IMG/VR virus record: IMGVR_UViG_3300035675_000001
Origin: a virus
Lineage: Duplodnaviria; Caudoviricetes
DNA length: 64,000 nucleotides
Direction: 5' to 3' (one strand)
Under the pieces are notes generated by a model. The model had not been told where the DNA came from. It did not search any database and saw only the letters and a program-made list of their open reading frames with translations. Below, piece after piece: positions 1 through 64,000 of this stretch (positions are counted from its first letter, which is position 1; the number at the start of each line of letters is the position of its first letter). Position numbers and translations under genes: made by a program.

Positions 1-447
1 GACCACGGCTTCCAGGAGGAAGTAGTAGTCGAACATCTTGAACTGCTCGTGCTGCATGGGAAGGGTCTGGATGGACTTGAGCCAGGGGAAGTTCCACCAG
101 CAGGTCTGGTTGCCTGGGTCGGTCAGAACGTGGACCTCGAAGCCGTAGCTGGACATGATCCGGGCAAACGGCCAGGTCATGATCTGGTCCCCATAGCCGC
201 CGCTGCCGTTGTAAATCAGGAGGCGCTGGGTGCCAGGCTTGCGGGCCAGGGCATTGAAATTGGCGATTCGGCTTTCAATCCGGCTCACCTTGAAGGCACG
301 CTGGTTGACAGCCTGCTCCTGGATGATGCGGTTGAACTGCTGCTGGGGCAGGATGTATTCGCGGCCTGCCTCAAAGGTCATGGTCGCGGCACCCGCCGAC
401 TTTTTGAAGTTGATCGAGACCGGTTCGGCAAATGTTACCAGATTCAT
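1..447 (-). CDS. GT9 (heptosyltransferase-like) glycosyltransferase, 5' part only (runs off window)
   Basis: Not in ORF track; manual translation MNLVTFAEPV...LLIYNGSGGYGDQIMTWPFARIM has the GT9 G-x-G-D-x-I-x-x-x-P motif. Confidence 0.65.
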   Translation of the reverse strand, partial: MNLVTFAEPVSINFKKSAGAATMTFEAGREYILPQQQFNRIIQEQAVNQRAFKVSRIESRIANFNALARKPGTQRLLIYNGSGGYGDQIMTWPFARIMSSYGFEVHVLTDPGNQTCWWNFPWLKSIQTLPMQHEQFKMFDYYFLLEAVV

Positions 448-457
448 ACTTCTCTAC

Positions 458-463
458 AGAACG
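458..463 (-). promoter_or_regulatory. CGTTCT motif (putative middle promoter element)
   Basis: 10 nt before ATG 447; GTAAAC lies 11 nt further upstream. Confidence 0.5.
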
Positions 464-535
464 CGGACGTTTTTGTTTACTTTTTTGGATCGGTCGCCCG
501 CCCTGTAGATACATCGGGGCCGTGTGCCCTCGCTT

Positions 536-967
536 ATGGTCATTAAGAAAAAGAAAGACACGTTCAACGATTACTCGGTGGAACTGAGCTGGGGCCAGCT
601 CAACGCCATCTACCGGGCGCTCGAACAAGACCACGCTGATCCTCTTGCGGATGAGCTTTTTGCTGAGCTTGGCTGGTATCTCCAGAACGTCCCCGGACCC
701 GGTGAGGACGAGGAGGAATACAAGGAGGCCAAGGACGCCGAGAAGCAGGCCATCGAGGGCGGCGAGGAAGCAGGTATGCCTGGTGAACAGCGCAACCCTG
801 ACCTTATCGGCCAGGAGATTGGGGCCGAGGAGCCGGAAGGCGCTGAGGGTCCAGTCGAGGGCCAACCTGCGCCGGGCGGCGAAGAAATGCCGCAGGCCGG
901 AGAACCTGCCGAGCGACCGGAAGCTGCCGAAGCCGATCAATTCCTGGAACGTCCACCCGTTGGTTGA
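536..967 (+). CDS. Acidic hypothetical protein (possible internal head protein)
   Basis: ORF 524..967; ATG 536 preferred; E/P/G-rich tail; TAGATA at 506-511 upstream. Confidence 0.7.
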   Translation: MVIKKKKDTFNDYSVELSWGQLNAIYRALEQDHADPLADELFAELGWYLQNVPGPGEDEEEYKEAKDAEKQAIEGGEEAGMPGEQRNPDLIGQEIGAEEPEGAEGPVEGQPAPGGEEMPQAGEPAERPEAAEADQFLERPPVG

Positions 968-983
968 GTTCTATTTGGCGTGA

Positions 984-1613
984 ATGAGTGCCAATACCTC
1001 ACTACTGACGGACGCCTCCCGGCTATCCGCGACGCAGAACACGGAGAACTACGCCGAGGGCGTTGCCGTCCACATCAACGGCGACTGGTCTCAGCACTAT
1101 CAGTTCGTCGTGATTCCGCAGGCGTGGATTGATTCGTGCGGCAACACCATCCCCGGCAGCCAGCGCCTTCGCATCCCGCTGACGGCTTACAACACGGATG
1201 TCAACGTCGTGGTGCCCATTATTCCGTTCATCCCGCCCACCAGCGGCGTGGCTCCGTCGATCATCACACCCCCGACCGCCAAGAATATCGGCTACGGCGA
1301 AACGGCCCGATTTGCAGTGATTGCAGACGGCACGCCGATGCTGACCTATCAGTGGTATCACAACGGCAATCTCATCCAGGGGGCCACGTCCAACCAACTT
1401 GCCGTCACCAACGCTGCTCTGGACGATGCGGGCCTGTATTCCTGCACCATCAGCAACGACTTCGGCCAGATTACAACCACGCCCGTCCAACTGTATGTCC
1501 AGTGGGCGCAGCGCAACTGGCGCGAAACCACGTTTTGGGAGGATGTGGTGGACTTCTTCGACAGTGGGCCACTCTACGGCCTGCCGCCCGGCACGGTTGA
1601 TGGACCCCTATGA
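984..1613 (+). CDS. Ig-like (I-set) domain virion protein
   Basis: TYQWYHNG..IQGATSNQL..TNAALDDAGLYSCTISN Ig signature. Confidence 0.8.
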   Translation: MSANTSLLTDASRLSATQNTENYAEGVAVHINGDWSQHYQFVVIPQAWIDSCGNTIPGSQRLRIPLTAYNTDVNVVVPIIPFIPPTSGVAPSIITPPTAKNIGYGETARFAVIADGTPMLTYQWYHNGNLIQGATSNQLAVTNAALDDAGLYSCTISNDFGQITTTPVQLYVQWAQRNWRETTFWEDVVDFFDSGPLYGLPPGTVDGPL

Positions 1614-2704
1614 GCCAGAAACAATTAGTCACTCAGGGTGAGGTCAAGAACACGATCAGTGGTCTGGACGCGCTGGCCAACAACCTGAACGATCACGTCA
1701 ACGCCAGCATGTCCAAATCACATGGCTGGACGGGGATGGATCAGGAGTATTTCGATTCTGGCGGCTGCTGGCACACAGACACTCCTGGCCGCGTGCTCCG
1801 CATCGTGGTGGGCGACCAGATTTACTACGCCCCCGCTCAGCTCTCTGGCGGGCTGGACGGCTACCCCGATCCGGTCCTGCCGCCTTACACCGGCATCATC
1901 TCCCCACAGCAAGCCGACCCCACCCTCGACCTGACGGTGGGCAGCCCGGCTATCGCAAGCCTGGTCACCGAATTTGCCGGAGAACTGAACGTCGTCGCAG
2001 GCGCGTCAGACACGACGCTGCTTAGCCACGCAGGCACGGAGCCAGAGCGCGTCCACGGAGCCTTGTCCGGTATGCTGCGCTACACCCGCGACAACGCCGG
2101 AGCACGCCATATCGTGGGACGCCGCGTGGTCAATCTGACCATCGCCGGTGTGAAGTGGTCAATCGTCTGCGACTACGAGCCGCTGGGACCAACGCAGCCT
2201 ACCCGTTTTGTCAACACCTGTCCGCAGATCATCGCCAAGATCGGCGAGAGCAACCTCAGCGACCAGGGCAACTGCTACTGGAAAGACGAAGCCGGGGATG
2301 GCGACAGCATGAACGATTACGTGGCCGAGCTGGAGGTTGTCGGGACGCCGCCGATCCAATACAAGTGGCAATACTGCACCAACGCCACGACCCCTATCTG
2401 GACGGACGTGGTATCTGGCGGAACCTACAGCGTGAACAACGGCTTTTCATTTACCGTTCTTGCTGATGCGGCCCATGCTGGCGATGAATGGATCGTTGGT
2501 CTGCCCTCTGGCGCGACGACGGTGAATCCACCGGCCTCGACCAAGCTCCGCATTGCGATCAGTCACGGCGGAAGCAACGCCAACGGCACGAATTTCGGCT
2601 ACGGCATCCGCATGGTTGCAGACAATTCGGCCATCCCTGATGGCTCGATCATCTACAGCGACATGCTCTCGATGGCCATGATCGACCACACGGGCTGCTG
2701 CTGA
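1610..2704 (+). CDS. Putative virion structural protein
   Basis: ATGA-coupled to Ig gene; beta-rich, Ig-like GTPPIQYKWQY segment. Confidence 0.6.
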   Translation: MSQKQLVTQGEVKNTISGLDALANNLNDHVNASMSKSHGWTGMDQEYFDSGGCWHTDTPGRVLRIVVGDQIYYAPAQLSGGLDGYPDPVLPPYTGIISPQQADPTLDLTVGSPAIASLVTEFAGELNVVAGASDTTLLSHAGTEPERVHGALSGMLRYTRDNAGARHIVGRRVVNLTIAGVKWSIVCDYEPLGPTQPTRFVNTCPQIIAKIGESNLSDQGNCYWKDEAGDGDSMNDYVAELEVVGTPPIQYKWQYCTNATTPIWTDVVSGGTYSVNNGFSFTVLADAAHAGDEWIVGLPSGATTVNPPASTKLRIAISHGGSNANGTNFGYGIRMVADNSAIPDGSIIYSDMLSMAMIDHTGCC

Positions 2705-2706
2705 TT

Positions 2707-3159
2707 ATGCCTGATGTAATTTGTAAACAACTTGAAGCACGGGGTCTGATGACCCCGAACGAACACCAGCTCATCCGTTTCATGTTGGTTTGGGACTCGC
2801 AGAATCCCTTCGCCTCCATGATGGCCAACTTCTACCTGGGCAAAGGCCGCATCCTGGTGGACAAGATGCTCGCAGGTAACCACGATTGGAACGAGTCAGC
2901 CCAGCGCAACAAAGAGATCATCAAGTTCATCGAGGAAAAGAAGTGGCCCGAAGCTTCGATAGGCTACGGCGACATGCTCGTGGACTACATGACCAAATAC
3001 TGGCCCGACTGCGACAATGTGTTTTGGAAAAAAGCCGTCGTGCTCTACCAGGAAGCTAAAGAGCGCATGGCCAAAGGCGAGCCAGTGGTGGGCGTTTGGC
3101 CAACTAAGGCCGATGGTCCTCCACCGGCCTTCCCGTTCAAGCTGACCCGCACTCAGTAA
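2707..3159 (+). CDS. Hypothetical protein
   Basis: 150-aa ORF, 2 nt after previous stop, phage-like codon usage. Confidence 0.7.
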   Translation: MPDVICKQLEARGLMTPNEHQLIRFMLVWDSQNPFASMMANFYLGKGRILVDKMLAGNHDWNESAQRNKEIIKFIEEKKWPEASIGYGDMLVDYMTKYWPDCDNVFWKKAVVLYQEAKERMAKGEPVVGVWPTKADGPPPAFPFKLTRTQ

Positions 3160-4826
3160 GTTTTCAGCGCCAGCATGGACATGTAAACCATGCAATACTG
3201 GTCGCTCGGATTGGTGATCGTAAACTTATTGTCGAACTGCCGGAGCCGAGGCCCGGAGACGGTCCCGTTCAAGGAGAATCCCGGAACATTGGTATCACCG
3301 CCCAGGGGAATAGTCGCCTGGGTTCCATAGCTCTTGACCGTGCCCGCGTTAGCGAAGCTCAGAATGGCGTCAGTGTTCGTCCAATTCACCGAAGCCGGAG
3401 AGGTCGAAAGCGTGTCAGGCATGACGAGCGTGATCGAACCCAGCCATTTGGCGTAATAGTAAAACTTCAAGAAGGCCAGCCCGTGCCCAACTGCCGCATC
3501 GCTCACCTTGTATTCCTGGAAGGTCACGATAGCCGTGCCCGGATACGAAAGCGGGATGTTGAGGTAAGGGCCGTCAGGACCACTTGCAGCCTTGTAGTCG
3601 GCCTCGACGTAAACGGTGCCGGTGCATGTTCTGAACCCATAGGCCGTGGTGGGGGCGCTGAACATCAGGTTCCAGCTCGTGTTCGGAGGAGCCGTAGTCC
3701 ACTGAATCGGACCAGTCGGAGGCAGGACCGCGATGTAAGTTTGGGTCTCTCCACCGACCACATAGGTCACCACATCATTCAGGATGTAAGGCTGCGACGG
3801 GTTATCGGTCGGAGGGTTGCCCCAGGTGCCACGGTAGGTTGGACCGTTGGAGCCTTTGGCAGCGATCAAATCCCACTCAGCCGGATACGTGATGGGATCG
3901 TGGTTCGTGATCGGGAGCGGCGAAACGCAAACATACGAGCTGCCCAGGTATTCCACTCCCTCGTCCTCATTGTAAGTCGTGGCCGGGCTGTAAACGCCCT
4001 TCCAGTCGAACCCAGGATCACCCTTCTTGGCCAGGAAATCCCACCAGAGATCGCCGCCTCCACCCACCGGGACGTTGCCGACGTTGCCTGCTGCTTTGGA
4101 TTTGAACGCTGAGCCGTCGTAGTAAACCACGTCGGTTGCGGTGTAGGCCGTGGAGACCACCCAGGTAGATTGCCAGGTCAGCCCAGGCGATCCGGCAGGA
4201 CCGGTCGGACCAGCTCCGCCGCTAGGCCCCGGAGGACCAGCGGGTCCGGGCGGGCCGGAAGGCGCAATCGAAGCCGACGCCAGCAGAAAGCCAGACGTGG
4301 CTCCCAGGGGGCGCATGGTGAGCAGGATCGAAGCGATCATCTCCAGCGTGGAACCGCCACGGTTCTTGAGCGTGATGATGAACTCGCCCGCCGAGAAGAA
4401 AATGGTGCCGCCCGTGTATTCGGTGGACGTGCTGACCACCTGAGCGCCGGTGGAATTGCCGAAGCTGTTCGGGGTGTAGTAAATGTCCAGCTCCGCACTG
4501 GAGGAGGCCGGGATCGAGGTCACGACCGCATTGAGCACGCGGCACTCAAAGCCGGGCGGGATGCGGAAGTTCTGGATGATCTCCTCGGCATTGGGTGGGA
4601 GCGTGGTCCGCAGCACCGGCATGGGGACAAACTGCTCCTTATTGTTTACAACTTCGATTACCTCGTTGACCTTCTGCGCGATGGCCACGTCACGCTGAGC
4701 CAGGTGCCGGGTCGGGCGCGAAATGCCTGGAACGTCCATCGCATCACCCTCGGTGAAGTGACGCACGTCGTTCTCGCCGTAGTTGATTGCTGCGGCATCT
4801 GGAATGCTTAGTGGGTCGATTGCCAT
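3153..4826 (-). CDS. Collagen-like tail fibre protein with CBM5/12-like repeats
   Basis: GPP-GPA-GPP-GPS-GGA-GPT-GPA-GSP triplets; three W..(T)AY...DVVYY-type repeats. Confidence 0.75.
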   Translation of the reverse strand: MAIDPLSIPDAAAINYGENDVRHFTEGDAMDVPGISRPTRHLAQRDVAIAQKVNEVIEVVNNKEQFVPMPVLRTTLPPNAEEIIQNFRIPPGFECRVLNAVVTSIPASSSAELDIYYTPNSFGNSTGAQVVSTSTEYTGGTIFFSAGEFIITLKNRGGSTLEMIASILLTMRPLGATSGFLLASASIAPSGPPGPAGPPGPSGGAGPTGPAGSPGLTWQSTWVVSTAYTATDVVYYDGSAFKSKAAGNVGNVPVGGGGDLWWDFLAKKGDPGFDWKGVYSPATTYNEDEGVEYLGSSYVCVSPLPITNHDPITYPAEWDLIAAKGSNGPTYRGTWGNPPTDNPSQPYILNDVVTYVVGGETQTYIAVLPPTGPIQWTTAPPNTSWNLMFSAPTTAYGFRTCTGTVYVEADYKAASGPDGPYLNIPLSYPGTAIVTFQEYKVSDAAVGHGLAFLKFYYYAKWLGSITLVMPDTLSTSPASVNWTNTDAILSFANAGTVKSYGTQATIPLGGDTNVPGFSLNGTVSGPRLRQFDNKFTITNPSDQYCMVYMSMLALKTY

Positions 4827-4833
4827 AACGGTT

Positions 4834-4839
4834 TAACTA
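4834..4839 (-). promoter_or_regulatory. TAGTTA motif (putative late promoter)
   Basis: 7 nt before ATG 4826, no SD in spacer. Confidence 0.6.
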
Positions 4840-4841
4840 CC

Positions 4842-5186
4842 TCAGCCATACCAGTTCAGGTGCCGAGTGCTCATCCACTCGCGGTAAATCTTGAACCTGT
4901 AGCGGATACGGGGGTCAAGGATGTATGTCTGCTTCTGTTTGACGACGCCCTTTCCAGGCGTTCGCCGAAATCCCATCGTCACCTGGCGGGCCTCCTGCCA
5001 CTGCGGGACCAGAGCACCGAGCCGCCCAATGGTGACTTTGCTGCCATCCGCCACGCCCTCCTCGAAGGTGGAAACCATCGTCCGGTAGAGCTGGCAGGCC
5101 ACGTCGTAGGTGACACCGCACTCCTGCATCCACTTGCGGATGAAGTCGCGGCGGTTAACCGTTTGGCGCTTGCCGGTCAGGCTCAT
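4842..5186 (-). CDS. Divergent HU/IHF-like DNA-binding protein
   Basis: RRDFIRKW..ECGVT...DGSKVTIGRLGAL...RYRFK matches HU fold pattern. Confidence 0.65.
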   Translation of the reverse strand: MSLTGKRQTVNRRDFIRKWMQECGVTYDVACQLYRTMVSTFEEGVADGSKVTIGRLGALVPQWQEARQVTMGFRRTPGKGVVKQKQTYILDPRIRYRFKIYREWMSTRHLNWYG

Positions 5187-5893
5187 GTGGTGAAGGGCAG
5201 GGAAAGGTTGAATGTGGCCTGGTTCATCTTCGAGAGGAAGATGGCGTTGACCAGGACTTCACGCGGGGAAGGCCGAAGCACTTCCAGGGATTCAAGGCTG
5301 ACTCGCGGCTCGAACTGGTTGATCGCCTCGTCGATCTCCTGCTGGATCAACGACTGGACGTTGCCATCGTTTGGCTCGAACACGGCCCGCCGCAGATTCG
5401 TGCCGTAGGTCGGGTTCATGACCCGCTCGCCCTTGGATGTGATGAGCAGCATTTTCACCGAAGACTTGAGCACATCCAGGTTGAAACCGGTGTCGAAGTT
5501 CCACTCCTGCTCGTTGGGGAAGCCATCGTCCATCGGCAGGATTGGACCGAACAGATACTTGTCCACGGTGGGAACAAGCTGCTCTGGCTGAATGGTAACG
5601 GTGCTGTAATAGGCCGTCTGATTCGGCGTGGGCTGGAGGTAGTTCCAAGCCAGGATGGTGATGAAGTAGGTGCCCAGGCGCAGGTTCCTGGTCATGTCCA
5701 GGGAGATGGGCTTATGCCCCGGAGTGAACTGAACGGGCGGCGTTCCGTCGTTCCAGTCCAGGCTCGCGCCCACCATGTTGATGGCCGGGTTGCTGTCCGT
5801 GACCACGGCAATGACGTGGACCGAGCCATAGTTCCTGCCCGGCAGAACCATCAGATTCTCCTGCTTGGCCAGGTTACAGGTGATCGTCAGCAT
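5183..5893 (-). CDS. gp25: Baseplate wedge gp25-like protein with N-terminal PKD-like domain
   Basis: LLITSKGERVMNPTYG..LFEP...EAINQFEPRV = gp25/GPW motif; LDWNDGT upstream. Confidence 0.85.
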   Translation of the reverse strand: MLTITCNLAKQENLMVLPGRNYGSVHVIAVVTDSNPAINMVGASLDWNDGTPPVQFTPGHKPISLDMTRNLRLGTYFITILAWNYLQPTPNQTAYYSTVTIQPEQLVPTVDKYLFGPILPMDDGFPNEQEWNFDTGFNLDVLKSSVKMLLITSKGERVMNPTYGTNLRRAVFEPNDGNVQSLIQQEIDEAINQFEPRVSLESLEVLRPSPREVLVNAIFLSKMNQATFNLSLPFTT

Positions 5894-7809
5894 TACATCC
5901 TCTCCGGGTAGAATTGCCGATACGGCTGCTCCGTCTTGGCCTCGTTGAGCGGGCCGGGACCAGAGCCGGTGACGGTCTGGCCTGTTTCAGACTGGCGTTT
6001 CAGCTCCATCGGGTGCCGCCCGTAGGAGGAGATAATCACGTCCCAGCTTCCGATCTCCGCCTTCATGTCCATGCCTTTTCTGCTGAACATGTTCTCGTGG
6101 AGCTTGCGCTTGCCACGGCTGCGGGAGGGAGCCGCTTCGCCCTTGATGCCCTGGCGAAGCTCCTCGACCAGCGCAACAACATCGGGCGACTGGCGCACCT
6201 TGTCTTCGATCTCGCGCAGGATGCGGTAGCTGTAAGGCGCGGGTCGTTTTTGTAAACTTTCCATAGCTGGCTCCTCGATTTCAGAGGGGAGCGCAGTGAT
6301 GAACATGTTCACGACCTCATCGGGCAGGCGCATGTAGCGTTTGAAGATGGTCTCGACCCAGGCTTCGCGGGGCAGGTTGTATTTGGCCATCACGTCGGCC
6401 AGGACATCGAGCACTTCGGCCTGCTGGCGCAGCATCTCCAGCTTCATCTGGTCTTCCAGGCTGCCGATGGGCGGCATCATGGCCTTGATGTCCAGCTCGC
6501 GGATGTCTTTGCCCTTGAGCACCGCGTGGAAGTAGCCGAGCCAGGTGTAGCCGTTGATGACCGGGCGGCGGATGCCCTTGATCTTCCGCAGGAACCTCAT
6601 GTCCTGGGCAAGCAGCGCCTTGCCGCTCATGGCCTGGTCCCCACCGGCGCTGCCGCTCTTGGCACCAAACCAGGAGCGCGGCATACCGATGATCGAGTAA
6701 AAGAGGTCGGTCAGCAGCTCGATGTCGTAAACGTCGGGGATGTTCTGCGTGCCCTGGAGCTTTTCGATGGTGTGCTCGAAGCCGGTGGGCTTGGCGACCC
6801 ACAGGATCGTGTCCAGCGACCAGGCGTTGTAGAAAGCCTGGAAGCCCATCGGGTCCGTGAGGTCTTGCGTCAGGCCGTTACTGCCCTGGTTCTGGAGGCC
6901 AAAGGACAGCTTGCTGCGGAGGGTCTGCTTCCACCGCTGGACCGTCTTCATCTGCTCCATCGGCGGCTGATCCTTGGTGTCGATGTTGATGACGTAGCGG
7001 TCGGGCTGGACCTGGGCGCGGTGGACGACCATCTGGTCAATAGCCAAGCGCAGCTTTTTGTAAATCCCCTGCGCCTCGTCAAAAATCGGTTCGCCGTGCT
7101 CGCTGATGCGGAGCCGATACATGCGCCGGAAGTGGAGCATGTCCCACGGATACCACAGCTCCTCGACGTTTTGGCCGTCGCTGATGGCCACGCGCTCGAT
7201 GGGCGTCTTGTTGTCCGGGTGGACGAACGCAGCTTCCTTGCTGGGCTTGTGGCCGGTCCAGCGGAACCCGACCACCTTGCGATTGCGCTCCAGCCAGTAG
7301 CGGCGAATGTCCATCGGGTGGATGAAGCTCATCCCCAGCACACCTTCGCCGGGCGCGTATTCCAGCTTCTCGAAATGGTTGCCCAGGGAGGCGACGTAGT
7401 AAATCTGCGAGGGCAGCAGCTCCTCCGTGTTCAGATTGACCAGCATCCCGTTCAGTTCATCCTCGAACTCGCGGTCGTTGCACTGATACCAGATCGAGGC
7501 CGGGCTGTTCTGGTCGGTCTGAGTAGCTTCGTCAACAATTTCTACCAGGGCGGCTGCCATCAAGTCCCATCCGGCCATCTCGTCCCAAAGCTGGAGCATG
7601 GCGTCGAAGGTGACAGGACGCCGCATGTAGGCGTTGAACCTTGACCAGACATCCGGGTTGGCGACCCTGCCCGCCTCCTGGAACTCCTTGAACAGCTCTT
7701 GATCTGCTGTGGGCGTGCCTGCCCGTGGAACGAGACTTCCGGTTGGCTGCCCGGATGTCCCGATCATCCCCAGGTATTTCAGCAGGCTTGTTGCAGTCGT
7801 GTTTGCCAT
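5893..7809 (-). CDS. gp20: Portal protein, T4 gp20-like
   Basis: IFDEAQGIYKKLRLAIDQMVVHRAQVQPDRYVINID resembles gp20 LEDA.VIYR..RAPERR.FYID; 638 aa. Confidence 0.85.
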   Translation of the reverse strand: MANTTATSLLKYLGMIGTSGQPTGSLVPRAGTPTADQELFKEFQEAGRVANPDVWSRFNAYMRRPVTFDAMLQLWDEMAGWDLMAAALVEIVDEATQTDQNSPASIWYQCNDREFEDELNGMLVNLNTEELLPSQIYYVASLGNHFEKLEYAPGEGVLGMSFIHPMDIRRYWLERNRKVVGFRWTGHKPSKEAAFVHPDNKTPIERVAISDGQNVEELWYPWDMLHFRRMYRLRISEHGEPIFDEAQGIYKKLRLAIDQMVVHRAQVQPDRYVINIDTKDQPPMEQMKTVQRWKQTLRSKLSFGLQNQGSNGLTQDLTDPMGFQAFYNAWSLDTILWVAKPTGFEHTIEKLQGTQNIPDVYDIELLTDLFYSIIGMPRSWFGAKSGSAGGDQAMSGKALLAQDMRFLRKIKGIRRPVINGYTWLGYFHAVLKGKDIRELDIKAMMPPIGSLEDQMKLEMLRQQAEVLDVLADVMAKYNLPREAWVETIFKRYMRLPDEVVNMFITALPSEIEEPAMESLQKRPAPYSYRILREIEDKVRQSPDVVALVEELRQGIKGEAAPSRSRGKRKLHENMFSRKGMDMKAEIGSWDVIISSYGRHPMELKRQSETGQTVTGSGPGPLNEAKTEQPYRQFYPERM

Positions 7810-7816
7810 ACGCTTT

Positions 7817-7822
7817 TAACTA
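7817..7822 (-). promoter_or_regulatory. TAGTTA motif (putative late promoter)
   Basis: 7 nt before portal ATG, no SD. Confidence 0.6.
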
Positions 7823-7854
7823 CCAAAAAGAACGGGAACCCTGGTCAACGATTC

Positions 7855-7860
7855 CGTTCT
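7855..7860 (+). promoter_or_regulatory. CGTTCT motif
   Basis: 7 nt before ATG 7868. Confidence 0.5.
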
Positions 7861-7867
7861 ATCGAGC

Positions 7868-8080
7868 ATGGCTGAAAAGAAGCTCAAAGAACACATCGTG
7901 TCCTTTCGGATTCCGAAGGAACAGGCAGCTATCGTGACCAAGATGCTGGAGGACCAGCCCATCCTGGGCGTGAAGTCCATCAACCAGTTTTTCCGCAAGA
8001 TTGGGCGGGATCACTTGGCCGGTCGCCTGGCCTACAAAAACCCGGAGCACGCGACGGTCGATACAGACGTTCTCGACTAA
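7868..8080 (+). CDS. Ribbon-helix-helix (CopG/Arc-like) DNA-binding protein
   Basis: HIVSFRIPKEQ...SINQFFRK: alternating beta strand then two helices. Confidence 0.55.
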   Translation: MAEKKLKEHIVSFRIPKEQAAIVTKMLEDQPILGVKSINQFFRKIGRDHLAGRLAYKNPEHATVDTDVLD

Positions 8081-8391
8081 ACCCGCTGCGCTTTGTGCGT
8101 CAAGGGGTTGATCTCGAAGAACACGTCCAGGCCGAACGTCGAAGTGCTTTCATGGTCGGCGACCCGGCACGGTATCCTCACCGTGATCTTGTCCGGGTCA
8201 ATTTTTTCGACCACGGCCAGTTCCACATTCAGCGGCTCGTCCTGCTGCTGGATCGTTTCCAGCAGCGTTTCACGAAAACATCCAGTCCGGCATTCAGCTT
8301 GAATCCAGGCTGTCAAAGGGGGCTTCGGAGACGGGTCATCTTCGACGAAGGTGCCCGCAATCTTCCTGGCGGTCTCAGAAGGCGTAGTCAT
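8077..8391 (-). CDS. Hypothetical protein
   Basis: ATG 8391 (MTTPSETARK) with GAGGAG SD preferred over ORF-track start 8484. Confidence 0.65.
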   Translation of the reverse strand: MTTPSETARKIAGTFVEDDPSPKPPLTAWIQAECRTGCFRETLLETIQQQDEPLNVELAVVEKIDPDKITVRIPCRVADHESTSTFGLDVFFEINPLTHKAQRV

Positions 8392-8806
8392 ACTCCTCAC
8401 CCGGAAAGTCCTCCGGCCTGACCTCGATCTGGACGCCGGTGCGGGCCTGCCCGTCCTTGACGAACCGAAAGAGCTTAGGCTCACGCGGAGAAGCTATTAG
8501 CCGGATGAGAGGAGTCAGGACTTCCTGGGGAAGTCGTCGGAAGGAAAGCTGGACAATCACGCCATCGGCAGGAGCTTTGGTTTCTTTCTCCTCCTCCGCC
8601 TCATTGAACACCCCGTCCTCCACTTGGTCGTCAGTATCGGCTTCGATGCCGGGCTTGAAGACCGTCACGTCGGCGAGGTTGGCCATGAGAGCGGGCTGCG
8701 ATTGAAGCCGCAGCATGAGCCGGTTGACATAGACGGCGATCTTCTTGTCGATGTTCGCGTCTGCCAGCTTCTCGATCAGCAAAATGGCCAATTCACGGTC
8801 GGTCAC
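8375..8806 (-). CDS. Hypothetical protein
   Basis: GTG start, TAGTTA 4 nt upstream (8811-8816), GTGA overlap with upstream stop. Confidence 0.7.
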   Translation of the reverse strand: MTDRELAILLIEKLADANIDKKIAVYVNRLMLRLQSQPALMANLADVTVFKPGIEADTDDQVEDGVFNEAEEEKETKAPADGVIVQLSFRRLPQEVLTPLIRLIASPREPKLFRFVKDGQARTGVQIEVRPEDFPGEEYDYAF

Positions 8807-8997
8807 GCCCTAACTACGTCTTCGGAGCGGAATTTATTGCGGGCACCAAAATACTCGCGTAGCGCCTGCGATACCAGCCGTCGAAGCCAGTCTTTGGGCA
8901 AACGGGACCGACCGGTAGAGAACAGTGGAGATACCTCTGACGTGACCTCACACACTTCTTGACCGTTCACCTGTAAGCAATAAAGCTTCACGAACAT
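8803..8997 (-). CDS. Small hypothetical protein
   Basis: ATG 8997 (MFVKLYC); CGTTCT at 9014-9019 upstream. Confidence 0.55.
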   Translation of the reverse strand: MFVKLYCLQVNGQEVCEVTSEVSPLFSTGRSRLPKDWLRRLVSQALREYFGARNKFRSEDVVRA

Positions 8998-9082
8998 AAC
9001 TCGCACACCTACCAGAACGGATTGGGAGTAGCCTCCAGTCGCATCTAAGCGCATTACCGATCAATTTGTCATCGCTATAAAC

Positions 9083-9088
9083 CGTTCT
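9083..9088 (+). promoter_or_regulatory. CGTTCT motif
   Basis: 7 nt before sbcD-like ATG 9096. Confidence 0.5.
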
Positions 9089-9095
9089 TCCCTCC

Positions 9096-10133
9096 ATGAG
9101 AGCTTTAGTTTACGCGGATTTGCAGGCCACGGACGGGCACGAGCGGTGTTTTGGTGACCCCACCAAATCCCTGCAACTCTATCGCATTGAACGGTTTTTC
9201 GACCAAATCGAGCGCATCTACAAGGAGCACCAGTGCGACGCGCTTTGGGACTTGGGGGACACGACCGACGACCGGACGGCGGTCCCCGTGCCGGTCATCG
9301 ACCTGATGTGCGACCGGCTGGAACGATTCCTGGGCCGCTGGAACTTGAAGCTGGTCGGCAACCACGAGCAGTTCCTCCGGGACACCAAAATCCACGCCGG
9401 GAAGATGTTTCGAGCCTATTTCCACGTTGTGGACGGCTGCGAGCTGATTCCGTGCGAAAAAGTAAACATTTTGTGCATCAGCTACCACGATGACGAAAGC
9501 ACGGTCCAGAACTTCCTGCGGCTCCACCGGGCCAAGCGCCCCGTGCTGCTCTTGGGCCACTTTCAGGTTTCGGGGTGCCAGCTCCCTGGCGGCATCTCCA
9601 TAGCCGGGCTGGGCAAGGAGTCGCTTGATTTTGTAAACATTGGCCTGCTTGGGCACATCCATCGGCCCCAAACCATCGGCAGCAAGCTTCACTACGTCGG
9701 ATCACCCTTCCAGCAGGACTGGGGCGAGTCTGGCGAGGCCAAGCGCGTGGCCATCGTGGACATCCAGGGCGACAAGATCGACGTGTCCTGGGTGCCCCTG
9801 GAGGGCTTCCCGGCCTATCGTCAAGTGGCGTTCGCCGATTTCATCTCCGGCGTCAAAGCGGACTCCGAGGACCGCTACAAGGTCGTGCTCCGAAGCGTCG
9901 AGGAGACCGAGAAGTATTACGCCCACCCCCTGGCCAACCGCGCCGACGAGGCCATCTACGACTACCAGCAGACGGTCGAAACCAACGGGACCGAGACCGG
10001 CGAGCCAATCCCACGCTCCAAGCAGGACATCATGCTGCGATACCTAAGACAGAATCCGCCGCAGGATGCGGGGATCGTCCTGGAAGACGACGCCATGCTG
10101 GCCTACGGGGATCAGATTTCGTCCGGCACATGA
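9096..10133 (+). CDS. sbcD: SbcD/Mre11-like (T4 gp47-like) metallophosphoesterase nuclease
   Basis: ADLQ, LGDTTD, VGNHE, GHFQ, GHIHRPQ, YVGSP motifs. Confidence 0.85.
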   Translation: MRALVYADLQATDGHERCFGDPTKSLQLYRIERFFDQIERIYKEHQCDALWDLGDTTDDRTAVPVPVIDLMCDRLERFLGRWNLKLVGNHEQFLRDTKIHAGKMFRAYFHVVDGCELIPCEKVNILCISYHDDESTVQNFLRLHRAKRPVLLLGHFQVSGCQLPGGISIAGLGKESLDFVNIGLLGHIHRPQTIGSKLHYVGSPFQQDWGESGEAKRVAIVDIQGDKIDVSWVPLEGFPAYRQVAFADFISGVKADSEDRYKVVLRSVEETEKYYAHPLANRADEAIYDYQQTVETNGTETGEPIPRSKQDIMLRYLRQNPPQDAGIVLEDDAMLAYGDQISSGT

Positions 10134-10375
10134 AGAAGTTCATTCCGCTGGCCCTGCTGGCGCTCACCGGGTGCATACCGATGGGTAAGAGCACCCACCT
10201 GGTTCTCGGCGTGGGGGTGTTCCGGGTTCAGAGCACCAATGAGGTCACGGTCGTCAAAGCCAACACCCTGGGGGTCCACGCTGGAGCCGGTCGGTTGAAC
10301 GTCGGCCTGTCCAGCGTCATGACGGCCAGCATCCCAACCAACAGCAACACGATCCTGGAGATCAAGGGTAGATAG
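10130..10375 (+). CDS. Predicted lipoprotein
   Basis: MKKFIPLALLALTG-C signal peptide with lipobox. Confidence 0.7.
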   Translation: MKKFIPLALLALTGCIPMGKSTHLVLGVGVFRVQSTNEVTVVKANTLGVHAGAGRLNVGLSSVMTASIPTNSNTILEIKGR

Positions 10376-10380
10376 AGGGT

Positions 10381-10794
10381 ATGAGAAAGCTGCACATGTT
10401 GCTCATCGGAGCCGCCCTGGCATTGGCTGCCACTGGCTGCCAAGGTCTCAAGTCCGTGGTGACCACGACCCAAACGGGCCTGGGCATCAGCATCTCGGAA
10501 AACCCCTCCACGCAGCTCTACGAAGCTCGCCTGGGCTATTTCCGAAACGAGTTCGCCTTCGTGCCCGGCGACACCAACTGCCCGGCCACGGTGCCTGACG
10601 TGATGATGGAGATTCGCATGGAGAACATCTTCAAAGGCGGTCTCGTCTATCAACGCCTGGCGGTCGGCAAGAACGCAGTCCAGCAGCCCGGCGCTTCGCT
10701 CATGTTCGCCAGGGACAAGGATGGCGGCTTGAACAGCAACGTGGTTGACGCCATCAGCCAAAAGGTCCGCAACATCCCCGAAGCCCCGAAATGA
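10381..10794 (+). CDS. Predicted lipoprotein
   Basis: MRKLHMLLIGAALALAATG-C lipobox; GAGGG SD. Confidence 0.75.
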   Translation: MRKLHMLLIGAALALAATGCQGLKSVVTTTQTGLGISISENPSTQLYEARLGYFRNEFAFVPGDTNCPATVPDVMMEIRMENIFKGGLVYQRLAVGKNAVQQPGASLMFARDKDGGLNSNVVDAISQKVRNIPEAPK

Positions 10795-10949
10795 ACACAC
10801 GAGTTTTCCGCATCGACCTGGTGACTGAGCCGGACCTCGCCGCCGCCATCCAGGCAGCCTGCGACAAGCAGCTCACCGAAGGGTTCAAGCTCGCCTCGAC
10901 CTTCGTCTGGAAGACCGACCTGGTTCTGATCTTCCAGAAAACGTCGTAA
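10791..10949 (+). CDS. Small hypothetical protein (52 aa, DUF4177-like)
   Basis: Below ORF-track cutoff; MNTRVFRIDL...LTEGFKLASTFVWKTDLVLIFQKTS; ATGA overlap. Confidence 0.65.
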   Translation: MNTRVFRIDLVTEPDLAAAIQAACDKQLTEGFKLASTFVWKTDLVLIFQKTS

Positions 10950-10967
10950 ACATTTTCTACCCCATCG

Positions 10968-10992
10968 AAGCGCATTAACTTCCAATGCGCTT
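10968..10992. repeat. Inverted repeat AAGCGCATT-N7-AATGCGCTT
   Basis: Perfect 9-bp arms in intergenic DNA; same half-site at 9047-9055. Confidence 0.7.
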
Positions 10993-11085
10993 AGGCAACT
11001 GAAAACGGGGTCGCGTGGTTACGAGTGGTTAGAGCACTCCAGGCCAAGCCGGGGGTGCCAGAACGAAACAACAAACACATAACGT

Positions 11086-11652
11086 ATGAATCAAGCATCA
11101 TTAGTTCCGTTTGGGACAGACGCATCCCGGCTGGCTGGCTACGCACAGACAGCAAATGAGCGCCTGGGCGCGGTGGACTTCATCTTCGAGAACACGGGCA
11201 AAGTCGCGGCCTACATCCGCGTCAAAGCCTACGTGGCCCCGACGACCACTCCGTCCGGCTATGCCGACGTGAATCCGATCTACGCGGGCGTCATGCCCAG
11301 TGGCGGCGAAGCCGCGACGTTGGGACCGGAGATTTACGTCAACGCCGGTGGCGTCGTCACCCGCAGCTACAACCTCCTGAGCAAGCGCATCGGCTTCTTC
11401 GGGTCAGGTGTCAAAGCCACGGTGAACGGCCAGGTCATCAGCTCGACCACGGTCAACATCTCGGCTGTCCTCCGCAACAAGAGCGACATCCGGGGAGCGC
11501 AAATCGACATCAGCCAGGTCGGTCGCCAGGGCTGGGGCTTCGATCCCGCGTTCAACACCCCGAACCTCACCAAGAAGTGGGGTCAGCTCGATGCCACGAC
11601 GGGTCAGCTCAATCCGAACGACCCGAACTACAACGAGCCGCTGCCGAGCTAA
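11086..11652 (+). CDS. Putative capsid decoration/structural beta-sandwich protein
   Basis: Beta-rich; A/C-rich leader shared with the MCP gene; followed by a strong terminator. Confidence 0.55.
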   Translation: MNQASLVPFGTDASRLAGYAQTANERLGAVDFIFENTGKVAAYIRVKAYVAPTTTPSGYADVNPIYAGVMPSGGEAATLGPEIYVNAGGVVTRSYNLLSKRIGFFGSGVKATVNGQVISSTTVNISAVLRNKSDIRGAQIDISQVGRQGWGFDPAFNTPNLTKKWGQLDATTGQLNPNDPNYNEPLPS

Positions 11653-11687
11653 GCCTTTCACTCAAGGGCAAGTCGTTATACAGTCGC

Positions 11688-11715
11688 AAAGCCGGGCCGA
11701 GTGGCCCGGCTTTTT
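11688..11715 (+). terminator. Rho-independent terminator
   Basis: AAA GCCGGGCC-GAGT-GGCCCGGC TTTTT. Confidence 0.85.
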
Positions 11716-11727
11716 GTTCTTTCTGGC

Positions 11728-12339
11728 GTGAAGAAAGAGATCGGTTTCATCGCCAGCGAGTCTGGAGCGGTCGTCAAATACGACCCAAAGATTCATGCGG
11801 TCCAGCAGTCTGTGCCGCCAGCGGGTCCGTTGACCAAGCACCAGCGAGCCACGCTTTACTTCAAGGCGCTGCGGGCTGCCAATGCCCTGCTCAGAGAAGT
11901 CGGGTTCCACACCGTAGCCGACGTGGGCCACAGCGGCTTCTGCATCGAGATGGACGGGTTCATCCTGGAGATGATGGTCAAGGAGCCTCCGCGCCTGGCC
12001 CACGTCACCAGCTACCCTGGCTACGAGTATGACCCCAAGAAGATCAACGCCAAGGTCACGATGGCGTGCCCCACCGAGGACAATGAATACGTGATCCAGG
12101 TCATCGCCTCCTACCGGCGCGGGACCATGCCCCCGTTCTACATCGTCGTGGCCAAGGATTCACCCGACGTGCTCAAAGAAGCCTTCCGCAGCATCCTGTT
12201 CGCGGCCCGCGACTTCATCCAGAAAGACCCCAACCTGATGGCAAAAATCCAGGCCGCGATGGCAAACCGCGACCTGGATAAAGACCTGGAACGATTAAGC
12301 GCGGCAGACAAGTTCTTGCCGCCGCCGATGTCAGATTAG
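11728..12339 (+). CDS. Hypothetical protein
   Basis: GTG 11728 preferred (ORF-track start lies inside the terminator); TGTTCT 7 nt upstream. Confidence 0.7.
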   Translation: MKKEIGFIASESGAVVKYDPKIHAVQQSVPPAGPLTKHQRATLYFKALRAANALLREVGFHTVADVGHSGFCIEMDGFILEMMVKEPPRLAHVTSYPGYEYDPKKINAKVTMACPTEDNEYVIQVIASYRRGTMPPFYIVVAKDSPDVLKEAFRSILFAARDFIQKDPNLMAKIQAAMANRDLDKDLERLSAADKFLPPPMSD

Positions 12340-15300
12340 CGTGATCGCCACGTTGACGGCCACGGCCCTTCCTAGCGGCCCATCCGGGCTGGTGTTGAGA
12401 AGGTGGTAGGTGCCAGTGTTCTGGTCCTTGAGCACCAGTCCAGAGCTTCCTCCGCCGTCGAGGTTGATGGCGTTATAGACCTTGTAGTCTTGGATGAGGA
12501 TGTCCGCGATGTCGCCGACTCTCATGCCGCCCTGGCCTCCGCTGGACCCGCTGACGCCTTCCACCACGCAGATAACAAGCGTTTGCTGATCGAGGGTGAC
12601 TCCGGCGACGGTGCGGGCACGGATCAAGTCATACCAGGAGTTGCTGTTGCTGTAGCCGCTGATGGCACTGAGCTGTCCGGCATTGGTGCCGTAAATCGGG
12701 ATCGTCTTGACGCCATTGGTGATGACCTGGGCGCTGCCACTGACCGTGTTTACAAGCTGCATCGCTTCGAGGATGTGCTTGTTGTCACCGAACGCCGGGT
12801 TGCGATGAACAACAGCCGCGTGGAAGTTCGCGTCGAAGTTGAGCGCCGGAGCGTAGGGCAGTATCGCGTAGCTCTGGTTCGGGTATCCGAAGCCGATGGG
12901 CTGCGGCTCGAACGGCGAGAATTTATTCGTGCTCGAAACAGTGAAGCCGACGCTCGCTGCGTTCAAGTCAAAGGACGGGAACGGCAGGAAGAAGTTGCCG
13001 TTGAACGCCAGGTCGGAATAGACCATTTGGGCGAAGTCAAGGGTCGTCTGCCGAACCGTGTCTCGCGTGCCTCCAGGATACGTCACGTAAACATTGGCGT
13101 GGCGCATATCGACCACGGCGATGAACATGCGGGTGCCGTCAGGCAGCGCCCTGGACTCAACAGTCACGCCCTCCTTGGGGACGAAGCTGCCGCTGAAATT
13201 CCACTCCAGCAGGTCAAACGCTGCGCCAGGCTCAGTCCCAGCCCAGGTGTAGATGCCCCCGTCATGGATGACCGTAGCGTAGCGTTCCACTGGAGGCGCA
13301 GCCACGACGATGCGCGTGCCACTGTCCGAAATATAAGCCGAAGGCCAGCGATAGAGGTAGGCATTCTCAACCACCCGCAAGCTGTTGCGCTCGACTTCGG
13401 GAACCCGGTTGGTGGGCGGAGGCGTTCCGTAGCGCACGAGGCTTTGGAACGGATTGGCAGCCAGGATGTGCGGCAGCTCGCCTTCTTCACCAAGCCACAC
13501 ATCCATGTCGCCATTGAATCCCGCGTCCTCGCGCCCTGCGTAAAGTTTGAAGACCAGCGGCCCGGCCAGCGGCGTGTTGCTGCCATACCAGGTCGAGGGA
13601 TAAGGGAGTGCCGGAACTGAATCGTTGATGCCACGGCAGCGCACCAAAACGTATTCTGCGCCTGCCGATTGGACCGTCAAAATGCTGTCAGGATTGATCT
13701 CACTCGCAGTGATGTCCACGGGCAGCGTGCCGTAGAAGCGATACTCGCTGCGGTCAGTCAAACCCGTGAAGCCCACCGAGCGGATCGGAGTCGGGCTGGC
13801 AGGATAGAGAGTCCCTGCCGCGTAAAGGCGGGGCCGTGGCACCCAAGGCTTCCAGGTCACGTTGACCGCCGCCTTCTTGGCATACATGCGGAACGCGAGC
13901 ACGTCTCCGGGCAGAACGTCGATGATGATGTTCCGAATGCCTTGGCGGAGCACAAAGTAAGAAGGCACGCTGTTGCGGTAGCGCACGATTTGCTTTTCGC
14001 TGTCGGCACTGACCGTAATCGACAGCGTGCCTTGGCCCGCGACGCTGAGGAAAGGCTGCTCAGGTCGGTTGGCCGTAATTCCGACAGTCTCCTCGCCCGT
14101 GGTCAACCCATTGATGCCGTCGTTGTAGGTCTCCGGGACGACAGCGAAGAATGGCATCCCATTGTCCACATGGTTCATGTAAACATCCACGTCGCGCTGG
14201 TTCTCCGGGTCACGGTAGCGGAACACCATACCGCCCGAAACGGACCCCGTGCAGATCACATCCTGGCAATCGTAAACAACTTCCACGTCACTGCGGAGCA
14301 CGGGCTGGTAACCAGTCGTGAAGGGCAGGCTGCCGTAGAGGCCGTAGCAGGTGCCTTGGAAGCAGACGTAATCAGGCGGAACAGTCGTGCCGGGGTAAGG
14401 GATCACCAACGGACTGCTGGTGCCGTTGCAAGCCACAAAGCCGTAGGGCACTCCGCACATGCTTCCGTTGGTATAGGCCACATACGGATCGTGCGGCGGG
14501 AACGTGCCGTAGAGCGTGCCGACCCACTCCTCGATCAAGCAGGGATTGCAGTGGCAGAGAGTCACGTTGTCGGCAGGGGCCACGAACGGAGCCGGGTCGT
14601 AGAGCGGCTGAGGAACGTGCATCTTGTGATCCACGTTTTCCTGGCCGTAGCAGAACATGCCCACCGGAGCGCACTTCGGATCGTAGCAAGCCACGATGTC
14701 AGCGACCATCGGGTAGATCGTGCCGGACACGTCAACCGTGTAGGTGCCGCTGGAGCTGGTGGTCGTGCCCATCATCACATCGACGAGGCCAGTGTTGTGG
14801 TAGCACGCGCCGTCGAACCGGGCGAAGGGAGCCGATGTCGTTGAATAGATCGTGCCCTCCAGAGGAACAGGGTCGGGTCGAACAGTGCCCATAGGCCAGG
14901 TGCCCAGGTCAGCGCCAGTTTCGTCCAGCGTCACGATCCCGACCAGGCCATTGTCGATGAAGCAGCCATCAGAAATGTCAACGTCTGCCTCTCCGATCTT
15001 GAGGTAGGTCTCCAGATCAGGACTGAAAGCGTCGGCAGTGATGGGAACACTGACAGTCTCGGTCCCATACCCGCCCGCCGTCAGAAGACGCAGGGTGACG
15101 ACCGTGCCCTGGTTCACAAAGCCATTGGCCAGGTAAACGGCGACTTTCCCGGATACCCGGCGCGGGCGCTGGATGATCGTCGGGTAGGCGGGCATCATGA
15201 ACGAAATTGTAAACGGGCGTGCGTTCTCGATGGCGTAGGTGCTGTTGGCATCCACTTCAAGCACACCTGGAACAGTCGGATCGTAGGACGTGACCCAATT

Positions 15301-16524
15301 CTGGTTCGTGTAGAACATCCGATGCGTCTCGTCAGAAAGGTCTGGCAGGCCATCCAGGCTCAAGGGCATCGGGAGAGTATTCGGGATGTCCGTGCGGTAG
15401 TGCTGGAGCGTCGCCGGGCTGCTGCCCATGCGCTGCTCAGTCGTATCCGTGTCGGTCAGCAGGTCCAGATCGCTGAACACGACCGCAAACCGCCGCGCCC
15501 GCATCCCCGCACCGCCCACCGAAGACGAACCGGGGCACGGCTGGAAAGCGTAAACCTCCTGGCGGTCATAGAAGCACTTGATGCGGATGCGAAAGCGGAA
15601 CGGCAAAATCGGACCAATGTGCGTGGCGAAGCTTTCGGTCGAAAGCTGGAGCCGAATGTCAGCCGGAGCAGGGATGATGAACGTGTTCTCCAGGAACTCA
15701 TACGGCAGGTCAACCGCGCCGGGCGGCTGGCCCAGGACAGACCAGTTGCCGGTTGGGGTTCGGACGAGCACTTGGTCGGGAGGATTGACCGATTCCGGGT
15801 CCAGCTCGACCTGGAAATAGGTCGTGCCCGGCAACAGGTAAATCTCCTCCGCCATCGCGGAAACGGACATTCCGATGGAGGACGAAAACGCAGCCTCGCC
15901 GATCTGCTCGCCGGTATAGACGTAGCCGAGAAACTGCTTGGTCTTGCCTGGCAGCGGGCGCAGCGCGGACTGGACTTCAAAATCACCTGCTACGACTGTT
16001 GAGCTGTCGCCGGTGATGATGTTGTTCTGGAAGTCAGTGATGCGGGCCACGATCCGATAAACGCCGTGGTCAGCGTTCTGGTAGTGGACCTTGTTGGTGT
16101 CTCCCGAAGCCTGCCAAATGCTGTTCCGGTAGAGGTTCCAGGTAACTGATTGGTAGCCCAAGCCTTGCGGGCTGGAAAAGAGGATGTCGGCGTCAATCGT
16201 GTCGCCCTTGGCGTATTTGAGCTGGCTCCAGTTGATCCAGGTCTCTACCGGGCCGGTGGGGTAGCCCATGACCTGGACCGTGAATGCCTGAGTCTGGCTG
16301 GTCGAATCGGGCTTGACCGCCATGACGCTGATGATCGTGGTCACCGGCGAAACCGGCGTGAACACGACCTTGGAACCCGTTCCCTCAGCAATCTTTACCG
16401 TCGTCCAGACAGTCCAAACTGTTTGGAGCGGCACTACCCCGTCAACCAGGATGTCCAGCTCTACCGCAACTCCGGCAGTCAGGATCGGCGGTAACGGATC
16501 GCCATTGAGCGTCAGCGTTATCAT
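12331..16524 (-). CDS. Large virion protein: PKD-like N-terminus, Cys-rich middle, C-terminal phosphodiester glycosidase (NAGPA-like) domain
   Basis: AFNGNFF, ARTVAG, GMRVGDIADIL, AINLDGGGSS motifs; TAGTTA 5 nt upstream (16530-16535). Confidence 0.8.
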   Translation of the reverse strand: MITLTLNGDPLPPILTAGVAVELDILVDGVVPLQTVWTVWTTVKIAEGTGSKVVFTPVSPVTTIISVMAVKPDSTSQTQAFTVQVMGYPTGPVETWINWSQLKYAKGDTIDADILFSSPQGLGYQSVTWNLYRNSIWQASGDTNKVHYQNADHGVYRIVARITDFQNNIITGDSSTVVAGDFEVQSALRPLPGKTKQFLGYVYTGEQIGEAAFSSSIGMSVSAMAEEIYLLPGTTYFQVELDPESVNPPDQVLVRTPTGNWSVLGQPPGAVDLPYEFLENTFIIPAPADIRLQLSTESFATHIGPILPFRFRIRIKCFYDRQEVYAFQPCPGSSSVGGAGMRARRFAVVFSDLDLLTDTDTTEQRMGSSPATLQHYRTDIPNTLPMPLSLDGLPDLSDETHRMFYTNQNWVTSYDPTVPGVLEVDANSTYAIENARPFTISFMMPAYPTIIQRPRRVSGKVAVYLANGFVNQGTVVTLRLLTAGGYGTETVSVPITADAFSPDLETYLKIGEADVDISDGCFIDNGLVGIVTLDETGADLGTWPMGTVRPDPVPLEGTIYSTTSAPFARFDGACYHNTGLVDVMMGTTTSSSGTYTVDVSGTIYPMVADIVACYDPKCAPVGMFCYGQENVDHKMHVPQPLYDPAPFVAPADNVTLCHCNPCLIEEWVGTLYGTFPPHDPYVAYTNGSMCGVPYGFVACNGTSSPLVIPYPGTTVPPDYVCFQGTCYGLYGSLPFTTGYQPVLRSDVEVVYDCQDVICTGSVSGGMVFRYRDPENQRDVDVYMNHVDNGMPFFAVVPETYNDGINGLTTGEETVGITANRPEQPFLSVAGQGTLSITVSADSEKQIVRYRNSVPSYFVLRQGIRNIIIDVLPGDVLAFRMYAKKAAVNVTWKPWVPRPRLYAAGTLYPASPTPIRSVGFTGLTDRSEYRFYGTLPVDITASEINPDSILTVQSAGAEYVLVRCRGINDSVPALPYPSTWYGSNTPLAGPLVFKLYAGREDAGFNGDMDVWLGEEGELPHILAANPFQSLVRYGTPPPTNRVPEVERNSLRVVENAYLYRWPSAYISDSGTRIVVAAPPVERYATVIHDGGIYTWAGTEPGAAFDLLEWNFSGSFVPKEGVTVESRALPDGTRMFIAVVDMRHANVYVTYPGGTRDTVRQTTLDFAQMVYSDLAFNGNFFLPFPSFDLNAASVGFTVSSTNKFSPFEPQPIGFGYPNQSYAILPYAPALNFDANFHAAVVHRNPAFGDNKHILEAMQLVNTVSGSAQVITNGVKTIPIYGTNAGQLSAISGYSNSNSWYDLIRARTVAGVTLDQQTLVICVVEGVSGSSGGQGGMRVGDIADILIQDYKVYNAINLDGGGSSGLVLKDQNTGTYHLLNTSPDGPLGRAVAVNVAITLI

Positions 16525-16543
16525 CGACCTAACTACCCACGGA

Positions 16544-17128
16544 TCACTCCGTGCCCAAAGCGCCGTAGATGAACTGCTGATCGACGAAAACGAGGTCGGT
16601 GCGCTCGATGCTCATGGGGTTGACGCGGCCCTTGTCCGGGAAGACTTCCTGGCCCTTGAAAAACTCGTGCTTCACGTCTTTGCCCCACTGGAGCACGCTG
16701 AAATGCAGGTTTTCCTTCTTGGCCTCCTCTGCATTATCCGGCAGAACGATAAGGCTTTCGTGCCGGACGCTGGGTTCGAGCAACATGAAGCGCCCGACGA
16801 TCTGGAAGGCGTCCAGGGCGATTTCGTCCCGCGTCAGCTTGGCGAGAATGTCCTCAACATGGAGGAAGCAGTTCAGAACGCCCTTGATGTCAAAGGTGAT
16901 GGTCTGAGCGAATGCCTGGGGGAGCTGGAACAGCACAAGGTCGCCCGGCGTGTAAACTTCCTTGGTGCTGTATTTGCCCTCCGGCCCGTAGCCCTCCAGG
17001 GCACCGACCGCGATGACTTCACCGATCTCGTAAAGCTTGGCGCGATTGGGAGGCAAATGGATTGCCCCTTTCAACTTGGCAGCGTGCTGCTTCACCACGA
17101 CTCGACCCGGCATAGCGTTCAATTTCAT
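16544..17128 (-). CDS. groES: Tandem two-domain GroES/Cpn10 co-chaperonin
   Basis: Domain 1: RVVVK..GAIHLP..GEVIAVG..GDLVLF..EDILAK; domain 2: RFMLLEP..LIVLP..VLQWG..GQEVF..QFIYGAL. Confidence 0.75.
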   Translation of the reverse strand: MKLNAMPGRVVVKQHAAKLKGAIHLPPNRAKLYEIGEVIAVGALEGYGPEGKYSTKEVYTPGDLVLFQLPQAFAQTITFDIKGVLNCFLHVEDILAKLTRDEIALDAFQIVGRFMLLEPSVRHESLIVLPDNAEEAKKENLHFSVLQWGKDVKHEFFKGQEVFPDKGRVNPMSIERTDLVFVDQQFIYGALGTE

Positions 17129-17136
17129 ATTCGGGT

Positions 17137-17142
17137 AGAACG
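17137..17142 (-). promoter_or_regulatory. CGTTCT motif
   Basis: 8 nt before groES ATG; TGTAAACA core 11 nt upstream. Confidence 0.5.
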
Positions 17143-17155
17143 CGGTTGAAATTGT

Positions 17156-18211
17156 TTACAAATGTGCTCCGGCTCCGCGCTGGCCAGGGAGGTCGGTGCC
17201 CAGGCGCATAATCTCCCGGTCCACGCTGTGGGGCCTCTCCCGCTCGGTGACGGCGTAGAGCGCAGCATCCACGTCGTCGTTGGCGTCATTGGTCAGCCGG
17301 GCCGTGCCGTCCGCGTTTTTCCCGTGCGGCATCTTGGCAACCGATACAGGCATCACAGAGCTGAGCCGCAGCGCAGTCTCCACGGCCAGGCCGGTGGAAT
17401 CGCTGTCGTAGAGGATGCAAAACTCCTTGATGTGCCGGTAACGCTGAAACTTGGCTACCTGGGACCGGCTGAGACGATGCGTGAAGATACAGACCGGGAC
17501 GATGTGCTGGATGTCCAGCTCCCGCAGCTTGCGGCGGATCGAGAGCGTGTTCAGGATCGACTCGACCACGATTACCAGGCTGATATTCGGGTCGGCCAGC
17601 GCGTCCAGGTTGTAAACCCAGTAGCTCGGCCCATAGGGCACTTCCTTTTTGCTGGGGAACTTCTTGGTGGTCTCGAAGCCCTCGTCGGAGTAGGTGCGGC
17701 CCTGGTAATAGACGCAGCGCACGCCCTCATAGACCGGGAAGATGCAGAAAGGCTCCCAATTTCCTGTCCGCGTGAATCCGGCCCCCGCTTCCTCCAGGTC
17801 TTCGATGCCCAGGTGCTTACGCTCGGCCATGTCCTTGCAGAAACGCCAGTAGCAGCTCTTTCGGTTCTTGGCCAGCGGGCTGAACCCCTCCGGCAGCTCG
17901 ATGTTCTGGACCGGCGTGACCGCCTGCTTCATGTCGCCCCGGAGCGTCTGGCCGAACTCGTCAAACCCGGCGCTGCCATCATCCGTCCAGCTCAGCCCCT
18001 TCAACTTGAACAGGGCGGCAACGTGGTGCGGCTGGGGGTCGTGGCAGCGCCAGCAATGCGACCGTAAGGTCTTGACGTTGATGCTGCGATTTCCCGTTCT
18101 ATCTCCACAGCCAGGCACGGGGCAGACGATGTAGATTTCATCGTCCGTCGTGCGGTCTTTGATGACCTCAAAGACGTTGCCAATCTCGCGTTTGACCCTA
18201 TCCGGCGACAT
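17156..18211 (-). CDS. dnaG: DNA primase (Zn finger + TOPRIM), DnaG/gp61-like
   Basis: CPVPGC..CWRC zinc finger, YYQGR, VVES, YDSD; start ATG 18211 (MSPDRVK). Confidence 0.85.
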   Translation of the reverse strand: MSPDRVKREIGNVFEVIKDRTTDDEIYIVCPVPGCGDRTGNRSINVKTLRSHCWRCHDPQPHHVAALFKLKGLSWTDDGSAGFDEFGQTLRGDMKQAVTPVQNIELPEGFSPLAKNRKSCYWRFCKDMAERKHLGIEDLEEAGAGFTRTGNWEPFCIFPVYEGVRCVYYQGRTYSDEGFETTKKFPSKKEVPYGPSYWVYNLDALADPNISLVIVVESILNTLSIRRKLRELDIQHIVPVCIFTHRLSRSQVAKFQRYRHIKEFCILYDSDSTGLAVETALRLSSVMPVSVAKMPHGKNADGTARLTNDANDDVDAALYAVTERERPHSVDREIMRLGTDLPGQRGAGAHL

Positions 18212-18215
18212 GCTG

Positions 18216-18227
18216 TAGTTAAGAACG
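18216..18227. promoter_or_regulatory. Abutting divergent promoter motifs: TAGTTA (+) and CGTTCT (-)
   Basis: TAGTTA 18216-21 is 12 nt before ATG 18234; CGTTCT 18222-27 is 10 nt before primase ATG. Confidence 0.55.
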
Positions 18228-18233
18228 AAGTTT

Positions 18234-18425
18234 ATGGAACTGAACCAGATGATCGACATTTCGAGGAAGTTCGAGCAGGACCAGCAGCAGGCTGCCATCG
18301 CCCAGGATGGCCAGAACAAAGCTGCGTTCGCCCTGAACTTGATCCAGCGGATGCCGCAAGAACCGACGAAGCCCGAAGAACCGCCGAAAATCCCGTCCCT
18401 GGGAGCCTTGGCCATTCCGAGCTGA
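18234..18425 (+). CDS. Small hypothetical protein
   Basis: 63 aa, 1 nt before GT gene. Confidence 0.65.
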   Translation: MELNQMIDISRKFEQDQQQAAIAQDGQNKAAFALNLIQRMPQEPTKPEEPPKIPSLGALAIPS

Positions 18426-18426
18426 C

Positions 18427-19299
18427 ATGAAACCGCAAGGTGTCTGCATCGTTGCGATGGGTGAGCCATGCTTTGGCGTTTACGCCTACAACCTGGCTGT
18501 CACCATCAAGTTCCGCGACCCCTCCGCACAGATTGCCGTGTTTTACGAGCCGCGCACCCTGTGCGGCCTGGAGCCGCAGGAGATCAATGTCTTTGACGAG
18601 CTGATCGAGCTGGGGCCACGGCACGAATACACCTACCAGGGGCGGATCAATCCCCTGGGATTCAAGCTCCGCGCCCACCTGTTCTCGCCCTTCGAGCGCA
18701 CGATCCTCCTGGACGCCGATAGCGCCTGGTTCGGACCCCGGACGGTGACCTCTTTCTTTGAAAACGAGATGGCCGGGCTGGACTTCGCCACAGTCAGCCA
18801 CGGCGTCAGCCACGCCACGAGGCCAATGGCCCTGGGCAACGTGATCGACCACGGCCCGCTCTGGCAGGTCCAGAAGGCATTCGAGATTCCCGATGGCCGG
18901 ACGATCCATGAGTGCTACACCCAGTGGTTCTACCTGGTTCGGAATGAGCGCACCGAAGCTTTCCTCAAGCGAGCGATCAGCCTTTACGACGACTGCCAGA
19001 TGGGCCTGCGGATGCGCGGCTCGGCCTGGCGCAACTCGGTCGTAAACGATGAGCTGGTCCTGTCCGCCGCCACAGCCCTGTGCGAAATAGCTCCTGGCCG
19101 CATTCCGTTTCATCCCACCACGGACGGCTCGACCAAGGAGCTGACCCCGGAACAGCAAATTGTAAACATTGTCGGCGAGGACACCACGGAGAAGTCCATC
19201 CAGGCGCTCAAGATTTACACCTTCATCACCGACGCCATCCGCGACATCGGTTTCCGCTGGCTGCCTAAGCCGTGGCAGCCAAAGTTTTATCCCTATTAG
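18427..19299 (+). CDS. GT-A fold nucleotide-diphospho-sugar transferase
   Basis: KLRAHLFSPFERTILLDADS (DxD) motif. Confidence 0.75.
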   Translation: MKPQGVCIVAMGEPCFGVYAYNLAVTIKFRDPSAQIAVFYEPRTLCGLEPQEINVFDELIELGPRHEYTYQGRINPLGFKLRAHLFSPFERTILLDADSAWFGPRTVTSFFENEMAGLDFATVSHGVSHATRPMALGNVIDHGPLWQVQKAFEIPDGRTIHECYTQWFYLVRNERTEAFLKRAISLYDDCQMGLRMRGSAWRNSVVNDELVLSAATALCEIAPGRIPFHPTTDGSTKELTPEQQIVNIVGEDTTEKSIQALKIYTFITDAIRDIGFRWLPKPWQPKFYPY

Positions 19300-19990
19300 C
19301 AGCGCGGTCGCGCAGCTCGTGGTAGATCGGCCATAAGGCGTCCGGGCACTTGGCGTCTGTGACGTGCGATAGCTTGGGTTCGATGAAATCCTGGCGGATG
19401 GGGTAACCCAGCAGCGTTTCCAGAAAAGTCATCGCGTTTCCGTTCATCAGCTCGTCGTGCTCGACGTAGAAGAAGGTGCCATCGTCGTTGGCCAGGACAT
19501 GCTGATAAGCGTTGGCCCACATACCCTCCAGTGCGGTCCTCTCGCGTGAAATAGAGGGATGGTCCGCCCGGAGCCGCAGGGCGCTGTCCACGAAATCGGA
19601 AGGATTGCGAAACAGCACGATATTGACGTGCGGCTGAACGAAGAAGGGCTTCCAGGCCAGGTAGGTGAAGGCAAAGCGCGGGTCTTTGAAAGCATACGGC
19701 TGGAACCAGAAGTAACGCCGCATGTTCATCGGCACAGGGAACTTGGCCAGGGGCATCCGCTCACGGGCTTCCAGCGGAATCGGCGCAATCAGAATGCCGC
19801 TGTAGTCGCAGCTTTGTTTCAAAAGCTCGTTGTTCCAGTGGCAGATGTGGTGATCTTCAAAATAGCCGTGTGGCATCTGGCTGGTAGCTCCAACCGGGTG
19901 AAGCCCGGTGAACACTCCTGACTTGGCCAAGGCACCGGCCAGGGCAGACGTGCCGCACCTGCCTGAACCGAAGATAAGACAGTTCCTCAT
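19265..19990 (-). CDS. PAPS-dependent sulfotransferase
   Basis: IFGSGRCGTSALAGAL (5'-PSB), FKDPR, LFRNPSDFVDS (3'-PB), YVEHDELM. Confidence 0.85.
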   Translation of the reverse strand: MRNCLIFGSGRCGTSALAGALAKSGVFTGLHPVGATSQMPHGYFEDHHICHWNNELLKQSCDYSGILIAPIPLEARERMPLAKFPVPMNMRRYFWFQPYAFKDPRFAFTYLAWKPFFVQPHVNIVLFRNPSDFVDSALRLRADHPSISRERTALEGMWANAYQHVLANDDGTFFYVEHDELMNGNAMTFLETLLGYPIRQDFIEPKLSHVTDAKCPDALWPIYHELRDRAANRDKTLAATA

Positions 19991-20637
19991 GACTTATGCA
20001 CTTTCGTTGACCACCCATCACGCACGCAGGCCAGCATTCTCTGGCGCAGACCCTCCAAGCCAACCGGGTTCAGAGCTGCCCAGTAGTGAATCATCCAGGC
20101 GTCCGGCCAGAAGTTGGAGTCCTGGTTGCAGATCAACCACTCCGGGATGAACGAAATCTTGCTGCGGAAATCCGGGAAATAGTGCATGAGGCACTTGATG
20201 GCATTCTGCTCCCAGGTGTCGTGCGTGTCGAACGGATCAGCCGGAACGATGGACCCCAGGTGAGGGAGCATGTCGAACAACGACTTTGACCAGGCGCAGT
20301 TTTTGACCAGGAAAATGCCGAAGCAAACGCCCCACTTATCGAGGGAGACGAGCAGCGGCTTATCCCACGAAAAGGTCTTGACCACATCCTCCAGCTTGAT
20401 GTCGTCGCGCACCATGAGCGCATCGGCATCGAGCCACAGCAGCCAATCACAGTCGTCCATCTGTGAGCGGACAGCGGTGATTTTGTTCCAGGACGCAGGT
20501 TGCTTCGGATTGAACAGCGACCGGTAGCACACGAACTCGTAGCCGTGCTTGAGGGCATACGCCTGGGTTATCGGGGCGCTGATGTCACCCAGCATCGCCC
20601 GTCCCTCGTCGTAGAGCATGACGACTTTTATCTTCAT
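19987..20637 (-). CDS. GT34 (GMA12/MNN10-like) glycosyltransferase
   Basis: SWNKI..DWLLWLDADALM..CFGIFLVKN..WEQNAI; start ATG 20637 (MKIKVVM). Confidence 0.85.
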   Translation of the reverse strand: MKIKVVMLYDEGRAMLGDISAPITQAYALKHGYEFVCYRSLFNPKQPASWNKITAVRSQMDDCDWLLWLDADALMVRDDIKLEDVVKTFSWDKPLLVSLDKWGVCFGIFLVKNCAWSKSLFDMLPHLGSIVPADPFDTHDTWEQNAIKCLMHYFPDFRSKISFIPEWLICNQDSNFWPDAWMIHYWAALNPVGLEGLRQRMLACVRDGWSTKVHKS

Positions 20638-21404
20638 CAGTAGTAGAGCCACTTGGGATGGCGCGATTGAGGCTCGGTCATTTTGCGGGCGACCAGGATC
20701 AAGCACTCCTCGCGGATCACTTCCGGGAAATTGTTGGCTTTCAGGTGATCCATCGTGTGCTGGTCCGTGTCGCTGAAATCCACCGCGTAGTTGCAGCCCT
20801 TGATTTCCACCACCTGGTATCCGCTGGCTTCGGCCAGGTCTTTCAGCTCGCCGGGGGAGTATTCCCTGGCCAGGCGCGGTTCGCCTGAGATGATGTAGTT
20901 GCTGAAAAACCCAGGGTGAAATCCGTTGAGCACCTTCCAAACAGCTTTGATCGAAACCGCGTTGGGCACGGTCAGAATCAGAGTGCCGTTGGTCTTCATG
21001 ATGCGGTTGATCTCATACATCATCCACATCGGATCGCGCTGCATGTGGGGCAGGACTTCGCAGCAGAGCACCGTGTCGAACATCCCGTCGCGGTAGGGGA
21101 AGTTGTCTTTTTCCGCGTCGAAGTAATCCATCTGGCACTGGAACTCTTTGCCCTCGCGGGAAAAGATGCTGGCCGACCGCTTGCCTTTGCCCAGGTAGCA
21201 GGCATAGACATCCTGGTAGCCGCCGAGGACTTTGCAGACGGGGGCCATCTGGAGAAAGCTCCCCATGTCGAGGAGGTTTTTGCCCGGCCCTCCCTCCGGC
21301 ACCTTTTCCAGAGTTCGGAGCATACGGATGCGGTGCCCCTTGACGTAATTCTCCTGATCCTCTGTGTGGGTCCAGTCGATTATCTGAGCCAATTCAAGAT
21401 TCAT
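20637..21404 (-). CDS. Class I SAM-dependent methyltransferase
   Basis: LLDMGS, FPYRDGMFDTVLCCEVLPH, NRIMKTNGTLILTVPN. Confidence 0.85.
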   Translation of the reverse strand: MNLELAQIIDWTHTEDQENYVKGHRIRMLRTLEKVPEGGPGKNLLDMGSFLQMAPVCKVLGGYQDVYACYLGKGKRSASIFSREGKEFQCQMDYFDAEKDNFPYRDGMFDTVLCCEVLPHMQRDPMWMMYEINRIMKTNGTLILTVPNAVSIKAVWKVLNGFHPGFFSNYIISGEPRLAREYSPGELKDLAEASGYQVVEIKGCNYAVDFSDTDQHTMDHLKANNFPEVIREECLILVARKMTEPQSRHPKWLYY

Positions 21405-23689
21405 AGCTTCTGCAAATCGTTGACAATTCCATCATCAAAGAACGCCATCCGGCATCGGCAATCGTTTTCACCGAAGGTGACCAGCCAGCCGTCTGCTGCC
21501 CGAATGGCCCCGCAGGGGAAGATCACGGAGTGCTGGGAGGGCCGGTCGTGCTGAACCGATTCCTCCTCCCCGGCCAGGAGGGGGAACTTGGACATCAGCA
21601 CTGGCTTGAACGGAGGGTGAGGCTCGAAGGCGTAAACGCCGATAAAGTATTGACGGATGGGTCCGTAGGACTCCTCCCGGATGTTGATGCTCGAATGAAA
21701 GAAGGACCAGAGCAGCCCGTCGTGAAGCACCGGCGATGAACCGCCACGCAGCTCGCCCCGTTTCCAGTCGTAGTCGTAGCGGGTCTCGTGAACAAACTTG
21801 GTGGTGTGGTCCTCCAGGTTGACCTCGATGACCTTGTGAGGAGCGATGCCGTAGGAAGCGAACATCCGGCCCTCGGCCTCGAAGAAACACCAGTTCTTCT
21901 CCGGCCTGGTGTGATACCAGGGGCGCTCCAGGTAGAAGCTTTCCGCCGTGGTCATGTCGTCGTTAAGGCGGGCGATCCCGACCTCATGTGCGTCGGTATA
22001 TGTGAGCCAGAGATTTTCTTTGTAAACGAAAAATCTTGGGTCTTCCACGCAGTAGTTGCCAAACTTGGAATGGAGGTCCAGAACCTTGGTGGACTCCAGG
22101 ATCGGGTTCCACTCCCGGTCCAGCTCGCTGACCGCGACCATCGAGAGCCGGAACCAGGGGATACACTCGCACCGGTAGGCCAGGAACTTTCGCCCCTTCC
22201 AGATGGCCAAGCTGGGGTTGAACCAGGCTTCCACCCGGCCCTTCCGCCCGAAGGTCCACTGGATGACGTTGCGCTTCATCGGCGGCGGGATGGGAATGGC
22301 CTGGAGCATCCGGCTCGTCTCGAACAGGTGTGTAGAAGCCATGTCGATGCTCCGGCGCAGCCCATTGATCGTGGCCGGAACGCCGTTGTGGGTATAGAAA
22401 GACTCGAACTTCTTGGGCGTCTCAATGACGTTGATCTCCTGGGCCTGGTGAACCAGTTTGCGCTGGTGCCACTTCTCCTTGCGCCGGGGATTGGGCGGCA
22501 GATGCTTTAGCTCAGGAATGTAAACAAACCTGTCTTGCCCGTAAATCGCGTTGGGCCGCTTGAACTTGCAGTTGGCGAGCTGGGGGTAGGTTTCCTGAAT
22601 CGTGTTGACCTTCAAACCCTCGGCAATGGCGTAAGGGCAGCTCTGATTGCCGATGAACAGATGGCACCCCGCGATCAGCCTGGCCAGCTCCAGCAGGTTG
22701 GCCGTGGGAACGTGCGGGATCAGGCCGTAGTCGGCCACGAAGGAAGCATACTCCTCGCCGGTGCCGACGAACACCATGTCTCGCCGAAATTTGTTTACAA
22801 TCTGGTGCCAGGGGAAGTCTTGATTGCGCCAGCGATGACTGCGGTGAATGACCACGCTGCGCTTGAGGACGATGGGGTCCACGTCCAGCCAAGGCATCAG
22901 ATCATTGAAAAACGTCCCGGCGCTCAGACAGCACGCATCGAGGGACTGCTCCACCAGGTTCTTGCCCAGCCCGCCGAAGTTGCGAAACAGGTTCAGGTCG
23001 TAGTTCACAATCGGCATCTTCTCGACGTAAAAGACCGACTTCACGTAGGGCTGAGCCAGCATGAGCGGAGCGAGGTTCTTCACGACCTTGGGGGACATGA
23101 CCTCCCGCAAATCAGGCTTGGGGTTGAGCCTGATCTCCGGCCCCAGGTAGAAAATGCCAAAGCCCATGACTTTCATGGCGGGCATGGAGTAGATGATGTC
23201 GCCCAAGTTGCCGCTGTGGTAGAGCCTCCAGCCCTTGGGGTCGTGGTTGCCCTCCATGCGCTCGACCAGGCCCACCGCGCCGACTTCCCGTGTCTTCATC
23301 AGGGGCGAGCTGAGGGCCGGATAAGACCTGCGGAAGAATGAGGAGCTGTAGATCGGCTCGTCCATCGCGTGGCGCAGGTCCACCCGAAGAAGCGGTTGGG
23401 TCAGCCTGGCATGGATGCCGAGCACTTCCTGGTGATACCAGAGGCCCGGCGTCCAGATGACGCAGACCTGGCCGCTGGAAATACGCACCCCTGCCGCAAC
23501 CGGTGATTCGCCGTTGCTGGGCTTGACCTGGAGGCCGTCACCGATGTCCTTGTCGAGAAGGTTTACAAAAACCAATTCACGGTGCGGGTGCGTCTGGCGC
23601 TGAAAGCTTTCATGGATGGATCGCAGAGACCCTACGGTCTTCTCATCCACCACCACGATTGTCGAAACCAAGACTGACGCATCTATCAT
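21401..23689 (-). CDS. Multidomain glycan enzyme: degenerate GT2-like + GT9-like + GH130-like beta-propeller
   Basis: HSGNLGDIIYSMPAM; LLELARLIAGCHLFIGNQSCP; FNPSL, VEDPR, EKNWCFF, VIFPCGA. Confidence 0.75.
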   Translation of the reverse strand: MIDASVLVSTIVVVDEKTVGSLRSIHESFQRQTHPHRELVFVNLLDKDIGDGLQVKPSNGESPVAAGVRISSGQVCVIWTPGLWYHQEVLGIHARLTQPLLRVDLRHAMDEPIYSSSFFRRSYPALSSPLMKTREVGAVGLVERMEGNHDPKGWRLYHSGNLGDIIYSMPAMKVMGFGIFYLGPEIRLNPKPDLREVMSPKVVKNLAPLMLAQPYVKSVFYVEKMPIVNYDLNLFRNFGGLGKNLVEQSLDACCLSAGTFFNDLMPWLDVDPIVLKRSVVIHRSHRWRNQDFPWHQIVNKFRRDMVFVGTGEEYASFVADYGLIPHVPTANLLELARLIAGCHLFIGNQSCPYAIAEGLKVNTIQETYPQLANCKFKRPNAIYGQDRFVYIPELKHLPPNPRRKEKWHQRKLVHQAQEINVIETPKKFESFYTHNGVPATINGLRRSIDMASTHLFETSRMLQAIPIPPPMKRNVIQWTFGRKGRVEAWFNPSLAIWKGRKFLAYRCECIPWFRLSMVAVSELDREWNPILESTKVLDLHSKFGNYCVEDPRFFVYKENLWLTYTDAHEVGIARLNDDMTTAESFYLERPWYHTRPEKNWCFFEAEGRMFASYGIAPHKVIEVNLEDHTTKFVHETRYDYDWKRGELRGGSSPVLHDGLLWSFFHSSINIREESYGPIRQYFIGVYAFEPHPPFKPVLMSKFPLLAGEEESVQHDRPSQHSVIFPCGAIRAADGWLVTFGENDCRCRMAFFDDGIVNDLQKL

Positions 23690-25416
23690 ACGCGGACAAC
23701 CTGTAACCCGGCCACATAGCCGACGATTTCAATTCTGATTACGGAGCCTGGAACCACGTCCAGTCCGGTAAAAAGAACGAAGTTGTCGTTCTGTGTCCAC
23801 GAGGTTACCCCGGTCGGGGCGGTCGTCGCGTGAAGGATGGTTCCGCCGTCCACTTGGACGTAGTAGTCCGAACCAGCCGTTCCGAACTTCTGATCGCTGT
23901 AGAGGTAAAGCTGGTAGGTGCCGGGCGGCAGGCCGTGAAGCCGGAAAATGCTGTCGTAAGGAACCCCGCCCATGTCGTAGCCGCCGATCCAGGTCTGGAG
24001 CATCCCGTTCCAGGTCGGGGTCACGCCGCTGTTGTTGACCAGGGGCGCAATGCGCTCCAACCAGATCGGGGTGTCGGTTTGGACCGCATCCTTGAGGTAG
24101 ATGTAGGGCGTGGCGGAATAGGTGAAGCAGACTTCCGGCGCAAAGCTGTAATCGTAACCGCAGAAGCAGTTTCGGTAATCCTTGGTGAACGCCACGGGCA
24201 CGTAGTTGTTCCAATAGTCGCCCGTGGTGCCGACCACGGCAGGCCCCCAGTAGCGAGCGGTGGTGATGCCGTTTTCCAGGTCGAAATCGTCCGTGAGCAG
24301 TGTCGTGGCCGTGGTCAGGTTTTCGAGCGAGATGGAATCCAGGAGCGAGCCGTAAGCCTGGCCAGGGTCCGTTTCCAGCGCGATCTTTCGGAACGAGATT
24401 TTGCCGGTAGAGCCGTCCCCGACGAAATCGACGTAGTAGTCCTGGAACGGCTGCATGTAGTCGGTGATGTCGATGGTCGAATCCACCAGCGCCCCCGCTT
24501 TGTAGTTCAGGATTTCGTGGGCGCGGGCCAGGCGTTGGTTGCCCGCCGCCCGCCAGCTCAGGCGGAACGTCTGGCCGAGAGTGAAAGTGAAAGTGGTCTT
24601 GCTCTCCAAGCGCCCATACCAGCTCATGCTGCCGCCCGCGTTGCCGCTGCCGGACATGTCAATGTAGAGGCCGTTGCCGGGCAGGAAATCGTAGAAGCCC
24701 CGGCCAATCAGATCAACCGAGCCATTGTCCACGACATCCCAGTTGGTGAAATTCGAGTAGCCCAGTGCGCCACGCCCCTCGGTCACAGTGCCGTCGCTGC
24801 CATTGAAGTCGATGTTGACCAGCACCGGCTTCTGATAGCCCAAAATGTTTACAAAATAGTGAATGCCTCCCACAATCACCTGGCGGATGATCGTGGTGAA
24901 GGACCGAGGCAGCCTGTCGGCAGCCTCTTTGATGTAGCCGGTGCGCCCAACCGCGTGCGTGCCGTCCTGGAGCTGGAAATGGCGGCTGACCGAAGCAGGG
25001 TCGTATGCCTTGCCATACCACTTGATCTGGAAGAACAGCTCATCGGTGAGCAGGTAGCCGATGATGTCGCCGCGTTCGACCGGCTGGGCCGTCTGGACCG
25101 CGCAGGTGAGCAGGCCGTGGACCGTCGTCCACACGTCATTGCCGTGGTCAATGGTGATTTCGTAGGTGGGCTGAAAGCCGAGCTGGCTCCCGGACGTGTA
25201 TTTCCAGGTCGGAAAGATGAGCTTGATCGAGATGACTTTGCCCGCGCCCGGAGCGACGCAAGGCTCGCCCGTTTCAAACCGGTAAACGCAGCCCAGGTTG
25301 ACCTCGCCCTCAACGGAGAAGTCTTCCAGCAGGAACAACTTCTTCCGGCTGGGAGGCCGAAGCTTCTGGAGCGTCCATCGCGCTGGCAACTTCAATGGTG
25401 ACAGGTCTGGAATCAT
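23686..25416 (-). CDS. Virion protein with degenerate M23 peptidase-like N-terminus and beta-sandwich domains
   Basis: PCVAPGAGKV..ITIDHG..V.RGDIIGY..ELFFQI..YDP; Zn ligands missing. Confidence 0.65.
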   Translation of the reverse strand: MIPDLSPLKLPARWTLQKLRPPSRKKLFLLEDFSVEGEVNLGCVYRFETGEPCVAPGAGKVISIKLIFPTWKYTSGSQLGFQPTYEITIDHGNDVWTTVHGLLTCAVQTAQPVERGDIIGYLLTDELFFQIKWYGKAYDPASVSRHFQLQDGTHAVGRTGYIKEAADRLPRSFTTIIRQVIVGGIHYFVNILGYQKPVLVNIDFNGSDGTVTEGRGALGYSNFTNWDVVDNGSVDLIGRGFYDFLPGNGLYIDMSGSGNAGGSMSWYGRLESKTTFTFTLGQTFRLSWRAAGNQRLARAHEILNYKAGALVDSTIDITDYMQPFQDYYVDFVGDGSTGKISFRKIALETDPGQAYGSLLDSISLENLTTATTLLTDDFDLENGITTARYWGPAVVGTTGDYWNNYVPVAFTKDYRNCFCGYDYSFAPEVCFTYSATPYIYLKDAVQTDTPIWLERIAPLVNNSGVTPTWNGMLQTWIGGYDMGGVPYDSIFRLHGLPPGTYQLYLYSDQKFGTAGSDYYVQVDGGTILHATTAPTGVTSWTQNDNFVLFTGLDVVPGSVIRIEIVGYVAGLQVVRV

Positions 25417-25425
25417 GTTATCCCT

Positions 25426-26232
25426 CTAAGTAGCTTTCTGTGGTATCTGCTGGATGTCGTCAGCGTAAAACGTGGCAGCCAGCGTCACGACCTTGGCCGT
25501 GTCGTAGGACATTTCGCTGAGCTTGAACGATCCCAGCCAGCACCGGGTCAGCCGGAATTGAGAGGAGAATTGAAGGTCGTTGATGATCGAGTTTGCTCCG
25601 ATAGCCGCAGAAGCCGCCAAGCCCACTGTTTGAATTGTTGAGTAGCCAAAAAGACCGGCCAGGGCGTTTCCCTGCTGGATCAACGCTTGCGCCGGGCCAG
25701 TGTCGAGCACCTGGGGGTCCACCCCGCGCAGGAGCAGCAGTCTCACATCGAAAGCGTAGTCGATCCGGTAGTCGGCGTTGAGCCGGATCGCATACTCGCT
25801 GGACATGGCCCCGCGCCCGGCGCGGACGACTGCTCTCCAGCCGTCAAGCATCTGGTAAACGTCTGATTTGTAGGGGGTAGTGTTGGCTGTCCCGGCGCTA
25901 CCGGCAGTGTAGCAATCCAGGATGAAGGTCATGGAGATCGGTTCCAGGGCTTCGTCCCAGGAGGGGGTGGGGTAGGGCCTGGAATCGCGCCGAATCGGCT
26001 CAGCCCTGGTCTTGAGTTCAGGCAGCGTCACGTTCTGAACAAAGTAGGAAGCCAATTTGGGCGGCAGATAATACGGGGCCAGCCCAGGGGTCATGTCCTC
26101 AGAGCGCGTGAGCATCTGGTTCAAGCCCTGGAGGGCGTCCTTGAAATCAACGATCCACAGGTCAGAGCGTTGAATCTCAACGCCCTTTAGCGTGCCCCAC
26201 GGATTCGTCTGATTGTCGATTACGCTTCTCAC
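25426..26232 (-). CDS. Tail tube-like / baseplate tube initiator (gp19/gp54 family)
   Basis: VQNVTLPEL..ISMTFILD..FKLSEMSYD..LAATFYAD; GTG 26232. Confidence 0.65.
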   Translation of the reverse strand: MRSVIDNQTNPWGTLKGVEIQRSDLWIVDFKDALQGLNQMLTRSEDMTPGLAPYYLPPKLASYFVQNVTLPELKTRAEPIRRDSRPYPTPSWDEALEPISMTFILDCYTAGSAGTANTTPYKSDVYQMLDGWRAVVRAGRGAMSSEYAIRLNADYRIDYAFDVRLLLLRGVDPQVLDTGPAQALIQQGNALAGLFGYSTIQTVGLAASAAIGANSIINDLQFSSQFRLTRCWLGSFKLSEMSYDTAKVVTLAATFYADDIQQIPQKAT

Positions 26233-26236
26233 GCTG

Positions 26237-26242
26237 TAACTA
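26237..26242. promoter_or_regulatory. Shared TAGTTA/TAACTA element between divergent virion genes
   Basis: 4 nt from GTG 26232 (-) and 9 nt from ATG 26252 (+). Confidence 0.55.
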
Positions 26243-26251
26243 CTCTTGGAT

Positions 26252-27346
26252 ATGAGCTTGCTCGGAACATACGCCGGTCTGGTTGAGGACAACAAAGACC
26301 CGGAAAAGCTTGGCCGGTTAAAGGTCAGGGTTCCACATGTTTACGGGGCAGTTGGCGGCGTTTTTGGTGCGATCAGCACCGAAAACCTGCCCTGGTCGAT
26401 GCCTTCCGGCCTGCCCAACGGCCTTTCGCAGAACAGCGGCGGCTTCGACTGGCTGCCCGAAGTCGGGGACCAGGTGCTCGTCCGGTTTTTGGACGGAGAG
26501 CCGGAGAAGCCCGTTTACGAGTGGTTCATGCAGACGCAGAAGGCGGCTGAGACCTTCAAGCTCCACCAATACAAGGACGCCACAGGCGCGATCCCCGGCA
26601 GCGGGGGAGGCAAGCCCAAACGGGGCGCTATGGTCCGCTACGGCCACACGGTGGAGTGGAACGCAGACGGGCTGATATTGACGACCAGCAAAGGCTATCG
26701 GCTGCTCCTGACCGATGCCAGCAGGGCCGGGAACGACGGCGACATCCAGCTCGCCTCGGCGATGGGCCAATACCTGGAGTTCGACGACCTGCTAAACCAG
26801 TGCAACTTGAACGTCAACCTGGACTGGCAGATCAACGTCGGGAACCAGATTTACTCCCTGTCCGACTCGGTGAGCATCAACACGATGAGCAACGAGATCG
26901 AGATGGTCTCCGGCAGCTACATGTCCATCGACACCCTGGACAACCTGGAGGCGATTGTCGGCGGCGATTGGCGGATGGATGTGACCGGTGACACCTACTG
27001 GACGATGGTTGGGGACGTGACCATCGACGTGACCGGCAGTTGGATCATGACGGTCGTCACTGACCTGGACCTGAGCGTCCTGGGCAACGCCTTCGCAACC
27101 ATCACCGGCAATCTCGAACTGACCAGCATTGGGACCACGACCCTTGACTTTTCCAGCCTGTTCCTCGGCACCGGTTCAACAGAGTCTTTTGTTCTTGGAA
27201 ATCAATTACTTACCTACCTGACACAACTGGTCAGCCTGCTCCAAGCGCACCAGCACCCCGAACCAGACGGCACCACGTCTCCGACCGCGACGGTATTCCC
27301 AACGCCTACTGCTGCCCTGCTGAGCCAGGTCATCAAGGGTCGTTGA
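26252..27346 (+). CDS. gp5: Baseplate central spike, gp5/VgrG-like OB fold + beta-helix (no lysozyme domain)
   Basis: GLVEDNKDPEKLGRLKVRVP..PEVGDQVLVRFLDGEPEKP; C-terminal HQH. Confidence 0.85.
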   Translation: MSLLGTYAGLVEDNKDPEKLGRLKVRVPHVYGAVGGVFGAISTENLPWSMPSGLPNGLSQNSGGFDWLPEVGDQVLVRFLDGEPEKPVYEWFMQTQKAAETFKLHQYKDATGAIPGSGGGKPKRGAMVRYGHTVEWNADGLILTTSKGYRLLLTDASRAGNDGDIQLASAMGQYLEFDDLLNQCNLNVNLDWQINVGNQIYSLSDSVSINTMSNEIEMVSGSYMSIDTLDNLEAIVGGDWRMDVTGDTYWTMVGDVTIDVTGSWIMTVVTDLDLSVLGNAFATITGNLELTSIGTTTLDFSSLFLGTGSTESFVLGNQLLTYLTQLVSLLQAHQHPEPDGTTSPTATVFPTPTAALLSQVIKGR

Positions 27347-27366
27347 AAAAGTTTACAAAACTTTCC

Positions 27367-27372
27367 CGTTCT
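27367..27372 (+). promoter_or_regulatory. CGTTCT motif
   Basis: 10 nt before ATG 27383; GTTTAC 10 nt upstream within AAAGTTT-aca-AAACTTT inverted repeat. Confidence 0.5.
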
Positions 27373-27382
27373 ACTGGGGTGT

Positions 27383-28303
27383 ATGGCATTTCAATCGAAG
27401 TTGAAAAGCCTGCAACCGCGCAGGCTACAATACCAGAAGCGGATCAAGCTGCTCTCTGGCGGCTACGTTAAGCCAGACGCTTTCCCAAACGGCGAGATCA
27501 ACGTCTTTCCCTGGGATGCAAACGTCGATGACTGGCTGGCTGAACGTGTCCGCAAGGGCAACCAAAACACGGTCCTGTTCGACCTCTGCGCCCAGGTGTG
27601 CGACCTCAACGGTTGCCCCCTGGAAAGCTTCGTGGTCGGGGACGTGAACACTGTGCTCCTGGTCGCCCGGTCGCTGCGCTACAACGGCAGCAAGGTCGAA
27701 TACGAGACCACCTGCCCGAAGTGCGGCAACACCGAAGTCGCCGCCATTCAAGTGCCAGATGAGCTGGGCCGCGTAGGCGAGAAGGACCAAAGCTACCAGG
27801 GCTTTGACACCATCACGCTGCCGGACTCCGGCGATGAGGTCCAAATCCGGCCTCTCCAGGTCAAGGACGAGGGCATCATCATGAGCCGTGATACGGCCTC
27901 CAAGCAGCTCATGACGGATCGCGTCATGCACATCCTGATGCCGGTCGTGGCCATCAACGGCGGCAACCCGGACGCCTGGGAGGACGTGGTGCGCTGGTAT
28001 AACGCGCTGTCCCCGCGAGACGCAGAACTGCTGGAAGACGCCGAGAACGAACTCTACCCACACCTGGACACCGCGATCCCGCATCAGTGCGACCGGTGCC
28101 GCCACAAGTTCAAGCATACCTTGGACTTTACCACCGAGTTTTTTCGTTCGAGCCTCAAGCCAAGCCACGGAAATGCGGTGGCACCAGATGTTCGATCTGG
28201 CGTGGAACGGCAAGGGGCTAATACTGAACCTGCGGGAAGTCCCGGACCAAATCCTGGAACAGATGGTGGAGTGGGCAAACGAAAAGATCGAAGCGGAAAA
28301 TGA
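27383..28303 (+). CDS. Baseplate hub / tail assembly protein, gp26-like
   Basis: GDVNTVLLVARSLRYNG..CPKCG..IRPLQVKDE..CDRC..DFTTEFF. Confidence 0.7.
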   Translation: MAFQSKLKSLQPRRLQYQKRIKLLSGGYVKPDAFPNGEINVFPWDANVDDWLAERVRKGNQNTVLFDLCAQVCDLNGCPLESFVVGDVNTVLLVARSLRYNGSKVEYETTCPKCGNTEVAAIQVPDELGRVGEKDQSYQGFDTITLPDSGDEVQIRPLQVKDEGIIMSRDTASKQLMTDRVMHILMPVVAINGGNPDAWEDVVRWYNALSPRDAELLEDAENELYPHLDTAIPHQCDRCRHKFKHTLDFTTEFFRSSLKPSHGNAVAPDVRSGVERQGANTEPAGSPGPNPGTDGGVGKRKDRSGK

Positions 28304-28328
28304 GCAGATCAAAAGCCCGCCGCCATGA
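28173..28328 (+). CDS. Unannotated gp51-like small ORF / frameshift extension of gp26-like gene
   Basis: +1 frame MRWHQMFDLAWNGKGLILNLREVPDQILEQMVEWANEKIEAENEQIKSPPP; its TGA overlaps ATG 28325. Confidence 0.65.
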   Translation: MRWHQMFDLAWNGKGLILNLREVPDQILEQMVEWANEKIEAENEQIKSPPP

Positions 28329-29209
28329 ACGACCTGATCGTTGATGGAAATTCACTCTTTGCCCGCTGCTGGTTCGCCGTAAAAAGCGACCCGGAAGCGA
28401 CGCGACGGGTGTTTGTTCAATCCGTGCTCCAGCTCCTCGACGAGCGGGATGGCCGGATCGGGCTGACGATCAATCGGACCCTGTTTGCCTGGGACGGCAA
28501 GGCCAAGACCGACAAGAATCACAAGGACAAGGGCGAGGAATACGACCGCTGCCGTCGCAAGATTCAGGAAGACCTCTACACCCTGTTCGATACGGTCCAC
28601 GGCTACCATAAGGAATACGAAGCCGATGACATCGTGGCGACCGCCGTGTTCAACTCCACAGCCCGCCAGGTCTTCGTAGTCAGCGGCGATAAAGACCTCA
28701 TGCAGCTCCAGGGCGGCAACGTCAGCTACTACTGCCTGAACAGCAAAGCTGTCGTGCCCTCGCGCACGATCTGCCACAAGTTCTGCGTCAAGCGCCCCTC
28801 CCAGGTCGCCCTGGCCCTGGCCATCATCGGCGATGCCAACGATGGCATCAGCGGCGTGCCCCGCTGGGGTCCGAAGAAGTCCGAGAAGCTGTTCGAGGCC
28901 GTGACCGAAGCAATGAACTTCGAGTCAGCCCTGGCAACCATCCAGGCTCAGATTCCAGAAGACCTGCTGCCCTACTTTCTGGACTCGCTGGACAAGACCC
29001 TTCTCCACAATGACGTGCCCGGCGTGCCGGAGCCTGCGGAGCTTCGTTTCTGCACGACTGATGAGCTGATGAGCTTGGGGATCGAGAAAATCGCACAGGG
29101 CTACGAGCGCGTAGCCATGCAATACGAAGGCGGAAATCAGGAGGAAGCGATGGCCGCAATGCTCAAGCGGCCTACGGATTCGCCGAGCGCCCGCAGAGCA
29201 CCTGAATAG
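28325..29209 (+). CDS. 5'-3' exonuclease / RNase H (FEN1-like, PolI N-terminal family)
   Basis: LIVDGNS, FAWDG, YEADDIVAT, VSGDKDLMQL, GDANDGISGVPRWGPK. Confidence 0.9.
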   Translation: MNDLIVDGNSLFARCWFAVKSDPEATRRVFVQSVLQLLDERDGRIGLTINRTLFAWDGKAKTDKNHKDKGEEYDRCRRKIQEDLYTLFDTVHGYHKEYEADDIVATAVFNSTARQVFVVSGDKDLMQLQGGNVSYYCLNSKAVVPSRTICHKFCVKRPSQVALALAIIGDANDGISGVPRWGPKKSEKLFEAVTEAMNFESALATIQAQIPEDLLPYFLDSLDKTLLHNDVPGVPEPAELRFCTTDELMSLGIEKIAQGYERVAMQYEGGNQEEAMAAMLKRPTDSPSARRAPE

Positions 29210-29549
29210 CCACAGTCTGAGTCTGGCTGTTCGTAAAGGTGAACGCATTGGGCGTGTCCGACAGCAGCGCGACCTGGCCGGTGCCAGTGAAGATGTGCGG
29301 GGCATTCAGCACCACAGAAGGTCCACCATCCACGGAATAGGTCACAGCGCCATTATACACGCCTGCCATGATGGCCAGGAAGGGCACGTCGCCAGGATTG
29401 CTGCCGGGCTGAACGGCGATGGTTCGGCTGGTCAACCCACCCAGGACGAAATTCACCTTGTCGTAAGCCTCAACGGTGAAGCTCTGGTTGAGCGTGAGCG
29501 GGGCCTCGCCGGAGGCGGTGATGGTGGTTACGACTGTGATTCCGTTCAT
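29172..29549 (-). CDS. Putative virion protein
   Basis: Beta-rich T/V/G composition; in tail operon. Confidence 0.65.
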   Translation of the reverse strand: MNGITVVTTITASGEAPLTLNQSFTVEAYDKVNFVLGGLTSRTIAVQPGSNPGDVPFLAIMAGVYNGAVTYSVDGGPSVVLNAPHIFTGTGQVALLSDTPNAFTFTNSQTQTVAIQVLCGRSANP

Positions 29550-29555
29550 AGCTGT

Positions 29556-29909
29556 TTACAAGTTGAGGATTGGAACCGCCCCGCCAGAGTCGCGGTTGAA
29601 ATAGCGGGTGATGGCGAACTCCAGAAACGCACCACCGGAGGCGTTGCCGATCATCTGCACCTTCGGGTTCGAGGACTCGACCTCGATCAGCTTGGTTTCG
29701 TTCGGGGAAAGCGTGTTGTAGAAATCGCTGCCGCTCGCGCCCATGTCCACCCAAGACACGCCGTTCCACTCCTGGAACCGGTAGTTCATCGTGTTGACAC
29801 CGGAGTTCTTGAGAACGATGGCGGCATCAATCGGGGCGGGCTGAATGATGGTAAAGAGCGTGCCAACGGCCTCGCCGACGACCTGTGAATCAGTGATGTG
29901 GACTACCAT
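29556..29909 (-). CDS. Putative virion beta-sandwich protein
   Basis: IVLKNSGVNTMNYRFQE; in tail operon. Confidence 0.65.
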   Translation of the reverse strand: MVVHITDSQVVGEAVGTLFTIIQPAPIDAAIVLKNSGVNTMNYRFQEWNGVSWVDMGASGSDFYNTLSPNETKLIEVESSNPKVQMIGNASGGAFLEFAITRYFNRDSGGAVPILNL

Positions 29910-29912
29910 AAA

Positions 29913-30449
29913 TCAGAAGCGTATCCGCCAGGTTAAGGTTGGGGAGAAGTCGGACGTTTTGTTGATCCCGACGCTGCGGACTTTCCGCGCCAGGAGCGTG
30001 TTGTTGCCGGAAAACAGGCCGAACTCCGTCAGGAGGTAGCCGTTGGCGTCGCCGACCGCGATATTGAATCCAACCCGCATGACAAATGCCGTCAGGAAAT
30101 CGACGCTGGTGATTAGCGCGGTGGTCGCGCCAAAACCCGATGCCAGCGGGATGGCAGCCTCCAGGGCTACGTCAGTCACCCTGGCCGCAGTGAGGCCGGT
30201 CCCAACGCCGAACTTCTGGACCGTGTAGTTCTCGATGGGAGCGCGGAAGCCGAAAGCGTAAGCGAGGAGCTGGCGACCTTGATCGAGGAACAGGTTGCTG
30301 CCGAGGCAAACTTCATCCTGGCCAACATCCCACCCACCCGGCGTTCGTTCCGGGTTGATCCATCCGTAATCACAAGCTTTGCGGAGTGGCAATTCCTTAC
30401 CATCCGCAAGCGTGATCTTGGAAACGGTGATTAGACCTTCTGCTCGCAT
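29913..30449 (-). CDS. Tail-collar/baseplate attachment-type protein
   Basis: FGVGTG..VTDVALE..LTEFGLF..LLARK..INKTSDF..TWRIRF. Confidence 0.7.
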   Translation of the reverse strand: MRAEGLITVSKITLADGKELPLRKACDYGWINPERTPGGWDVGQDEVCLGSNLFLDQGRQLLAYAFGFRAPIENYTVQKFGVGTGLTAARVTDVALEAAIPLASGFGATTALITSVDFLTAFVMRVGFNIAVGDANGYLLTEFGLFSGNNTLLARKVRSVGINKTSDFSPTLTWRIRF

Positions 30450-31192
30450 TATTCAGCGCCAGGGGCCTCCAAGAGCCGGTCAGCCAACGCCTGGATCGAA
30501 CCATCAACATCCAGGTGCTCCATCGAGGGCTGCATCGGGTTGATGGCAGCCTTGGACGGAACGCCACAGGCTTTCGGGGGCACCTTGTTGTATTGCTGGC
30601 GGAAATTCATTCGGCCTTCGTTGCCGAGACGGCGACGCATCGGCGGACGAACCGGGACGCGACCAGCAGCGGCAGCCATACCGCCGCCAAAGCTCTCTTT
30701 CACGTCCTTCTCCGGCGCGTCATCCTTGGACTTGTCGCTCTTGCCCTTGCCTTCCTTGTTCTGCTTCATGCGGGTGCAGAAGCCACAGGTGCAACCGGCC
30801 TTGTGCCCGCCCTCGGACAACAGCGCGGCCACATCGTCCTCATCGCCGTCGATGAGCTGGCGCAGAGTCTCCTTCATGGCCTCCTTGCTGATCTTCTCGC
30901 CCTCGTCGTCGCTCTTGCCATCACCCTTGGTGGTGTAGTCCTTGCCGGACGTGGGAGCGTGCGAAGGGGCGGCGGCAACAGGGGCAGGAATCGACCCCGA
31001 AGGCTGCTTGTAAGCCTTCTTGACAGTCTCGCCCTCGTCCTCACTCTTGCCCTGCCCCTTGGTTGTGGCGTCCTTGCCACTGGTGGGTGCGTGCGAAGGA
31101 GCGGGTGCGACAGGAGCCGGGATGCTGTCTTCACTGACCCTGCGGCCATGCCGGGCATCATCCAACCTGGAGATAAATTCGTGCGCTTTCAT
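30449..31192 (-). CDS. Charged low-complexity protein with 44-aa duplication (possible internal head protein)
   Basis: SIPAPVA.APSHAPTSGKD.TTKG.GKS.DEGE twice; HKAGCTCGFC. Confidence 0.7.
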   Translation of the reverse strand: MKAHEFISRLDDARHGRRVSEDSIPAPVAPAPSHAPTSGKDATTKGQGKSEDEGETVKKAYKQPSGSIPAPVAAAPSHAPTSGKDYTTKGDGKSDDEGEKISKEAMKETLRQLIDGDEDDVAALLSEGGHKAGCTCGFCTRMKQNKEGKGKSDKSKDDAPEKDVKESFGGGMAAAAGRVPVRPPMRRRLGNEGRMNFRQQYNKVPPKACGVPSKAAINPMQPSMEHLDVDGSIQALADRLLEAPGAE

Positions 31193-31195
31193 GTG

Positions 31196-31804
31196 TTAAG
31201 GGATCGGAACGATCATTGAGTCGATGTTGACGGGGTAGTAGCGGTCAATCTGGATGCTGAGCTGGCAGTCCACTTTGCCGCTCGTCGTCATATCGGCATC
31301 CGAGAACTTGAAGCCCTTCAAGAGCACGCCTTCCAGGCGATACTTGAGGCCGTTTTTCATCGTGTTGGGCGATGACTGGGGGACGCCCCGAATGTCGCCG
31401 TTCTGTGCGACCTGGTTGGGGACGATCCAGATAAAGAACCCGTCCGTCTTGACCATGCTGGTCAGACCGACACCGCCCGTGAGCGGATTGCGAATCAGCC
31501 ACATCCACTTTTCCAGGGCTGTGGCGATGTCCGTGGCGAACGCATAGCGAACAGGCACTTCCACGGCAGGCGTTGGGGTGTCGCCGCCGATCTGGAAGTT
31601 CGTCTGCTGCATGTATTTCACCGGGATCACGTCAATGCTGCGCTCCGGGAACGGGAATTTCTCCACGGCAAACTCCACCTGGTCGGTCCAGTTCATGCGG
31701 AGCTGCTGAGGCAGATTGATGCTGAACTTGAACAGGTCTTGACGCTGCAAGTCCAACCGAGAGTCCTGGCTCCCGAACGTGTTCTTGAATAGCATTCTGC
31801 TCAT
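31196..31804 (-). CDS. gp19: Tail tube protein, gp19-like
   Basis: Directly after sheath; QRQDLFKF..FPFPER..LEKWMWLI..FSDADM..IQIDR. Confidence 0.75.
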   Translation of the reverse strand: MSRMLFKNTFGSQDSRLDLQRQDLFKFSINLPQQLRMNWTDQVEFAVEKFPFPERSIDVIPVKYMQQTNFQIGGDTPTPAVEVPVRYAFATDIATALEKWMWLIRNPLTGGVGLTSMVKTDGFFIWIVPNQVAQNGDIRGVPQSSPNTMKNGLKYRLEGVLLKGFKFSDADMTTSGKVDCQLSIQIDRYYPVNIDSMIVPIP

Positions 31805-31809
31805 AAATC

Positions 31810-34020
31810 TTAGCCAGTTACATTGGTGAGGTCTGCGCCGGACTCGCGGACGATTGCGTTGATGTAGATGCGCTCGACGGCATCAGTCGGGATGACGTAG
31901 AGATCAACGATCACTTCGCGCCGGTTCCGCGTGGCGGCGTTGTTGTTCGACTCGTCACAGACGAGGTTGTAGGCTTCGACGCCCCGGAGGCTCTTGACGC
32001 CATCGAGGAACTGCGTCATCGCCAGCTCAATCTGGTTGAGCAGCGTCACGTCGTTCGGGTCGAACACGAACCGGCGACCGATGACCGCCAACCCCTGGAC
32101 GATGTATTCGACCAGGACCAGGTTGTGAATCGCAGTGAGCTTGCTCTCCTTGCGCTGGAGAGTGCGCTCGCCGTAAACCATGATGGACCCGTTCCGCTGG
32201 ATGATCGGATTGACCGAGTTGCCGGAGCCATACATGGCCTCCTTGGCATTGTCGGACAACCGAGGGAACATGACCGAGGTCGCCTCGCTGATGATGCCCC
32301 GGTTCTCACCGGCAGCGGCATACCAGGGCTGGTCGTGCAACCAGGTGTAGGCCATCGCCCGGAGCGCCCCGATGCACGGGGGAACGAGCTTGGGCTGCTG
32401 GGTGATGGGGTCGTTCATCGTGAACCAATTCCAGAAGCACGCCAGGTAAGCCGTGTCGAGCTTGCCGCGAGACTGGAATTTGCCCTGGCCGTTGTGCCAG
32501 TCGATGGCGTCCCACACGTTCATCGGCACTCCGTTGTAGGAGGCCGGAACGTCGATGAGGCCGATGGACTTGGTGACGTAGGCCGTGTCGCGCATCTGCG
32601 TCTGGACCGGAACCATCGTCGCGTCCGCCGAGGTCACGCCAGGGGCGCACAGCGTGGTGATGTAAATGTTGTCGGTGTCCTCGTAGGACTTGAGGCCCGT
32701 CATGGTGTCGTCCACCGGGTTCAGGGTGCCGACGAAATCCGAAGCTTGCGCGGCCTCGCCGTTGTAACCGCTGGCGAAAGCACCGCCCGGCAGAGGCACG
32801 CCATACTTGGCCGTGTTGGTCGGGGATTGCGGGACCGGCAGCGTCGGGCTGCTGTTCCACGGATCGACCGTGTTGGCTGGAACCACGCTGCCGAGCAACT
32901 TGATGGTGATGTAGCTGGAAGGCGTGTCGGTGTTGATCGTGGCCTCGAACTCCAGGGGCGGAGCCGTGGTGGGGAAGGCGCTGTCGATGCCCAGGTTGTC
33001 GTAAACTTCGACCAGGGCCGAATCCCAGTAGATGCTGAACTTCTTGGTGCCCGCCTGAGTGCCGGGGCTGACCTTGACCTGCAACCCGCTGATGGGGTTC
33101 GAGTCGGTCGTATTGGCCCAGGTGCCTTCGGTCGCGGCGTAAATCAAGCACGAGTTGGTCTTGCCGGAGACCTTCTCCACCGTAGCCGCGTCGTAGCGGT
33201 CCTGGAGAGGAAGCGCCTGGTAGCCACGTTCGGTGTCATCCGTGGCCTGGATTTCAATGGTCGCCGCTCCGCTGATGATCGGGTTGACCCTGGTCACGTA
33301 AACCTCATAGGTCGGGAACTTGCCCGCCTGGCTAATCCGAAGGAGATCACCTACGGCGATGTCGGTCGGATTGGTCGTGACGCTGAAATAGTAGTTGCCC
33401 TTTTCACCGGAAACCGTGCCGAGAGTGGCAATGGCGGTGTAGGTGTAACCCTGGAGGACGCCCTGGGCTTTGCTCGCCGGGTTAGCGTAGTAGCTGAACT
33501 TGAGCGTGCCGTTCGTGTAGGTGTCGGCCAACGTCACCGATTCGAGGGTGACCGTGGTCCCGGAAACGCTGAGCACCTTCGCGTTCAGAGTGCTCTGCTT
33601 GCCGTCCTCCGTGATCGAGACGTAATACAGGCCGGTCGGAGAAGGCGTTTGGGTGGAATCCACCAGCGGAGCAGCATTTGTGGTGAAAGTCGAGGCTCCC
33701 GCAGTGCCCGTGACCGCGTAGCTGACAGTGCCAGCAGGCAGGTCTTTGTAGAGCAAGCCCACGCGCACGACCATGCAACCATCCGTGTATGGCGTGCAGA
33801 CGCCCACGGCGGTTCCGAGGAAGTAGTCGCCGTCAATCGGTGCGCCGAAGATGCGGACAAAATCCTGGATCGTGCGAACCTGGGTCGGCGTATTGAATGG
33901 GCCTTTGCTGGCCACACCAATCAGGCCGGGGCGGAATCGAGCAGTGTTCGTGTCGGAGAACGACTGGTCGATGATCTGCGTATAGACGCCCGGAAAGTTC
34001 TTTCGCTTAATCGTTGCCAT
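31810..34020 (-). CDS. gp18: Contractile tail sheath protein, gp18-like
   Basis: FPGVYTQIID..IGVASKGPFNTP; WYAAAGENRG; NSVNPI; YGERTLQ; CDESNN..ERIYI. Confidence 0.95.
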   Translation of the reverse strand: MATIKRKNFPGVYTQIIDQSFSDTNTARFRPGLIGVASKGPFNTPTQVRTIQDFVRIFGAPIDGDYFLGTAVGVCTPYTDGCMVVRVGLLYKDLPAGTVSYAVTGTAGASTFTTNAAPLVDSTQTPSPTGLYYVSITEDGKQSTLNAKVLSVSGTTVTLESVTLADTYTNGTLKFSYYANPASKAQGVLQGYTYTAIATLGTVSGEKGNYYFSVTTNPTDIAVGDLLRISQAGKFPTYEVYVTRVNPIISGAATIEIQATDDTERGYQALPLQDRYDAATVEKVSGKTNSCLIYAATEGTWANTTDSNPISGLQVKVSPGTQAGTKKFSIYWDSALVEVYDNLGIDSAFPTTAPPLEFEATINTDTPSSYITIKLLGSVVPANTVDPWNSSPTLPVPQSPTNTAKYGVPLPGGAFASGYNGEAAQASDFVGTLNPVDDTMTGLKSYEDTDNIYITTLCAPGVTSADATMVPVQTQMRDTAYVTKSIGLIDVPASYNGVPMNVWDAIDWHNGQGKFQSRGKLDTAYLACFWNWFTMNDPITQQPKLVPPCIGALRAMAYTWLHDQPWYAAAGENRGIISEATSVMFPRLSDNAKEAMYGSGNSVNPIIQRNGSIMVYGERTLQRKESKLTAIHNLVLVEYIVQGLAVIGRRFVFDPNDVTLLNQIELAMTQFLDGVKSLRGVEAYNLVCDESNNNAATRNRREVIVDLYVIPTDAVERIYINAIVRESGADLTNVTG

Positions 34021-34087
34021 ACACGTTCATCTTTCTCTCTATCTACGCTGCGTCATTTCGTGGTTTCGTGGTCAATTTTGTAAACAA

Positions 34088-35257
34088 TTACGCTAAATCC
34101 CGGCTCCAGCTCGACCGGAAGACCAAGGTCAGGGTGTGCGAATTGTCTTTGATCTGGTTGCTGTCCAAAACGAACACGTAAGCCGTCGAGGATGCCGCAA
34201 AAAAGTTGTTGGGAGCGTGGTATCCGTAGCCGAAGCTGCGCTGATCCACCCGATTGGCTGTTCCGACATTGAAAACGGCGGTCGCATCCACGTAAAAGCT
34301 GTTGGCTGTGTAAGATGCCCGCGTAACGGTGTCGGCGTAGCCCGCATTGGTATGGCGATTCACGCACGATCCAAATGTCGCCGGTGCCGCTGCGTTGGGA
34401 GACAGAAAGACTCCCCAATTTGAACCACCCGTGTTGAACGGTTCCGAAGTCAAAAATCCGTAGATTTGTGATGAACCGTTGGTGTCCACCGTGCCCAGTA
34501 GAGCGAGCTGCGCCTGTTCAACTCCGGTGGTCCCGGTCCAACCGGAGATCGCCGCCGACCTGGAAATGGGTGATCCAGGGTTCAGCGTGACTCGAAGCTC
34601 GTAGGTGACGCGCAACTGCTGGCCGATGTCCACAAACACGGGGGCAGGCAGCAGAACGCGGGCGAAAGTCGTGCTGGCTCCCGTATTCGTCCAGGAGAAG
34701 CCGATTTCCGTGTAGTTCTGTGCGGCGATCTCGATGGTGAAGTCGAAAGTGCGCCGGAACTGAAATTGATTGCCGACCTGGGTCGTGCCGCAGTTGCCCG
34801 CGCCGGTCAACTTGGTGTTGGTCCGCTTGGTCTCGATCTGGAGCGCCGTATCCTGTGTGTTGTATTTGACGAAATGGCCGCTGGCCGAAGCGGTCGAGGC
34901 TGTGCTGACGGTGGTCGAGTTCAGGTAGCTGCTGATGAGGGCGCGGGTGCCGTCGTCCCACTTCAACTCGGCTCCAACGTCGCTGGGATCGAAGAAAGAG
35001 GCGTCGGTCGAAATCGTGCCCGCCGCAAGCGTGGCGTTGGTGGTCAGGCTGTCCACGGAGGTCGGTCGGACGCCAGTGCCGCAGATCGCATACTCGAAGC
35101 TGCTCACCCAAGCCCGGCTGGCGATACCGTTCAGACCCGCGTTCAGGATCAGGTTCCTGATCCAGCCGGGGCCGGAGTCTCGAACGACCTTTCCGGTCGC
35201 TCCATCGACTACCGCCCACTTGAGGTAGCCGCCCGCTGATTGTGATGTCCGAGTCAT
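34088..35257 (-). CDS. Putative baseplate/tail virion protein
   Basis: NLILNAGLNGIA..ICGTG; LTLVFRSSWSR end; TAGATA 4 nt upstream (35262-35267). Confidence 0.65.
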   Translation of the reverse strand: MTRTSQSAGGYLKWAVVDGATGKVVRDSGPGWIRNLILNAGLNGIASRAWVSSFEYAICGTGVRPTSVDSLTTNATLAAGTISTDASFFDPSDVGAELKWDDGTRALISSYLNSTTVSTASTASASGHFVKYNTQDTALQIETKRTNTKLTGAGNCGTTQVGNQFQFRRTFDFTIEIAAQNYTEIGFSWTNTGASTTFARVLLPAPVFVDIGQQLRVTYELRVTLNPGSPISRSAAISGWTGTTGVEQAQLALLGTVDTNGSSQIYGFLTSEPFNTGGSNWGVFLSPNAAAPATFGSCVNRHTNAGYADTVTRASYTANSFYVDATAVFNVGTANRVDQRSFGYGYHAPNNFFAASSTAYVFVLDSNQIKDNSHTLTLVFRSSWSRDLA

Positions 35258-35264
35258 AATCTAT

Positions 35265-36821
35265 CTACGCATACGCGCCGTTCAAAAACAGGCCCGCCAT
35301 ACTGCCAGAAGCGAACCAAGTGCCAGCGTCCGCGACCACCATCGTATTCGTCCCCACCAGGAAGACGCTTGCGGTCGTGCCCGCGTCAAAGTAACTACCA
35401 CCGTCAACAGAGGTCAGGGTGTAGGTGCCCGTGCCGAAAACGCCTGCGCTGGTCCCGGCCTCAAAGTAGGTGCCAATATCAACGACAGTTGAGCGATACG
35501 TGCCGGTCGTGAAAACACCCGCCGTGGTCCCACTCTCGAAGTAGGTGCCTCCCGGCATCAGCGTCAGGACGTAAGCTCCCCCGGTCAGGCTGCCTGCCGA
35601 AGCCCCGTAATCGTAGAGGATGAACTTCTCATTGGCCCCATAAAGCAAACCGCCATAAACGCTTCCAGATTCAACCACGCTGCCGTAGTCAACAATGGTC
35701 CCTCCGGGGAAGAAATAGTCCCCGGACAGGAACGCGCCGTTGACGCTGGCTCCCTCGTAGTGGGTTCCACCGAAAGCGGTTACCATGACCAGGCTGGCCA
35801 TGCCGTAGCCAGAGGTTTGCGGGATGCCGCCCATGAAAAACGGGCTGGTCGGGTATGGGCTGCTGCCGCCGTAGAGCAAGTAGGCGTTGGGCTGGAGGCT
35901 ACCGTTCAGGTAAATCTCGTGATACGGGTAGGTTCCGTATTGAGACAGAATTTGTTGACATTCTTCATCAGGAGGAATGTTGGGCCGCGACAGCATGGTC
36001 ACGTTGTCGTCTTTGAGCCGCAGATCGACCTCCTGCTCCTCGAAAGCTTCGTCCAGTTCGTCCGGGTTGACAGCTTCCTCCATGCCCCGGATGAGCAGTT
36101 TCCAGAGCGCCGGGACAAACTGCACGTTCTGGTCGATGGAGTAGCCCTCCATGCAGAGCGTGAAGGTCGTGCGAAATTCAACGTGCTTCTGATCTTCTGG
36201 CTCCTCCAGGGTGCTGTTCTCGATGTCCCCCTCAATGAACATCCTGATCTTGTGCCAGCCGATCACCGGGTAATGGATGTGGACCCAGCACTGCGGCGTG
36301 CCGCCTGTGATCCACATGGACCGCATCAGCTTTTCGACGAAATACGCCTGCGTGTCCGGGCGCATGGCGTAGTGGTCAACCTGCCAGCGGTAGTCCCAAG
36401 CCATTGGCCGGTAGCTGACAGTGACGTTCCCAAGCTGACACCGGCCCACGTCATCGCTGACGGTGGGCCAGTTCATTTTGCGCCACTGGTGGATCGAGTA
36501 ATTCTGCTCCGGGCGGTAGCGCCAGCCGCGCCGGAACACGGAAATCAGAGGGTAGCGAAGATTGGACGGATACGGCTCATAAAGCGGAGTCCCCTTCTCA
36601 TCCTTGAGGTCGAGAAGGTATTTGAACGGGTTGTTTTCGCTTTTCCACAGCTTGTCGAAGTTCCCGAAGGCATCCATCGGCGTGCTGAACACGACCGGGA
36701 TCGGATAGCCCTCACGAACAAAGAATGTTGTGTAGAGCCATCGCTGGAGCGCCAGCTCGTGGTAGCGCATTCCTGTCGCACCCACGCCGCCCGGCCTCAC
36801 GCTTAGGGTCTCGTCTGCCAT
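35265..36821 (-). CDS. Tail completion/sheath stabiliser (gp15-like) fused to C-terminal ~26-aa repeats
   Basis: IPVVFSTP..YPLISVFRRGWRYRPE..FRTTFTLCMEGY; GTYFEAGTSAGVFGTGTY repeats. Confidence 0.6.
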   Translation of the reverse strand: MADETLSVRPGGVGATGMRYHELALQRWLYTTFFVREGYPIPVVFSTPMDAFGNFDKLWKSENNPFKYLLDLKDEKGTPLYEPYPSNLRYPLISVFRRGWRYRPEQNYSIHQWRKMNWPTVSDDVGRCQLGNVTVSYRPMAWDYRWQVDHYAMRPDTQAYFVEKLMRSMWITGGTPQCWVHIHYPVIGWHKIRMFIEGDIENSTLEEPEDQKHVEFRTTFTLCMEGYSIDQNVQFVPALWKLLIRGMEEAVNPDELDEAFEEQEVDLRLKDDNVTMLSRPNIPPDEECQQILSQYGTYPYHEIYLNGSLQPNAYLLYGGSSPYPTSPFFMGGIPQTSGYGMASLVMVTAFGGTHYEGASVNGAFLSGDYFFPGGTIVDYGSVVESGSVYGGLLYGANEKFILYDYGASAGSLTGGAYVLTLMPGGTYFESGTTAGVFTTGTYRSTVVDIGTYFEAGTSAGVFGTGTYTLTSVDGGSYFDAGTTASVFLVGTNTMVVADAGTWFASGSMAGLFLNGAYA

Positions 36822-36881
36822 AATCTAAATAGCCGACGAGCCTGGACGCGCACTCGCGTAGCGCGAGCTGGCACGACAAGA

Positions 36882-37154
36882 TCACTTGAGGGTAATCAGC
36901 AGGCTCGACTGAACGGGAAGCTTCGTGCCATTCGGCAGTTCGACATCAACAAAACCGCTGCCCTTGGCCGATGGGCCAACCACCTTGGCTTTGACACCAG
37001 GCTGGGCGTAAGTCGGATCGTCGATGATGGCAACCGTATCCCCGGAGTTTACATCCTCCGAGAGAATCCGATTGGCTGCCTCCTTGATGGAGGCGGGCTT
37101 CCTCACGTCGGCTTGCGCGACCGCTTCTTGGATCGTCTGTTCAATGTTCTTCAT
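36882..37154 (-). CDS. Small protein, SH3/KOW-like C-terminus
   Basis: GDTVAII..KAKVVG..FVDVELPNG; TACTTA 6 nt upstream. Confidence 0.65.
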   Translation of the reverse strand: MKNIEQTIQEAVAQADVRKPASIKEAANRILSEDVNSGDTVAIIDDPTYAQPGVKAKVVGPSAKGSGFVDVELPNGTKLPVQSSLLITLK

Positions 37155-37159
37155 GCTTT

Positions 37160-37525
37160 TTAAGTAGCGCCCTTGCCGAGCGCCAACAGTATCGCTGCAT
37201 CTACGTCACGATGCGGGTCAAACCAGTCTGACCCACGCCGAAGCAAGCTCAGCAAGGCCATAGATTCCGCATCTGACTTAATTACGAGCTTCCCCTCCTG
37301 GATGCTGACCTCCAAATTTTTGGCCAGTTTTCTGAGCTTCGGCTCCATATCCGTTATGCGCTGAGCCAGATCAGGGACCGGCTTGAGCTTGGCGTCCTGG
37401 TTGAACCAGACCATAAACCTTTCCACCACCGCATCCTGCTTTTTGGTAGTAATTGTAAACAATTTATCTTGGAGTGCCCCTCGGACAGCATCCATGAACA
37501 CCCCCTCTTTTCGGCCAACGATCAT
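37160..37525 (-). CDS. Hypothetical protein
   Basis: ATGA-coupled to upstream neck gene. Confidence 0.65.
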   Translation of the reverse strand: MIVGRKEGVFMDAVRGALQDKLFTITTKKQDAVVERFMVWFNQDAKLKPVPDLAQRITDMEPKLRKLAKNLEVSIQEGKLVIKSDAESMALLSLLRRGSDWFDPHRDVDAAILLALGKGAT

Positions 37526-38172
37526 GGCCAGTTATGGGGGATGTTGGTGGGACCGGACGGTGTTGGGCCAGGCCAGTCTTCCAGCGGCTTGGCGAACCCC
37601 GGCTGCTCCGCAGGCACCGTGACCCCCACGTTGGTCACCGGGCGAGCGTCGCCATCGGGGGCGATCACGGCTTCGCAGGTCATGCCCAGCCAGACGTTGG
37701 TCTGGAGCCAGTAGGTGCTGGGGTCGAGCACCGGATTGATAATCATGAGCCGGTAGCCGTTGTAGTAGATCAGGTCACCCCGCAGGGGGAAATAGTCGAG
37801 CCGGATGTTGTCCTGCGCCTGCTCCCTGCCGTCCATAAGTGTTCCTGGCGGAGTGATATGCAGGTTGGCGATCCAAAATCGAAAGTGCTGCTTGGGGGTA
37901 ATGCCCAGCTTGGTCATGGCCCAGTTCGGCTTGTCGAACGTGACGATGGCCGGAATGTCCAGGGTCCGCTTGAACACAACCCGTTCTGTGGTCGGCATGT
38001 GCCAAAGCGGGTCCACTGCCTCCTCGCTTCGATCAACCTCGAAGAACTTCGGGTAAGGCTTGGGCGAATTTGTTCTCACGTATTCGGCGTGAATCTTGAG
38101 CGCGGTCACCGTGTCTGACCGATTCCAGACCTCGCCGTCGTAGAGAAACTCTTTCCGCTCGTTATACCGCAT
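37522..38172 (-). CDS. Head-tail joining / neck protein (gp14-like)
   Basis: TLDIPAIV..LGIT..F.FWI..FPLRGDLIYYNGYRLMI; ATG 38172 (MRYNERK). Confidence 0.6.
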   Translation of the reverse strand: MRYNERKEFLYDGEVWNRSDTVTALKIHAEYVRTNSPKPYPKFFEVDRSEEAVDPLWHMPTTERVVFKRTLDIPAIVTFDKPNWAMTKLGITPKQHFRFWIANLHITPPGTLMDGREQAQDNIRLDYFPLRGDLIYYNGYRLMIINPVLDPSTYWLQTNVWLGMTCEAVIAPDGDARPVTNVGVTVPAEQPGFAKPLEDWPGPTPSGPTNIPHNWP

Positions 38173-38176
38173 ACCG

Positions 38177-38182
38177 TAACTA
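38177..38182. promoter_or_regulatory. Shared TAGTTA/TAACTA element between divergent genes
   Basis: 4 nt from ATG 38172 (-), 2 nt from ATG 38185 (+). Confidence 0.55.
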
Positions 38183-38184
38183 TC

Positions 38185-38487
38185 ATGATGAAGCGACCCG
38201 CTGAACTGATACAACTGCTCGACGAACTAAAGGGCGAGGCCCCGGAATCCGCCGTGGTTGTTCAAGCCGACAGCCGCCTCGTAGTCGTAATCGACGATAC
38301 CGAGGTCCGCTACGAGTTCACCGGGCCGGAAGCGAAACTTCTTCTGGCCAGCCGGGACACTGTGGAGCGACTGTTTGAGGCCCTGGACTACCCGGAGGAA
38401 ACTTTCGTTGAACTCCAAAACCTGACGATTGATGAGGATGTGATGGCTGAACTGGAGAGCTACGCCTCAACCGTCGATGAAATGTAA
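38185..38487 (+). CDS. Acidic hypothetical protein
   Basis: 100-aa ORF. Confidence 0.65.
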   Translation: MMKRPAELIQLLDELKGEAPESAVVVQADSRLVVVIDDTEVRYEFTGPEAKLLLASRDTVERLFEALDYPEETFVELQNLTIDEDVMAELESYASTVDEM

Positions 38488-38495
38488 ACAAAACT

Positions 38496-39839
38496 GTGGC
38501 TGACCAAGCAGGCAATACAAATCTGGAAGGTCGAGCTGTCGTGGAGCTTGAGCTGCGGCTCCCGAACAGCAAGATCATCCCGTTCAGCAAGGTCAACATC
38601 GTCCACGACAGGACGATCCTCACGGAGACCTTGAAAGCCCCATCGACCCATGAAGTGTGGGTCCAGGCCCCGACGACCGACTACGTGGACAACCTGATCC
38701 GGTTTGCTCAGTCCCAGGGCACACCCAAGATTCGCTACCGGATCGGTGTAGGGTTGCCTGGCCAGATGGCTTACCTGCCCTGGCAAGACGCGATCATCAC
38801 GGACCTCTCTGCCGCCATTGACGGCATCGGCAAGAGCACGGGCCACTTCGTTCGGCTGACTCTGAGCGATTATTTGTTTACAATGACGCGCCGGACAAAG
38901 GTCGTCACCCGCAAAGGCAAGATCAGCGCCATCGTCGCTCAGATCGCCAAAGAGAATGGCATCACCAACACCGTCATCGAGGAGACCACCGGCGAGGGCA
39001 TGTGGGTGCAAAGTTTTGTTGACGATTTTGACTTCCTCCTGAACCGGATGGTGCCGCGTGCGATCAACAGCAAAGGCCGTGGCAACTACGGCCTTTACGT
39101 CCAGGACAACACGCTCCACTTTCACTCGCCCGACTACCAGGCGAACCTCAAGGAGCTGGTTTACTACCAGGTCAACAACATCGGGCTGACGCAGCTTGAT
39201 GAAAGCCAGCACATGCTCGAATACGGAGCCTCTGGCGTTCGCGTGGTCGTTTACGACCCCTACACCAGTCAAATACGGGAAGTCGCGTCTGACGCAACCA
39301 AGGCGCTCAAGCTGGGCAACGTCATGCACCAGTTGGTGAACGTGAAGGGGGCCGACCTCAACGTCCCGTTTCACCTGAGCACCAACGCGCCCCAGGAGGC
39401 GGAGAACATGGCCCAGGCCATGTATGAAAACGCCAGGTCACAAATCTTGGGCATCAAGGTGGACGTGGCCCGCTCGATCTTCCTGCGTGTCGGCGACATC
39501 GTTCGCATCATCATCAGCCCGTCATCCGACAAGGCCACGGTGTGGTCCGGCACCTACCTGGTGACCAATGCCTGCTACACCATTGAGAGCGGAGCGATGA
39601 TGTCATCCTTCGTCGTGAAGCGCGGCGAGTTCCAGACCAACAGCACGACGCCGCAGTCTATCGCAGTTCTTGGAAGCACCGTCATCATCAGCGATCAGGA
39701 AGCTCCCGGACAGGCGCTCAACCTCAAGACAACACAAAGCTCCGGGCTTACGCACGGAGCTGGTCAATCTGCTTTTACCTCTGTCTTTACGCAGACTCAG
39801 AACGCAAACACGCTTCCGAGTCCGCTCAAGAACTACTAG
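38496..39839 (+). CDS. Baseplate hub protein (gp27/GpD-like)
   Basis: ISAIVAQIAKENG..WVQSFVDDFDFL..YVQDNTLHF..LRVGDIV..SGTYLVT. Confidence 0.7.
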   Translation: MADQAGNTNLEGRAVVELELRLPNSKIIPFSKVNIVHDRTILTETLKAPSTHEVWVQAPTTDYVDNLIRFAQSQGTPKIRYRIGVGLPGQMAYLPWQDAIITDLSAAIDGIGKSTGHFVRLTLSDYLFTMTRRTKVVTRKGKISAIVAQIAKENGITNTVIEETTGEGMWVQSFVDDFDFLLNRMVPRAINSKGRGNYGLYVQDNTLHFHSPDYQANLKELVYYQVNNIGLTQLDESQHMLEYGASGVRVVVYDPYTSQIREVASDATKALKLGNVMHQLVNVKGADLNVPFHLSTNAPQEAENMAQAMYENARSQILGIKVDVARSIFLRVGDIVRIIISPSSDKATVWSGTYLVTNACYTIESGAMMSSFVVKRGEFQTNSTTPQSIAVLGSTVIISDQEAPGQALNLKTTQSSGLTHGAGQSAFTSVFTQTQNANTLPSPLKNY

Positions 39840-40330
39840 GAGGTCGGGAATGGGGCAGGCACCACAACGCCGGGACCGGCGTGGTAGCTCTTGCTCCAAA
39901 GGTCCGGGCACCCAAAGGTGTCAGTGCGGCTCATCGCCATCTGCTCCCACTTCAAGCGGGAATCCACCTGGGCGCGGATATTGCCGCCGCCGCCGACGCA
40001 CTTGATCTCGATAAACGGCGCGTTGATGTAGAAGTCAACGACGCGCTTGCCGAGAGGCGCGATAGCATACTGGGGCGTAATGGACGAACGGGTGCCGGAA
40101 GGACCGTCATCCGGGGTCTGCTGGACCTGGAAATAGACAGTGGTGCCGTTGCTGACGTTTTCGATGGTCAGGTGGACCTTGCTGTCTTCCAGGTCGATGC
40201 CCGCGTAGTTGGTGCCGAAAGAGTAGTCAGCGACTCGCAGCCGACTGCCGACGTAACCCGAAACCATCGGGCACATCACCCAAGTCGTGCGAATCAACGG
40301 TTCAACGTATGCGCCTGGTTCCATAATCAC
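39836..40330 (-). CDS. Putative virion beta-sandwich protein
   Basis: HLTIENVSNGTTVYFQVQQ; ATGA-coupled. Confidence 0.6.
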   Translation of the reverse strand: MIMEPGAYVEPLIRTTWVMCPMVSGYVGSRLRVADYSFGTNYAGIDLEDSKVHLTIENVSNGTTVYFQVQQTPDDGPSGTRSSITPQYAIAPLGKRVVDFYINAPFIEIKCVGGGGNIRAQVDSRLKWEQMAMSRTDTFGCPDLWSKSYHAGPGVVVPAPFPTS

Positions 40331-41799
40331 TCAGCTCCGGTTGCGACGGGCATGGGACGCTTGCCCGGCCTAAATTCCTCGTCACCAGCCAGGTCTTCCT
40401 CGCCGCCTTCGCCTGGCTCCAGCTCCTCTCCTTCTTCGGGGAGTTCCGGCGCTTCGCCGCCCTCGGCAGCCTCGGCGGCAGCCAGATCGGCGAGCAGGTC
40501 ACGGATTTCACGAAGTAGGCCCAGGGCCACATTATCCTGGGTGGACGCGCCGACCGCGCTATCCGATACCGGTGGTTCCACCGGCATGTCAGCGCCAGAA
40601 GGCGGGGGCATCTCGCCCACATCGTCCAAACCGCCCAGCTCGTCACCCATCTCGACCACGAGCCTGCGGGCGTTCTCTACGACTTTGGCTTCTTGCAGTG
40701 TCAGCAGCGTTTTCATGTTCGTCATACTATCTACTCCTTCTGTCTTGAGGAACCTGTTGCCGAGAAATTGACGCCGCAGGAGCTTATTCATGGTGCTCGG
40801 TGCGGCCTTCTTTTTCGCTGGCGCGGGTGCCGGTTTCTTGGCTGCCGCAGCCGCTTTGGGCGTGGGCTTAGCCGGTTTTTTCGTTGGTTTCGCCGGGGGT
40901 GCGGGGGCAAATCCCCGCCCACGTTGGCCGGGCGGCGTGGCCAGAGGGGGTGCCGGAGCCTTCGGCGGCTTGGGCGCAGCCGGGGGCTGAGGCGGCATGG
41001 GAGCCTTGCCATACTTGGCTTTGAGTTCCTGCGGCGACAGCGGCTCTTTGTGCCACGGCTCCATTGGGATACCGGGCAATTCAATGGGCGTAGCCACAGC
41101 CAGCTTGTTCGGCAGCTTGTTCTGCTGCTCAGGCGGTAAGCCGATGTTGCGGCGAGCCTTAGCGGCAGCAATGAGCGCATCGCGTTGACGGGCTTTCTGC
41201 ATCTCCGCATCGAAATTCAGCCAGCGTTTGGTCGCCTTCGCGGTGAGCTTATCCAGGCGATCCGTGGGACCGACATCATCCGGGAAACCAGAGAGCAGAC
41301 CGTAAATGAAGTCCCGCGTGGCTAAAATATGTTTACAAAGTCCAGGCAATCCCTGCGGATTGGTCTTCCTGGGTGCTCGCCGGATGCACTGGTTGAGCGA
41401 GTTCTTGCCGATGGGTCCGGCCTTCTTCTGGTGGTTGGCCCAGGCCCAGCGGTAGCGGTAATCCGGGCACATGCAATCGACCTCAACGGGCAACTGCGAG
41501 AGCGGGGTGTTCTTGCCCTTATGGCTGCGCTTGGGCTTGCGGAACCGGACATAGCCACGGTGCCGCAGGCCGGTGGTGGAATGGCCCGGCGCGGACTTGG
41601 CGTTGAAGTAGTAAGAGAAGACCCAGTGGTTGGGAGTCTGGTAAGACTCGACCTCCATCGGGGGGATGCGGACGAAGTGGGACCGGTAGAACCGCTTCGG
41701 CTCCGACATGCGATAGAGCTTGTCGTAGGTCAGGTATTCCTGGAGGAGTTCCAGGCTCTCGACCGCTTCCATCAGCTCTTGAAATCGCATCCCACGCAT
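40327..41799 (-). CDS. SWIM-type zinc-finger protein with P/A/K-rich linker and acidic tail
   Basis: VDCMCPDY...GLCKHILA (C-x-C-xn-C-x-H). Confidence 0.7.
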   Translation of the reverse strand: MRGMRFQELMEAVESLELLQEYLTYDKLYRMSEPKRFYRSHFVRIPPMEVESYQTPNHWVFSYYFNAKSAPGHSTTGLRHRGYVRFRKPKRSHKGKNTPLSQLPVEVDCMCPDYRYRWAWANHQKKAGPIGKNSLNQCIRRAPRKTNPQGLPGLCKHILATRDFIYGLLSGFPDDVGPTDRLDKLTAKATKRWLNFDAEMQKARQRDALIAAAKARRNIGLPPEQQNKLPNKLAVATPIELPGIPMEPWHKEPLSPQELKAKYGKAPMPPQPPAAPKPPKAPAPPLATPPGQRGRGFAPAPPAKPTKKPAKPTPKAAAAAKKPAPAPAKKKAAPSTMNKLLRRQFLGNRFLKTEGVDSMTNMKTLLTLQEAKVVENARRLVVEMGDELGGLDDVGEMPPPSGADMPVEPPVSDSAVGASTQDNVALGLLREIRDLLADLAAAEAAEGGEAPELPEEGEELEPGEGGEEDLAGDEEFRPGKRPMPVATGAE

Positions 41800-41800
41800 A

Positions 41801-42358
41801 TCAGGTCGTCGGAGGTTTCGTGGACTTGCCCGTCAGGAACGACATCTCCTCCGGCGTGAGGGCGTCGGGGTGCTGCCACTTTTTCTCCGTGGCCTTGCGT
41901 GAAGGTGCTTTGGACGGCTTCTCCGGCCTTTCGCCGTAAATCGTTTCCCTGGCCGGGGCAGGTTGCGGGGTCTTGAACACATCCTCGGCCCACAGCACGG
42001 TGTCATCGGGCATGATCTGCAAAAAAGAGCGAATGCGGTCCTGAAACGCAGGCGGTATCTTCAACCAGTATTTCGGGCTGATGAGGGTCTTGTTGCCCTC
42101 GTGGTCGATCATGGCGATGACCATGCCGTAGTTCCTAACGTATTCATTGACGGCGTGATCCGGGTGCTCATACACCTGCTCCGGGAACTTCTGCCGGGTG
42201 TATTGTTCCAGGGACCGTAGCAGTGCCTCAAAGACGTAGGTTTGACCCACATCCTCGAAGAACGCGCCCGCGTCACCCGTCACACGAGGAAGCCAGAACA
42301 ACCCCCTCGACGACGGTGGGGGAGCCGCTTTCGTTTTCTGTTTTCTACGACCAAGCAT
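41801..42358 (-). CDS. Hypothetical protein
   Basis: ATG 42358 (MLGRRKQK), TAATTA 5 nt upstream. Confidence 0.65.
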   Translation of the reverse strand: MLGRRKQKTKAAPPPSSRGLFWLPRVTGDAGAFFEDVGQTYVFEALLRSLEQYTRQKFPEQVYEHPDHAVNEYVRNYGMVIAMIDHEGNKTLISPKYWLKIPPAFQDRIRSFLQIMPDDTVLWAEDVFKTPQPAPARETIYGERPEKPSKAPSRKATEKKWQHPDALTPEEMSFLTGKSTKPPTT

Positions 42359-42363
42359 CACCC

Positions 42364-42375
42364 TAATTACGTTCT
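42364..42375. promoter_or_regulatory. Abutting divergent motifs TAATTA (-) and CGTTCT (+)
   Basis: ccc TAATTA CGTTCT ctctggc ATG. Confidence 0.55.
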
Positions 42376-42382
42376 CTCTGGC

Positions 42383-44332
42383 ATGGCTGACCTTCGGATC
42401 AAGCGGATACAACTGAGAAACTGGACGACCGTGCAATCGGCGGACATCAGCTTTCCCGACAAGGGCTTAGTTTTGGTGATTGGATCGAACCTTGCCTCCG
42501 ATGGCAAGCTCCAGAGCGTGGGGTCCGGCAAGACAGCCCTGGGCGAAGCCCTCAGCCGGGCGCTGACGGGCGTGGCCGGGCGGTTCGCCAACCTGGGGCA
42601 CTACGCTTCGGACACGGCCCGCGTGCCCAATACGCTGGTGAAGGTCGAAGCCGAATTGCTCTCAAAACCCTTGACCGTGGAGATGGGCTTCAAGTGCCCG
42701 GAGCTGTCCAAGACCGGCGAGGGCTTGCGCTTCACCTACGACGGCAAAGTGATTCAGCGCGGGCATGTTGACCAAACCCGTGAGGAGCTTTCCCGGACCA
42801 TTCAAGTCACGTCCGAACTCGCAGAATGGACAGTCTTCCTCGACGGCGACAAGCTCAAGTTCAACCGGATGTCCCAGCAGGACTCCGTGAACCTGCTCAT
42901 GACCGCCCTGGCCCAGCCGCCCTGGACCGAATACTTCGAGCGGGCGACCAAGGTGCTCCAGGATGGCCGTCGCCAGGTCGCCCTTGCCAACCAGGCCCTC
43001 CAGAGCGCCAAGATGAAGCTGGAGCGCCTGCAAACAGACCTGGAGGACGCGCAGCAGGATCACAATGACGCCAAGGCCGAGTATGAGCGCCAGGTCGAGG
43101 AGTTGCAGGACCGCATCAAGGAGTTGAAGCGTCAAAATGTAAACGACCGCAACTCCGTGAAGGCGGCTGAGGATGGGATCGCCAAGCTCAAGAAGAAGAT
43201 CAAGCTCCTGGAGGAGCAACACGCGACCGCCGCCAAAGAACTTGACCTCCAGCGCCAGCAGCTCCGAGATCAGCTCGCCCTGCTCGACCAGGAGTGGCAG
43301 CAGGCCGTGGAAACCCGGTCCACACGCGACACGGAGGAGCGCCAGGCGCAGAAACGCCTGGACGCCATGAAGAAGGTGCCGAAGAACTGCCCCACCTGCA
43401 ACAAGCCCTGGGACAAGGCCCACAGCGACGAGGAGATGAAGAAAGCCGAGAAGGCGCTCAACGAGGCGACGCTGAATTACCAGGCAGCCGACCGGGCTTA
43501 CCAGGGGATTAAAACCAAGCGGGAGGGCATCCAGACGCGCATCCGGGAGATTCAGGACCAGATGGACGACGACACGCACCTGGCAGACGCCAAAGAGCTG
43601 GGCGAGCAGGTCACCGGCTACGAGCGGACCATCCGCAGCCTCAACGCGACCATCCAGGCCCGCGAGGTCAAGATCGCCGGGATGGCCAACGGCGTGGACA
43701 ACAGTTTTGTAAACAAAAAATCTGCCATCGTCGAGGAGCGCCAGCGGGCGCTCACGGCGGGCAACAAAGCCGTGGAAACTGCCGCCAGCGACCTGGCCGG
43801 TGAGGAGCAGGTCTTCAAGGTGCTCGAATACTGGCACAAGGCTTTTGGACCCACCGGCATCCCCAACATGGTCCTGGCCGACGCCATCCCGCCGCTCAAC
43901 CGTGTAGCCCAGCGCATCTCGAACATGATGACCGGGGGCACGCTCCAGGTCAGTTACGCAACCAAGCGCGAGTTGGCCACGGGCGACAGCAAAGCCCAGC
44001 TCATCATCAAGGTGGAAAACCGGATCGGCAGCAAGCGCCTGGAAGGCAGTTCCAAGGGCGAGTCGGGCCTGACCAACCTCATCATCGCGGAGAACTTGTC
44101 AGAAATCGGCCAGGTGTCGAACCGCGTCGGTTTCCGCTGGTATGACGAAATCACCAGCGGCCAGGATGCGGTCGTGCGCCGGAGCATTTTCAGCTACCTC
44201 AAGGAAGTGGCCAACAAGATGGGCATTCTGATCTTCGTGGTCGATCACCACGTCGAAGCCTCCAGCTACGCGGACTACGTGCTCGTGGCGGAAAAGACCA
44301 AGAACGAAGGCACGCGCTTTTTCTGGCGCTAA
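42383..44332 (+). CDS. sbcC: SbcC/Rad50-like (T4 gp46-like) ATPase
   Basis: IQLRNW, GSGKT Walker A, CPTC zinc hook, coiled coils, WYDE Walker B, VVDH. Confidence 0.9.
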   Translation: MADLRIKRIQLRNWTTVQSADISFPDKGLVLVIGSNLASDGKLQSVGSGKTALGEALSRALTGVAGRFANLGHYASDTARVPNTLVKVEAELLSKPLTVEMGFKCPELSKTGEGLRFTYDGKVIQRGHVDQTREELSRTIQVTSELAEWTVFLDGDKLKFNRMSQQDSVNLLMTALAQPPWTEYFERATKVLQDGRRQVALANQALQSAKMKLERLQTDLEDAQQDHNDAKAEYERQVEELQDRIKELKRQNVNDRNSVKAAEDGIAKLKKKIKLLEEQHATAAKELDLQRQQLRDQLALLDQEWQQAVETRSTRDTEERQAQKRLDAMKKVPKNCPTCNKPWDKAHSDEEMKKAEKALNEATLNYQAADRAYQGIKTKREGIQTRIREIQDQMDDDTHLADAKELGEQVTGYERTIRSLNATIQAREVKIAGMANGVDNSFVNKKSAIVEERQRALTAGNKAVETAASDLAGEEQVFKVLEYWHKAFGPTGIPNMVLADAIPPLNRVAQRISNMMTGGTLQVSYATKRELATGDSKAQLIIKVENRIGSKRLEGSSKGESGLTNLIIAENLSEIGQVSNRVGFRWYDEITSGQDAVVRRSIFSYLKEVANKMGILIFVVDHHVEASSYADYVLVAEKTKNEGTRFFWR

Positions 44333-45168
44333 GAGGAAGAAAAGCCCTTGTAGTCGCGCTCGGACAGCAGCGTCATTTCCCTGGTGTTGTAGAGCTTCTT
44401 CTTCACGTCGTCGGCGAACGCCTGAACCATCGTCGCGTTCTTGCCCAGCGTGTTGGCAGAGATCGAGAAGTTGTTGCCGTAACCAGGAACGTGGACAAAA
44501 GTAAACTCGAAGTCTCCCGACGTGGGCAGGTTGCAAGAACGGTTGGGACCGCGCAGCCAAGGACCATTCAGCTTCACCCTTACGTCCTTCAAGTAGCCCG
44601 TGCAGACAATGCCAGGCCCACCGCTGTCAACGAAAATCAGTTCCAGGCGCAGTGTCACGGGCGGAGAAAAATCCGCGTCGGTCTGCGGCGTGACGTTGTA
44701 AGGAGAATCGCTGGCCTGGGCACGCGCCGTCTGCGAGCTGGCATCATTGGCTGGAGCAGCGTTTGGATTGGTTTGATTAACCGTGACGTTGATCTTGGTC
44801 GCCTGGCCTGACTTGGAGATGGGCAGCGCCATCGCGTGAAGCAGCGCGGCCAGCTCCAGCAGCGACTTGGCCCCCTTGGGGCAAAACTCCTTGTCGAACG
44901 AGTGGAGCTTGAAAGTAAACGGGATATTGAGCGGATTCGTCCACTTATACTGGTGGATGCCGTCCGGCATGACCTGGCTGTTGACCACCATGTATTCCAC
45001 GCTGCGAGCCAGCTCGATGGCATCCGGCATGGCCGGAAAATTGATGGCCACAAACGAGGACAGACCCGCGAACGGGTCGTAGTTCGTGGTGCGACCGGAC
45101 TCCAGGACGATCAGCCGCCCGCAATACGGGAAGCTTGGTCTTTGGAGTGATGTGGTGGGCGTTGCCAT
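44329..45168 (-). CDS. Baseplate/tube initiator-type protein (gp48-like)
   Basis: Follows tape measure; INFPAMPDAI..YKWTNPLNIPFTFKL..PTSGDFEFTF. Confidence 0.55.
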   Translation of the reverse strand: MATPTTSLQRPSFPYCGRLIVLESGRTTNYDPFAGLSSFVAINFPAMPDAIELARSVEYMVVNSQVMPDGIHQYKWTNPLNIPFTFKLHSFDKEFCPKGAKSLLELAALLHAMALPISKSGQATKINVTVNQTNPNAAPANDASSQTARAQASDSPYNVTPQTDADFSPPVTLRLELIFVDSGGPGIVCTGYLKDVRVKLNGPWLRGPNRSCNLPTSGDFEFTFVHVPGYGNNFSISANTLGKNATMVQAFADDVKKKLYNTREMTLLSERDYKGFSSS

Positions 45169-45171
45169 AGG

Positions 45172-47673
45172 TTAACGTATATTCACGCCAGCCGGAACTC
45201 CGCTGACTGTGACTGTGTTCCTTTTGACCGTTGTGCCAGGACTTGTCATCATGCGGTTGTTGGTGATCTCTCGGAAGTAGCGCAGCGATTCTTCCCGGCG
45301 CTGACGATCCATGTCGGCCTTGCGATCTACCTCGATCTTCTCCAGCAACTTTTTGGACCCGCCCTGGGCCTCGACGCCCTTCTTGGTCAGATCAACGATC
45401 TCAGCGTCGCGCTGCAAAGTCTCCCTCTCCGCCGAAGTGACCGAAGCCAGGCCAATTCGCTCGCGGGCCTGGGCGGCGGCTTCTTTGTAAACTTCCAGCA
45501 TTCTCTCCGTCCCACGCTCCGTGCTCAGCCCTTTGACCAGATGGACATTTTTCTCGAAGATACTCTGGATGGTGTCTTCTTTGCCTTCGTAAATCGCCTG
45601 GCGGATGTCTGCTGCCACGTCACCCCAGGACTTGGTGCCCTGAAACTGTGAGACGCCTGCCACGCTCGGCTTCTGCATGGCCTTGACCGAAGCCTCACCC
45701 ATCTGACGAGCAACCATTGCGATCCAGTTATCCGGCCATTTCTTGTCGATCCAGCGGCCTACGGCCCAGCCTGCCGCGCCAGCGGCAGCGACGGCAGCAA
45801 CCGGACCCATCATGCCCAGGCGACCAACCAAACCCCACAGGCGCGTATTCGCGCCGGACATTAGCGTGTTCAGTTTACCAATGCCTCCCAGGCCGGAGTA
45901 TTGAGTCTGGAGCATCGTCGGCAACGCCTTGCCAAGAAACCCTCCGATCCCAGGAATCTTGCTCGCGTATTTGGCCACGCTGCCGATACCGACGTTGATG
46001 CTTTGAAGAATTTTTCCGTAGGCAGCCTGCGTCGCCAGAGACTTGGTTAAAGTTCCAGTGAGTCCGCCCGGTCCTCCGCCGCCTGTTGCGCTTTGAGCCG
46101 CCGCCGCTAAGGCTGCGTTTTTGGCAACCGCCATAAGCGTAATCGCCAATTTTCCGAGCGACCAGATAGCCTTCACGATCCCTGCGGTCAAGATGGTGAA
46201 AGTCACATACATCGTCACCTTGTTGCTGGCGATCCAGGAAACGCCTTTGGCAACCAGGTCAAGGAACGGAGTGACCACGTTTTCGATCAATGGGTTGAAC
46301 CCGCGCTGGATCAGAGCAGTCAAAGATTCACGCACGCGACCCAGCGCCTTGTTGGCATTGGAAATCTGTTCCCGCCAGCGAGCTTCAAGCTTTTGCTGCT
46401 CATTCAGTGGTTCGTTGGCCTTGGCCATCATGTCGCTCCACAGCCGAATCGTCTCCGTGCTTGTGCCGAAAATCTGCGAGGCCGCTTCGAGCTGCGCGGT
46501 GTAGGCCATCGTGCCGGGCCGCGCACTGACGATGGTCTTAATCATCCGGTCGATGCCCTGCATCGCGGCCTGCGCCCCAGGCTGACCTGCAAGTGCCCCT
46601 GGAGTATTGACCCCGGACAAGCCGCGCAGCATGAAACCCTGAGCGGTGCCCTTGGTCATCTCTCCGAACATTTTGACGATCTCGCTGGAATCACCACCCA
46701 CGTCCTTCATCCGGCCTGCCATCATCGTCATGTAACCTGCGACTTGTGACGTGTTGCCCTGCATCGGGCCGAGCAACCGCAGGGCCTTGCCGATCTCCGT
46801 GGCGAAGCGCGTGGCCTCATCCGCTGCCAGAGAGGTCTGGTTGGCGATGGCGGCGATTTTGTCGGCGACCTCACGCACCGGGGTCTTCAAGTTGACCTCG
46901 AAAATGCGGGCGAGCTGGGCTGAATTTTCGTAGGAGACGCCAAGGCCCTCCTCCATTTGAACCATGACTTCCAGCGTGCTCTTGAACTTGCTGCCCATGT
47001 CAAAACCGACGCCAGTAAGCGCCTTGGCAGCAGCCAGCATATCCTTTTGCTCGTTGCCGGTCTTGGCCATGACCTCCCACACGTCCCGCGACAGCTCAGC
47101 CCGCTTGCTGGTCAAAGAGTTCGCCTCGATGAGCGATTGGTTCAGCTCGCCGCTCCGTTTCACGGCATCGACGAATCCCTTTACGATCAGGACTTCCATC
47201 GCAAACTCTTTGCCGCTCCACTTGTGAATCTGCTCGCGCAGGCTCAACTGAGCCTGAACCGCGTTAAGTTCCTTCTGCGCCTGATTCACTGACTGCTGGG
47301 CCACGTCCACGCTCTGCTGCTGCGCGGCCCTCTTTCGGGTCCAGTTTTTTCGGATGCTGTCCAGGACTTCCTGGTGGTAGCGCAACCCGGCAGTCGCCTG
47401 AGCTAATCTGTCCTTGTGCTCAGCAACCGCCGTGTTCATCTCCTCGATGGGGGTCACCAATGCGCGGGAAATACCCTGCAAAGACGGACCCAGCTTGATG
47501 CCGCTCAGGACGTATTCCATCAGGCCCTTGCGCTGGCTTTGGAGCTGCATGGCCAGCTCAGCAAAGTTCTTCGCAATGCCCTTGCTGGCCTTGTCCATCT
47601 TGAGCAGGTTCTCCGTAGTCACCCGGACAAGCTGGGATACTGCTTCCAAATCGCGTTGTTCGCTCGATGCCAT
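45172..47673 (-). CDS. Tape measure protein
   Basis: 833 aa, helical A/G/L-rich, central hydrophobic segment, GAAGWAVG motif. Confidence 0.75.
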   Translation of the reverse strand: MASSEQRDLEAVSQLVRVTTENLLKMDKASKGIAKNFAELAMQLQSQRKGLMEYVLSGIKLGPSLQGISRALVTPIEEMNTAVAEHKDRLAQATAGLRYHQEVLDSIRKNWTRKRAAQQQSVDVAQQSVNQAQKELNAVQAQLSLREQIHKWSGKEFAMEVLIVKGFVDAVKRSGELNQSLIEANSLTSKRAELSRDVWEVMAKTGNEQKDMLAAAKALTGVGFDMGSKFKSTLEVMVQMEEGLGVSYENSAQLARIFEVNLKTPVREVADKIAAIANQTSLAADEATRFATEIGKALRLLGPMQGNTSQVAGYMTMMAGRMKDVGGDSSEIVKMFGEMTKGTAQGFMLRGLSGVNTPGALAGQPGAQAAMQGIDRMIKTIVSARPGTMAYTAQLEAASQIFGTSTETIRLWSDMMAKANEPLNEQQKLEARWREQISNANKALGRVRESLTALIQRGFNPLIENVVTPFLDLVAKGVSWIASNKVTMYVTFTILTAGIVKAIWSLGKLAITLMAVAKNAALAAAAQSATGGGGPGGLTGTLTKSLATQAAYGKILQSINVGIGSVAKYASKIPGIGGFLGKALPTMLQTQYSGLGGIGKLNTLMSGANTRLWGLVGRLGMMGPVAAVAAAGAAGWAVGRWIDKKWPDNWIAMVARQMGEASVKAMQKPSVAGVSQFQGTKSWGDVAADIRQAIYEGKEDTIQSIFEKNVHLVKGLSTERGTERMLEVYKEAAAQARERIGLASVTSAERETLQRDAEIVDLTKKGVEAQGGSKKLLEKIEVDRKADMDRQRREESLRYFREITNNRMMTSPGTTVKRNTVTVSGVPAGVNIR

Positions 47674-47674
47674 A

Positions 47675-48223
47675 TCAGACCTTCACAATCGTTCCGTCTC
47701 TGATTAAGTAGCGGCCCCAAGGGGTCTCGAACTCCGCCCCGGCTGGCCAGCGCCTCCGCCTCACCAACTCCTTCATCCGCTCGATGACCGCGAGCTGCTG
47801 CGCCCGGTAGGAATTGCCGAACGGGATAAAGAGTTTGTTGACGTATTTTCCTCCCTCGACCGGCGAGGGCACCTGGAAATTCCACTCGATATTCAGGCCC
47901 TCGCCGGGGAGCGGCATCCCATACTTGGAATAGACCTTGAACGTGCTCTGTTCGGTGGGATAAACGTCCTTGAAGCCCATGTCATCGTCGTCGGCCTCCA
48001 GCATCATTTTGACGGCGTAGGCTGCCCGCTCTTTGATGGCGTGCGGCACCTTGCCCCCGGCGTCGGTGTTCTGGAAGCCCTTCTTCAAGTGCTTCTGGCC
48101 GGTGACCGCCGCGACCATGTTGATGAACTCCTGCGGCTGGCGCTTCATCGCGGCAAGACCCTTCCGCCGCGCATAGGACTTGGCCTCTGGCGGCAGCGGC
48201 AGCTTTTTCAGGTCGTCCCTCAC
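47675..48223 (-). CDS. Hypothetical protein (possible internal head protein)
   Basis: Basic N-terminus, MMLEADDD junction. Confidence 0.65.
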   Translation of the reverse strand: MRDDLKKLPLPPEAKSYARRKGLAAMKRQPQEFINMVAAVTGQKHLKKGFQNTDAGGKVPHAIKERAAYAVKMMLEADDDDMGFKDVYPTEQSTFKVYSKYGMPLPGEGLNIEWNFQVPSPVEGGKYVNKLFIPFGNSYRAQQLAVIERMKELVRRRRWPAGAEFETPWGRYLIRDGTIVKV

Positions 48224-48594
48224 TGGTGGATGCGAATGAGGTTGTTGGCGGCTGCCCGGATCGTAGTCAAGGCGTGCGTCTGCTCCGGCGAGGGATTGGT
48301 CAGGCTCGCCTGGAGCCGTTTGAGCGCACTCAGGATCGTCCGGGCCGAAGCAACCTCATTGCTCTCCTCAGCAGCATCGTCATGACCCAGGACTTCGCTG
48401 ACGATGGCCGAACCGATGGTGCGGAGGCTTTCCATCTCGGAATGCTTGGTCCCGGCAAAGTGGCGCAGTTGCGTAATGTTCATGGACTGAGCCATGCCTT
48501 TGGCCGGGCCTTTCAACCCTTTAGTCGTGCCTTTGCGCTTGGCATCCAGGGCCGCTCCCGCAGCGCCTTGCTGTTCTGGACTTACGGATGGCAT
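48220..48594 (-). CDS. DUF3008-like protein
   Basis: MPSVSPEQQGAAGAALDAKRKG..LKGPAKGMAQSM..QLRHFAGTK. Confidence 0.7.
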   Translation of the reverse strand: MPSVSPEQQGAAGAALDAKRKGTTKGLKGPAKGMAQSMNITQLRHFAGTKHSEMESLRTIGSAIVSEVLGHDDAAEESNEVASARTILSALKRLQASLTNPSPEQTHALTTIRAAANNLIRIHQ

Positions 48595-48697
48595 AATCGT
48601 TCAATTTCAAAGGTTTGCGCCACATCGGCGCGTTCTTACGCTCTAACTACCCCTGGTTGGGCATGAAAAAAATGTAAACAAAAGTGCATTTACCCCC

Positions 48698-48726
48698 TTG
48701 ACGGCGAACTTTTTATCGTTTACAGT
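48698..48726 (+). promoter_or_regulatory. Host sigma70-type early promoter
   Basis: TTGACG-17 nt-TACAGT. Confidence 0.7.
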
Positions 48727-48736
48727 TTTGACCAGA

Positions 48737-49105
48737 ATGAATGCTACGAACATCCAGTCGAACTTGAAACAGATCGAGCGCACCTTCCAGGTCGCGCTGT
48801 TCAACGAGACCCGCGAGCTGAAAGCCAACGGCTTCCAGTTCACCGGCCAGCCCGAACCCACCCGCTTTCACGCCAACGGGGTCGTGGCCGTGCGCTACCG
48901 CACGAGCCGCAAATTGCACCTGGCCAGCGTGGAGATCGAGACCAAGCCCGAAGAAGTGGAGCGCCTGACCAAGCACCCCTTCAACTGGCGCAAAGGCGAC
49001 GGCATCGCCTACCGCGTGACCGGCTTCCGCAGCTTTGGCAACTTCCGTTCCGTGCTCATCCCCCTGGACTGGGCCGACAAATTCACCCCTGACCGCTTTG
49101 CCTGA
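48737..49105 (+). CDS. Early hypothetical protein
   Basis: ATG 48737 (MNATNIQ) 10 nt after -10 box. Confidence 0.7.
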   Translation: MNATNIQSNLKQIERTFQVALFNETRELKANGFQFTGQPEPTRFHANGVVAVRYRTSRKLHLASVEIETKPEEVERLTKHPFNWRKGDGIAYRVTGFRSFGNFRSVLIPLDWADKFTPDRFA

Positions 49106-49106
49106 T

Positions 49107-50228
49107 ATGAACGACCACATGAAAAATCTGACGGACTTCATGGAGAAAAAGGCTCCCGCCGCCTTCCATGCCTGTCACCCGCGCAACATCACACCGCCGC
49201 CCAACTACGCGAACCCCAAGCATTACGCGACCTCGATGGTCGCCAACATGATGGTGGTTCAGAACCCGGACATGCGGCAGCTCCCGCACCTGACGGCCTA
49301 CATGACCACACTCCAGTTGATCGCCAACAAGGTGCCGACCTACTTCATCGCCTACGAGTTCTGCCACGCCGTGGCCAACACGGACCTGCCCTTGGACTTC
49401 AAATTCGCCGAGATCAAGTGGCCCCTGGACGCGCAGCTCTTTGTCCTGCCGGACCAGTTCGTCTCCCAGTATTTCGGCTGCTACGCGCCGTTCCTCTCGG
49501 TCTGCCGCTGCCCGAAGGGCTTCTACCCTGACATGCTCAAGCTGCCGGTCCACGAGGTCGAACTCTGCGACTTCGAGAACCAGGTGGACAAATTCTCCGT
49601 GGACTACCCGGTCTATCACGCGAACGGCACACCCACCGACTACAACGGCAACTACCCGCTGAGCATGGGCGTCGAAGTGTTCAAAAGCGCCGACTGGGTG
49701 GACTCCACTGTGTTCGAGCAAGAATACCACGGCGTGCCCATCGCCTTCCGCGAGCAGGAGCTTACGCCCGAACGAGAGAAGGTTTTTGTGGACAAGGCCC
49801 TGATGTTCGCCATGAAGCTCATCCTGGCCGTCTCCTGCCGCCCTGGCGTCGTCGAGCACGGCCACTGCACCCGGCCCGCGAAGATCAAGCAGGGCCGCGT
49901 CATCTACAAAGACATGTGGAGTCCGAACGTCATCGGGCGCACCTACCGCATCCCGCGCCAGGGAGCTGTCGGGACCAGCACTCCAGGCCGCAAGCCCCGT
50001 TTCACTTTCCGGCGCGGTCATTACGCCTGGGTCGCCAAGCGTTTCAAAAACGTCGAGTTCGTCTCAGTCGAAGCCATGCCCCACAAGCCTGATGGCACCA
50101 TCGACTTCGATGTCGCCGGTGAGGAGCTGTCGAGCAAGTTCCGCACGGTCCACGAGCGCCAATGGATCGAAGGCATTCTCTTTGGGGATGAAGGAGATAC
50201 CAGCAACTCATGTGCCACACCGTCCTAA
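49107..50228 (+). CDS. Early hypothetical protein with C-terminal RRGH motif
   Basis: ATG 49107; PRFTFRRGHYAWV. Confidence 0.7.
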   Translation: MNDHMKNLTDFMEKKAPAAFHACHPRNITPPPNYANPKHYATSMVANMMVVQNPDMRQLPHLTAYMTTLQLIANKVPTYFIAYEFCHAVANTDLPLDFKFAEIKWPLDAQLFVLPDQFVSQYFGCYAPFLSVCRCPKGFYPDMLKLPVHEVELCDFENQVDKFSVDYPVYHANGTPTDYNGNYPLSMGVEVFKSADWVDSTVFEQEYHGVPIAFREQELTPEREKVFVDKALMFAMKLILAVSCRPGVVEHGHCTRPAKIKQGRVIYKDMWSPNVIGRTYRIPRQGAVGTSTPGRKPRFTFRRGHYAWVAKRFKNVEFVSVEAMPHKPDGTIDFDVAGEELSSKFRTVHERQWIEGILFGDEGDTSNSCATPS

Positions 50229-50248
50229 TCGCATAAAACTTTATGCGA
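50229..50248. promoter_or_regulatory. Palindrome TCGCATAAA-AC-TTTATGCGA (operator-like)
   Basis: Perfect 9-bp arms, 20 nt upstream of TTGACA. Confidence 0.55.
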
Positions 50249-50268
50249 ATAAAAAGATACGAACCCTC

Positions 50269-50297
50269 TTGACACCGAACTCGAAATAGTCCACATT
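50269..50297 (+). promoter_or_regulatory. Host sigma70-type early promoter
   Basis: TTGACA-17 nt-CACATT; aligns with the 48698 promoter. Confidence 0.55.
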
Positions 50298-50374
50298 TAG
50301 CGCGTAACGAAGGTTGGGCATGTCGCCCGGCCAAGAATGAAAGACAGAAACAACGAACAGAGAAAGACGATAAT

Positions 50375-51145
50375 ATGCACGAATCCAAACTGATGCTCCA
50401 TTGTGGCGGTCAACTCGCAACCCGTGAACAGATCGCTGCCGTCCAAACCCCGACCCCCACCAAGACCTGGGTGCCGGTCCCGCACATCACCCTCATCAAC
50501 CGCGTCGAGGAAGCCTTGACCACCTTCCAGATGCGCGTCGTAACTTCCGCCTTCGCCCTGGCCAAGTCCGGCGAACGCTTCTTCGGCCTCATGCAGATCG
50601 CGCTGGCCGACCGCGAGGAGAAGGACTACGGCTACGTCCTCAGCCTCCGCAACGCCCACGACAAAGCCTGGCAGGTGCTCATGGGCGTCGGCTCCAACGC
50701 CTTCGTGTGCGACAACCTCGCCTTCTCCACCGAAATCCAAGTGTGCCGCAAGCACACCAACCGCGTGCTCCTGGACCTCCCCAACCTGGTTGGCCGGGCC
50801 GCTGGCCAGCTCGCTGAACGCTGGAGCGACCAGGGCACCCGCATCGAAGCCTACAAGCAGCACGAGCTGACTGACTCCCAGGCCAACGACCTCATCGTCC
50901 GCGCCTACGAGGGCGGCGTGGCCCCCATCACCATCCTCCCGGAAGTCATCAAGGAATGGCGCACCCCGCGTCACCCGGAGTTCGCTGAGAGCCGGAACGT
51001 GTGGCGGCTGTTCAACGCCTTCACCGAAGGTCTCAAGGGCAACCTGTGGGCACTCCCGAAGCGGACCCAGGCCCTCCACGCGCTGATGGACACCCAGGTC
51101 GGACTCCTCGGTCGGCAGACGGCCATGACCGTCCAGGCCAACTAA
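50375..51145 (+). CDS. DUF932/DUF945 family protein
   Basis: LMLHCGG..TPTPTKTWVPVPH..LRNAHDK..GSNAFVCDNLAF..WRLFNAFTE. Confidence 0.85.
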   Translation: MHESKLMLHCGGQLATREQIAAVQTPTPTKTWVPVPHITLINRVEEALTTFQMRVVTSAFALAKSGERFFGLMQIALADREEKDYGYVLSLRNAHDKAWQVLMGVGSNAFVCDNLAFSTEIQVCRKHTNRVLLDLPNLVGRAAGQLAERWSDQGTRIEAYKQHELTDSQANDLIVRAYEGGVAPITILPEVIKEWRTPRHPEFAESRNVWRLFNAFTEGLKGNLWALPKRTQALHALMDTQVGLLGRQTAMTVQAN

Positions 51146-51160
51146 CCCGCCAACCCCAAC

Positions 51161-51182
51161 GGGGGCCGGGAGTCCGGCCCCC
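51161..51182 (+). terminator. GC hairpin, possible terminator/stabiliser
   Basis: GGGGGCCGG-GAGT-CCGGCCCCC, weak U-tail. Confidence 0.5.
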
Positions 51183-51196
51183 AACTCTTTACCACC

Positions 51197-51412
51197 ATGA
51201 ACAAAAAAATCAAAATCACGATCCAACGCCTCGAAAACCTGGGCATCGGCGCTCCCTACAAGATCAGCAAGCTCGTCAACGCTGTGCGCGTCACCAGTGG
51301 CGTCAGGGGGCACGACAGCCAGAGCGACCACGCTGTTGGCGATGGACTCCGCGAGGAGCAGATCGAAGGCTTGCTCAAGAACCGCCGCTACGAAGTCACC
51401 GTCACCCTGTAA
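51197..51412 (+). CDS. Small hypothetical protein
   Basis: 71-aa ORF. Confidence 0.65.
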   Translation: MNKKIKITIQRLENLGIGAPYKISKLVNAVRVTSGVRGHDSQSDHAVGDGLREEQIEGLLKNRRYEVTVTL

Positions 51413-51416
51413 GCCT

Positions 51417-51797
51417 ATGCTCGATCCAATCCCCACGTTCGCTATGCAGCTCATCGTGTCCGGCCAGAACGCCGAGCTGGTCAACGGCCTGTGTGCCGTG
51501 CTCCGCAATCCTATCGCCTGGCAGCCCAGGTCACCTGAACCCATGCCGCAAGACACGCGCATGTGGGAAGCGAACGTGGGCGATTGGCAGCTCGTCCTGG
51601 TGGACTTTGACATCAGCACGCAGCCCAAGCGCAAGCCCGGCGACCGGGGCCAAAACGTCACGATGTCCAACAAGAAGTCCGGCCTCATCGTTATGAGCGA
51701 CGGCATCATGCAGCACGAGGTAGCCCGCTGGCTCCTGGAGCGCATGGATCAATACGGCGGCGGGAAGTCCGATGCCGCCTGGAAAGTGAAAGGCTGA
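51417..51797 (+). CDS. Hypothetical protein
   Basis: ATG 51417 (MLDPIPT). Confidence 0.65.
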   Translation: MLDPIPTFAMQLIVSGQNAELVNGLCAVLRNPIAWQPRSPEPMPQDTRMWEANVGDWQLVLVDFDISTQPKRKPGDRGQNVTMSNKKSGLIVMSDGIMQHEVARWLLERMDQYGGGKSDAAWKVKG

Positions 51798-51798
51798 T

Positions 51799-52008
51799 AT
51801 GAACGACAGACACGAAGAACACCACATCACGCTGAGCGGCCTGGTTAGCTGGGCAGCGGCCATCTACCTGCTGGTGACAGCCATCCTTTGGCTCGCAGTT
51901 CGATCCCCGGTATGGCTCATAAAGCTGGTGGTTTACGGTATCTGCACCGTGTTGACCGCCGCCGTGATCTACGGTTACGCGAAGGCCATAATCGAAGGAA
52001 CGCTTTAG
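51799..52008 (+). CDS. Small membrane protein (2 TM)
   Basis: Two hydrophobic stretches. Confidence 0.65.
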   Translation: MNDRHEEHHITLSGLVSWAAAIYLLVTAILWLAVRSPVWLIKLVVYGICTVLTAAVIYGYAKAIIEGTL

Positions 52009-52036
52009 TCAGTTCGTTGGTCATTCATTCAAACAG

Positions 52037-52071
52037 AAAGCCCCGCCTGGATCGCTCCGGGCGGGGCTTTT
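52037..52071. terminator. Bidirectional Rho-independent terminator
   Basis: AAAGCCCCGCCTGGA-TCGC-TCCGGGCGGGGCTTTT between convergent early island and MCP. Confidence 0.85.
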
Positions 52072-52088
52072 GAATTGGACAACGGCGC

Positions 52089-53543
52089 TTAGCCGATGAC
52101 GGAACCGAAGGTCGTCGGGGAGTTCTGCACCAAGCCCCGGCAATACATCTTCGAGTTAATCATCTTCCGGGCGAAGCTCGTTGCAAAGCCCCGCTGGTGG
52201 ATGAAGTCGGGCAACACCACATCAGGCGTGGTGTAGAGTTTCTGGTATTCAGCCAAAACGTAGCCCGTGGTGAGGAACTGATCGCCCTTGTGTCCGACCA
52301 ACCACTCGTTGACCGGGAAGTGCGGGTCCGCAAACACCTTCTTGTTGCCGAGATCACCCAGGTAGGTGATGCCCTGCATCTGAGTCCGGGCATTGCGGGC
52401 CACGAACTGAGGCAGAGTGGCAACAACCGTCGCAGCCTGGAGGCCGAGGAGCAGCCAATTTCCGGCGACCATGTTGGTTGCGCCGAAGATGAAGTTGCTC
52501 GCCGTCTCGAAGGCGTCGATGATGCTGAACTTGTGGGTCTGGTAGTTCACCGAGGGCGGAGCCACGGCGTCCCAAACCACGAAGCCAGCGTCGGCACGAG
52601 CACGCAAATCGAAAATGACTTGGCGGTGCTTCTGGTAGGTCAACGCATTCGTCAGGGCGTTGAGCAGGACGCTCTCAGCCTTGATGTTATACATTGCCTG
52701 GAGGTTCTGATCCGCTTCCTCGGACCAGAGAGTCTTGAGCTTCATCACCTTCGCCGTGACCGGCGTGGAGCTGAGCTTCATCTCGTAGTCCTGGATGTTC
52801 AGGTTGCCCTCAGCGTTGAACGCATAGGTCGCGCTGTAGGTCGCGGCTGCCGCAACACCAGTGATGGTGATAGCGCCGGTGACGTAGTTCACCGTGCCGC
52901 CCAGGATGGCACCAACCGGAAGGATGTTGCCATTGCTGTCATCAGTGGTCACGTCCGAGCCAACCGTGATCGTCACGGTCCCGGCGCGGATCGGATACCA
53001 CTCCAACTGCCCGGCGTTGCCCGACAGGGTGCCGGTCTCGTCCTGAACGAGTTCGTCACCGTCGTCGTCGCGGTCCACCGCGCCTTGCAGAGCACGCCAC
53101 ATGGGAGCGCCAGCAGGGGTGCGGCCTTTGCGCCGACCGGTCACGATGTCCATGTAAACGATCTGGCTCACCGGACCAGCCATAGGCTGGAGGGCGACGA
53201 GCTGGTCGATCACATCGTTCTCGGACATGTTCGCAATGATGGGGAAAATCCATTTGTCGAACGTGCCCAGGGACGTGGTGCGAGTCACTTCGTCGAGTTG
53301 ACCGAAGCGGCTGCGGCAGTTTTCGAGCATAATCGCCGTGTAGGCCCGTTTGTGTTCGGGCATGTGGGCGACGAACTCCTTCCAGCCTTTGGCTTCCCAA
53401 AGGCCCTTGGGATTTTTGTCGGTAATTCCGACCGGCGTTTCGGCAAGTTTGTAACCCCATTCCAGCGTTTCCGTGAAACGGGCGATATGACCGCCGTTGG
53501 TCGCCAGCATCGGCCTACCGGTTACTGAGTCTTGAATAACCAT
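52089..53543 (-). CDS. gp23: Major capsid protein, T4 gp23-like
   Basis: AIMLENC, VALQPMAGPVSQIVY, VTAKVMKLKT.WSEEADQNLQAMYNI, RGFATSFA. Confidence 0.95.
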   Translation of the reverse strand: MVIQDSVTGRPMLATNGGHIARFTETLEWGYKLAETPVGITDKNPKGLWEAKGWKEFVAHMPEHKRAYTAIMLENCRSRFGQLDEVTRTTSLGTFDKWIFPIIANMSENDVIDQLVALQPMAGPVSQIVYMDIVTGRRKGRTPAGAPMWRALQGAVDRDDDGDELVQDETGTLSGNAGQLEWYPIRAGTVTITVGSDVTTDDSNGNILPVGAILGGTVNYVTGAITITGVAAAATYSATYAFNAEGNLNIQDYEMKLSSTPVTAKVMKLKTLWSEEADQNLQAMYNIKAESVLLNALTNALTYQKHRQVIFDLRARADAGFVVWDAVAPPSVNYQTHKFSIIDAFETASNFIFGATNMVAGNWLLLGLQAATVVATLPQFVARNARTQMQGITYLGDLGNKKVFADPHFPVNEWLVGHKGDQFLTTGYVLAEYQKLYTTPDVVLPDFIHQRGFATSFARKMINSKMYCRGLVQNSPTTFGSVIG

Positions 53544-53598
53544 AGGTTTCGCTTTTCTCTTTGTTGTTTGCTGTTCCGGTTAAGTTGGCTGACAACCA

Positions 53599-55266
53599 TC
53601 AGCCTTGAACGGTCGCTTTGGACAGCCGCGTAACCATTCCGATGGCTTCGTTGAGGCCGCGAGGATCGCTCGGTGTTGCACTAAGGATTGTCACCCCTTC
53701 GGTAACCGGTGCCTTGGGGTTACCTTCGGCTGGCGTAGCCGCAGGTTTCTTGTCCTCCGTCACGGACGGAGCCGCCGCCTGCTTCTTGGTCTCATCGACC
53801 TTGCCCGCAGGTGCGCCTTCGGTTTTACCCGCAGGCGAATTGGGTTTCTTGCCTTCGCAGAGGGCGCGGATGGCAACCAGGTCACGCGGCTTGGTCGCTT
53901 CCTTGAGGGCCTTCTGGATTTCAGGAGTCTGAGCCTTCTCAGCGAACTCCAGTTGGATGACCCGTTTGCCCATCTCGGTCACGTCGGCCTTGTATTTGGC
54001 CGCGAGTTGCTGGAGGGCTTCGGAGGCCATCATGAAGCGGCGGCGATACTTCGACGACTCAGCTTCATTGGCTTTGGCCAACTGCCGCCAGGCTTGCCCG
54101 CGCTCCACGACTTCGTTGAGCAGGGCCGACTGACGACCGGCCTGTTTGATGGACTCGCCGAGCTTGTTCTTGAAGGTCAGGCCAGTCGTTGCGACAGCCT
54201 TGATGACCTGCATCAGCTTGGTGTTGTCCTCGTTCAGCTTCGAGGCCCGTTTACCGGGCGCGAGCTGCGCTTCCTGCCAGGTGTTCTCAATGGCTTTGAT
54301 CTCATCGTGGAGCTGCGTTCCCTGCCAAGAACGCTTCGCGTCCTCAGCAACGAAATTGGCAACCTCCTGATGGAGCGCACCCAGTTGAGACATCCCTTCG
54401 GCGAATTGCTGCGGGCCGAGCTTTGACGGCTCTGTGGCCTTGAACGTAGCAAGCGCCTGTTTGATCTCGTTCACGTTCATAGTTTTAACTTGGGATGATT
54501 CCGTTGTTTTTACGGGAGTTGACGCCCCCGATGTTGAAGCCTGAGAACCCCGCTCAGTCTCCAAAGTGTTGGTTTTCGGTGGGGCAGCCGGAGGAGCTGG
54601 AGCAGCGGTCGGTGGGACCGCATTTTCAGCCAGAGTTGTGGCTGGAGACGACAAAGCAGCCTTTTGATCGGCTGCTTCGGCGGTGACAGTTTCGCGGGGA
54701 GGATTCAGCTCGGCGGTTTCAAACGACGGCTTAATCACAACATCCCAGCCCTCGCACACGTAATCGTCCTGGACATCATCCACGCCGTCGTGCGCCCGGA
54801 CCAGGCTGCCAAACCCACGACTGGAAACGAGCGGGTTGTAGCCCGCTTCGATCAACGCCCTGAGTTTGTTTCCTTCCTCCGTTCCGAGAACCTGGATTTC
54901 TCCAGTGACCTCCCAAATTTCTTTGCCGGTATTGGCTTCCCGGCCCGGTTGCAACTTGGCATCGGTGACCAAGTGCGAAATCGGCGATAGGAGCGTGACC
55001 TGGCCATCTTTGGGATGCTCCAGGAGACCGAAAGCTGCGTTCTTCGCTATCGCCGACATGAGAGTCGAGCCTTGTGACAGGTTCTTCTCCCAAACGCGCT
55101 TGCCGTATCTGCGGTTGTTGCCGTTAATGCAGTCGCAAACCGAAAAGCGCCCAGGAATCCTGGTTCGAGTCTTCCCGTTGGGCAAGGACTCGACCACGAT
55201 CTTCTGAACATCAGCGACGAAGGGGAACGCACCCTTCACGCCTTCTGCAAGATATTGTCGCGCCAT
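53599..55266 (-). CDS. gp21: Prohead protease (gp21-like) fused to scaffold-like coiled coil
   Basis: INGNNRRY, LLEHP, VSSRGFGS, WDVVIKPS; ATG 55266 (MARQYLAEG). Confidence 0.9.
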   Translation of the reverse strand: MARQYLAEGVKGAFPFVADVQKIVVESLPNGKTRTRIPGRFSVCDCINGNNRRYGKRVWEKNLSQGSTLMSAIAKNAAFGLLEHPKDGQVTLLSPISHLVTDAKLQPGREANTGKEIWEVTGEIQVLGTEEGNKLRALIEAGYNPLVSSRGFGSLVRAHDGVDDVQDDYVCEGWDVVIKPSFETAELNPPRETVTAEAADQKAALSSPATTLAENAVPPTAAPAPPAAPPKTNTLETERGSQASTSGASTPVKTTESSQVKTMNVNEIKQALATFKATEPSKLGPQQFAEGMSQLGALHQEVANFVAEDAKRSWQGTQLHDEIKAIENTWQEAQLAPGKRASKLNEDNTKLMQVIKAVATTGLTFKNKLGESIKQAGRQSALLNEVVERGQAWRQLAKANEAESSKYRRRFMMASEALQQLAAKYKADVTEMGKRVIQLEFAEKAQTPEIQKALKEATKPRDLVAIRALCEGKKPNSPAGKTEGAPAGKVDETKKQAAAPSVTEDKKPAATPAEGNPKAPVTEGVTILSATPSDPRGLNEAIGMVTRLSKATVQG

Positions 55267-55441
55267 GATTAGAGCAGATGAGTCTGCAAAACTACGAGTA
55301 ACCACAACACGGGACTTAACGCCCTGGCGCTTTACGGGGGACGCTCCTAAGACGATTGGAAATCAATTTGTCACTGCTAAAAACCGTCCACAATTTCTGC
55401 CCCATTCAAGTCACTCCCGTAAACTCTTTCGACTGAAAGCG

Positions 55442-55479
55442 AAAGCGGCCAACCGGGGTCGCCTGGCTGGCCGCTAAAA
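55442..55479 (-). terminator. Probable intrinsic terminator
   Basis: AGCGGCCA..TGGCCGCT stem followed by TTCGCTTTC on minus strand. Confidence 0.55.
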
Positions 55480-55507
55480 GTGGACAAATTGTTTCTTGCA
55501 GAATGGC

Positions 55508-55795
55508 TTAGTCGATCTTTGGCTGGAGCAGTGGTTCTTTGATGGCAGGCTCTCTGTAGTTCTCGATCTCGATGGAGCCTTTGTAGAAGTTCCAAACATG
55601 GTCGAGAGCCTTCTCCACCAGGATCATATCGGCACCGCGCTCGCGGAACCATTCCACGGTCTCATCGGGGTCCAGTTCCTCGGTGTGAACGCTGCCGTCT
55701 GACTTGGGGATGTGAAGAATGAAAAAGTCAACGAACGCTTCCCTGGTCACAAAGACCGTCAGGGAATGAGGAGCTGGTGGGGCCTGGTCACTCAT
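55508..55795 (-). CDS. Hypothetical protein
   Basis: 95 aa, ATGA-coupled. Confidence 0.7.
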   Translation of the reverse strand: MSDQAPPAPHSLTVFVTREAFVDFFILHIPKSDGSVHTEELDPDETVEWFRERGADMILVEKALDHVWNFYKGSIEIENYREPAIKEPLLQPKID

Positions 55796-56562
55796 CCCAT
55801 GAAACGCCGGAAGGAATTGTAAACAGTTTTGCCGTCGCCTTCCTTGTGCTCAGGCATGAGGGAAGCGCCGGGCTGAGCTGGAGTCATGGCGTTGGCGACC
55901 TTGGCGGCGATCTCAGCCGGATCGGCCATCGTGGCGACCATCGACTCGGCCATTGCCTGGAGTTCTTCGGGAGCAGGGTTCTGACGCCCCAGGATCGTGT
56001 CCATGACGCCTCTGGCGCTGGCCGAGGACGAAGTGCTGGGCTGGGTCATCGGCTGCTCACGGCCCATCTGCTGCGCGGCAGCGACGGACGGCGGGGGCAT
56101 GGGCCGCTCGGCAGGCTTCGGGGGTGCCGGAACCTGAGATGGATCAAGCTGTTGGAAGACGTTGGGGGTTACATCCGGCGCTACCAGGGCGGCGGTTGGT
56201 TGAATCAGCTCCTCACCCGCCACGTTGGTCGTAGCCTGGGGTTCTGCCGGGCCGTCTGCCGGAGGAAGCGGGTCCGTGCGGATGCCAGGGATGTTGGCCG
56301 CGCCGGTCATGTTGTCCATGCTTTGGGCGTCGGGCGGAATGATCGACTCGTCATCGGCTTCGGTCATGCCGATAATGCTGGCGACAACGCTGCTTTGACG
56401 GGCCTTCTGCCTGAGCTTATCGTCGTCTTTGTCTTTGGGCGGCACAGTCCGCTGCCTGCGCGGATCGTTGCGCTTGCCCGCCAACACGGGCGGCACGTCG
56501 CTCTCGTCCACCGGCCCTCTGCCGACCGGCTGCTTGCCAAGGATTTGGTCAACAAGGCTCAT
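55792..56562 (-). CDS. P/A/Q-rich hypothetical protein (possible internal head protein)
   Basis: GGAG SD; IIGMTEADDE junction. Confidence 0.7.
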   Translation of the reverse strand: MSLVDQILGKQPVGRGPVDESDVPPVLAGKRNDPRRQRTVPPKDKDDDKLRQKARQSSVVASIIGMTEADDESIIPPDAQSMDNMTGAANIPGIRTDPLPPADGPAEPQATTNVAGEELIQPTAALVAPDVTPNVFQQLDPSQVPAPPKPAERPMPPPSVAAAQQMGREQPMTQPSTSSSASARGVMDTILGRQNPAPEELQAMAESMVATMADPAEIAAKVANAMTPAQPGASLMPEHKEGDGKTVYNSFRRFMG

Positions 56563-57017
56563 CGTCCTACTCCAAGAATTTGCCTGGCCGGGTAGCCCTC
56601 AGCTTCTTCGGGCGTTTCGACCGAGGCTGGTTCAGTCGTGGCTAAGTCTTCACCAGGCACGCCTTCTTCGCCAGGAATGCTGCCAGAAGAATCATCCCCG
56701 CCCTGCTGCTCCAGGCGCTCGTCAGCAACCTTAGCCATCTCGATAGCCCCCTCGCGCCCAATGGCAAACACGAGCTTCACAGCTTCCTGGTTGCTCATGG
56801 TCATGAAGCGGGCAACCACTTCCTCGCGGTTGCCAGGCCACATCTTGGCCAGCTCGTTGACCTGAGTGTCTTCGGGAGTTCCGAGCGCAGCGGGACCGTC
56901 AGCTTCGGGCTTCGGCTGTGGCTTGGACTTCGGCTCAGCCGTAGGCTTTTCGGCCTTGGGCTTCTTCTCTTTATCGTCGGCTTCGGCCTCGCCGAGAATG
57001 CGTCTGATGATGTCCAT
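56559..57017 (-). CDS. Acidic hypothetical protein (possible internal head protein)
   Basis: IIRRILGEAE start; TAGTTA 6 nt upstream (57024-57029). Confidence 0.7.
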   Translation of the reverse strand: MDIIRRILGEAEADDKEKKPKAEKPTAEPKSKPQPKPEADGPAALGTPEDTQVNELAKMWPGNREEVVARFMTMSNQEAVKLVFAIGREGAIEMAKVADERLEQQGGDDSSGSIPGEEGVPGEDLATTEPASVETPEEAEGYPARQILGVGR

Positions 57018-57026
57018 ACGCCCTAA

Positions 57027-57944
57027 CTACGCGGGCGCATCGACCAAAACATACTGTCCGAGATTGTCCACCGGGATACCCATTCCGCTATGGCCCCCGG
57101 CGATCTTCGGCAGCCGCAGATAAAAAGGCCGGTAGATCGGCTCCTGGCCGTAACGCTTGCTGATGTAGGACATGACCTCGTAGGACTCGTGATCCGCCAG
57201 CTTGCGCTCAGCACCGCCGAAGCTGGTGGGCACGTCCTGGTGCCGGAGCATCGGCTGCGGGAACTCCAGATCGAGGCAGTTCTGCATTTGGCCATCCAGG
57301 TTGATGAATCCACCCAGCCTCGCTCGGATGGTGTAGTCGCAGTGCTCCTCGCCGAAACGACCGAAACGCGCATCGAAGTAACCGATCCTGTCGAAGCAGG
57401 CGCGGGTCACTGACATCATGATGCCAGTCATGCGCGGAAGAAGCTTCACTTTGTAGCCGCGAGAATTGACCGTGACCCAGCGGTAGGTTTCAGGCGCACC
57501 AGAGATGGCCGGTGATGCCTGGGTGAAGTCGCAAAAGCAAAACATGCCCACGTCCAGGTCTTCATGGCCGCGAGCATAAAAGTTTACAAAATCACCCACG
57601 ACGAACAGGTCGTCGTTGAGCAGGCACAGATGGTCACACCCGGTTTCAGAAAACCACTTGAGCGCCCGGTTCGAGTTTCCCGCTACGCCCAGGTTGGTGC
57701 TGCCCAGGAACACCTGGATGTTTGGACCCAGGTGAGCACCGCTGTATTCCGCCGCCAACAGGTCAATCCGGTCCTGGACCTTGACCGGCGCGGGTCCGCG
57801 CAGGAAGGTCTCTGTCCCGTCGCGCTGGCCGCAATCCTCGAAGATCGCAGTTGGATACTGCGAGCAGTGTTGGGAAAGCCCGGAGAGGCAGTCCTTGAGC
57901 GCGTTGACGCGATTATACGTGAGGATGGCGACGGCTGATTTCAT
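57027..57944 (-). CDS. GT2 family glycosyltransferase
   Basis: AILTYNRVNALKDCL..IFEDCG..NLGVAGNSN..LLNDD..GYFDARFGRFGEEHCDY. Confidence 0.85.
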   Translation of the reverse strand: MKSAVAILTYNRVNALKDCLSGLSQHCSQYPTAIFEDCGQRDGTETFLRGPAPVKVQDRIDLLAAEYSGAHLGPNIQVFLGSTNLGVAGNSNRALKWFSETGCDHLCLLNDDLFVVGDFVNFYARGHEDLDVGMFCFCDFTQASPAISGAPETYRWVTVNSRGYKVKLLPRMTGIMMSVTRACFDRIGYFDARFGRFGEEHCDYTIRARLGGFINLDGQMQNCLDLEFPQPMLRHQDVPTSFGGAERKLADHESYEVMSYISKRYGQEPIYRPFYLRLPKIAGGHSGMGIPVDNLGQYVLVDAPA

Positions 57945-58264
57945 GCGGCGGGTGGTGTGGGGGCAAGTTTGGTTTGGACGGCAGTCTTGAGTTCCTTGCC
58001 CGTCTTGAACCGGATCACCGGCCTTGACGGGATGCGGACCTCGCCGGATTCAGGGTGCTTCGGGTTGCGCCCAACGCGCTCTTTGGACATGCGGACTTCC
58101 CAAATGCCAAAGCCTCGAAATTCAACTCGACGACCCGATCCCAGGGTGGTCTCGATCTGTTTGAGGAAAGCTTCAACGACCGATTCGACAACCGCCTGGG
58201 ACTGATTGGTCGTGGCGGCTACGGCTTTGACAGCTTCGATTTTAGTGAGTGTTTGGTTGTTCAT
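57941..58264 (-). CDS. hup: HU/IHF DNA-binding protein
   Basis: LTKIEAV..GRRVEFRGFGIWEV..RVGRNPK..IPSRPVIRFKTGKELK. Confidence 0.92.
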   Translation of the reverse strand: MNNQTLTKIEAVKAVAATTNQSQAVVESVVEAFLKQIETTLGSGRRVEFRGFGIWEVRMSKERVGRNPKHPESGEVRIPSRPVIRFKTGKELKTAVQTKLAPTPPAA

Positions 58265-58267
58265 ACG

Positions 58268-58657
58268 TCATTTTTGTCCTGATAGGTAGGCTACTGCGAT
58301 CCGTGCCGATGCGTTCGGCAACATGGCGATGTCCGCGTGTGCTTTCAGCACGAACCACGAGCACCGAAAAACGAGAGAGATAAGCCAGATCAGCTTGAAC
58401 ATGATGCTGGCCATCAGGACTGCCAGCAGGACCAGCAGCTTGGGCGTGCCTTCCGGGCTGGACTGATGGAATAGAAACCAGAAGCCGGACACGATCCACA
58501 TGACCAGGATGACGGCGAGCATGATCCAGTCAAACACGGTCCACCAGCCCGCTTCCTTGAGGGCCTGCCATTGGGTCATGGGTTTTTCAACGATGACGGT
58601 GCCCTGGGCCTGGGGAGGCGGGGGCGCTCCGGCTGGAGTGGGGATTGCGTCTGCCAT
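58268..58657 (-). CDS. Two-TM membrane protein (holin-like topology possible)
   Basis: Two long hydrophobic helices. Confidence 0.65.
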   Translation of the reverse strand: MADAIPTPAGAPPPPQAQGTVIVEKPMTQWQALKEAGWWTVFDWIMLAVILVMWIVSGFWFLFHQSSPEGTPKLLVLLAVLMASIMFKLIWLISLVFRCSWFVLKAHADIAMLPNASARIAVAYLSGQK

Positions 58658-58658
58658 A

Positions 58659-60176
58659 CTATGCCTTGGTGAAGGTCATCTGAGCGTGCGCCCGGATGAG
58701 GTTGACTGCCTCGGAAGCGTTCATGTCGTCGGGAAGATACCAGGAGGGACGACCGCCTTTCTCGCCCGATTCGAGCTTGAGGGACGGCTTGAGTTCGTCA
58801 GCCGGGGTGATGAACCTCAGCCGCAACGGCGAGGTTTGTTTGCCGATGGAGAAGATGAGCTGCATACCCTCGGTGTCCAATCGGTCTTTGTGCCGGTAGC
58901 AGATTTCGCCCTGGTGCTTCACGCGGCGGAAGTTCTCGTCCAGGAAGGTCAGGATTTCTTCCTCGCGCTCGCTGTCGGCAAAGGCCGTGTCGTTGGCCAT
59001 GAACGTGGGCCGGATGACCGGGACGCGAGCGTGGCGCGATCCAAGCAGCTTGTGACTGATGGTGATTTCGCCCAGCCCGAAGTTGGAAGCTTTCAGCTCG
59101 CAACCCTCACGCATACCGCAATTTATACACGAACGGTGGTGCTTCTGAAACATAATTCCGAAGCACTTGAACCGGTCGTTGCGGACCTCCGGGATGGGGA
59201 TGTTGCACAGCCGCATGGCCTCCTTGATCCCCTCGTTGTCTTTGAGGCGGTCAAACTGGTGCTGGGCCGCGAGCATGAGCGCCCGCTTGCGCGTGATCTC
59301 GTCGATGCTCCTGGGGATTTGGACGCCAAAAAATTGAAGCAAGGTCGCCATCGCCGCTGTCAGACGAGGGTCGTCCTCCATGTGATTTTTCATAAACAAG
59401 CACTTCTCCTTAATGTCATCGTGAATCTGCTGGAACAGTTCCGGGGTGATCCGGCTGCCCAGCCCTTTGGCCAGATGCTCGATGCGAATGCGGACCCGCA
59501 GCGGCTCACCTACTTCACGACCGATTTCGGATTCCTGCTGCGCCAGCCAGCACGCCCGCTCGTTGTGCGCCATGATCTGTTCCAGGACCATGACCTCAAC
59601 CGGTTCCAGCCGGACGGTGACCTCCTCCATCAGCTCGCGCATCTTCATTGCGTCGTCGCCGGAGTCGAGGTCGGAAATCTGAAAGCCATTGTCCGGGTCG
59701 TCGATGCGGACTTCCTGCGGCTTGGTCGAGACGGGGCTGAAATTGTTGCGCTGATCCTTGGGTGGGGGCTTGATGCCGGTGCGCTTTTCGGTGAAGCGGT
59801 GCTTCTGCACCAGGCTGCAAATGTGGTTGCGAAGGGCAGTCTTATACTGCTTGAAGTATTCGACTCGGTTCCGGCATCGGCTGAGCAATCCCTTGGAGTT
59901 CATCTCCACGGTCTTGGCCCAGCACTCCGATACCAGGTCATCGAAGTGAAGCTCGACGCAGGATTGATCCACGTAACCGGCCACGACCTTGTGGATCAGG
60001 TTGGCCATGTCGCTGACCATCTCCTCATAGACCGGGGGCCGCAGGTCGGCCTGCGCGAAAATCAAAAACAGCCGGTTCTTCGGAGGCGCAAACCTCTGTT
60101 TCTCGACATGGATAGGCGCAGCCCAGGAGGCCCGCACATCAATGGCTATGTGGATCGTCGTCTCCATACACTTCAT
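58659..60176 (-). CDS. Sigma70/ECF region-2-like protein with Cys cluster and C-terminal extension
   Basis: LIHKVVAGY..FDDLVSECWAK..YKTALRNHICSL; CFG..CINC..C cluster. Confidence 0.6.
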   Translation of the reverse strand: MKCMETTIHIAIDVRASWAAPIHVEKQRFAPPKNRLFLIFAQADLRPPVYEEMVSDMANLIHKVVAGYVDQSCVELHFDDLVSECWAKTVEMNSKGLLSRCRNRVEYFKQYKTALRNHICSLVQKHRFTEKRTGIKPPPKDQRNNFSPVSTKPQEVRIDDPDNGFQISDLDSGDDAMKMRELMEEVTVRLEPVEVMVLEQIMAHNERACWLAQQESEIGREVGEPLRVRIRIEHLAKGLGSRITPELFQQIHDDIKEKCLFMKNHMEDDPRLTAAMATLLQFFGVQIPRSIDEITRKRALMLAAQHQFDRLKDNEGIKEAMRLCNIPIPEVRNDRFKCFGIMFQKHHRSCINCGMREGCELKASNFGLGEITISHKLLGSRHARVPVIRPTFMANDTAFADSEREEEILTFLDENFRRVKHQGEICYRHKDRLDTEGMQLIFSIGKQTSPLRLRFITPADELKPSLKLESGEKGGRPSWYLPDDMNASEAVNLIRAHAQMTFTKA

Positions 60177-61173
60177 ACTCCCCTGATCGTCGTGGGTCTA
60201 ACACTTCGACCATTTCGTGGTAAAGGTCTTGCGCCGTCCGCGCATTTTTACCGTGACGTTCCCCGACTTCCGCCACAGAGTCAGGGTCTTTGTCTCCGGC
60301 TTCAACTTCATCAAAAATCTGTTTCGCTTCGACCAGGGCAGAGAGCTGCGCGATGGTCGGAATCTTGAGCCGCATACCGCCATAGACGGCACATAGATAC
60401 TTGCCGTGAACCTTCCAGGTGAACGGCGTGTTGGGCATGTCGAAAAGGTTGACGAAATGGGTGTAGCTGTAGGCTGCCCGAACTAAGTCCTCCTCCGTGA
60501 AGGGCACCCGGATGCGCCGATACATCTGATCGCGCATGGCCACGAGCGCCCATGAATAGAAAAACTTGGCCAGTTCCAAGGAGATGCCGTAAGCATAAGC
60601 GGCACCCTTCACTGCCGACTGCTTATCGTGGTCCTCCTCCAAAATGCACTCGATGAGAAAGTGGATGGCCCCAATCTCTTGCGGCGTTCCCCACCGGCAG
60701 GTCAGGTTCGCCAGCCTGGCGCGAACCTCCGTGGCCATGTCGTGCTTATCAACCGCGTGGTCCTCGGCCCCAAAGAACTTTTCCAGGTTGTCGGACGTGA
60801 CGTGGTATCGTTTACGAAACTGATTGACCTTGACCAGCTCCGAGCGGAAGGCGTTTTTGGCGCACTTGCTGAACCAGGCGAACAGCTTGCCTTTTTTGCG
60901 CTGCCAGCGCAGCAGCCATTTGACGACCTTCTCCTGCGCGGCGGACACGAGGATGTCCAAATCTACGGTGTAATGGTAACCCTCGTGCTGGGCCAGCCGC
61001 TCGAACATCTGCGTGGACCCCACCACAATTTCCTCCAGGACAAGCATGGCCTCCGTGTGCCTGCCCTGCGAGTTAAGCTCCTTCCAACGGAGAGCCAGCG
61101 GCTCCAGATAACTGGCCGGGAAAATGTGTTCACCGGCAACCGTAGGAACGGGCTGTGTGAGGTTTTTCGACAT
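60139..61173 (-). CDS. Late sigma factor-like protein (T4 gp55-like)
   Basis: DILVSAAQEKVVKWLLRWQRKKGKLFAWFSKCAKNAFRSEL resembles gp55 DMISD..ENC...NPFAYFTQII..AF. Confidence 0.65.
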   Translation of the reverse strand: MSKNLTQPVPTVAGEHIFPASYLEPLALRWKELNSQGRHTEAMLVLEEIVVGSTQMFERLAQHEGYHYTVDLDILVSAAQEKVVKWLLRWQRKKGKLFAWFSKCAKNAFRSELVKVNQFRKRYHVTSDNLEKFFGAEDHAVDKHDMATEVRARLANLTCRWGTPQEIGAIHFLIECILEEDHDKQSAVKGAAYAYGISLELAKFFYSWALVAMRDQMYRRIRVPFTEEDLVRAAYSYTHFVNLFDMPNTPFTWKVHGKYLCAVYGGMRLKIPTIAQLSALVEAKQIFDEVEAGDKDPDSVAEVGERHGKNARTAQDLYHEMVEVLDPRRSGEYEVYGDDDPHSH

Positions 61174-61982
61174 CAGGATTTGAACTTGAGGGGGTCACAA
61201 GTATCCTGGTAGTCCCGAACGATGTCCTCCAACTTTTTCTGCCGTGCCTCCGCGCTGGGAAAACGCTCATAGTGCTCCGACATGTTCAACGCCGACAGCA
61301 GCAGTGAATAAATCGAGCTTTGGACGGAGTAATGCGGGTATTTGGAGTAATCAAATTCGGGCGGTAGTTTGAGCGGCTGCCGCTCAGGCGGCAATTCGCT
61401 TTCCGGCATGGCCGGTTCCTCCGGCTTGGCAGCGGGCACAGCTTCCGCTGCGGGCGCTGGCTCAACCGGAGTGTTCGTCTTGACGGGCTTAACCGGCGCT
61501 ACGGCCTTGACCTTCTTCGGCGGAGGCGGCGGTTCGACCTTCTTCTTGGCAGGAGGCGGAGGCGGCGGGGGCGGCGGGTCCGGCGCAGCCGGTTTAACCG
61601 CCTTGGCCTTCTTCGGTTTTTCCTTTGCCGATTCCGGCTGGGCCGGAGCAGGCGCAGGACTGGCAGGAGCCGTCGCGGGGGAGCTGTTGTTCGGGCCAGG
61701 AGAACCCAGCCGCATCATGACCCGCGCTGCCATTCGCAGCACTTCATTCAGCGGCACCTTATGGGCATCCTTACCCTCACCGTGCAGAGCCTCCGTGATT
61801 TCGACGGTTTCCTTGGAGAAAAACACCTTCTCCCCGAAGCGCGTCTCAATCGGATGCGTCTTCGGGCTGAGCTTGTCACGGATGGCAGGCTGGCTTTCCA
61901 GAATTTCCTGCACCCGCTCATAGCGCATCGAAGTCGGCAGCTTTGACTGCGGCTTCGTTTCAGTTGCGATGGCAGTGCTCAT
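61173..61982 (-). CDS. Pro/Ala/Lys-rich hypothetical protein
   Basis: Globular ends with PPPPPPP/PAK linker. Confidence 0.7.
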   Translation of the reverse strand: MSTAIATETKPQSKLPTSMRYERVQEILESQPAIRDKLSPKTHPIETRFGEKVFFSKETVEITEALHGEGKDAHKVPLNEVLRMAARVMMRLGSPGPNNSSPATAPASPAPAPAQPESAKEKPKKAKAVKPAAPDPPPPPPPPPAKKKVEPPPPPKKVKAVAPVKPVKTNTPVEPAPAAEAVPAAKPEEPAMPESELPPERQPLKLPPEFDYSKYPHYSVQSSIYSLLLSALNMSEHYERFPSAEARQKKLEDIVRDYQDTCDPLKFKS

Positions 61983-62047
61983 ACAGTCGTCGTGGTTCTT
62001 GATGTAACGGGACAGTATTTTTTGTCCACACTTTTAAGTAAAAAAAT

Positions 62048-62536
62048 TTAGCCCTTCGGTTTCTGACTCTCCGCGAACTGCTTAGCGGACGTTTTCAGTG
62101 CTTCACGCATGTCCAAAAGGCCCTCGTTCCATGCTCCAAAGTGGGCGACCGTGGCCCGGAACTCCTGAATGTCAGGCTTCCGGGTCTTGAGACTGATCTC
62201 ACCCTTCTTGTTCCTTTCCACATTGATAGTCATGATGGCTCGATGTATCGCCGCCTTCTTTTTGATGTCATCGGCGTGGGTCCAGAAATAATAGTCCCCG
62301 ACGACGACGAAAGCCGCGCCCGTCAAGAGTTGATAGACGGGTGCGAGCTTGCGGCAGACGATGGGGTTGCCCTTCGGCTCGACGTGCTCCCCTTCGTTGT
62401 TGGTGCGGATGGCGAGTATGGAAGTGATCTTGAGTTCCTGCTCCCGGATGGGATTAAACTCGACATACCGCTTCTCGTTTACAATCGCGTCCACGTCTTT
62501 GGTGAACTCAGCGTTCACTTCATACTCGGTTTTCAT
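62048..62536 (-). CDS. Putative phage metallopeptidase-family protein, degenerate active site
   Basis: FVVVGDYYFW..KKAAIHRAIMTI..RKPDIQEFRATVAHFGAW; HExxH absent. Confidence 0.65.
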   Translation of the reverse strand: MKTEYEVNAEFTKDVDAIVNEKRYVEFNPIREQELKITSILAIRTNNEGEHVEPKGNPIVCRKLAPVYQLLTGAAFVVVGDYYFWTHADDIKKKAAIHRAIMTINVERNKKGEISLKTRKPDIQEFRATVAHFGAWNEGLLDMREALKTSAKQFAESQKPKG

Positions 62537-63963
62537 AGGTCATCGTCCGCAACGCCAGGTATTGATTGTTTACGCCGGGCACGGGTCGGAGGTTCAGGGT
62601 CGGCGTCAACACCTTCCTCGTCTTCCGTCTCCGGCTGATAGAACTCGCCCAGGCCCTCGGTCTCGTAAGCCCGGCGCATAGCTACTTCCCACAGCGCATC
62701 CAAGTCGCGGCGGTGTGCGCGGTAAAAACTCAGCCACTCGTAGCGGTCGGCGATGGACGGGTCTTTGACCCGCTTGCCCTTTTTCCCTTCCTCCTCCTTG
62801 AGCGTGATGTTCTCCGCGAACGTGGTGGTCTCCACTTTGAATTTGCGGAACAGGAAGGTGATGGTGCTGCTGCCCTCCTCGCGCTGGGCGACTTTGAGGA
62901 AAATCAGCGACTCCAGGATGCTGAGCGCGTTGTGCAGCCCGCCCTGCTCCTCGTCGAACAGCAGGACCATGCGAGCCTCGCGCCCTGGCTTGCGGATGCG
63001 GTTTTTGACCGTGCGGAATCCGACCAGGTAGCCAGCCGGGAACTGCGCCCCTTTGACCAGGGTGTATTTGACCGGCACCTGGAACATGAAGACGCGATGG
63101 CTGGCGTAAAAGGCCAGAGCCTTGCCGCCGAAGGTGGAAAAGTCGTCCGCCTGGGGCGTGTTGAACCGGGCCTTGTAGCCCCCGCCTTGCTGGAGGTCTT
63201 TGAACTTGGTCCGCACCTGGTTGGTGAAGATGCAGGCCACGTTGTGTCGGCTGACTTCGTTGGTGATGCAACGGAATCCCAGGCTGATTTGCTGGGCCTG
63301 GCGCGGGTAGTCGCGGTCGCCCCATTCGCGCTCCAGCTCCTCTTTCGAGCTGGTGCCCGCGATGGTGTCCGTGATGAACAGGCCGAACACGATCTTGCCG
63401 GTGTTCTCCTCCTGGTTGTATTTCTCGCGCTCCTTGATCTTCTCGATGAACTTGTCCACGGCCTGGAAGATTTGATCCACCGTGTCGCACATCATGAGAC
63501 CGGTCTTCATCGTGATGCGGTCGATGACTTCCTTGCCCTCCGCGTCGAAGCCAACGTCGGTGATGGTGACCTTGAAGCCTTTTTCCAGGGAGTGCTCGTT
63601 ATCCACGTAGCACTTGATGACCTCGACCTTCTCCGGCTTGACCTGCTTGACCGTGTAGATGAAGCCCTCGCGGGCCACGACTTCGTAGATGAATCCGGCC
63701 TGAAAGCGGCACATCGAACGGACCATCATGGCCGTCTTGCCGCAGTTCTCCAACCCGAACACTTCGCTGATGCGTCCAAAAGGAAATCCGCCTACGATGC
63801 GGTCGTAGGGGTCGATTCCGGTCAGGAGCACATACTTTACGTCGCCCAGGATGTCCTCGTCGGACATCACAATGTCGAAGGTTGCCGCCCCATCCTTCTT
63901 GGGGCGGCAACGCGACATCGAGGCAACGAAAGACTCCGTAAGGTCTTTCGGCATTTTGCCCAT
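62533..63963 (-). CDS. recA: RecA/UvsX recombinase
   Basis: GGFPFGRISEVFGLENCGKT, YVDNEH, ITDTIAG, IFTNQVR, TFGGKALAFYASHR, VKNR. Confidence 0.92.
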   Translation of the reverse strand: MGKMPKDLTESFVASMSRCRPKKDGAATFDIVMSDEDILGDVKYVLLTGIDPYDRIVGGFPFGRISEVFGLENCGKTAMMVRSMCRFQAGFIYEVVAREGFIYTVKQVKPEKVEVIKCYVDNEHSLEKGFKVTITDVGFDAEGKEVIDRITMKTGLMMCDTVDQIFQAVDKFIEKIKEREKYNQEENTGKIVFGLFITDTIAGTSSKEELEREWGDRDYPRQAQQISLGFRCITNEVSRHNVACIFTNQVRTKFKDLQQGGGYKARFNTPQADDFSTFGGKALAFYASHRVFMFQVPVKYTLVKGAQFPAGYLVGFRTVKNRIRKPGREARMVLLFDEEQGGLHNALSILESLIFLKVAQREEGSSTITFLFRKFKVETTTFAENITLKEEEGKKGKRVKDPSIADRYEWLSFYRAHRRDLDALWEVAMRRAYETEGLGEFYQPETEDEEGVDADPEPPTRARRKQSIPGVADDDL

Positions 63964-64000
63964 AGCTATTGGCCTTTCTTGGTGATCTTATCCAGACGGG

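Follow-up and report, generated by a model that had tools for sequence, protein, structure and literature searches.

Why does one short word recur a few bases before start codons in a phage in which Shine-Dalgarno (SD) sequences are rare? The DNA analysed here (the window, a stretch of 64,000 nt) comes from an uncultured wetland jumbo phage, and the word, with the core GTAG(T/A)TA, is located almost always 4-7 bases 5' of the start codons of virus-particle genes; it is also present in the many relatives of the phage. The original prediction had taken TAGTTA, and a looser TAnnTA form, as a candidate late promoter producing near-leaderless mRNAs, and had listed 16 sites. The coordinates, strands and motif-to-start distances of all 16 were reproduced, and all of them run sense to their downstream gene; two window sites, TAGATA at 10369 and TAGTTA at 48644, had been missed. 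The sites are as follows.

4833..4840, minus strand: gTAGTTAa, 7 nt before the ATG at 4826 of a 557-aa tail fibre protein
7816..7823, minus strand: gTAGTTAa, 7 nt before the ATG at 7809 (portal)
8810..8817, minus strand: gTAGTTAg, 4 nt before the GTG at 8806 (143 aa)
16529..16536, minus strand: gTAGTTAg, 5 nt before the ATG at 16524 of a 1397-aa protein
18215..18222, plus strand: gTAGTTAa, 12 nt before the ATG at 18234 (63 aa), heading a rightward unit
26236..26243, minus strand: gTAGTTAc, 4 nt before the GTG at 26232 (268 aa), heading a leftward operon
38176..38183, minus strand: aTAGTTAc, 4 nt before the ATG at 38172 (216 aa)
48643..48650, minus strand: gTAGTTAg followed by GAGC-GT, 49 nt before the ATG at 48594, a leadered copy
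57023..57030, minus strand: gTAGTTAg, 6 nt before the ATG at 57017 (152 aa)
505..512, plus strand: gTAGATAc, 12 nt before the GTG at 524, or 24 before the ATG at 536
10368..10375, plus strand: gTAGATAg, 6 nt before the ATG at 10381 (137 aa)
34039..34046, minus strand: gTAGATAg, 19 nt before the ATG at 34020 (tail sheath), with a purine-rich leader
35261..35268, minus strand: gTAGATAg, 4 nt before the ATG at 35257 of a 389-aa fibre-like protein
40728..40733, minus strand: TAGATA, 2 nt before the ATG at 40725
42364..42369, minus strand: TAATTA, 5 nt before the ATG at 42358
25427..25432, minus strand: TACTTA, 10 nt before the ATG at 25416, with a GAGGG SD in the spacer
37161..37166, minus strand: TACTTA, a degenerate copy, 6 nt before the ATG at 37154 (90 aa)
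36826..36831, minus strand: TATTTA, a degenerate copy, 4 nt before the ATG at 36821 (518 aa)

The window contains 10 copies of TAGTTA against 3.45 +/- 1.77 expected from dinucleotide shuffles, and eight of them are sense and located 4-12 nt before a start (binomial P = 5e-16). TAGTTA and TAGATA are over-represented before starts, ranking first and third among the over-represented hexamers in the 30 nt before independently called starts of the window. When all 4096 hexamers were scanned over 782 kb, comprising the window and 54 non-redundant loci of relatives, TAGTTA was the top start-associated hexamer, with a real ORF start 0-12 nt downstream in 74 of 173 copies (background 1.2%, p about 5e-93), and SD-like hexamers were absent from the 40 most start-associated ones. 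Control hexamers obtained by permutation or by changing one letter were start-adjacent in 0-4% of their copies. These figures bear on the possibility that the word has no dedicated function and arises incidentally from stop codons (TAG, TAA) and A/T-rich gene junctions in a GC-rich, tightly packed genome. The word holds stop codons in two frames, and is therefore excluded from much coding sequence, and in 30 of 87 sites it overlaps, and serves as, the stop of the upstream gene. However, TAGTAT, TTAGTA, TGATTA, TAGGTA, TAGCTA and TAATTG are start-adjacent in 0-6% of copies compared with 43% for TAGTTA, in about half of the sites (44 of 87) no gene of the same direction ends within 150 nt, and orthologs with 50-90% protein identity retain the exact word in spite of diverging flanks. 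A by-product origin, already contradicted by the control hexamers, is hardly credible.

The word was found in 56 orthogroups, within which it is constant while the spacer (4-9 nt) and the start codon (ATG or GTG) vary. Orthologs of the 4834 site keep TAGTTA or TAATTA in nine relatives, the portal site at 7817 is kept in six, with spacers of 4-9 nt, and the 57024 site, whose TAG terminates the upstream gene, is kept in nine, with spacers of 4-8 nt. GTG and ATG alternate at the same position in orthologs of the 8811 site, which sits within the 3' end of the upstream ORF 8803-9054; orthologs of the 16530 site have spacers of 4-5 nt before either start codon, and those of the 18216 site spacers of 5 and 7 nt. 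The 35262 site, where TAG is again the upstream stop codon, is identical in the relative L001 and reads TAGTTA with a spacer of 5 in L003; the 26237 site is kept in L001, L002 and L003 (spacers 4, 5 and 7-8 nt) and the 38177 site in L003 (spacer 4). In the sheath gene, word and leader are conserved in L001-L003 and the sequence 5' of the word is not.

In a weight matrix built from 87 sites the conserved bases are G(0), TAG[T/A]TA and then RRGY-R-T, and no other; a pyrimidine occupies position 10 in 82% of the sites, 86% have a purine at position 11, and T is found at position 12 in 62%. The same matrix revealed no -35-like partner, with at most 0.14 bit everywhere from -29 to -1. Of the predicted form, the core G-TAG[T>A]TA with G3>A tolerated stands, and the degenerate TAnnTA is too loose: among relatives, TAATTA is start-adjacent in 12 of 54 copies and is an accepted variant, while TACTTA (3 of 55) and TATTTA (4 of 74) are weak on their own. 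The L001 sites orthologous to the two degenerate window copies are a perfect TAGTTA (for 37161) and TAGATA with a spacer of 7 (for 36826). The spacers had also been described as free of SD sequences. This is correct for all but three of the listed sites: at 25427 the spacer is GAGGGATAAC, and at 40728 and 4834 GGAG/GAGG abuts the word. The word itself is not GGAGG-like and stands 4 nt from the start, not at the 5-9 nt of an SD, and an SD core is present in only 4 of 66 short-spacer sites. The ATG at 40725 has GAAGGAG at SD distance and lies in frame inside the ORF 40327-41799, and the TAGATA at 40728 is probably not working as a promoter of the word's kind, an ordinary SD being the better explanation; likewise, the membership of the TACTTA at 25427 in the class is doubtful, an ordinary SD accounting better for it.

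The spacer between word and start codon measures 4 nt in 48 cases, 5 in six, 6 in 12 and 7 in 18 (36 cases at 5-7 nt). The distribution has its mode at 4 nt, where it shows a sharp lower edge, and no symmetric optimum. Eight spacers were scored below 4 nt; most are artefacts, among them two apparent zero-length spacers before TTG that are really 6-nt spacers before ATG and two cases of TAAATA, and the real cases are about two. At the modal spacer the word covers -10 to -5 relative to the start codon, and the base at -1 is a pyrimidine in 42 of 43 sites. GTG starts are used at spacer 4 in 20 of 43 genes versus 34 of 331 other genes (OR 7.6, p = 4.5e-8) and at spacers 6-7 in 0 of 23, though GC-GT still fills positions 9-12. 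A hard lower edge at 4 nt would be expected if the start codon must be within the transcript, and Y(-1) R(+1) T(+2) together with a GTG enrichment restricted to spacer 4 is the pattern that transcription beginning on the first base of that codon should leave. The spacing law would then place the element at -10 to -5 relative to the transcription start. The only runs labelled as RNA consist of assembled contigs, which are uninformative on 5' ends.

The same proximity could mean that the word acts in the mRNA and helps translation begin without an SD, standing at a set distance from late-cistron starts and providing a docking site for the ribosome, a ribosomal protein or a RegA-like phage protein that activates or represses translation. 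The spacing is very narrow and most often exactly 4 nt, the word stands beside start codons inside operons too, with the upstream-stop overlap already mentioned, and the rarity of SD sequences would demand another initiation aid. Nevertheless, only about a fifth of the phage's genes carry the word and the remaining ones have no SD either, and UAGUUA is not known to pair with the 3' tail that 16S rRNA usually has. The GTG enrichment at spacer 4 only has no translational rationale, nor has the permanence of Y-R-T at positions 10-12 when the ATG is 2-3 nt further. Moreover, the lower edge of the spacing is hard rather than part of a symmetric optimum, and conserved copies are followed by leaders of 19-49 nt, as in the sheath gene. 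A translational role is on balance unlikely.

The word is present inside operons as well as at operon heads. Sites without an upstream co-directional gene include the operon heads at 7809, 26232 and 38172, with divergent gaps of 12-58 nt: the portal site at 7817 heads a leftward operon divergent from 7868(+), the 26237 site is 19 nt from the divergent ATG at 26252 and 13 nt from the TTG at 26246, and the 38177 site also heads an operon, with 12 nt separating it from the divergent gene. Such positions require a promoter, and the word is the sole conserved element there, which fits a promoter function. It is against this arrangement that RNA processing has to be weighed, in which an endoribonuclease of the phage or the host would cut late polycistrons at or just after UAGUUA and generate very short leaders, in a way comparable to MazF-generated leaderless mRNAs or to T4 RegB cuts. 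Cleavage would explain why the word is sense-oriented and close to start codons, why it also occurs within operons and why it has no partner element upstream, but it would require separate promoters at the operon heads, in gaps where nothing else is conserved. It also leaves unexplained the R(+1) and the GTG preference at position 11, as well as the conserved gp55-like sigma alongside, and no nuclease candidate was identified; we regard it as very unlikely.

The word is probably, although with appreciable reserve, a gp55-type lone late promoter, with transcription starting 5 nt after it and yielding leaderless or near-leaderless mRNAs. Two sigma-like proteins are encoded by neighbouring genes of the window.

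60139..61173, minus strand: 344-aa sigma-like protein with a gp55-like sigma domain 2, candidate reader of the word
58659..60176, minus strand: second sigma-like protein, 505 aa, with a YjbR/MotA-CTD-like C-terminal domain

The 344-aa protein carries a gp55-like sigma domain 2 at its N-terminus and a Mor-like HTH at its C-terminus, and its tail is acidic and aromatic. Its AF2 model (pLDDT 71; 84-90 over residues 20-110) matches sigmaE domain 2 on -10 DNA (4lup_A; Z 11.1, rmsd 2.2 A, 91/91 residues) and 2o7g_A (Z 9.8, rmsd 2.5 A, 88/88 residues), and sigma factors make up all of the top-50 structural matches. The T4 gp55 family, phrog_234, matches 9 of 11 orthologs of the protein (best E 4e-5; E 0.14 for the window copy), and a genome search with it hit exactly this ORF in three of five relatives, with E 1e-5 to 2e-4. 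The C-terminus, GEYxVY plus an acidic tail, resembles the T4 gp55 tail SLDFLYEAND. Its assignment as a sigma factor is nevertheless indirect: by sequence, the protein matched no Pfam sigma model, PDB sequence or phage record in tblastn, and its hhalign comparison with the single T4 gp55 sequence was not significant; the T4 gp33 family, phrog_254, was not found in five relatives. The late-promoter reading is supported by the lone element, its placement at virion genes, its clade-wide conservation, its spacing and the gp55-like sigma, and all computational tests agree.

In such a system G-TAG(T/A)TA would form the core of a promoter similar in type to the T4 late ones, specific to the phage and lacking a -35 box. 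The host RNA polymerase would read it with the help of a phage sigma factor, for which the gp55-like 344-aa protein is the likeliest candidate. The first transcribed base would be the purine located 5 nt past the final A of the word, in Y(-1) R(+1) T(+2). About half of the promoters would have as this purine the A or G of the ATG or GTG, resulting in a leaderless mRNA; most of the others would have a leader of 1-5 nt, and a few, such as those of the sheath gene and of the gene starting at 48594, ordinary leaders. Messages whose 5' end lies on the start codon, or no more than a few bases from it, would need no ribosome-binding site, and their translation via the leaderless pathway would fit a phage with rare SD sequences. 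Against this reading, only 4 nt would separate the element from +1, fewer than in promoters of T4 (5 nt) or sigma70 (about 6 nt), and T4 geometry applied to the spacer-4 class would put the start inside the start codon. In addition, among the spacer-7 sites of relatives several have a complete SD lying after the word and before the ATG, e.g. TAGTTAgggaggtATG, which would be lost from transcripts starting at position 11. The most abundant late gene, that of the major capsid (52089-53543), has no copy of the word and presents instead a 35-nt A/C-rich leader.

T4 late promoters consist of a lone 8-bp box, TATAAATA, that spans -13 to -6 and is recognised by gp55 together with gp33 and the sliding clamp gp45 (PMC2988020); gp55 is the paradigm for late promoters made of a lone -10-region element. 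The phage element is likewise lone, short and -35-less, and precedes many single virion genes on both strands. The phage also has a gp23-like capsid, a gp21-like protease, a sheath, SbcCD (gp46/47), a UvsX-like RecA-family recombinase (Pfam RecA/Rad51) and the gp55-family sigma-like protein with its similar acidic aromatic C-terminal tail. The two systems differ in several respects. The phage word is GTAG(T/A)TA and has only T1, A2 and A6 in common with TATAAATA; the spacer after it is G/C-rich (RRGY), whereas that of T4 is A/T-rich; and it lies 4 nt from the presumed start, against the start codon, compared with 5 nt in T4. T4 late mRNAs have SD-containing leaders, while those of the phage would be leaderless, and the phage sigma has 344 aa with extra domains (Mor-like HTH) against the 185 aa of T4 gp55.

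An accepted sign of leaderless genes is a -10-like signal some 10 bp ahead of the start codon (PMC3160421), and in those of Actinobacteria and Deinococcus-Thermus TANNNT is found about 10-12 bp before the start (Zheng et al. 2011, PMC3160421; Shell et al. 2015, PMC4633059). The phage shares with them a promoter-like word at a fixed short distance before ATG/GTG, the lack of an SD and the acceptance of GTG as first codon. However, its word ends in A and falls outside TANNNT, is 2 nt closer to the start, and is limited to one phage gene class, unlike a host housekeeping -10 box.

The late promoter of phiKZ is TATG, with G as +1, and that of AR9 is AACA-N6-TA/G, read by the phage non-virion RNAP (PMC5312081). 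As in the present case, these are very short, start-site-proximal consensus sequences of jumbo phages, located before individual late genes and within operons too. Here the word abuts the start codon, whereas 5' UTRs measure 26-491 nt in AR9 (PMC5312081) and phiKZ has no leaderless transcripts (PMC8244752). The resemblance of the 4-nt gap to these promoters reaching +1 (PMC5312081) would suit a real promoter core read by something else, namely the sigma-like protein of 505 aa, a sigma factor of the host or a phage RNAP that escaped detection. Two sigma-like genes are accompanied by at least two phage-specific motif classes, and the 505-aa protein may be an alternative reader of GTAG(T/A)TA or, with greater likelihood, recognises the GTTCT/TGTAAACA class. 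RNAP subunits of jumbo phages frequently go undetected by Pfam models. Nonetheless, phiKZ and AR9 encode multisubunit RNAPs, and searches with PF00562 and PF00623, models that very divergent subunits could escape, found no Rpb1/Rpb2-type domain in the five near-complete relatives scanned, while the controls gave a hit in 14 of 14 genomes, which implies the host RNAP; PF00940 gave no match anywhere, the control included, and is therefore uninformative. Furthermore, the gp55 family match is to the 344-aa protein, and the extra DNA-binding domain of the 505-aa protein better suits the bipartite TGTAAACA...GTTCT class. A different reader has a small though appreciable probability.

Gene classes are partitioned between the two words. 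As predicted, the identifiable genes downstream of GTAG(T/A)TA are virion genes, the word being carried by the fibre, portal, sheath and fibre-like genes; most other genes downstream of it are unannotated. Their gene content suggests that the word-bearing genes form a late class. SbcC/D, GroES, exonuclease and a baseplate-hub gene carry the different start-proximal word GTTCT, and DNA-metabolism genes lack GTAG(T/A)TA. The phage also has a sigma70-like TTGACG-N17-TACAGT located 10 nt before an ATG.

About 75 genes are packed tightly on the two strands of the window, which has about 59% GC. Among them are the following:

52089-53543, gp23-type major capsid protein
53599-55305, gp21-type prohead protease
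5893-7809, portal
31810-34020, tail sheath
3153-4826 and 34088-35257, fibre-like proteins

Baseplate hub and lysozyme parts, SbcC/SbcD, a GroES-like protein, a primase and a UvsX-like RecA are also encoded. The uncultured relatives in IMG/VR form a large clade, with contigs reaching 238 kb, and this places the phage in a T4-related jumbo phage lineage. A near-identity nucleotide search of phage records with the window gave no match, and capsid and sheath matched phage records (tblastn) always below 30% identity; hence, there is no cultured relative with transcript data. The DNA runs matching the window are wetland, soil and subsurface metagenomes, and an Rfam search of the window returned no family.

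The hexamer TAGTTA occurs ten times in the window, against 3.45 ± 1.77 in dinucleotide-preserving shuffles, none of which reached ten. Eight of these copies lie 4-12 nt before a start (P = 5e-16 versus random position), the exceptions being 35397, within a gene, and 48644, with a long leader. In a blind count of hexamers over the 30 nt preceding our own ORF calls, the first rank went to TAGTTA and the third to TAGATA, which is the upstream enrichment that the original prediction had implied. The 16 sites of that prediction were all reproduced in coordinates, sense orientation and distance to the start, and they stand except for 40728 and 25427, which look like ordinary starts led by a Shine-Dalgarno (SD) sequence: the first lies 2 nt from its start, is preceded by GAAGGAG and is in frame inside a longer ORF, and the second has GAGGGATAAC as its spacer. 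Two further copies were found:

10369, TAGATA, 6 nt before ATG 10381
48644, TAGTTA, 49 nt before ATG 48594, long leader

Eighty related loci were collected and reduced to 54 non-redundant ones, giving 782 kb with the window, and all 4096 hexamers were tested for a start codon within the next 12 nt with a coding-like ORF of 50 or more codons behind it. The top hexamer was TAGTTA, with 74 of its 173 copies (43%) start-adjacent, the background being 1.2% (p ~5e-93). It was followed by its own overlapping shifts and then by GTTCTA (30/154 copies), and no SD-like hexamer was among the top 40. Same-composition controls, one-letter variants and other stop-containing words gave rates of 0-6%. TAATTA is the sole clear variant (12 of 54 copies), and the form TAnnTA that had been proposed is too loose. 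Degenerate copies in the window may be canonical elsewhere: TACTTA 37161 and TATTTA 36826 are TAGTTA and TAGATA, respectively, at the orthologous places of one related locus (L001), and TAGATA 35262 is TAGTTA in another (L003). The full form, TAGTTARRGYRTG, was counted 16 times in five near-complete relatives, 15 of them on one strand, versus once for the reversed control. Counts of GTAGTTA against the reversed control differ among these genomes, with depletion in G004 (the L064 record; 8 versus 48), no enrichment in G001 (the L003 record; 23 versus 31), and enrichment with strong strand bias in G002, G003 and G005; such a pattern would be expected if the word were avoided outside functional sites.

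The 103 sites collected fall into 56 orthogroups, within which the word is retained while the spacer (4-9 nt) and the start codon vary, as before the 152-aa gene at 57017, the fibre gene at 4826 and the portal gene. At the sheath gene the word and a 19-nt purine-rich leader are conserved in three relatives, and the region upstream of the word has diverged. The TAG or TAR of the word is the stop codon of the preceding gene at 30 of 87 sites, and at 44 of the 87 no co-directional coding ORF ends within 150 nt. Two other readings, termination-reinitiation and a by-product of stop codons, are rejected on the control hexamers and on the sites lacking an upstream gene.

Alignment of 87 sites on the word, GTAG(T/A)TA, gave G at position 0 (71%), TAG at 1-3, T more often than A at 4, TA at 5-6 and then R, R and G, followed by a pyrimidine at 10 (82%), a purine at 11 (86%) and T at 12 (62%). 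No base is conserved from -29 to -1, so that the word is the lone element that had been predicted. The spacer between word and start codon measures 4 nt at 48 of 103 sites, 5-7 nt at 36 and more at a few. Eight sites were scored below 4 nt, and inspection left about two of them as real, which gives the distribution a hard lower edge: start codons begin at position 11 or beyond, essentially never before. With a 4-nt spacer, 42 of 43 start codons are directly preceded by a pyrimidine, and 20 of the 43 are GTG, against 34 of 331 other genes (odds ratio 7.6, p = 4.5e-8). With spacers of 6-7 nt no GTG starts occur, yet GC-GT still occupies positions 9-12 (TAGTTA-RRGC-GT-ATG), and therefore the Y-R-T preference at positions 10-12 is a property of the word and not of the start codon. 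The start codons at position 11 are real: ATG and GTG interchange at exactly this position in several orthogroups, and the 8806 site of the window has an in-frame stop 3 nt upstream and ortholog N-termini conserved from the 8806 start. A few spacer-7 sites hold an SD that a transcript from position 11 would lose. Among long-leader copies an SD is present in 4 of 12, probably one orthogroup and too few to use.

The simplest account of these findings is that the word would be a phage-specific promoter element that stands alone, as in T4 late promoters. Transcription would begin at the purine 5 nt after it; the message would be leaderless if this purine opens the ATG or GTG start codon, and would otherwise carry a leader of a few bases. 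A start site fixed at position 11 predicts the hard 4-nt edge, the pyrimidine at -1 with a purine at +1, and the enrichment of GTG at the edge only, whereas a word acting in the message as a ribosome-binding element or as a nuclease site predicts none of the three. The placement of the word can be read in the same terms, as four copies in the window lie at the head of transcription units whose divergent gaps are very short:

portal 7809, facing 7868
26232, facing 26252
38172, facing 38185 (12-nt gap)
18234

A promoter must exist in these gaps, where the word is the only conserved element. The identifiable genes downstream of it are virion genes, as had been claimed. Almost every unit head in the window is covered by one of three start-adjacent signals:

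GTAG(T/A)TA, the word
GTTCT[A/C/T], 6-9 nt ahead of the start, in many cases preceded by TGTAAACA at a distance of about 11 nt
TTGACG-N17-TACAGT, sigma70-like, 10 nt before ATG 48737

Leaderless middle and late phage transcripts were reportedly described in the P23-45 study (Berdygulova, 2011), and a full-text literature search turned up no relevant account of TAGTTA as a phage promoter. The T4 late promoters have a single 8-bp box, at -13 to -6, and lack a -35 (PMC2988020). The word would resemble them in its working, but differs in sequence (it is not TATAAATA) and in geometry, the 4-nt gap to the presumed start being shorter than in T4 or sigma70 promoters. The leaderless reading draws on the rule that a -10-like signal about 10 bp before the start codon marks leaderless genes (PMC3160421); the word is akin to the -10-adjacent leaderless genes of Actinobacteria and Deinococcus, although it is not TANNNT and its geometry is another. 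The late promoters of phiKZ and AR9 share with it shortness and closeness to the start site, but they depend on phage polymerases, and their leaders are long (PMC5312081, PMC8244752).

The candidate reader of the word is a protein of 344 aa (60139-61173, minus strand). It had no match in Pfam, among PDB sequences (phmmer) or in phage tblastn, and PHROGs at E <0.001 and hhalign against the single T4 gp55 sequence were negative or non-significant. Its model, built from 11 orthologs, has a mean pLDDT of 71 (84-90 over residues 20-110), and its best 50 PDB matches are all sigma factors. Residues 21-122 superimpose on sigmaE domain 2 bound to -10 DNA (4lup_A; Z 11.1, rmsd 2.2 Å, 91/91 residues) and on the SigC Pribnow-box domain (Z 9.8). 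T4 gp55 falls in PHROG 234, the HMM of which matches 9 of the 11 orthologs (best E 4e-5; window copy E 0.14) and, in a six-frame search, picks out exactly the 344-aa ORF in 3 of 5 relatives (E 1e-5 to 2e-4), the best match spanning model positions 8-152 of 181; these gp55-family matches came only from the relaxed per-ortholog scan and the genome search. In 10 of the 11 orthologs the C-terminal part matches phrog_836, a Mor-like activator family, and Pfam PF08765 (Mor) is present in one homolog. Identification of phrog_836 with the gp33 family was rejected, T4 gp33 being phrog_254, which was not found in the five relatives. The extreme C-terminus (60139-60180, minus strand) is conserved as GE(Y/H)x(V/I)Y followed by acidic residues, and resembles the T4 gp55 tail SLDFLYEAND, the sliding-clamp-binding epitope. 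The sigma-like protein is represented by at least 328 clusters, and the contigs that carry them reach 250 kb. Rpb1/Rpb2-type polymerase domains were not found in the five relatives (positive controls, 14/14), so the enzyme is likely the host RNA polymerase.

The neighbouring gene (58659-60176, minus strand; 505 aa) overlaps that of the 344-aa protein by 38 nt. Residues ~46-268 of its product look sigma-like (sigma28 and sigmaE, Z 7-8.4). Residues 403-505 form a YjbR/MotA-CTD-like domain (Z 7.7-7.8, rmsd 2.7-2.8 Å), which matches the YjbR/DUF419 fold and, in Foldseek, the C-terminal DNA-binding domain of T4 MotA. The protein may combine a sigma with a MotA-like reader of the box in the TGTAAACA...GTTCT class.

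A joint reading is advanced tentatively, as somewhat less likely than not. In an entire, environmentally widespread clade of T4-related jumbo phages most virion genes would be truly leaderless and nearly half of these messages GUG-initial, under a minimal 7-bp promoter with an unusually short 4-nt gap to +1 and an enlarged gp55-type sigma, in which a gp55-like domain 2 is joined to a Mor-like DNA-binding domain and to a tail resembling a clamp-binding one. With the GTTCT and sigma70-type start-abutting promoters added, this would form an almost SD-free, leaderless programme, pointing to a host (possibly verrucomicrobial) or phage-modified ribosome specialised for leaderless initiation. If the late-promoter reading is right, the rule GTAG(T/A)TA-N4-RTG would allow hundreds of uncultured jumbo-phage genomes to be annotated for late promoters, transcription starts and true start codons. 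The gp55 paradigm of T4 would then cover another recognition word, another geometry and a larger sigma, which may preserve features that T4 lost. This would be, as far as found, the first T4-related lineage with leaderless late messages, many of them GUG-initial; it would constrain the abilities of the host translation apparatus and make available a compact orthogonal promoter/sigma pair.

The major capsid gene of the window has no copy of the word upstream. The region before it (53544-53598, minus strand) has a 35-nt leader, A/C-rich and G-poor, and TTAACCGRAAC, about 40 nt upstream of the gene, is conserved in many relatives; some have TAAATA or TAATTA 2-6 nt before the capsid ATG instead. 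Among the sequencing runs listed as matching 31000-38500 none is labelled as RNA. Four small 'metatranscriptomic WGS' runs of the same wetland study contain 13 short contigs from a 20-kb stretch, assembled pieces that are silent on transcript 5' ends. Ten map within the capsid gene, and one (53490-53640) bridges the protease-capsid junction. The capsid contigs may reflect capsid mRNA; their counts are no measure of relative expression, because the runs were found using the capsid gene.

The second start-adjacent word, (C)GTTCT[A/C/T], stands 6-9 nt before starts of non-virion genes (SbcD, SbcC, GroES, the hub protein and others) at these places:

456-461, minus strand
7856-7861, plus strand
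9084-9089, plus strand
11716-11721, plus strand
17136-17141, minus strand
27368-27373, plus strand
42371-42376, plus strand

In three copies (447, 17128, 27383) TGTAAACA or its complement lies about 11 nt upstream, a layout like that of T4 middle promoters, where a MotA box stands about 12 bp before the -10. Over the clade, the 30 of 154 GTTCTA copies that adjoin a start do so at a modal distance of 6-7 nt. The sigma70-like promoter (48698-48739, plus strand), which overlaps a GTTTACA word, would also yield a near-leaderless mRNA.

An SD (GGAG, GAGG or AGGA at SD distance) precedes only some 3-5 of the ~75 window genes (5893, 25416, 56562) and about 10% of plausible starts in the clade; many other genes begin at an ATGA or TGATG overlap with the upstream gene. 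The 490-codon open frame at 40327-41799 (minus strand), of odd composition, contains an in-frame internal start at 40725, GAAGGAG-TAGATAGT-ATG, kept with its SD in two related loci (L001 and L003), which suggests a nested or C-terminal product of 132 aa.

Follow-up and report, generated by a model that had tools for sequence, protein, structure and literature searches.

A dispersed 16-bp AT-rich quasi-palindrome in a wetland jumbo phage, possibly an operator-like site for a dimeric protein

The stretch of viral DNA analysed here (64,000 nucleotides, hereafter the window) comes from a member of a clade of uncultured wetland jumbo phages, and it has the appearance of a lytic jumbo phage of the T4 type. 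Its 67 copies of GTAAAC/GTTTAC are a mixture of two site populations, GC-flanked and AT-flanked. About 24-30 AT-flanked copies represent a real element, the 16-bp AT-rich quasi-palindrome AAATTGT-AA-ACAATTT, whose sole asymmetry is the central AA/TT, and much of the six-letter excess is a by-product of purging restriction sites. Judged from the sequence, there is about an even chance that the element is an operator-like site for a sequence-specific dimeric protein, of phage or host, acting genome-wide as a global regulator or in an architectural role.

Two site populations sharing one hexamer

GTAAAC (41 copies) and GTTTAC (26) together exceed the 19.5 copies expected in the window from base composition, and the octamers TGTAAACA (11) and TGTTTACA (8) reach 19 against 0.81 expected; both totals had been counted by hand in an earlier sequence-only reading and proved exact. 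The top enriched word is TTGTAAAC (24 versus 0.8 expected), and the AAATTGT-AA-ACAATTT motif accounts for 12 of the 18 AT-rich islands found within coding DNA of the window. The three examples quoted in that reading are present at 43709, at 41331 (minus strand) and, as AATTGTAAACAATT, at 37451-37464. Its remark that the sites force rare codons in different frames also stands, with sites spanning several frames and GTA (77 of 1524 Val codons), TGT (25 of 220 Cys) and TTA (21 of 1626 Leu) all rare. The scarcity of GTATAC (none in the window) and GTTAAC (two), which the same reading had remarked on, says nothing specific about the motif: 54 of the 64 six-base palindromes are absent.

In-gene enrichment was assessed against shuffles preserving protein and codon usage, against shuffles preserving dinucleotides too, and against a further null that keeps protein and codon usage and forbids the words avoided by the genome (200 shuffles). 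Every form of the motif beats the codon- and dinucleotide-preserving shuffles (0/1000). Under the forbidden-word null, which the sequence-only reading had named as its refutation test, the two populations separate: the GC-flanked excess vanishes (27 in-gene hexamers versus 27.9 expected) and the AT-flanked excess stays, with 16 intragenic sites versus 0.89 expected (0/200; ~18-fold), 13 versus 2.0 for the TGTAAACA form (0/200) and 9 versus 0.54 for TTGTAAACAW (0/200). The related phage G001 likewise has 35 AT-flanked intragenic sites versus 6.8 expected (0/200), and its whole genome holds 51 copies of the motif word versus 2 of the reversed word.

The GC-flanked copies (n=29) are nearly all in-frame Val-Tyr or Val-Asn codon pairs. 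Since the genome lacks GTAC and GTMKAC and bans most six-base palindromes, GTT-TAC is almost the only spelling left for Val-Tyr; it occurs 29 times versus 7 expected, with GTC-TAC, GTG-TAC and GTA-TAC each at zero. The GC-flanked GTT-TAC copies are thus a forced spelling of Val-Tyr, a side effect of restriction-site avoidance. It is scarcely credible that the whole signal is such a non-functional compositional by-product of avoidance and codon bias: that account holds for the GC-flanked class, with its spelling excess, its match to the forbidden-word expectation and its background-level conservation, and is already refuted for the AT-flanked class, which stands ~18-fold above the avoidance-aware null, is conserved at orthologous positions and remains in excess in G001, a genome that avoids far fewer palindromes. 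The earlier claim that selection acts on the DNA and not on the protein is upheld by the several reading frames, the rare codons and the survival of the AT-flanked sites under every null.

Architecture, distribution and conservation of the element

Across 97 sites the flanks mirror each other by position (-1 T/+1 A, -2 A/+2 T, -3 A/+3 T, -4 A/+4 T), and the footprint is short, with conservation and information content ending at about +/-5-7 bp. The AA/TT centre is strict, even in G001, a genome that tolerates GTTAAC and has a single TGTTAACA; either recognition departs from perfect symmetry, then, or DNA shape plays a part. Scored relative to genes, 39 copies share the gene's strand and 32 are antisense to it, so that there is no orientation bias, and orientation is random with respect to both local transcription and genome position. 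The sites considered individually are listed below; class M is a promoter register described in the next section, and G001, G002 and G003 are related phages.

470..485, minus: strong site (AAAAAGTAAACAAAAA), intergenic, class M; minus-strand GTTCT (458-462) 12 nt downstream, ahead of the gene 1-447 (minus) start codon
2718..2733, plus: strong site AATTTGTAAACAACTT, intergenic; called start 2749 is 20 nt downstream
4639..4654, minus: strong intragenic site on the strand of tail-fibre-like gene 3153-4826 (minus), in-frame GTA AAC; kept in G002
6247..6262, plus: strong intragenic site, antisense in portal gene 5893-7809 (minus); kept in G002
9457..9472, plus: strong intragenic site, gene 9120-10133 (plus); kept in 3/3 relatives
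9628..9643, plus: strong intragenic site, same gene; kept in 3/3 relatives
10941..10956, plus: site supplying the TAA stop of gene 10791-10949 (plus); kept in G002 and G003
17149..17164, minus: strong site CATTTGTAAACAATTT, class M; supplies the TAA stop of gene 17156-18415 (minus); minus-strand GTTCTA (17136-17141) 12 nt downstream, then the ATG of GroES-like gene 16544-17128 (minus)
19157..19172, plus: strong intragenic site, gene 18427-19299 (plus); lineage-specific, relatives read GTT/GTG AAC, an example of site turnover
22017..22032, plus: strong intragenic site, antisense in gene 21401-23656 (minus); kept in 3/3 relatives
22515..22530, plus: intragenic site GGAATGTAAACAAACC, gene 21401-23656 (minus); kept in 3/3 relatives
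22788..22803, minus: strong intragenic site, same gene; lineage-specific gain, absent in 3/3 relatives
23556..23571, minus: strong intragenic site, same gene; kept in G002 and G003
24842..24857, minus: strong intragenic site ATTTTGTAAACATTTT, M23-like gene 23686-25416 (minus); kept in G002 and G003
27346..27361, minus: strong intergenic site, class M; plus-strand GTTCTA (27368-27373) 11 nt off, then the ATG of a baseplate-hub-like gene at 27383
29549..29564, minus: site supplying the TAA stop of gene 29556-29909 (minus); next ATG 5 nt on
34075..34090, plus: strong intergenic site ATTTTGTAAACAATTA; tail-sheath gene start (34020, minus strand) 59 nt downstream; kept in 3/3 relatives
37450..37465, plus: strong intragenic site TAATTGTAAACAATTT, antisense in gene 37160-37525 (minus); kept in G002 and G001
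38479..38494, plus: strong site supplying the TAA stop of gene 38185-38487 (plus); kept in G002
38871..38886, minus: strong intragenic site, antisense in gene 38541-39839 (plus); kept in G002
41326..41341, minus: strong intragenic site, gene 40327-41790 (minus), reads TGT AAA CAT; kept in G002 and G001
43704..43719, plus: strong intragenic site GTTTTGTAAACAAAAA, SbcC/gp46-like gene 42383-44332 (plus), in-frame TTT GTA AAC AAA; kept in G002
48669..48684, plus: strong intergenic site, first member of a convergent pair (distance 44 bp); lies in the control region separating the divergent genes 48220-48594 (minus) and 48737-49105 (plus)
55814..55829, plus: strong intragenic site, antisense in gene 55792-56562 (minus); kept in G002
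57577..57592, minus: strong intragenic site, gene 57027-57944 (minus); kept in G002 and G001

The element occurs at equal density in the three related phages, at one copy per ~2.5-3 kb throughout the clade's genomes, genes included, and 22 of the 23 ten-kb bins of G001 contain a site. The spacing is a little more regular than chance would give (CV 0.77, P about 0.016). Intergenic DNA, 3.9% of the window, holds 8 of 24 strong sites; about half of the sites are conserved within coding sequence and many copies lie >300 nt from any gene boundary. In G002, which is 77% identical, the core is retained at 19 of 21 aligned strong sites versus a background of 27%, and GC-flanked copies are retained at the background level (6/25). 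The AT-flanked sites are thus under purifying selection, and across the four genomes individual sites turn over with density maintained. At the orthologues of site 27351 in G002 and G003, GT..AC is kept and the centre is flipped (AA<->TT) at an unchanged distance from GTTCT.

A replication, recombination or packaging signal (Chi-, origin-/primosome- or pac-like), or an architectural spacer unrelated to transcription, would account for the genome-wide and rather even spread, for the conservation of isolated in-gene copies and for a density held while sites turn over. We consider it improbable, given the strong intergenic enrichment, the exact registers to promoter boxes and the absence of the polarity that is the hallmark of Chi and KOPS; to our knowledge, moreover, no Chi, origin, primosome or pac-like element has the sequence of the 16-bp motif. 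The matS/SBS-like organiser proposed earlier does not fit evenly spread sites that lack regional confinement. An enhancer reading was also tested and was not supported.

The hexamer family GTWWAC is a documented orphan m6A motif (e.g. of M.BceJIV, Burkholderiaceae) that in Ralstonia and Burkholderia is over-represented in front of genes and overlaps promoter hexamers (PMC11380664, PMC5390034), features that the element shares, and the phage's GC content suits hosts of that type. It is nonetheless very unlikely that the element is the target of a GTWWAC-type adenine methyltransferase serving epigenetic control or protection. GC-flanked GTAAAC, an equally good substrate, is neither enriched past the avoidance null nor conserved; the selected information is a 16-bp dyad with symmetric flanks; and M.BceJIV takes all four centres, whereas only AA/TT occurs here, even in G001. 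A 96%-complete relative yielded no N6_N4 methyltransferase and one borderline D12-class match only, so that the clade appears to be without an M.BceJIV-type enzyme and the methyltransferase-linked iterated motif of the sequence-only reading is disfavoured on all these counts.

Promoter registers

Two fixed promoter registers hold a minority of the strong sites (~20%), so that for the majority we infer a role. Class E consists of TTGACR, 14 nt and GTTTAC (n=10, versus 0 for the opposite core orientation), giving a 17-bp -35/-10 spacing, and is exemplified by one promoter:

48698..48728, plus: class E promoter; TTGACG (48698-48703), 14 nt, GTTTAC (48718-48723), with TACAGT at -10 and a 17-bp spacer; ATG 48737 is 13 nt past the core

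The left arm of class E is often C and not T, and this subset could be a plain -10 region merely resembling the motif. Class M consists of the core, 11-12 nt and GTTCT at 12-13 promoters, in both core orientations. The virion genes carry another start-proximal word, GTAGTTA.

These registers raise the possibility, which we regard as unlikely, that the element is itself a core promoter element recognised directly by RNA polymerase carrying a sigma factor of host or phage, GTTTAC acting as a TACAAT-like -10, the copies before GTTCT as a -35/-30 box and the intragenic copies as internal or antisense promoters. The exact spacing and single orientation of class E, the fixed core-GTTCT distance, the presence of TACAAT within the consensus, a promoter-like density for a large phage (one per ~3 kb) and the use of GTTTAC in early promoters of T4-type phages (PMC1524935) all speak for it. 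It is contradicted by intragenic and intergenic copies without orientation bias relative to transcription, by the acceptance of either core orientation in class M and the flip at an orthologous site, by the ~80% of sites without a partner element, by the many copies far from gene boundaries and by the use of GTAGTTA near virion gene starts. A TAnnnT peak was looked for 16-20 nt downstream of the core and none was found, which argues that the element is not a T4-early-type -35.

In T4-type early promoters GTTTAC lies at -36 to -31, preceded by an A-rich tract (PMC1524935), a likeness in a T4-like phage; here, however, GTTTAC overlaps the -10, 14 nt past TTGACR, with no -10 element 17-19 nt downstream. 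T4 middle promoters have an upstream MotA box 11-13 nt before a -10-like element, replacing the -35 (PMC1524935), much as the core here lies 11-12 nt before GTTCT. The sequence is not that of the MotA box, TGCTTtA in T4; here both orientations work, and most copies lie off promoters. A search for the MotA C-terminal domain gave no match, and its control was also silent. T4 promoter readings were tested and found no support.

A dimeric protein and its candidate binders

The mirrored flanks and the lack of a preferred orientation are in keeping with binding by a dimeric protein, as had been suggested from the letters alone. The two convergent sites that share a divergent control region, 44 bp from each other, and the centre flip at 27351 count for this reading, as do the clade-conserved HU-family and small RHH-like proteins. 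The protein may be a host factor or phage-encoded, with two candidates in the window:

57941..58264, minus: HU/IHF-family DNA-binding protein, 107 aa, conserved across the clade; candidate binder only, nothing ties it to the motif
7868..8080, plus: 70-aa protein kept in 3/3 relatives, RHH-like by sequence pattern; no more than a candidate binder

The HUs had been put forward earlier for binding assays, and one HU-family gene is confirmed. The RHH label given to the 7868 protein is not confirmed: the pattern is RHH-like, the structure model has low confidence, and Pfam detected neither HTH nor RHH among the window's small proteins.

At the TTGACR-type promoters, which are sigma70-like and probably early, site and -10 hexamer overlap, and a protein bound there would be expected to act as a repressor. 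At the GTTCT-type promoters the site centre lies ~15 bp upstream of GTTCT, roughly -28 from a near-leaderless start, where a bound protein might activate or repress, as T4 MotA does at -30. Isolated intragenic copies might be bound by the same protein in a promoter-independent role, for instance in compacting or marking the phage DNA or as roadblocks.

Among the nearest known arrangements are the stoperators of Cluster A mycobacteriophages, dozens of copies of a single short protein-binding word dispersed between and inside genes, one of which overlaps an early promoter; they are asymmetric, bound by a monomeric repressor and oriented mostly one way relative to transcription (PMC6550527, PMC9283540). 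The element differs in its dyad-symmetric flanks, its random orientation, the lytic T4-type look of the phage and its having only candidate binders, and the directional, stoperator-like reading proposed earlier fails on asymmetry and orientation bias. The P1 C1 operators and the conserved inverted repeats of phiC31 illustrate how a single repressor or regulator can read numerous operators spread across a large phage genome. Both sets come from temperate phages and lie essentially between genes, whereas in the present case half of the sites are conserved within coding DNA.

Word avoidance and the excess of GTAAAC/GTTTAC

The window (64 kb, 59% GC, 96% coding) carries genes for T4-type portal, tail sheath, prohead protease and baseplate proteins and a gp46/SbcC-like gene, and has no near match in INPHARED. 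A 209-aa protein encoded at 984-1613 has a domain of the immunoglobulin type (Ig_3/I-set, E ~1e-10) that probably decorates the virion. DNA of the phage was found in wetland, soil and subsurface DNA metagenomes only, and public RNA runs, sought for transcript starts, yielded none with the phage. The comparison set consisted of the full sequences of three uncultured IMG/VR relatives:

G001: 238 kb, 96% complete, sheath identity 68%
G002: 70 kb, sheath identity 81%, overall 77% identical to the window
G003: 26 kb, sheath identity 80%

The manual counts of the sequence-only reading proved exact: the window holds 67 copies of GTAAAC/GTTTAC, the core of the motif, and 19 of the 8-mer TGTAAACA/TGTTTACA, against 19.5 and 0.81 expected from base composition. 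Within genes, the excess persists over 1000 shuffles that preserve all proteins and per-gene codon usage, and over 1000 more in which all dinucleotides are preserved as well. The most enriched 8-mer of the window is TTGTAAAC (24 copies, 0.8 expected), which indicates a longer element. When every copy was positioned on the gene map, those with GC flanks (‘weak’) were nearly all in-frame GTT-TAC (Val-Tyr, on the gene strand) or GTA-AAC (Val-Asn); those with AT flanks (‘strong’) occur in several frames and on both strands, and are strongly over-represented in intergenic DNA.

The in-frame copies reflect an extreme avoidance of words. In codon-pair tables, Val-Tyr is spelled GTT-TAC 29 times (7 expected) and never GTC-TAC (16 expected), GTG-TAC (13 expected) or GTA-TAC, a bias that results from this avoidance. 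GTAC is absent from the window (157 expected), CTAG occurs three times (69 expected), C6/G6 once against 85, and 54 of the 64 six-base palindromes are missing. Also missing are non-palindromic words of the type read by enzymes, namely GTAGAC/GTCTAC, which fits GTMKAC, members of CYCGRG and GRGCYC, CTCTTC and CTGAAG; the words nearly or wholly missing are GTAGAC/GTCTAC, CCCGAG, GAGCCC, CTCTTC, CTGAAG and AGATCC. Five palindromes escape this avoidance or are even enriched: TGGCCA (62 vs 20), AAGCTT, TCATGA, ACCGGT and ACATGT. The number of missing palindromes differs among the relatives (56 in G003, 40 in G002, 17 in G001), and GTAC and GTMKAC are missing from the window and from all of them. 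The scarcity of GTATAC (no copy) and GTTAAC (two copies), remarked on in the sequence-only reading, thus has a cause unrelated to it.

A null model aware of this avoidance was built from synonymous codon swaps within each gene, rejecting any swap that created one of 100 avoided words (200 shuffles). The sequence-only reading had staked its motif on such a comparison, and the outcome divides the copies into two classes. The excess of GC-flanked copies vanishes (27 observed, 27.9 expected), and that of AT-flanked copies stays (16 vs 0.89), as does that of TGTAAACA (13 vs 2.0) and TTGTAAACAW (9 vs 0.54); none of the 200 shuffles reached any of these last three counts. In G001, under a dinucleotide-preserving null, strong sites number 35 against 6.8 and the 8-mer 24 against 5.3. 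Restriction-site avoidance therefore accounts for part of the 6-mer excess. The case illustrates a pitfall: where a genome purges restriction sites and so bans the other spellings of a dipeptide, a harmless word such as GTTTAC rises far above expectation, and motif scans need an avoidance-aware null.

A conserved 16-bp element with AT flanks

Alignment of 97 exact 8-mers from the four genomes gives the consensus AAAT-TGT-AA-ACA-ATTT, with flanks that are mirror-symmetric at each position and information content that falls to background past ~±5 bp. The centre is AA or TT only. G001 tolerates 25 copies of GTTAAC, yet has TGTTAACA once against 51 AA/TT copies, so the central A-tract is required or inherited and is not a mere remnant of palindrome purging. 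Nor is the element generic filler of AT-rich islands left after such a purge: the core is present in 12 of the 18 coding and 7 of the 9 intergenic AT-rich islands of the window, and the motif persists in G001, where AT-rich palindromes are tolerated.

Among aligned strong sites, 19 of 21 keep the core in G002, whereas random hexamers are kept at a background rate of 27% and GC-flanked copies in 6 of 25 cases; the same ranking holds in G003 and G001. Thirteen of the 15 aligned strong intragenic sites are kept in G002 as well. The conserved footprint extends ~±7 bp and breaks the usual third-position wobble. Turnover is visible at 19162 and 22793, which are specific to the window. At the 27351 site, the orthologue in G002 and G003 keeps GT..AC with the centre flipped between AA and TT, at an unchanged distance to the downstream promoter box. 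As a cis-element, the AT-flanked 16-mer is real, conserved and spread across the clade. The earlier claim that selection acts on the DNA itself holds for this class, which exceeds every null, spans frames and strands, and is conserved at orthologous positions. In four cases, the upstream gene ends on the TAA within GTAAAC, which places the element across a gene end and the control region of the next gene:

10947-10949, TAA stop codon within GTAAAC
17156-17158, TAA stop codon within GTAAAC
29556-29558, TAA stop codon within GTAAAC
38485-38487, TAA stop codon within GTAAAC

Strong sites are spaced 2.5-3.2 kb apart in all genomes (24 in the 64-kb window, 74 in the 238-kb G001). One third to one half are intergenic, though intergenic DNA makes up only 4-14%. 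In G001, 22 of 23 ten-kb bins contain at least one, and the spacing is a little more regular than chance would give (CV 0.77, P ~0.016). This dispersal contradicts a matS/SBS-like organiser, proposed earlier, and equally a parS-type one, both of which would be confined to one domain. Orientation along the genome is random (34 runs, 37.8 expected; runs test, P = 0.21), and a polar motif of the Chi/KOPS type, skewed along the replicon, was rejected. Relative to local transcription, co- and contra-oriented copies are about equal.

A likeness to phage stoperators had also been suggested. Stoperators are asymmetric sites (PMC6550527, PMC9283540) that point predominantly one way relative to transcription (PMC6550527). 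The 16-mer resembles them in its many copies, dispersed between and within genes. It differs in both other respects: its flanks are mirror-symmetric over the 97 sites, and 39 copies lie on the strand of the containing gene against 32 on the opposite strand.

Promoter registers and start-proximal words

Some copies take fixed places at promoters. In a first layout (class E), TTGACR is followed after 14 nt by GTTTAC(AWTT) and after a further 9-13 nt by ATG; the exact gap is found ten times, and the opposite core orientation never at gaps of 13-21 nt. This geometry makes TACAWT a -10 hexamer at the canonical 17-bp spacing, nearly over the start codon. The window has one example:

48698-48737, class E promoter

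Class E promoters do not belong to one paralogous gene family, as the downstream genes are mutually unrelated. The hexamer GTTTAC is common to the T4-type early promoter, in which it occupies -36 to -31 with a TATAAT-like -10 element ~18 nt downstream (PMC1524935). A -35 element of that kind was rejected: no TAnnnT peak is seen 16-20 nt after the core, and GTTTAC lies instead 14 nt after TTGACR.

In a second layout (class M), the core, in either orientation, precedes GTTCT by 11-12 nt, and GTTCT precedes ATG by 7-10 nt. The gap between core and GTTCT peaks at 11-12 nt (12 cases), and the register is seen at 13 strong intergenic sites. Window examples lie upstream of the following genes:

1-447, minus strand, gene
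16544-17128, minus strand, GroES-like
27383, plus strand, baseplate-hub-like

Class M recalls the T4 middle promoter, where the MotA box stands 11-13 nt before the -10 element, as the class M core does at 11-12 nt before a -10-like one. The MotA box, (a/t)(a/t)(a/t)TGCTTtA, is directional (PMC1524935); class M differs from it in sequence and accepts both core orientations in one register. Three further copies in G001 lie just upstream of a TTGACA -35 element. An element used at -10, ~-28 and ~-50, and in either orientation within one register, behaves as the binding site of a regulator, not as a core element contacted by sigma. No partner box accompanies about 80% of motif copies, and ~30 of the 41 GTTCT-type starts lack the motif.

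GTTCT(A), frequently with a T-rich run and a C before it, is found 6-10 nt before the starts of non-virion genes, such as those for the GroES-like protein, the SbcC-like protein and a 70-aa protein encoded at 7868 (window positions 968, 7856, 17136, 27368 and elsewhere; 41 genes in the four genomes taken together). This third start-proximal word differs from GTAGTTA, which (once as GATAGTTA) stands 4-7 nt before the starts of virion-type genes, including portal, fibre-like, 1397-aa and others, in 7 of its 9 occurrences:

4834, 7817, 8811, 16530, 26237, 38177, 57024, minus strand, GTAGTTA

Shine-Dalgarno sequences are mostly missing at these starts, and GTAGTTA seems to be a distinct signal, either a late-type promoter or an initiation signal on near-leaderless mRNAs.

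In the T4-type late promoter (TATAAATA, read by gp55), an 8-mer of fixed orientation lies immediately before late (virion) genes. Despite the comparison of TGTAAACA with TATAAATA, the motif was rejected as an analogue of this promoter: it has no orientation bias, and the virion genes (portal, fibre, 1397-aa) bear GTAGTTA. A sigma54 enhancer, the upstream site of an enhancer-binding protein, was rejected likewise, with -24/-12-like words not placed upstream of genes and the activator domain PF00158 absent in all three relatives, including the motif-rich G001 (controls positive).

Candidate readers and proposed role

The sequence-only reading had offered a methyltransferase-linked motif as an alternative to a protein site. 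GTWWAC is documented in Burkholderiaceae as an orphan m6A motif, one that overlaps promoter hexamers (PMC11380664, PMC5390034); the M.BceJIV-type enzyme methylates the fifth base, accepts all four centres (AA, TT, AT, TA) and has no flank requirement (PMC11380664). The phage element departs from this pattern: AT and TA centres are excluded, even in G001 with its 25 GTTAAC, and selection acts on a 16-bp dyad, only AT-flanked copies being enriched or conserved and GC-flanked ones neutral. The N6_N4 methyltransferase domain PF01555 is absent in the three relatives, including the 96%-complete G001 (controls positive), which also speaks against the methylation claim; a GTWWAC enzyme could possibly be supplied by the host. 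A 273-aa ORF of G001 has a borderline match to Dam-class (D12) adenine methyltransferases at 201562-201747.

Searches of G001-G003 found neither sigma70 region 2 nor the MotA C-terminal domain PF09158, although the search for the latter gave no signal in the control genomes either. Stoperators go with the cognate immunity repressor of a temperate phage; Pfam, run on the small proteins of the window, found no repressor or integrase, and a literature search for a regulator reading TGTTTACA or TTGTAAACAA returned nothing relevant. The Pfam and PHROGs screens gave one clear DNA-binding domain among these small proteins, and the loci of interest are:

57941-58264, minus strand, HU/IHF-family protein, E = 3e-22
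4842-5186, weaker HU-like gene
58659-61173, minus strand, large genes, no sigma domain by Pfam
60139-61173, minus strand, weak PHROGs match to a late activator, E = 0.002
7868, 70-aa protein with a strand-helix-helix sequence pattern

Both HU-type genes are conserved in G001 and G002. Immediately upstream of the HU/IHF-family gene lie a membrane-like 129-aa gene and the two large genes (57941-61173). The 7868 protein is conserved in all three relatives and putatively RHH-like by its sequence pattern; it has no family, PDB sequence or Foldseek structural match, and its AlphaFold2 model is of low confidence (pLDDT 60).

Taken together, the observation of the sequence-only reading was confirmed and its interpretation partly supported. 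A site for a dimeric protein fits the mirror-symmetric flanks and the random orientation, and the most likely role of the 16-mer, to which we give about even odds, is to bind such a protein with genome-wide action and promoter-specific effects. A bolder proposal, which we regard as unlikely, is that the 16-mer serves as address label for an architectural regulator encoded by the phage, acting as a single-protein early-to-middle switch and as a marker of phage DNA. This regulator could be, for example, the HU/IHF-family protein, whose gene neighbours the putative transcription genes, or else the small protein with the RHH-like pattern. It would coat phage DNA at ~3-kb intervals and, from the same sites, shut off sigma70-type early promoters by occupying the -10 and switch on GTTCT-type promoters from ~-28, in a T4-like lineage apparently without MotA/AsiA and base modification. 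If one protein reads all copies, it would provide compact timing of transcription for a large lytic phage, and perhaps also organise or mark the phage's own DNA. What the analysis itself yields is a clean cis-element, together with three promoter architectures, in a jumbo-phage lineage that is deep-branching and uncultured.

Database matches to the 16-mer in cellular genomes are mostly chance occurrences in AT-rich genomes. A few intergenic copies lie in GC-rich alphaproteobacterial contigs, two from Ferrovibrio MAGs and one from Bradyrhizobium erythrophlei, that have no homology to the phage; the exact consensus is found at:

L113:2483-2516, intergenic
L090:2541-2556, intergenic
L052:1989-2004, intergenic

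In one Ferrovibrio MAG, two tandem 16-mers 23 bp apart stand between an MFS transporter gene and an ABC-transporter/xanthine-dehydrogenase-like operon. The alphaproteobacterial copies might represent a cellular operator and hint weakly at the host.

Follow-up and report, generated by a model that had tools for sequence, protein, structure and literature searches.

Glycosyltransferase-rich variable islands have been known in large T4-like phages for years, the usual guess being that they modify the host O-antigen. In mycobacteriophages of the Che8, Corndog and Myrna type, capsid and tail-tube C-terminal glycans have reportedly been identified by mass spectrometry, and the phage enzymes are said to modify virion proteins in the cytoplasm with host sugar donors (Freeman et al. 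2023, Cell Host Microbe, as cited in PMC12619734 and PMC12801897). Viruses of the chlorovirus PBCV-1 and Mimivirus type carry cytoplasmic multi-domain transferases, fused or coupled to methyltransferases, and bear methylated glycans on their structural proteins; the glycan gene sets of giant viruses are clade-specific, and we know of no sulfation in these systems. In T4-like pelagimyophages and cyanomyophages, the hypervariable host recognition cluster (HRC) spans 34-45 kb between VrlC and gp14 and includes tail fibres, and its published reading, offered as a proposal, is modification of the host O-chain (PMC7029224; PMC12801897).

The cassette described here belongs to an uncultured wetland jumbo phage that is distantly related to T4. 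Directly behind a baseplate gene it holds five to six soluble enzymes, which between them could synthesize a sugar chain bearing methyl and sulfate groups. Our analysis establishes the identities of the genes, their coupling, the conservation of the motif ahead of them, the variability of the island, the solubility of its products and the purifying selection acting on it.

A variable island behind a baseplate gene

The features discussed are listed below by position in the window, that is, the whole 64,000-nucleotide stretch of DNA analysed.

12331..16524, minus strand: beta-rich adhesin or fibre-like protein, 1397 aa, with a C-terminal NAGPA domain and its own TAGTTA at 16535-16530
18216..18221, plus strand: TAGTTA motif of putative late type, 12 nt 5' of the 63-aa ORF
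18234..18425, plus strand: conserved 63-aa ORF heading the convergent unit, with homologues in relatives with or without the island
18427..19299, plus strand: GT8/Nucleotid_trans-like GT-A glycosyltransferase, 290 aa, with DxD motif LDADS; optional cargo
19258..19281, no strand assigned: 8-bp G+C-rich hairpin in the 35-bp overlap of the two convergent genes, with a plus-strand T-run after it
19265..19990, minus strand: PAPS-type sulfotransferase (Sulfotransfer_3-like), 241 aa, from motifs, homologues and Atlas score
19987..20637, minus strand: GT34-family GT-A glycosyltransferase, 216 aa, matching Pfam Glyco_transf_34, with DxD motif LDADA and no membrane anchor
20637..21404, minus strand: class I SAM-dependent methyltransferase, 255 aa, with Pfam and PHROG methyltransferase matches
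21401..23689, minus strand: three-module enzyme, 762 aa, with residues 1-150 of no family, 155-395 GT9-like and 455-758 a GH130-like beta-propeller
23686..25416, minus strand: degenerate LytM (M23-fold) protein with carbohydrate-binding-module-like beta-sandwich domains, 576 aa; first island gene
25426..26232, minus strand: tail-tube/Hcp-fold baseplate protein (T4 gp48/gp54 class), 268 aa, from an AlphaFold2 model and Foldseek
26237..26242, minus strand: TAGTTA motif of putative late type, 4 nt 5' of the GTG start of the tube-fold gene

The tube-fold gene is followed on the minus strand by those for the M23-like protein, the 762-aa enzyme, the methyltransferase, the GT34 enzyme and the sulfotransferase, and the GT8-like gene converges on this series from the plus strand. 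An earlier note on this DNA had placed a TAGTTA 4 nt upstream of a tube-like gene and four start-stop overlaps within the series, and both observations hold. TAGTTA occupies 26242-26237 ahead of a GTG at 26232, and the junctions are ATGA overlaps at 23689-23686 (M23/fusion), 21404-21401 (fusion/methyltransferase) and 19990-19987 (GT34/sulfotransferase), plus a TGATG with base 20637 in common (methyltransferase/GT34). Between the tube-fold and M23-like genes the arrangement is TAG, then 9 nt including AGGGA, then ATG. The tube-like label itself is supported both by the AlphaFold2 model (pLDDT 75) and by its Foldseek matches to the T4 baseplate-tube complex (5iv5_BG), the KP1 baseplate cup, the AFP cap and Hcp, at E-values of 2e-4 to 1e-3.

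Synteny across related phage lineages, a check that the note had proposed, places the island between the tube-fold gene and a block made up of the conserved convergent small ORF, a primase-like gene and GroES. Our main new result is that this site is variable, with an island present in 12 of the 24 sampled lineages and absent from the other 12, and that the leader is constant: the degenerate M23 gene is always the first island gene, while the sets of later genes differ between lineages. Presence and absence imply at least five changes on the tree, at least four of them forced by well-supported branches, and every island combines transferases with either a methyltransferase or a radical SAM enzyme. 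Relatives that lack the island carry GT2 genes elsewhere, so this is not the only place with glycan genes, and the contrasts of presence and absence look cleaner than they are. The dN/dS ratio is 0.11-0.18 across all island genes. No transmembrane segment or signal peptide is predicted in any island protein, profile searches of the island proteins recovered no flippase, polymerase or priming transferase, and the cassette contains no exporter gene. Whichever target holds, repeated gain, loss and cassette swapping at one site is a useful pattern for annotation.

The TAGTTA motif occurs 10 times in the window against 3.45 expected, a count of at least 10 being reached in 0 of 100 shuffles, and its placement is non-random, with 8 or 9 copies sitting 4-12 nt 5' of a start codon; the wider pattern TA[GCT][TA]TA-N3-8-RTG is found 13 times against 2.8 expected. 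Among related lineages, 19 of 24 have TAGTTA upstream of the orthologous tube-fold gene, and the remainder have TAATTA or TACTTA, except for one without any motif of this family. Motifs of the family precede portal, sheath and fibre genes, and none was found before replication genes or inside the island. The T4-type late promoter TATAAATA (gp55-type sigma class) has no occurrence in the window, and TAGTTA, or TA[GCT][TA]TA, occupies the equivalent place before structural genes. Late timing of the island is a reading of the motifs, TAGTTA being a putative late signal; no RNA run was found to contain this DNA. We favour an interpretation in which the locus would be a cargo island placed 3' of the only gene, that for the baseplate protein, of a late transcription unit; the synteny across relatives fits a variable island inserted 3' of a one-gene late unit better than the late virion operon initially proposed.

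The convergent GT-A gene had been thought to sit behind its own TAGTTA, which needs amending: the plus-strand motif at 18216, represented in relatives by TAGTTA, TACTTA, TATTTA or TAGATA, precedes the conserved 63-aa ORF, and the GT-A gene comes after that ORF. The gene is an optional insertion that is missing from the closest relatives; L001, L002 and L007 lack it, and L005 and L014 have it. Its product matches Pfam Mannosyl_trans3 weakly (E 0.0048) and, by Atlas structure, clusters of GT8 and nucleotide-diphospho-sugar transferases (TM 0.62-0.84).

Enzymes of the island

The modular make-up of the 762-aa enzyme was read from 4379 homologues, among which each module also occurs as a protein on its own; no sequence relative was found in the PDB, and its dN/dS is 0.11. 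The protein had been described as a GT9/GH130 fusion, of which the second half has support through its homologues. The GH130-like C-terminal module scores 21.8-24.6 bits against PF04041, where the cut-off is 26, and its stand-alone homologues, at about 40% identity, score 29-34 bits and exceed that cut-off. Membership of GT9 (PF01075) was rejected: the window's own module has no match, the curated threshold is not reached over the GT-B domains, and what is left is a sub-threshold resemblance in 8 of 33 homologues (E 0.003-0.1, best 0.0028) at profile positions of roughly 170-206.

The remaining three labels are supported. HMM searches place the 255-aa protein above the curated cut-offs of both Methyltransf_11 (PF08241; 32.3 bits against 21.2) and Methyltransf_23 (29.4 against 27), and the GT34 enzyme well above that of PF05637 (E 4.5e-18, 66.3 bits against 23), in keeping with its DxD motif. 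The sulfotransferase itself has no match at E<=0.01 in Pfam or NCBIfam; its assignment comes from the 5'-phosphosulfate-binding loop (GxxRxGT[ST], here GSGRCGTS at residues 8-15), the 3'-phosphate-binding motif (R-x-P-x-D-x-x-x-S, here FRNPSDFVDS at residues ~127-136), homologues at E 1e-13 to 1e-22 that carry PF13469, and Atlas feature matches to sulfotransferase clusters of 0.97-0.98, the value of 0.98 being reached with 205/256 features. From these family identities it is plausible, as the note had it, that the cassette is able to make and decorate a methylated, sulfated glycan.

A degenerate LytM protein leads every island

What can be said of the leader protein? It scores 27.3 bits against Pfam M23, just below the cut-off of 28.7, and residues 1-146 match the LytM domains of DipM (VIA Z 15.9) and EnvC (15.4). 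The HxH motif is replaced by E-L/V-F, together with a 6-residue deletion, in 16 of 16 family members (HMMER alignment), and HxGxD reads NxGxV, again in all 16 (alignment read by eye). An active M23 peptidase was therefore rejected, the zinc ligands and catalytic histidines (HxxxD, HxH) having been lost throughout the family. The label M23-like is right as to the fold and misses the degenerate catalytic residues and the fused modules: residues 214-370 match CBM4, an alginate CBM and the Kgp adhesin at VIA Z 9-10, and residues 218-363 resemble choice-of-anchor C below threshold (E 2.6e-9).

Degenerate LytM factors such as EnvC, NlpD, DipM and SpoIIQ, which have likewise lost their zinc and catalytic residues, provide the best structural matches of residues 1-146 (Z 14-16). 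These factors, periplasmic or anchored in a membrane, regulate cell-wall amidases or are components of channels, whereas the phage protein lacks a signal peptide, has CBM-like domains fused to it and is encoded behind a baseplate gene. Structure comparison also returned solved phage tail or ejection proteins with M23-fold domains, namely phi29 gp13 and the cyanophage A4 pre-ejectosome. The dead-LytM protein is a candidate member of the virion, and with its lectin-like domains it may serve as a structural partner or glycan binder, not as a peptidase.

Candidate targets of the predicted glycan

Timing, product and acceptor are all three things that we infer. Our preferred reading, with a probability somewhat short of even, is that a protein of the tail or baseplate is glycosylated in the cytoplasm late in infection. 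Transcription starting at the TAGTTA-type late motif would continue past the tube-fold gene and take in the translationally coupled island. From nucleotide sugars of the host the transferases would make a short oligosaccharide, attached to an acceptor in the cytoplasm, and the methyltransferase (with host SAM) and the sulfotransferase (with host PAPS) would cap it. As acceptor, a protein of the tail or baseplate synthesized concurrently would be likeliest: the tube-fold protein through its extended loop, the dead-LytM protein itself or the giant adhesin-like protein. The varying island enzymes of relatives would give lineage-specific tail glycans. Among the points in favour of this reading, a relative that is 96% complete and shares the island was found to have no APS kinase, epimerase or NTP-transferase gene, nor one of the ThyA family.

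The comparative signals, which are the tube-fold neighbour, the lectin-like dead-M23 protein and the giant adhesin-like protein, point to the tail or baseplate, and the glycocoat over the whole virion proposed at the outset was an over-reach. In the window, the product of the giant ORF contains a NAGPA (phosphodiester glycosidase) domain at E 2.4e-14; a giant ORF comes after GroES in all 3 island lineages for which data exist and in none of the 7 lacking an island. The variable loop of the tube-fold protein (residues 171-217) has a median length of 57 aa with the island and 16 aa without it (Mann-Whitney p 0.0009), an association that loses significance once phylogeny is corrected for (4 contrasts, sign test p 0.125-0.5), that all informative independent contrasts nevertheless follow, and from which L023 and L025 depart in having long loops though they lack the island. 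The window's own loop is not Ser/Thr-rich, with a share of 0.13 against 0.15 in the rest of the protein. More tentatively, and on balance doubtfully, the dead-LytM baseplate protein and the tube-fold loop may together form a self-contained tail-tip module that carries or holds the methylated, sulfated oligosaccharide, whose chemistry, particular to each lineage, would serve host recognition or tail-tip shielding.

Soluble GT9-type and sulfotransferase enzymes can use lipid-linked host glycans at the inner membrane face with no need of a phage exporter, and this counts against the tail-protein reading. Host-envelope remodelling is a serious rival, unlikely as we rate it: working from the cytosolic side of the inner membrane, the enzymes would act on lipid-linked intermediates of the host (precursors of the LPS core, O-antigen or exopolysaccharide), and the host would export the products, giving a surface that blocks superinfection or keeps progeny off debris. 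The GT9-like module does resemble the LPS-core heptosyltransferases, peripheral cytosolic enzymes of family GT9, and variation of the island from lineage to lineage parallels that of host surface glycans; remodelling is also how comparable islands, variable and rich in glycosyltransferases, have been read in print for T4-like pelagimyophages and cyanomyophages (PMC7029224; PMC12801897). However, no version of the island encodes a membrane protein, flippase or bactoprenol-linked transferase, a place behind a late-type motif leaves little time for surface turnover before lysis, the lectin-like leader has no signal peptide, and the island tracks features of virion-type proteins.

Two further explanations dispense with both tail and envelope. 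Glycan handling without any phage acceptor, in which the GH130-like module would contribute phosphorylase activity to host mannoside breakdown or salvage and the other enzymes would modify a soluble metabolite or host protein, would make the cassette an auxiliary metabolic or takeover function unconnected with the particle. GH130 enzymes are indeed best known as beta-mannoside phosphorylases, the GH130-type gene of a large cyanomyovirus is so annotated (PMC12801897), and the nearest curated families of the methyltransferase, at sub-threshold scores, are small-molecule O-methyltransferases. Yet the protein that contains the GH130-like module also has transferase-like modules, and its gene is coupled to those of three more tailoring enzymes, which suggests assembly, not breakdown; the fixed position, the lectin-like leader gene and the co-variation with virion-type proteins would be left unexplained. 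The GH130 fold also works as a transferase in GT108. We regard this explanation as improbable. Still less probable, to the point of being very remote, is the idea that the tailored glycan sits on modified phage DNA bases and evades restriction, a reading that the note had already set aside. Modified DNA is frequent among jumbo T4-like phages, and the placing of diverse glycans on DNA by phage glycosyltransferases is established, the T4 alpha- and beta-glucosyltransferases being examples (Pyle et al. 2024, as cited in PMC12619734). Against this, no ThyA-family (thymidylate synthase; hydroxymethylase-type) gene was found in the 96%-complete relative that shares the island, while a relative without the island has two such genes. 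The predicted late class is also at odds with a modification needed during replication, and the island adjoins a baseplate gene and a lectin-like protein, not genes of nucleotide metabolism; to our knowledge, sulfated or GT34/GH130-built DNA glycans have not been reported.

Comparison with known systems

The question of the target becomes more tractable with an island that is small, consists of soluble enzymes only, is anchored to one baseplate gene and has a constant lectin-like leader, which shortens the list of candidate acceptors. Were the product on the tail, virion glycosylation would extend from mycobacteriophages to T4-like jumbo phages, with sulfation added, and there would be consequences for phage adsorption, for stickiness in the environment and for recognition by antibodies. 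The tail-tip module, if real, would provide the first sulfated glycan known to us to be shown on a tailed-phage particle and would make a glycan, not a protein, a determinant of host range in T4-like jumbo phages.

With the HRC and other hypervariable islands the wetland phage has in common a non-syntenic, glycosyltransferase-rich island in the structural region of the T4 superfamily, near fibre or adhesin genes; there too radical SAM cassettes come and go, and one large cyanomyovirus carries a GH130-type gene. Membership of the HRC was rejected on location, which is not VrlC-gp14: the present island, of 5-8 kb, lies between a gp48/gp54-class gene and the primase-like and GroES block, and has an invariant dead-LytM leader. 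PBCV-1 and Mimivirus are alike in encoding cytoplasmic multi-domain transferases with methyltransferases, and differ in being eukaryotic viruses with unrelated structural proteins. The mycobacteriophages offer soluble phage-encoded glycosyltransferases, some with an O-methyltransferase, beside structural genes, and the same adjacency is seen in the wetland phage. Its enzyme families differ (GT34, GT9-like, GH130-like), and its island, which belongs to a T4-like jumbo myovirus and lies at the baseplate, also holds a sulfotransferase and begins with the gene of the lectin-like dead-LytM protein.

A fixed insertion site with lineage-specific content

On re-reading the window, we could bear out the genes, coordinates and junctions of the earlier note. 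The features that matter here are the following.

Features of the window at and around the glycan island
12331-16524, minus: 1397-aa NAGPA protein, adhesin/fibre-like
16544-17128, minus: GroES-like protein, 194 aa
17156-18469, minus: primase-like gene, longest ORF (437 aa)
18234-18425, plus: 63-aa ORF
18427-19299, plus: convergent GT-A gene
21401-23689, minus: 762-aa enzyme of three modules
23686-25416, minus: dead-LytM protein, 576 aa, M23 fold
25426-26232, minus: tube-fold gene, T4 gp48/gp54 class

Relatives were collected via homologue look-ups and viral contigs, and the synteny comparison across related phage contigs that had been suggested for this cluster reveals a fixed insertion site with content particular to each lineage. 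The relatives have a common frame: RNase H, the hub protein and a gp5-like gene lie on one strand, the tube-fold gene is divergent, and the convergent unit opposite it consists of an ORF of ~63 aa, then the primase-like gene and GroES. Between tube-fold gene and small ORF, 12 sampled lineages are empty and 12 others carry the island. On a tree of flanking core proteins the island changed state at least five times, at least four of these being forced by well-supported branches; leaving the tube-fold protein out of the tree gives six changes. The dead-LytM gene always comes first in the island, and the remaining genes vary by lineage.

Island genes following the dead-LytM gene, by lineage
Window clade: three-module enzyme, methyltransferase, GT34, sulfotransferase
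L036: GT2/GT9-like fusions, a methyltransferase, GT34
L040, L010: GT4, radical SAM, and FkbM methyltransferase or DUF5672 and GT2
L021: GT4, DUF5672, methyltransferase-GT9 fusion

Island genes in the window's sub-clade are under purifying selection (dN/dS 0.11-0.18), like core genes. The convergent GT-A gene had been read as standing behind a TAGTTA of its own; it is instead an optional insertion 3' of the small ORF, found in L005 and L014 and lacking in L001, L002 and L007. In relatives it is the small convergent ORF that the same TAGTTA-type motif family precedes.

That lineages with an empty site might be free of glycan genes was considered and rejected, because GT2 genes occur at other positions in three of the four records of that kind. 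In the 98%-complete G002, the island-less record of lineage L032, a GT2-type gene cluster lies toward one end of the record, which also holds a typical and a divergent gene of the thymidylate-synthase family.

G002, GT2-type cluster and thymidylate-synthase-family genes
C1:4303-6566, 215242-215541, 167825-168748, 171194-171964

Enzymes of the island

Five of the seven proteins encoded by the island have no function assigned in PHROGs, and PDB sequence searches with the sulfotransferase, the 762-aa fusion, the tube-fold protein and a profile of the GT9-like module returned nothing meaningful. The GT34 and SAM methyltransferase labels hold, both being above Pfam cut-offs. The 241-aa sulfotransferase has no Pfam hit of its own, and its label is upheld by both PAPS-binding motifs, Sulfotransfer_3 homologues and very high Atlas feature scores. 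The convergent protein (290 aa) is a GT-A enzyme of GT8/nucleotide-sugar-transferase type, judging from an Atlas model (TM 0.62-0.84) and a DxD motif.

The 762-aa enzyme was previously described as a GT9/GH130 fusion. Its C-terminal module is GH130-like, with homologues above the Pfam cut-off and the window copy slightly under it. For GT9 only sub-threshold hits were obtained, in 8 of 33 homologues, GT9-like motifs being visible by eye in the middle module. Residues 1-150 match no family. Among the 4379 relatives that an exhaustive search turned up, many correspond to residues 155-395 or 455-758 on their own; the enzyme is modular, the fold of each module being assigned from sequence. Two unrelated viral contigs, L003 and L004 (~9656-10735), encode just the GH130-like module, in a distantly related form (28% identity).

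A degenerate LytM protein heads the island

The M23-like gene does not encode a peptidase of the kind its fold would imply, as the catalytic motifs are lost in all family members aligned. In a HMMER alignment to Csd3-type M23 proteins, HxH is replaced by E-L/V-F plus a loop deletion in 16 of 16 members, and by eye the HxGxD position reads NxGxV. With these motifs gone, an enzymatic role as a tail lysin was rejected.

In the predicted structure, residues 1-146 best match degenerate LytM domains (DipM, Z 15.9; EnvC, Z 15.4), and for residues 214-370 the matches are beta-sandwiches that bind carbohydrate, of CBM4 type among others (Z 9-10). These residues fall in an inserted domain of ~180 aa (residues 209-385), choice-of-anchor-C-like and CBM4-like, which shares 41% identity with part of cellular VWA-domain proteins. 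It is confined to the window's sub-clade, where the relative P0141 has two copies, and looks like a recent domain acquisition. The C-terminal 190 residues are conserved and beta-rich. The dead-LytM protein occurs at the island only, and is missing from G002, which has no island and carries its GT2 genes elsewhere.

Probable expression from the tube-fold gene

GTG 26232 is the most plausible start of the tube-fold ORF, with TAGTTA (26242-26237) 4 nt upstream. Between this ORF and the M23-like gene lies a 9-nt spacer with AGGGA, and the next four island junctions are, in order, ATGA, ATGA, TGATG and ATGA.

TAGTTA is over-represented in the window (10 copies against 3.45 expected; none of 100 shuffles reached 10), and eight or nine of the copies sit 4-12 nt upstream of a start codon. 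The wider pattern TA[GCT][TA]TA-N3-8-RTG has 13 sites in the window where 2.8 are expected.

TA[GCT][TA]TA family sites, minus strand, 3-8 nt before structural-gene starts
4839, 7822, 8816, 16535, 26242, 35267, 36831, 37166, 38182, 57029

Downstream genes of known function are structural (tail fibre, portal, tube-fold, fibre-like proteins), and the sheath gene has TAGATA slightly further upstream. In the window the family was not found before RNase H, SbcCD, UvsX, GroES or the primase-like gene, and T4's own TATAAATA is absent. Among relatives, 19 of 24 lineages have TAGTTA 4-8 nt before the tube-fold gene, down to ~30% protein identity; the others have TAATTA or TACTTA, save L033, which has no motif of the TAGTTA family there. 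This conservation is good evidence that the TAGTTA-type motif functions as a cis element linked to structural genes. Since 3-8 nt before a start leaves no room for a Shine-Dalgarno site, this closeness suggests that late mRNAs have very short leaders or none.

Within the island there is no TAGTTA-type motif, and a search for sigma-70-like promoters yielded four weak matches against 3.1 expected, which is no evidence for one. Read-through from the tube-fold gene is thus the simplest route of expression.

CGTTCT(A/T) recurs as a second element, 7-10 nt upstream of the start codons of GroES, the hub gene, SbcD and the primase-like gene, and has TTTACA ahead of it at the hub gene. It may belong to a class of earlier promoters. 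It is not enriched overall, and its two sites inside the island are at chance frequency.

CGTTCT(A/T) element
17129-17165 (GroES), 27352-27373 (T4_baseplate hub gene), 9070-9090, 18222-18229

Neighbouring genes

The tube-fold protein is modelled with a tail-tube/Hcp fold (pLDDT 75), matching the T4 baseplate-tube complex and baseplate/cap tube paralogues. It contains a variable loop (residues 171-217 in the window), with a median of 57 aa in lineages with the island vs 16 aa in those without (Mann-Whitney p 0.0009). Four phylogenetically independent contrasts are available, none in the opposite direction, an underpowered comparison (p 0.125-0.5), and two island-less lineages have long loops, against the trend. 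Ser, Thr, Ala and Gln are often abundant in the loop; that of the window is not Ser/Thr-rich. Behind GroES, a giant adhesin/fibre-like ORF is present in each of the three island lineages whose sequence covers that position and in 0 of 7 island-less lineages.

Giant ORFs after GroES
Window: 1397-aa NAGPA protein
L010: 1246 aa
L040: at least 678 aa, with a Calx-beta domain

The GroES-like gene adjoins the primase-like gene throughout the clade. Its protein is about twice the usual length, since Pfam Cpn10 is limited to residues 3-97. The primase-like protein (PHROG, DNA primase; no Pfam match) has a longest ORF that overlaps the conserved 63-aa ORF on the opposite strand; its relatives, of 351-355 aa, match an in-frame ATG at 18211, and with that start the two divergent genes begin only 22 nt apart. 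In lineage L025 (4016-6085) the tube-fold gene and the primase-like and GroES block are rearranged back to back; the loop there, 107 aa, is the longest of all, with no island behind.

What might the glycan be attached to?

Genome-wide absences refer to G001, a relative that is 96% complete and carries the window's island. G001 lacks a thymidylate-synthase-family gene, which argues against hydroxymethylated bases as the site of sugar attachment. APS kinase, epimerase and NTP-transferase are missing from it as well, so the donors have to come from the host. All island proteins are free of predicted membrane segments and signal peptides, and no flippase, polymerase or priming transferase is present in any island version examined. 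Plausibly, the island enzymes would build a short glycan and cap it in the cytoplasm during late infection.

On comparative grounds, the island is linked to tail and baseplate proteins, not to DNA metabolism. Cytoplasmic glycan enzymes combined with these signals lead us to favour, tentatively, glycosylation of a tail or baseplate protein as the putative acceptor. For the coat over the whole virion envisaged earlier we see no indication. A serious rival, if a less likely one, is that the enzymes act on lipid-linked glycans of the host at the cytoplasmic face of the inner membrane; this conjecture has been published for comparable islands of marine T4-like phages (PMC7029224, PMC12801897), and the tail and baseplate signals speak for protein glycosylation over it.

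Relation to known systems

T4-type proteins in the window comprise a gp23-like capsid protein, prohead protease, UvsX-like RecA, portal, gp25-like wedge protein, fibres, sheath, a gp5-like hub (Phage_base_V), the T4_baseplate hub protein and RNase H. Compared with the nearest cultured phages, the sheath protein reaches only ~27% identity, and searches of cultured phage genomes gave no DNA match to the window and no protein match to the 762-aa enzyme. Relatives on viral DNA of 220-260 kb indicate a jumbo phage. The window has a G+C content of 59%, and its DNA was found in wetland metagenomes and in wetland, subsurface and soil runs; the matching runs are all DNA, with no RNA run among them.

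Variable glycosyltransferase islands in structural regions are known from T4-like phages as the host recognition cluster (PMC7029224), and virion glycosylation is established in mycobacteriophages according to Freeman et al. 2023, as cited in PMC12619734. Our literature search found no paper joining GT34 or sulfotransferases with phage particles. What the present island adds to these systems is a fixed insertion site behind a gp48/gp54-class gene, an invariant leader gene encoding a lectin-like dead-LytM protein, a particular chemistry (GT34, GH130-like module and sulfation), and a short list of candidate acceptors open to testing.
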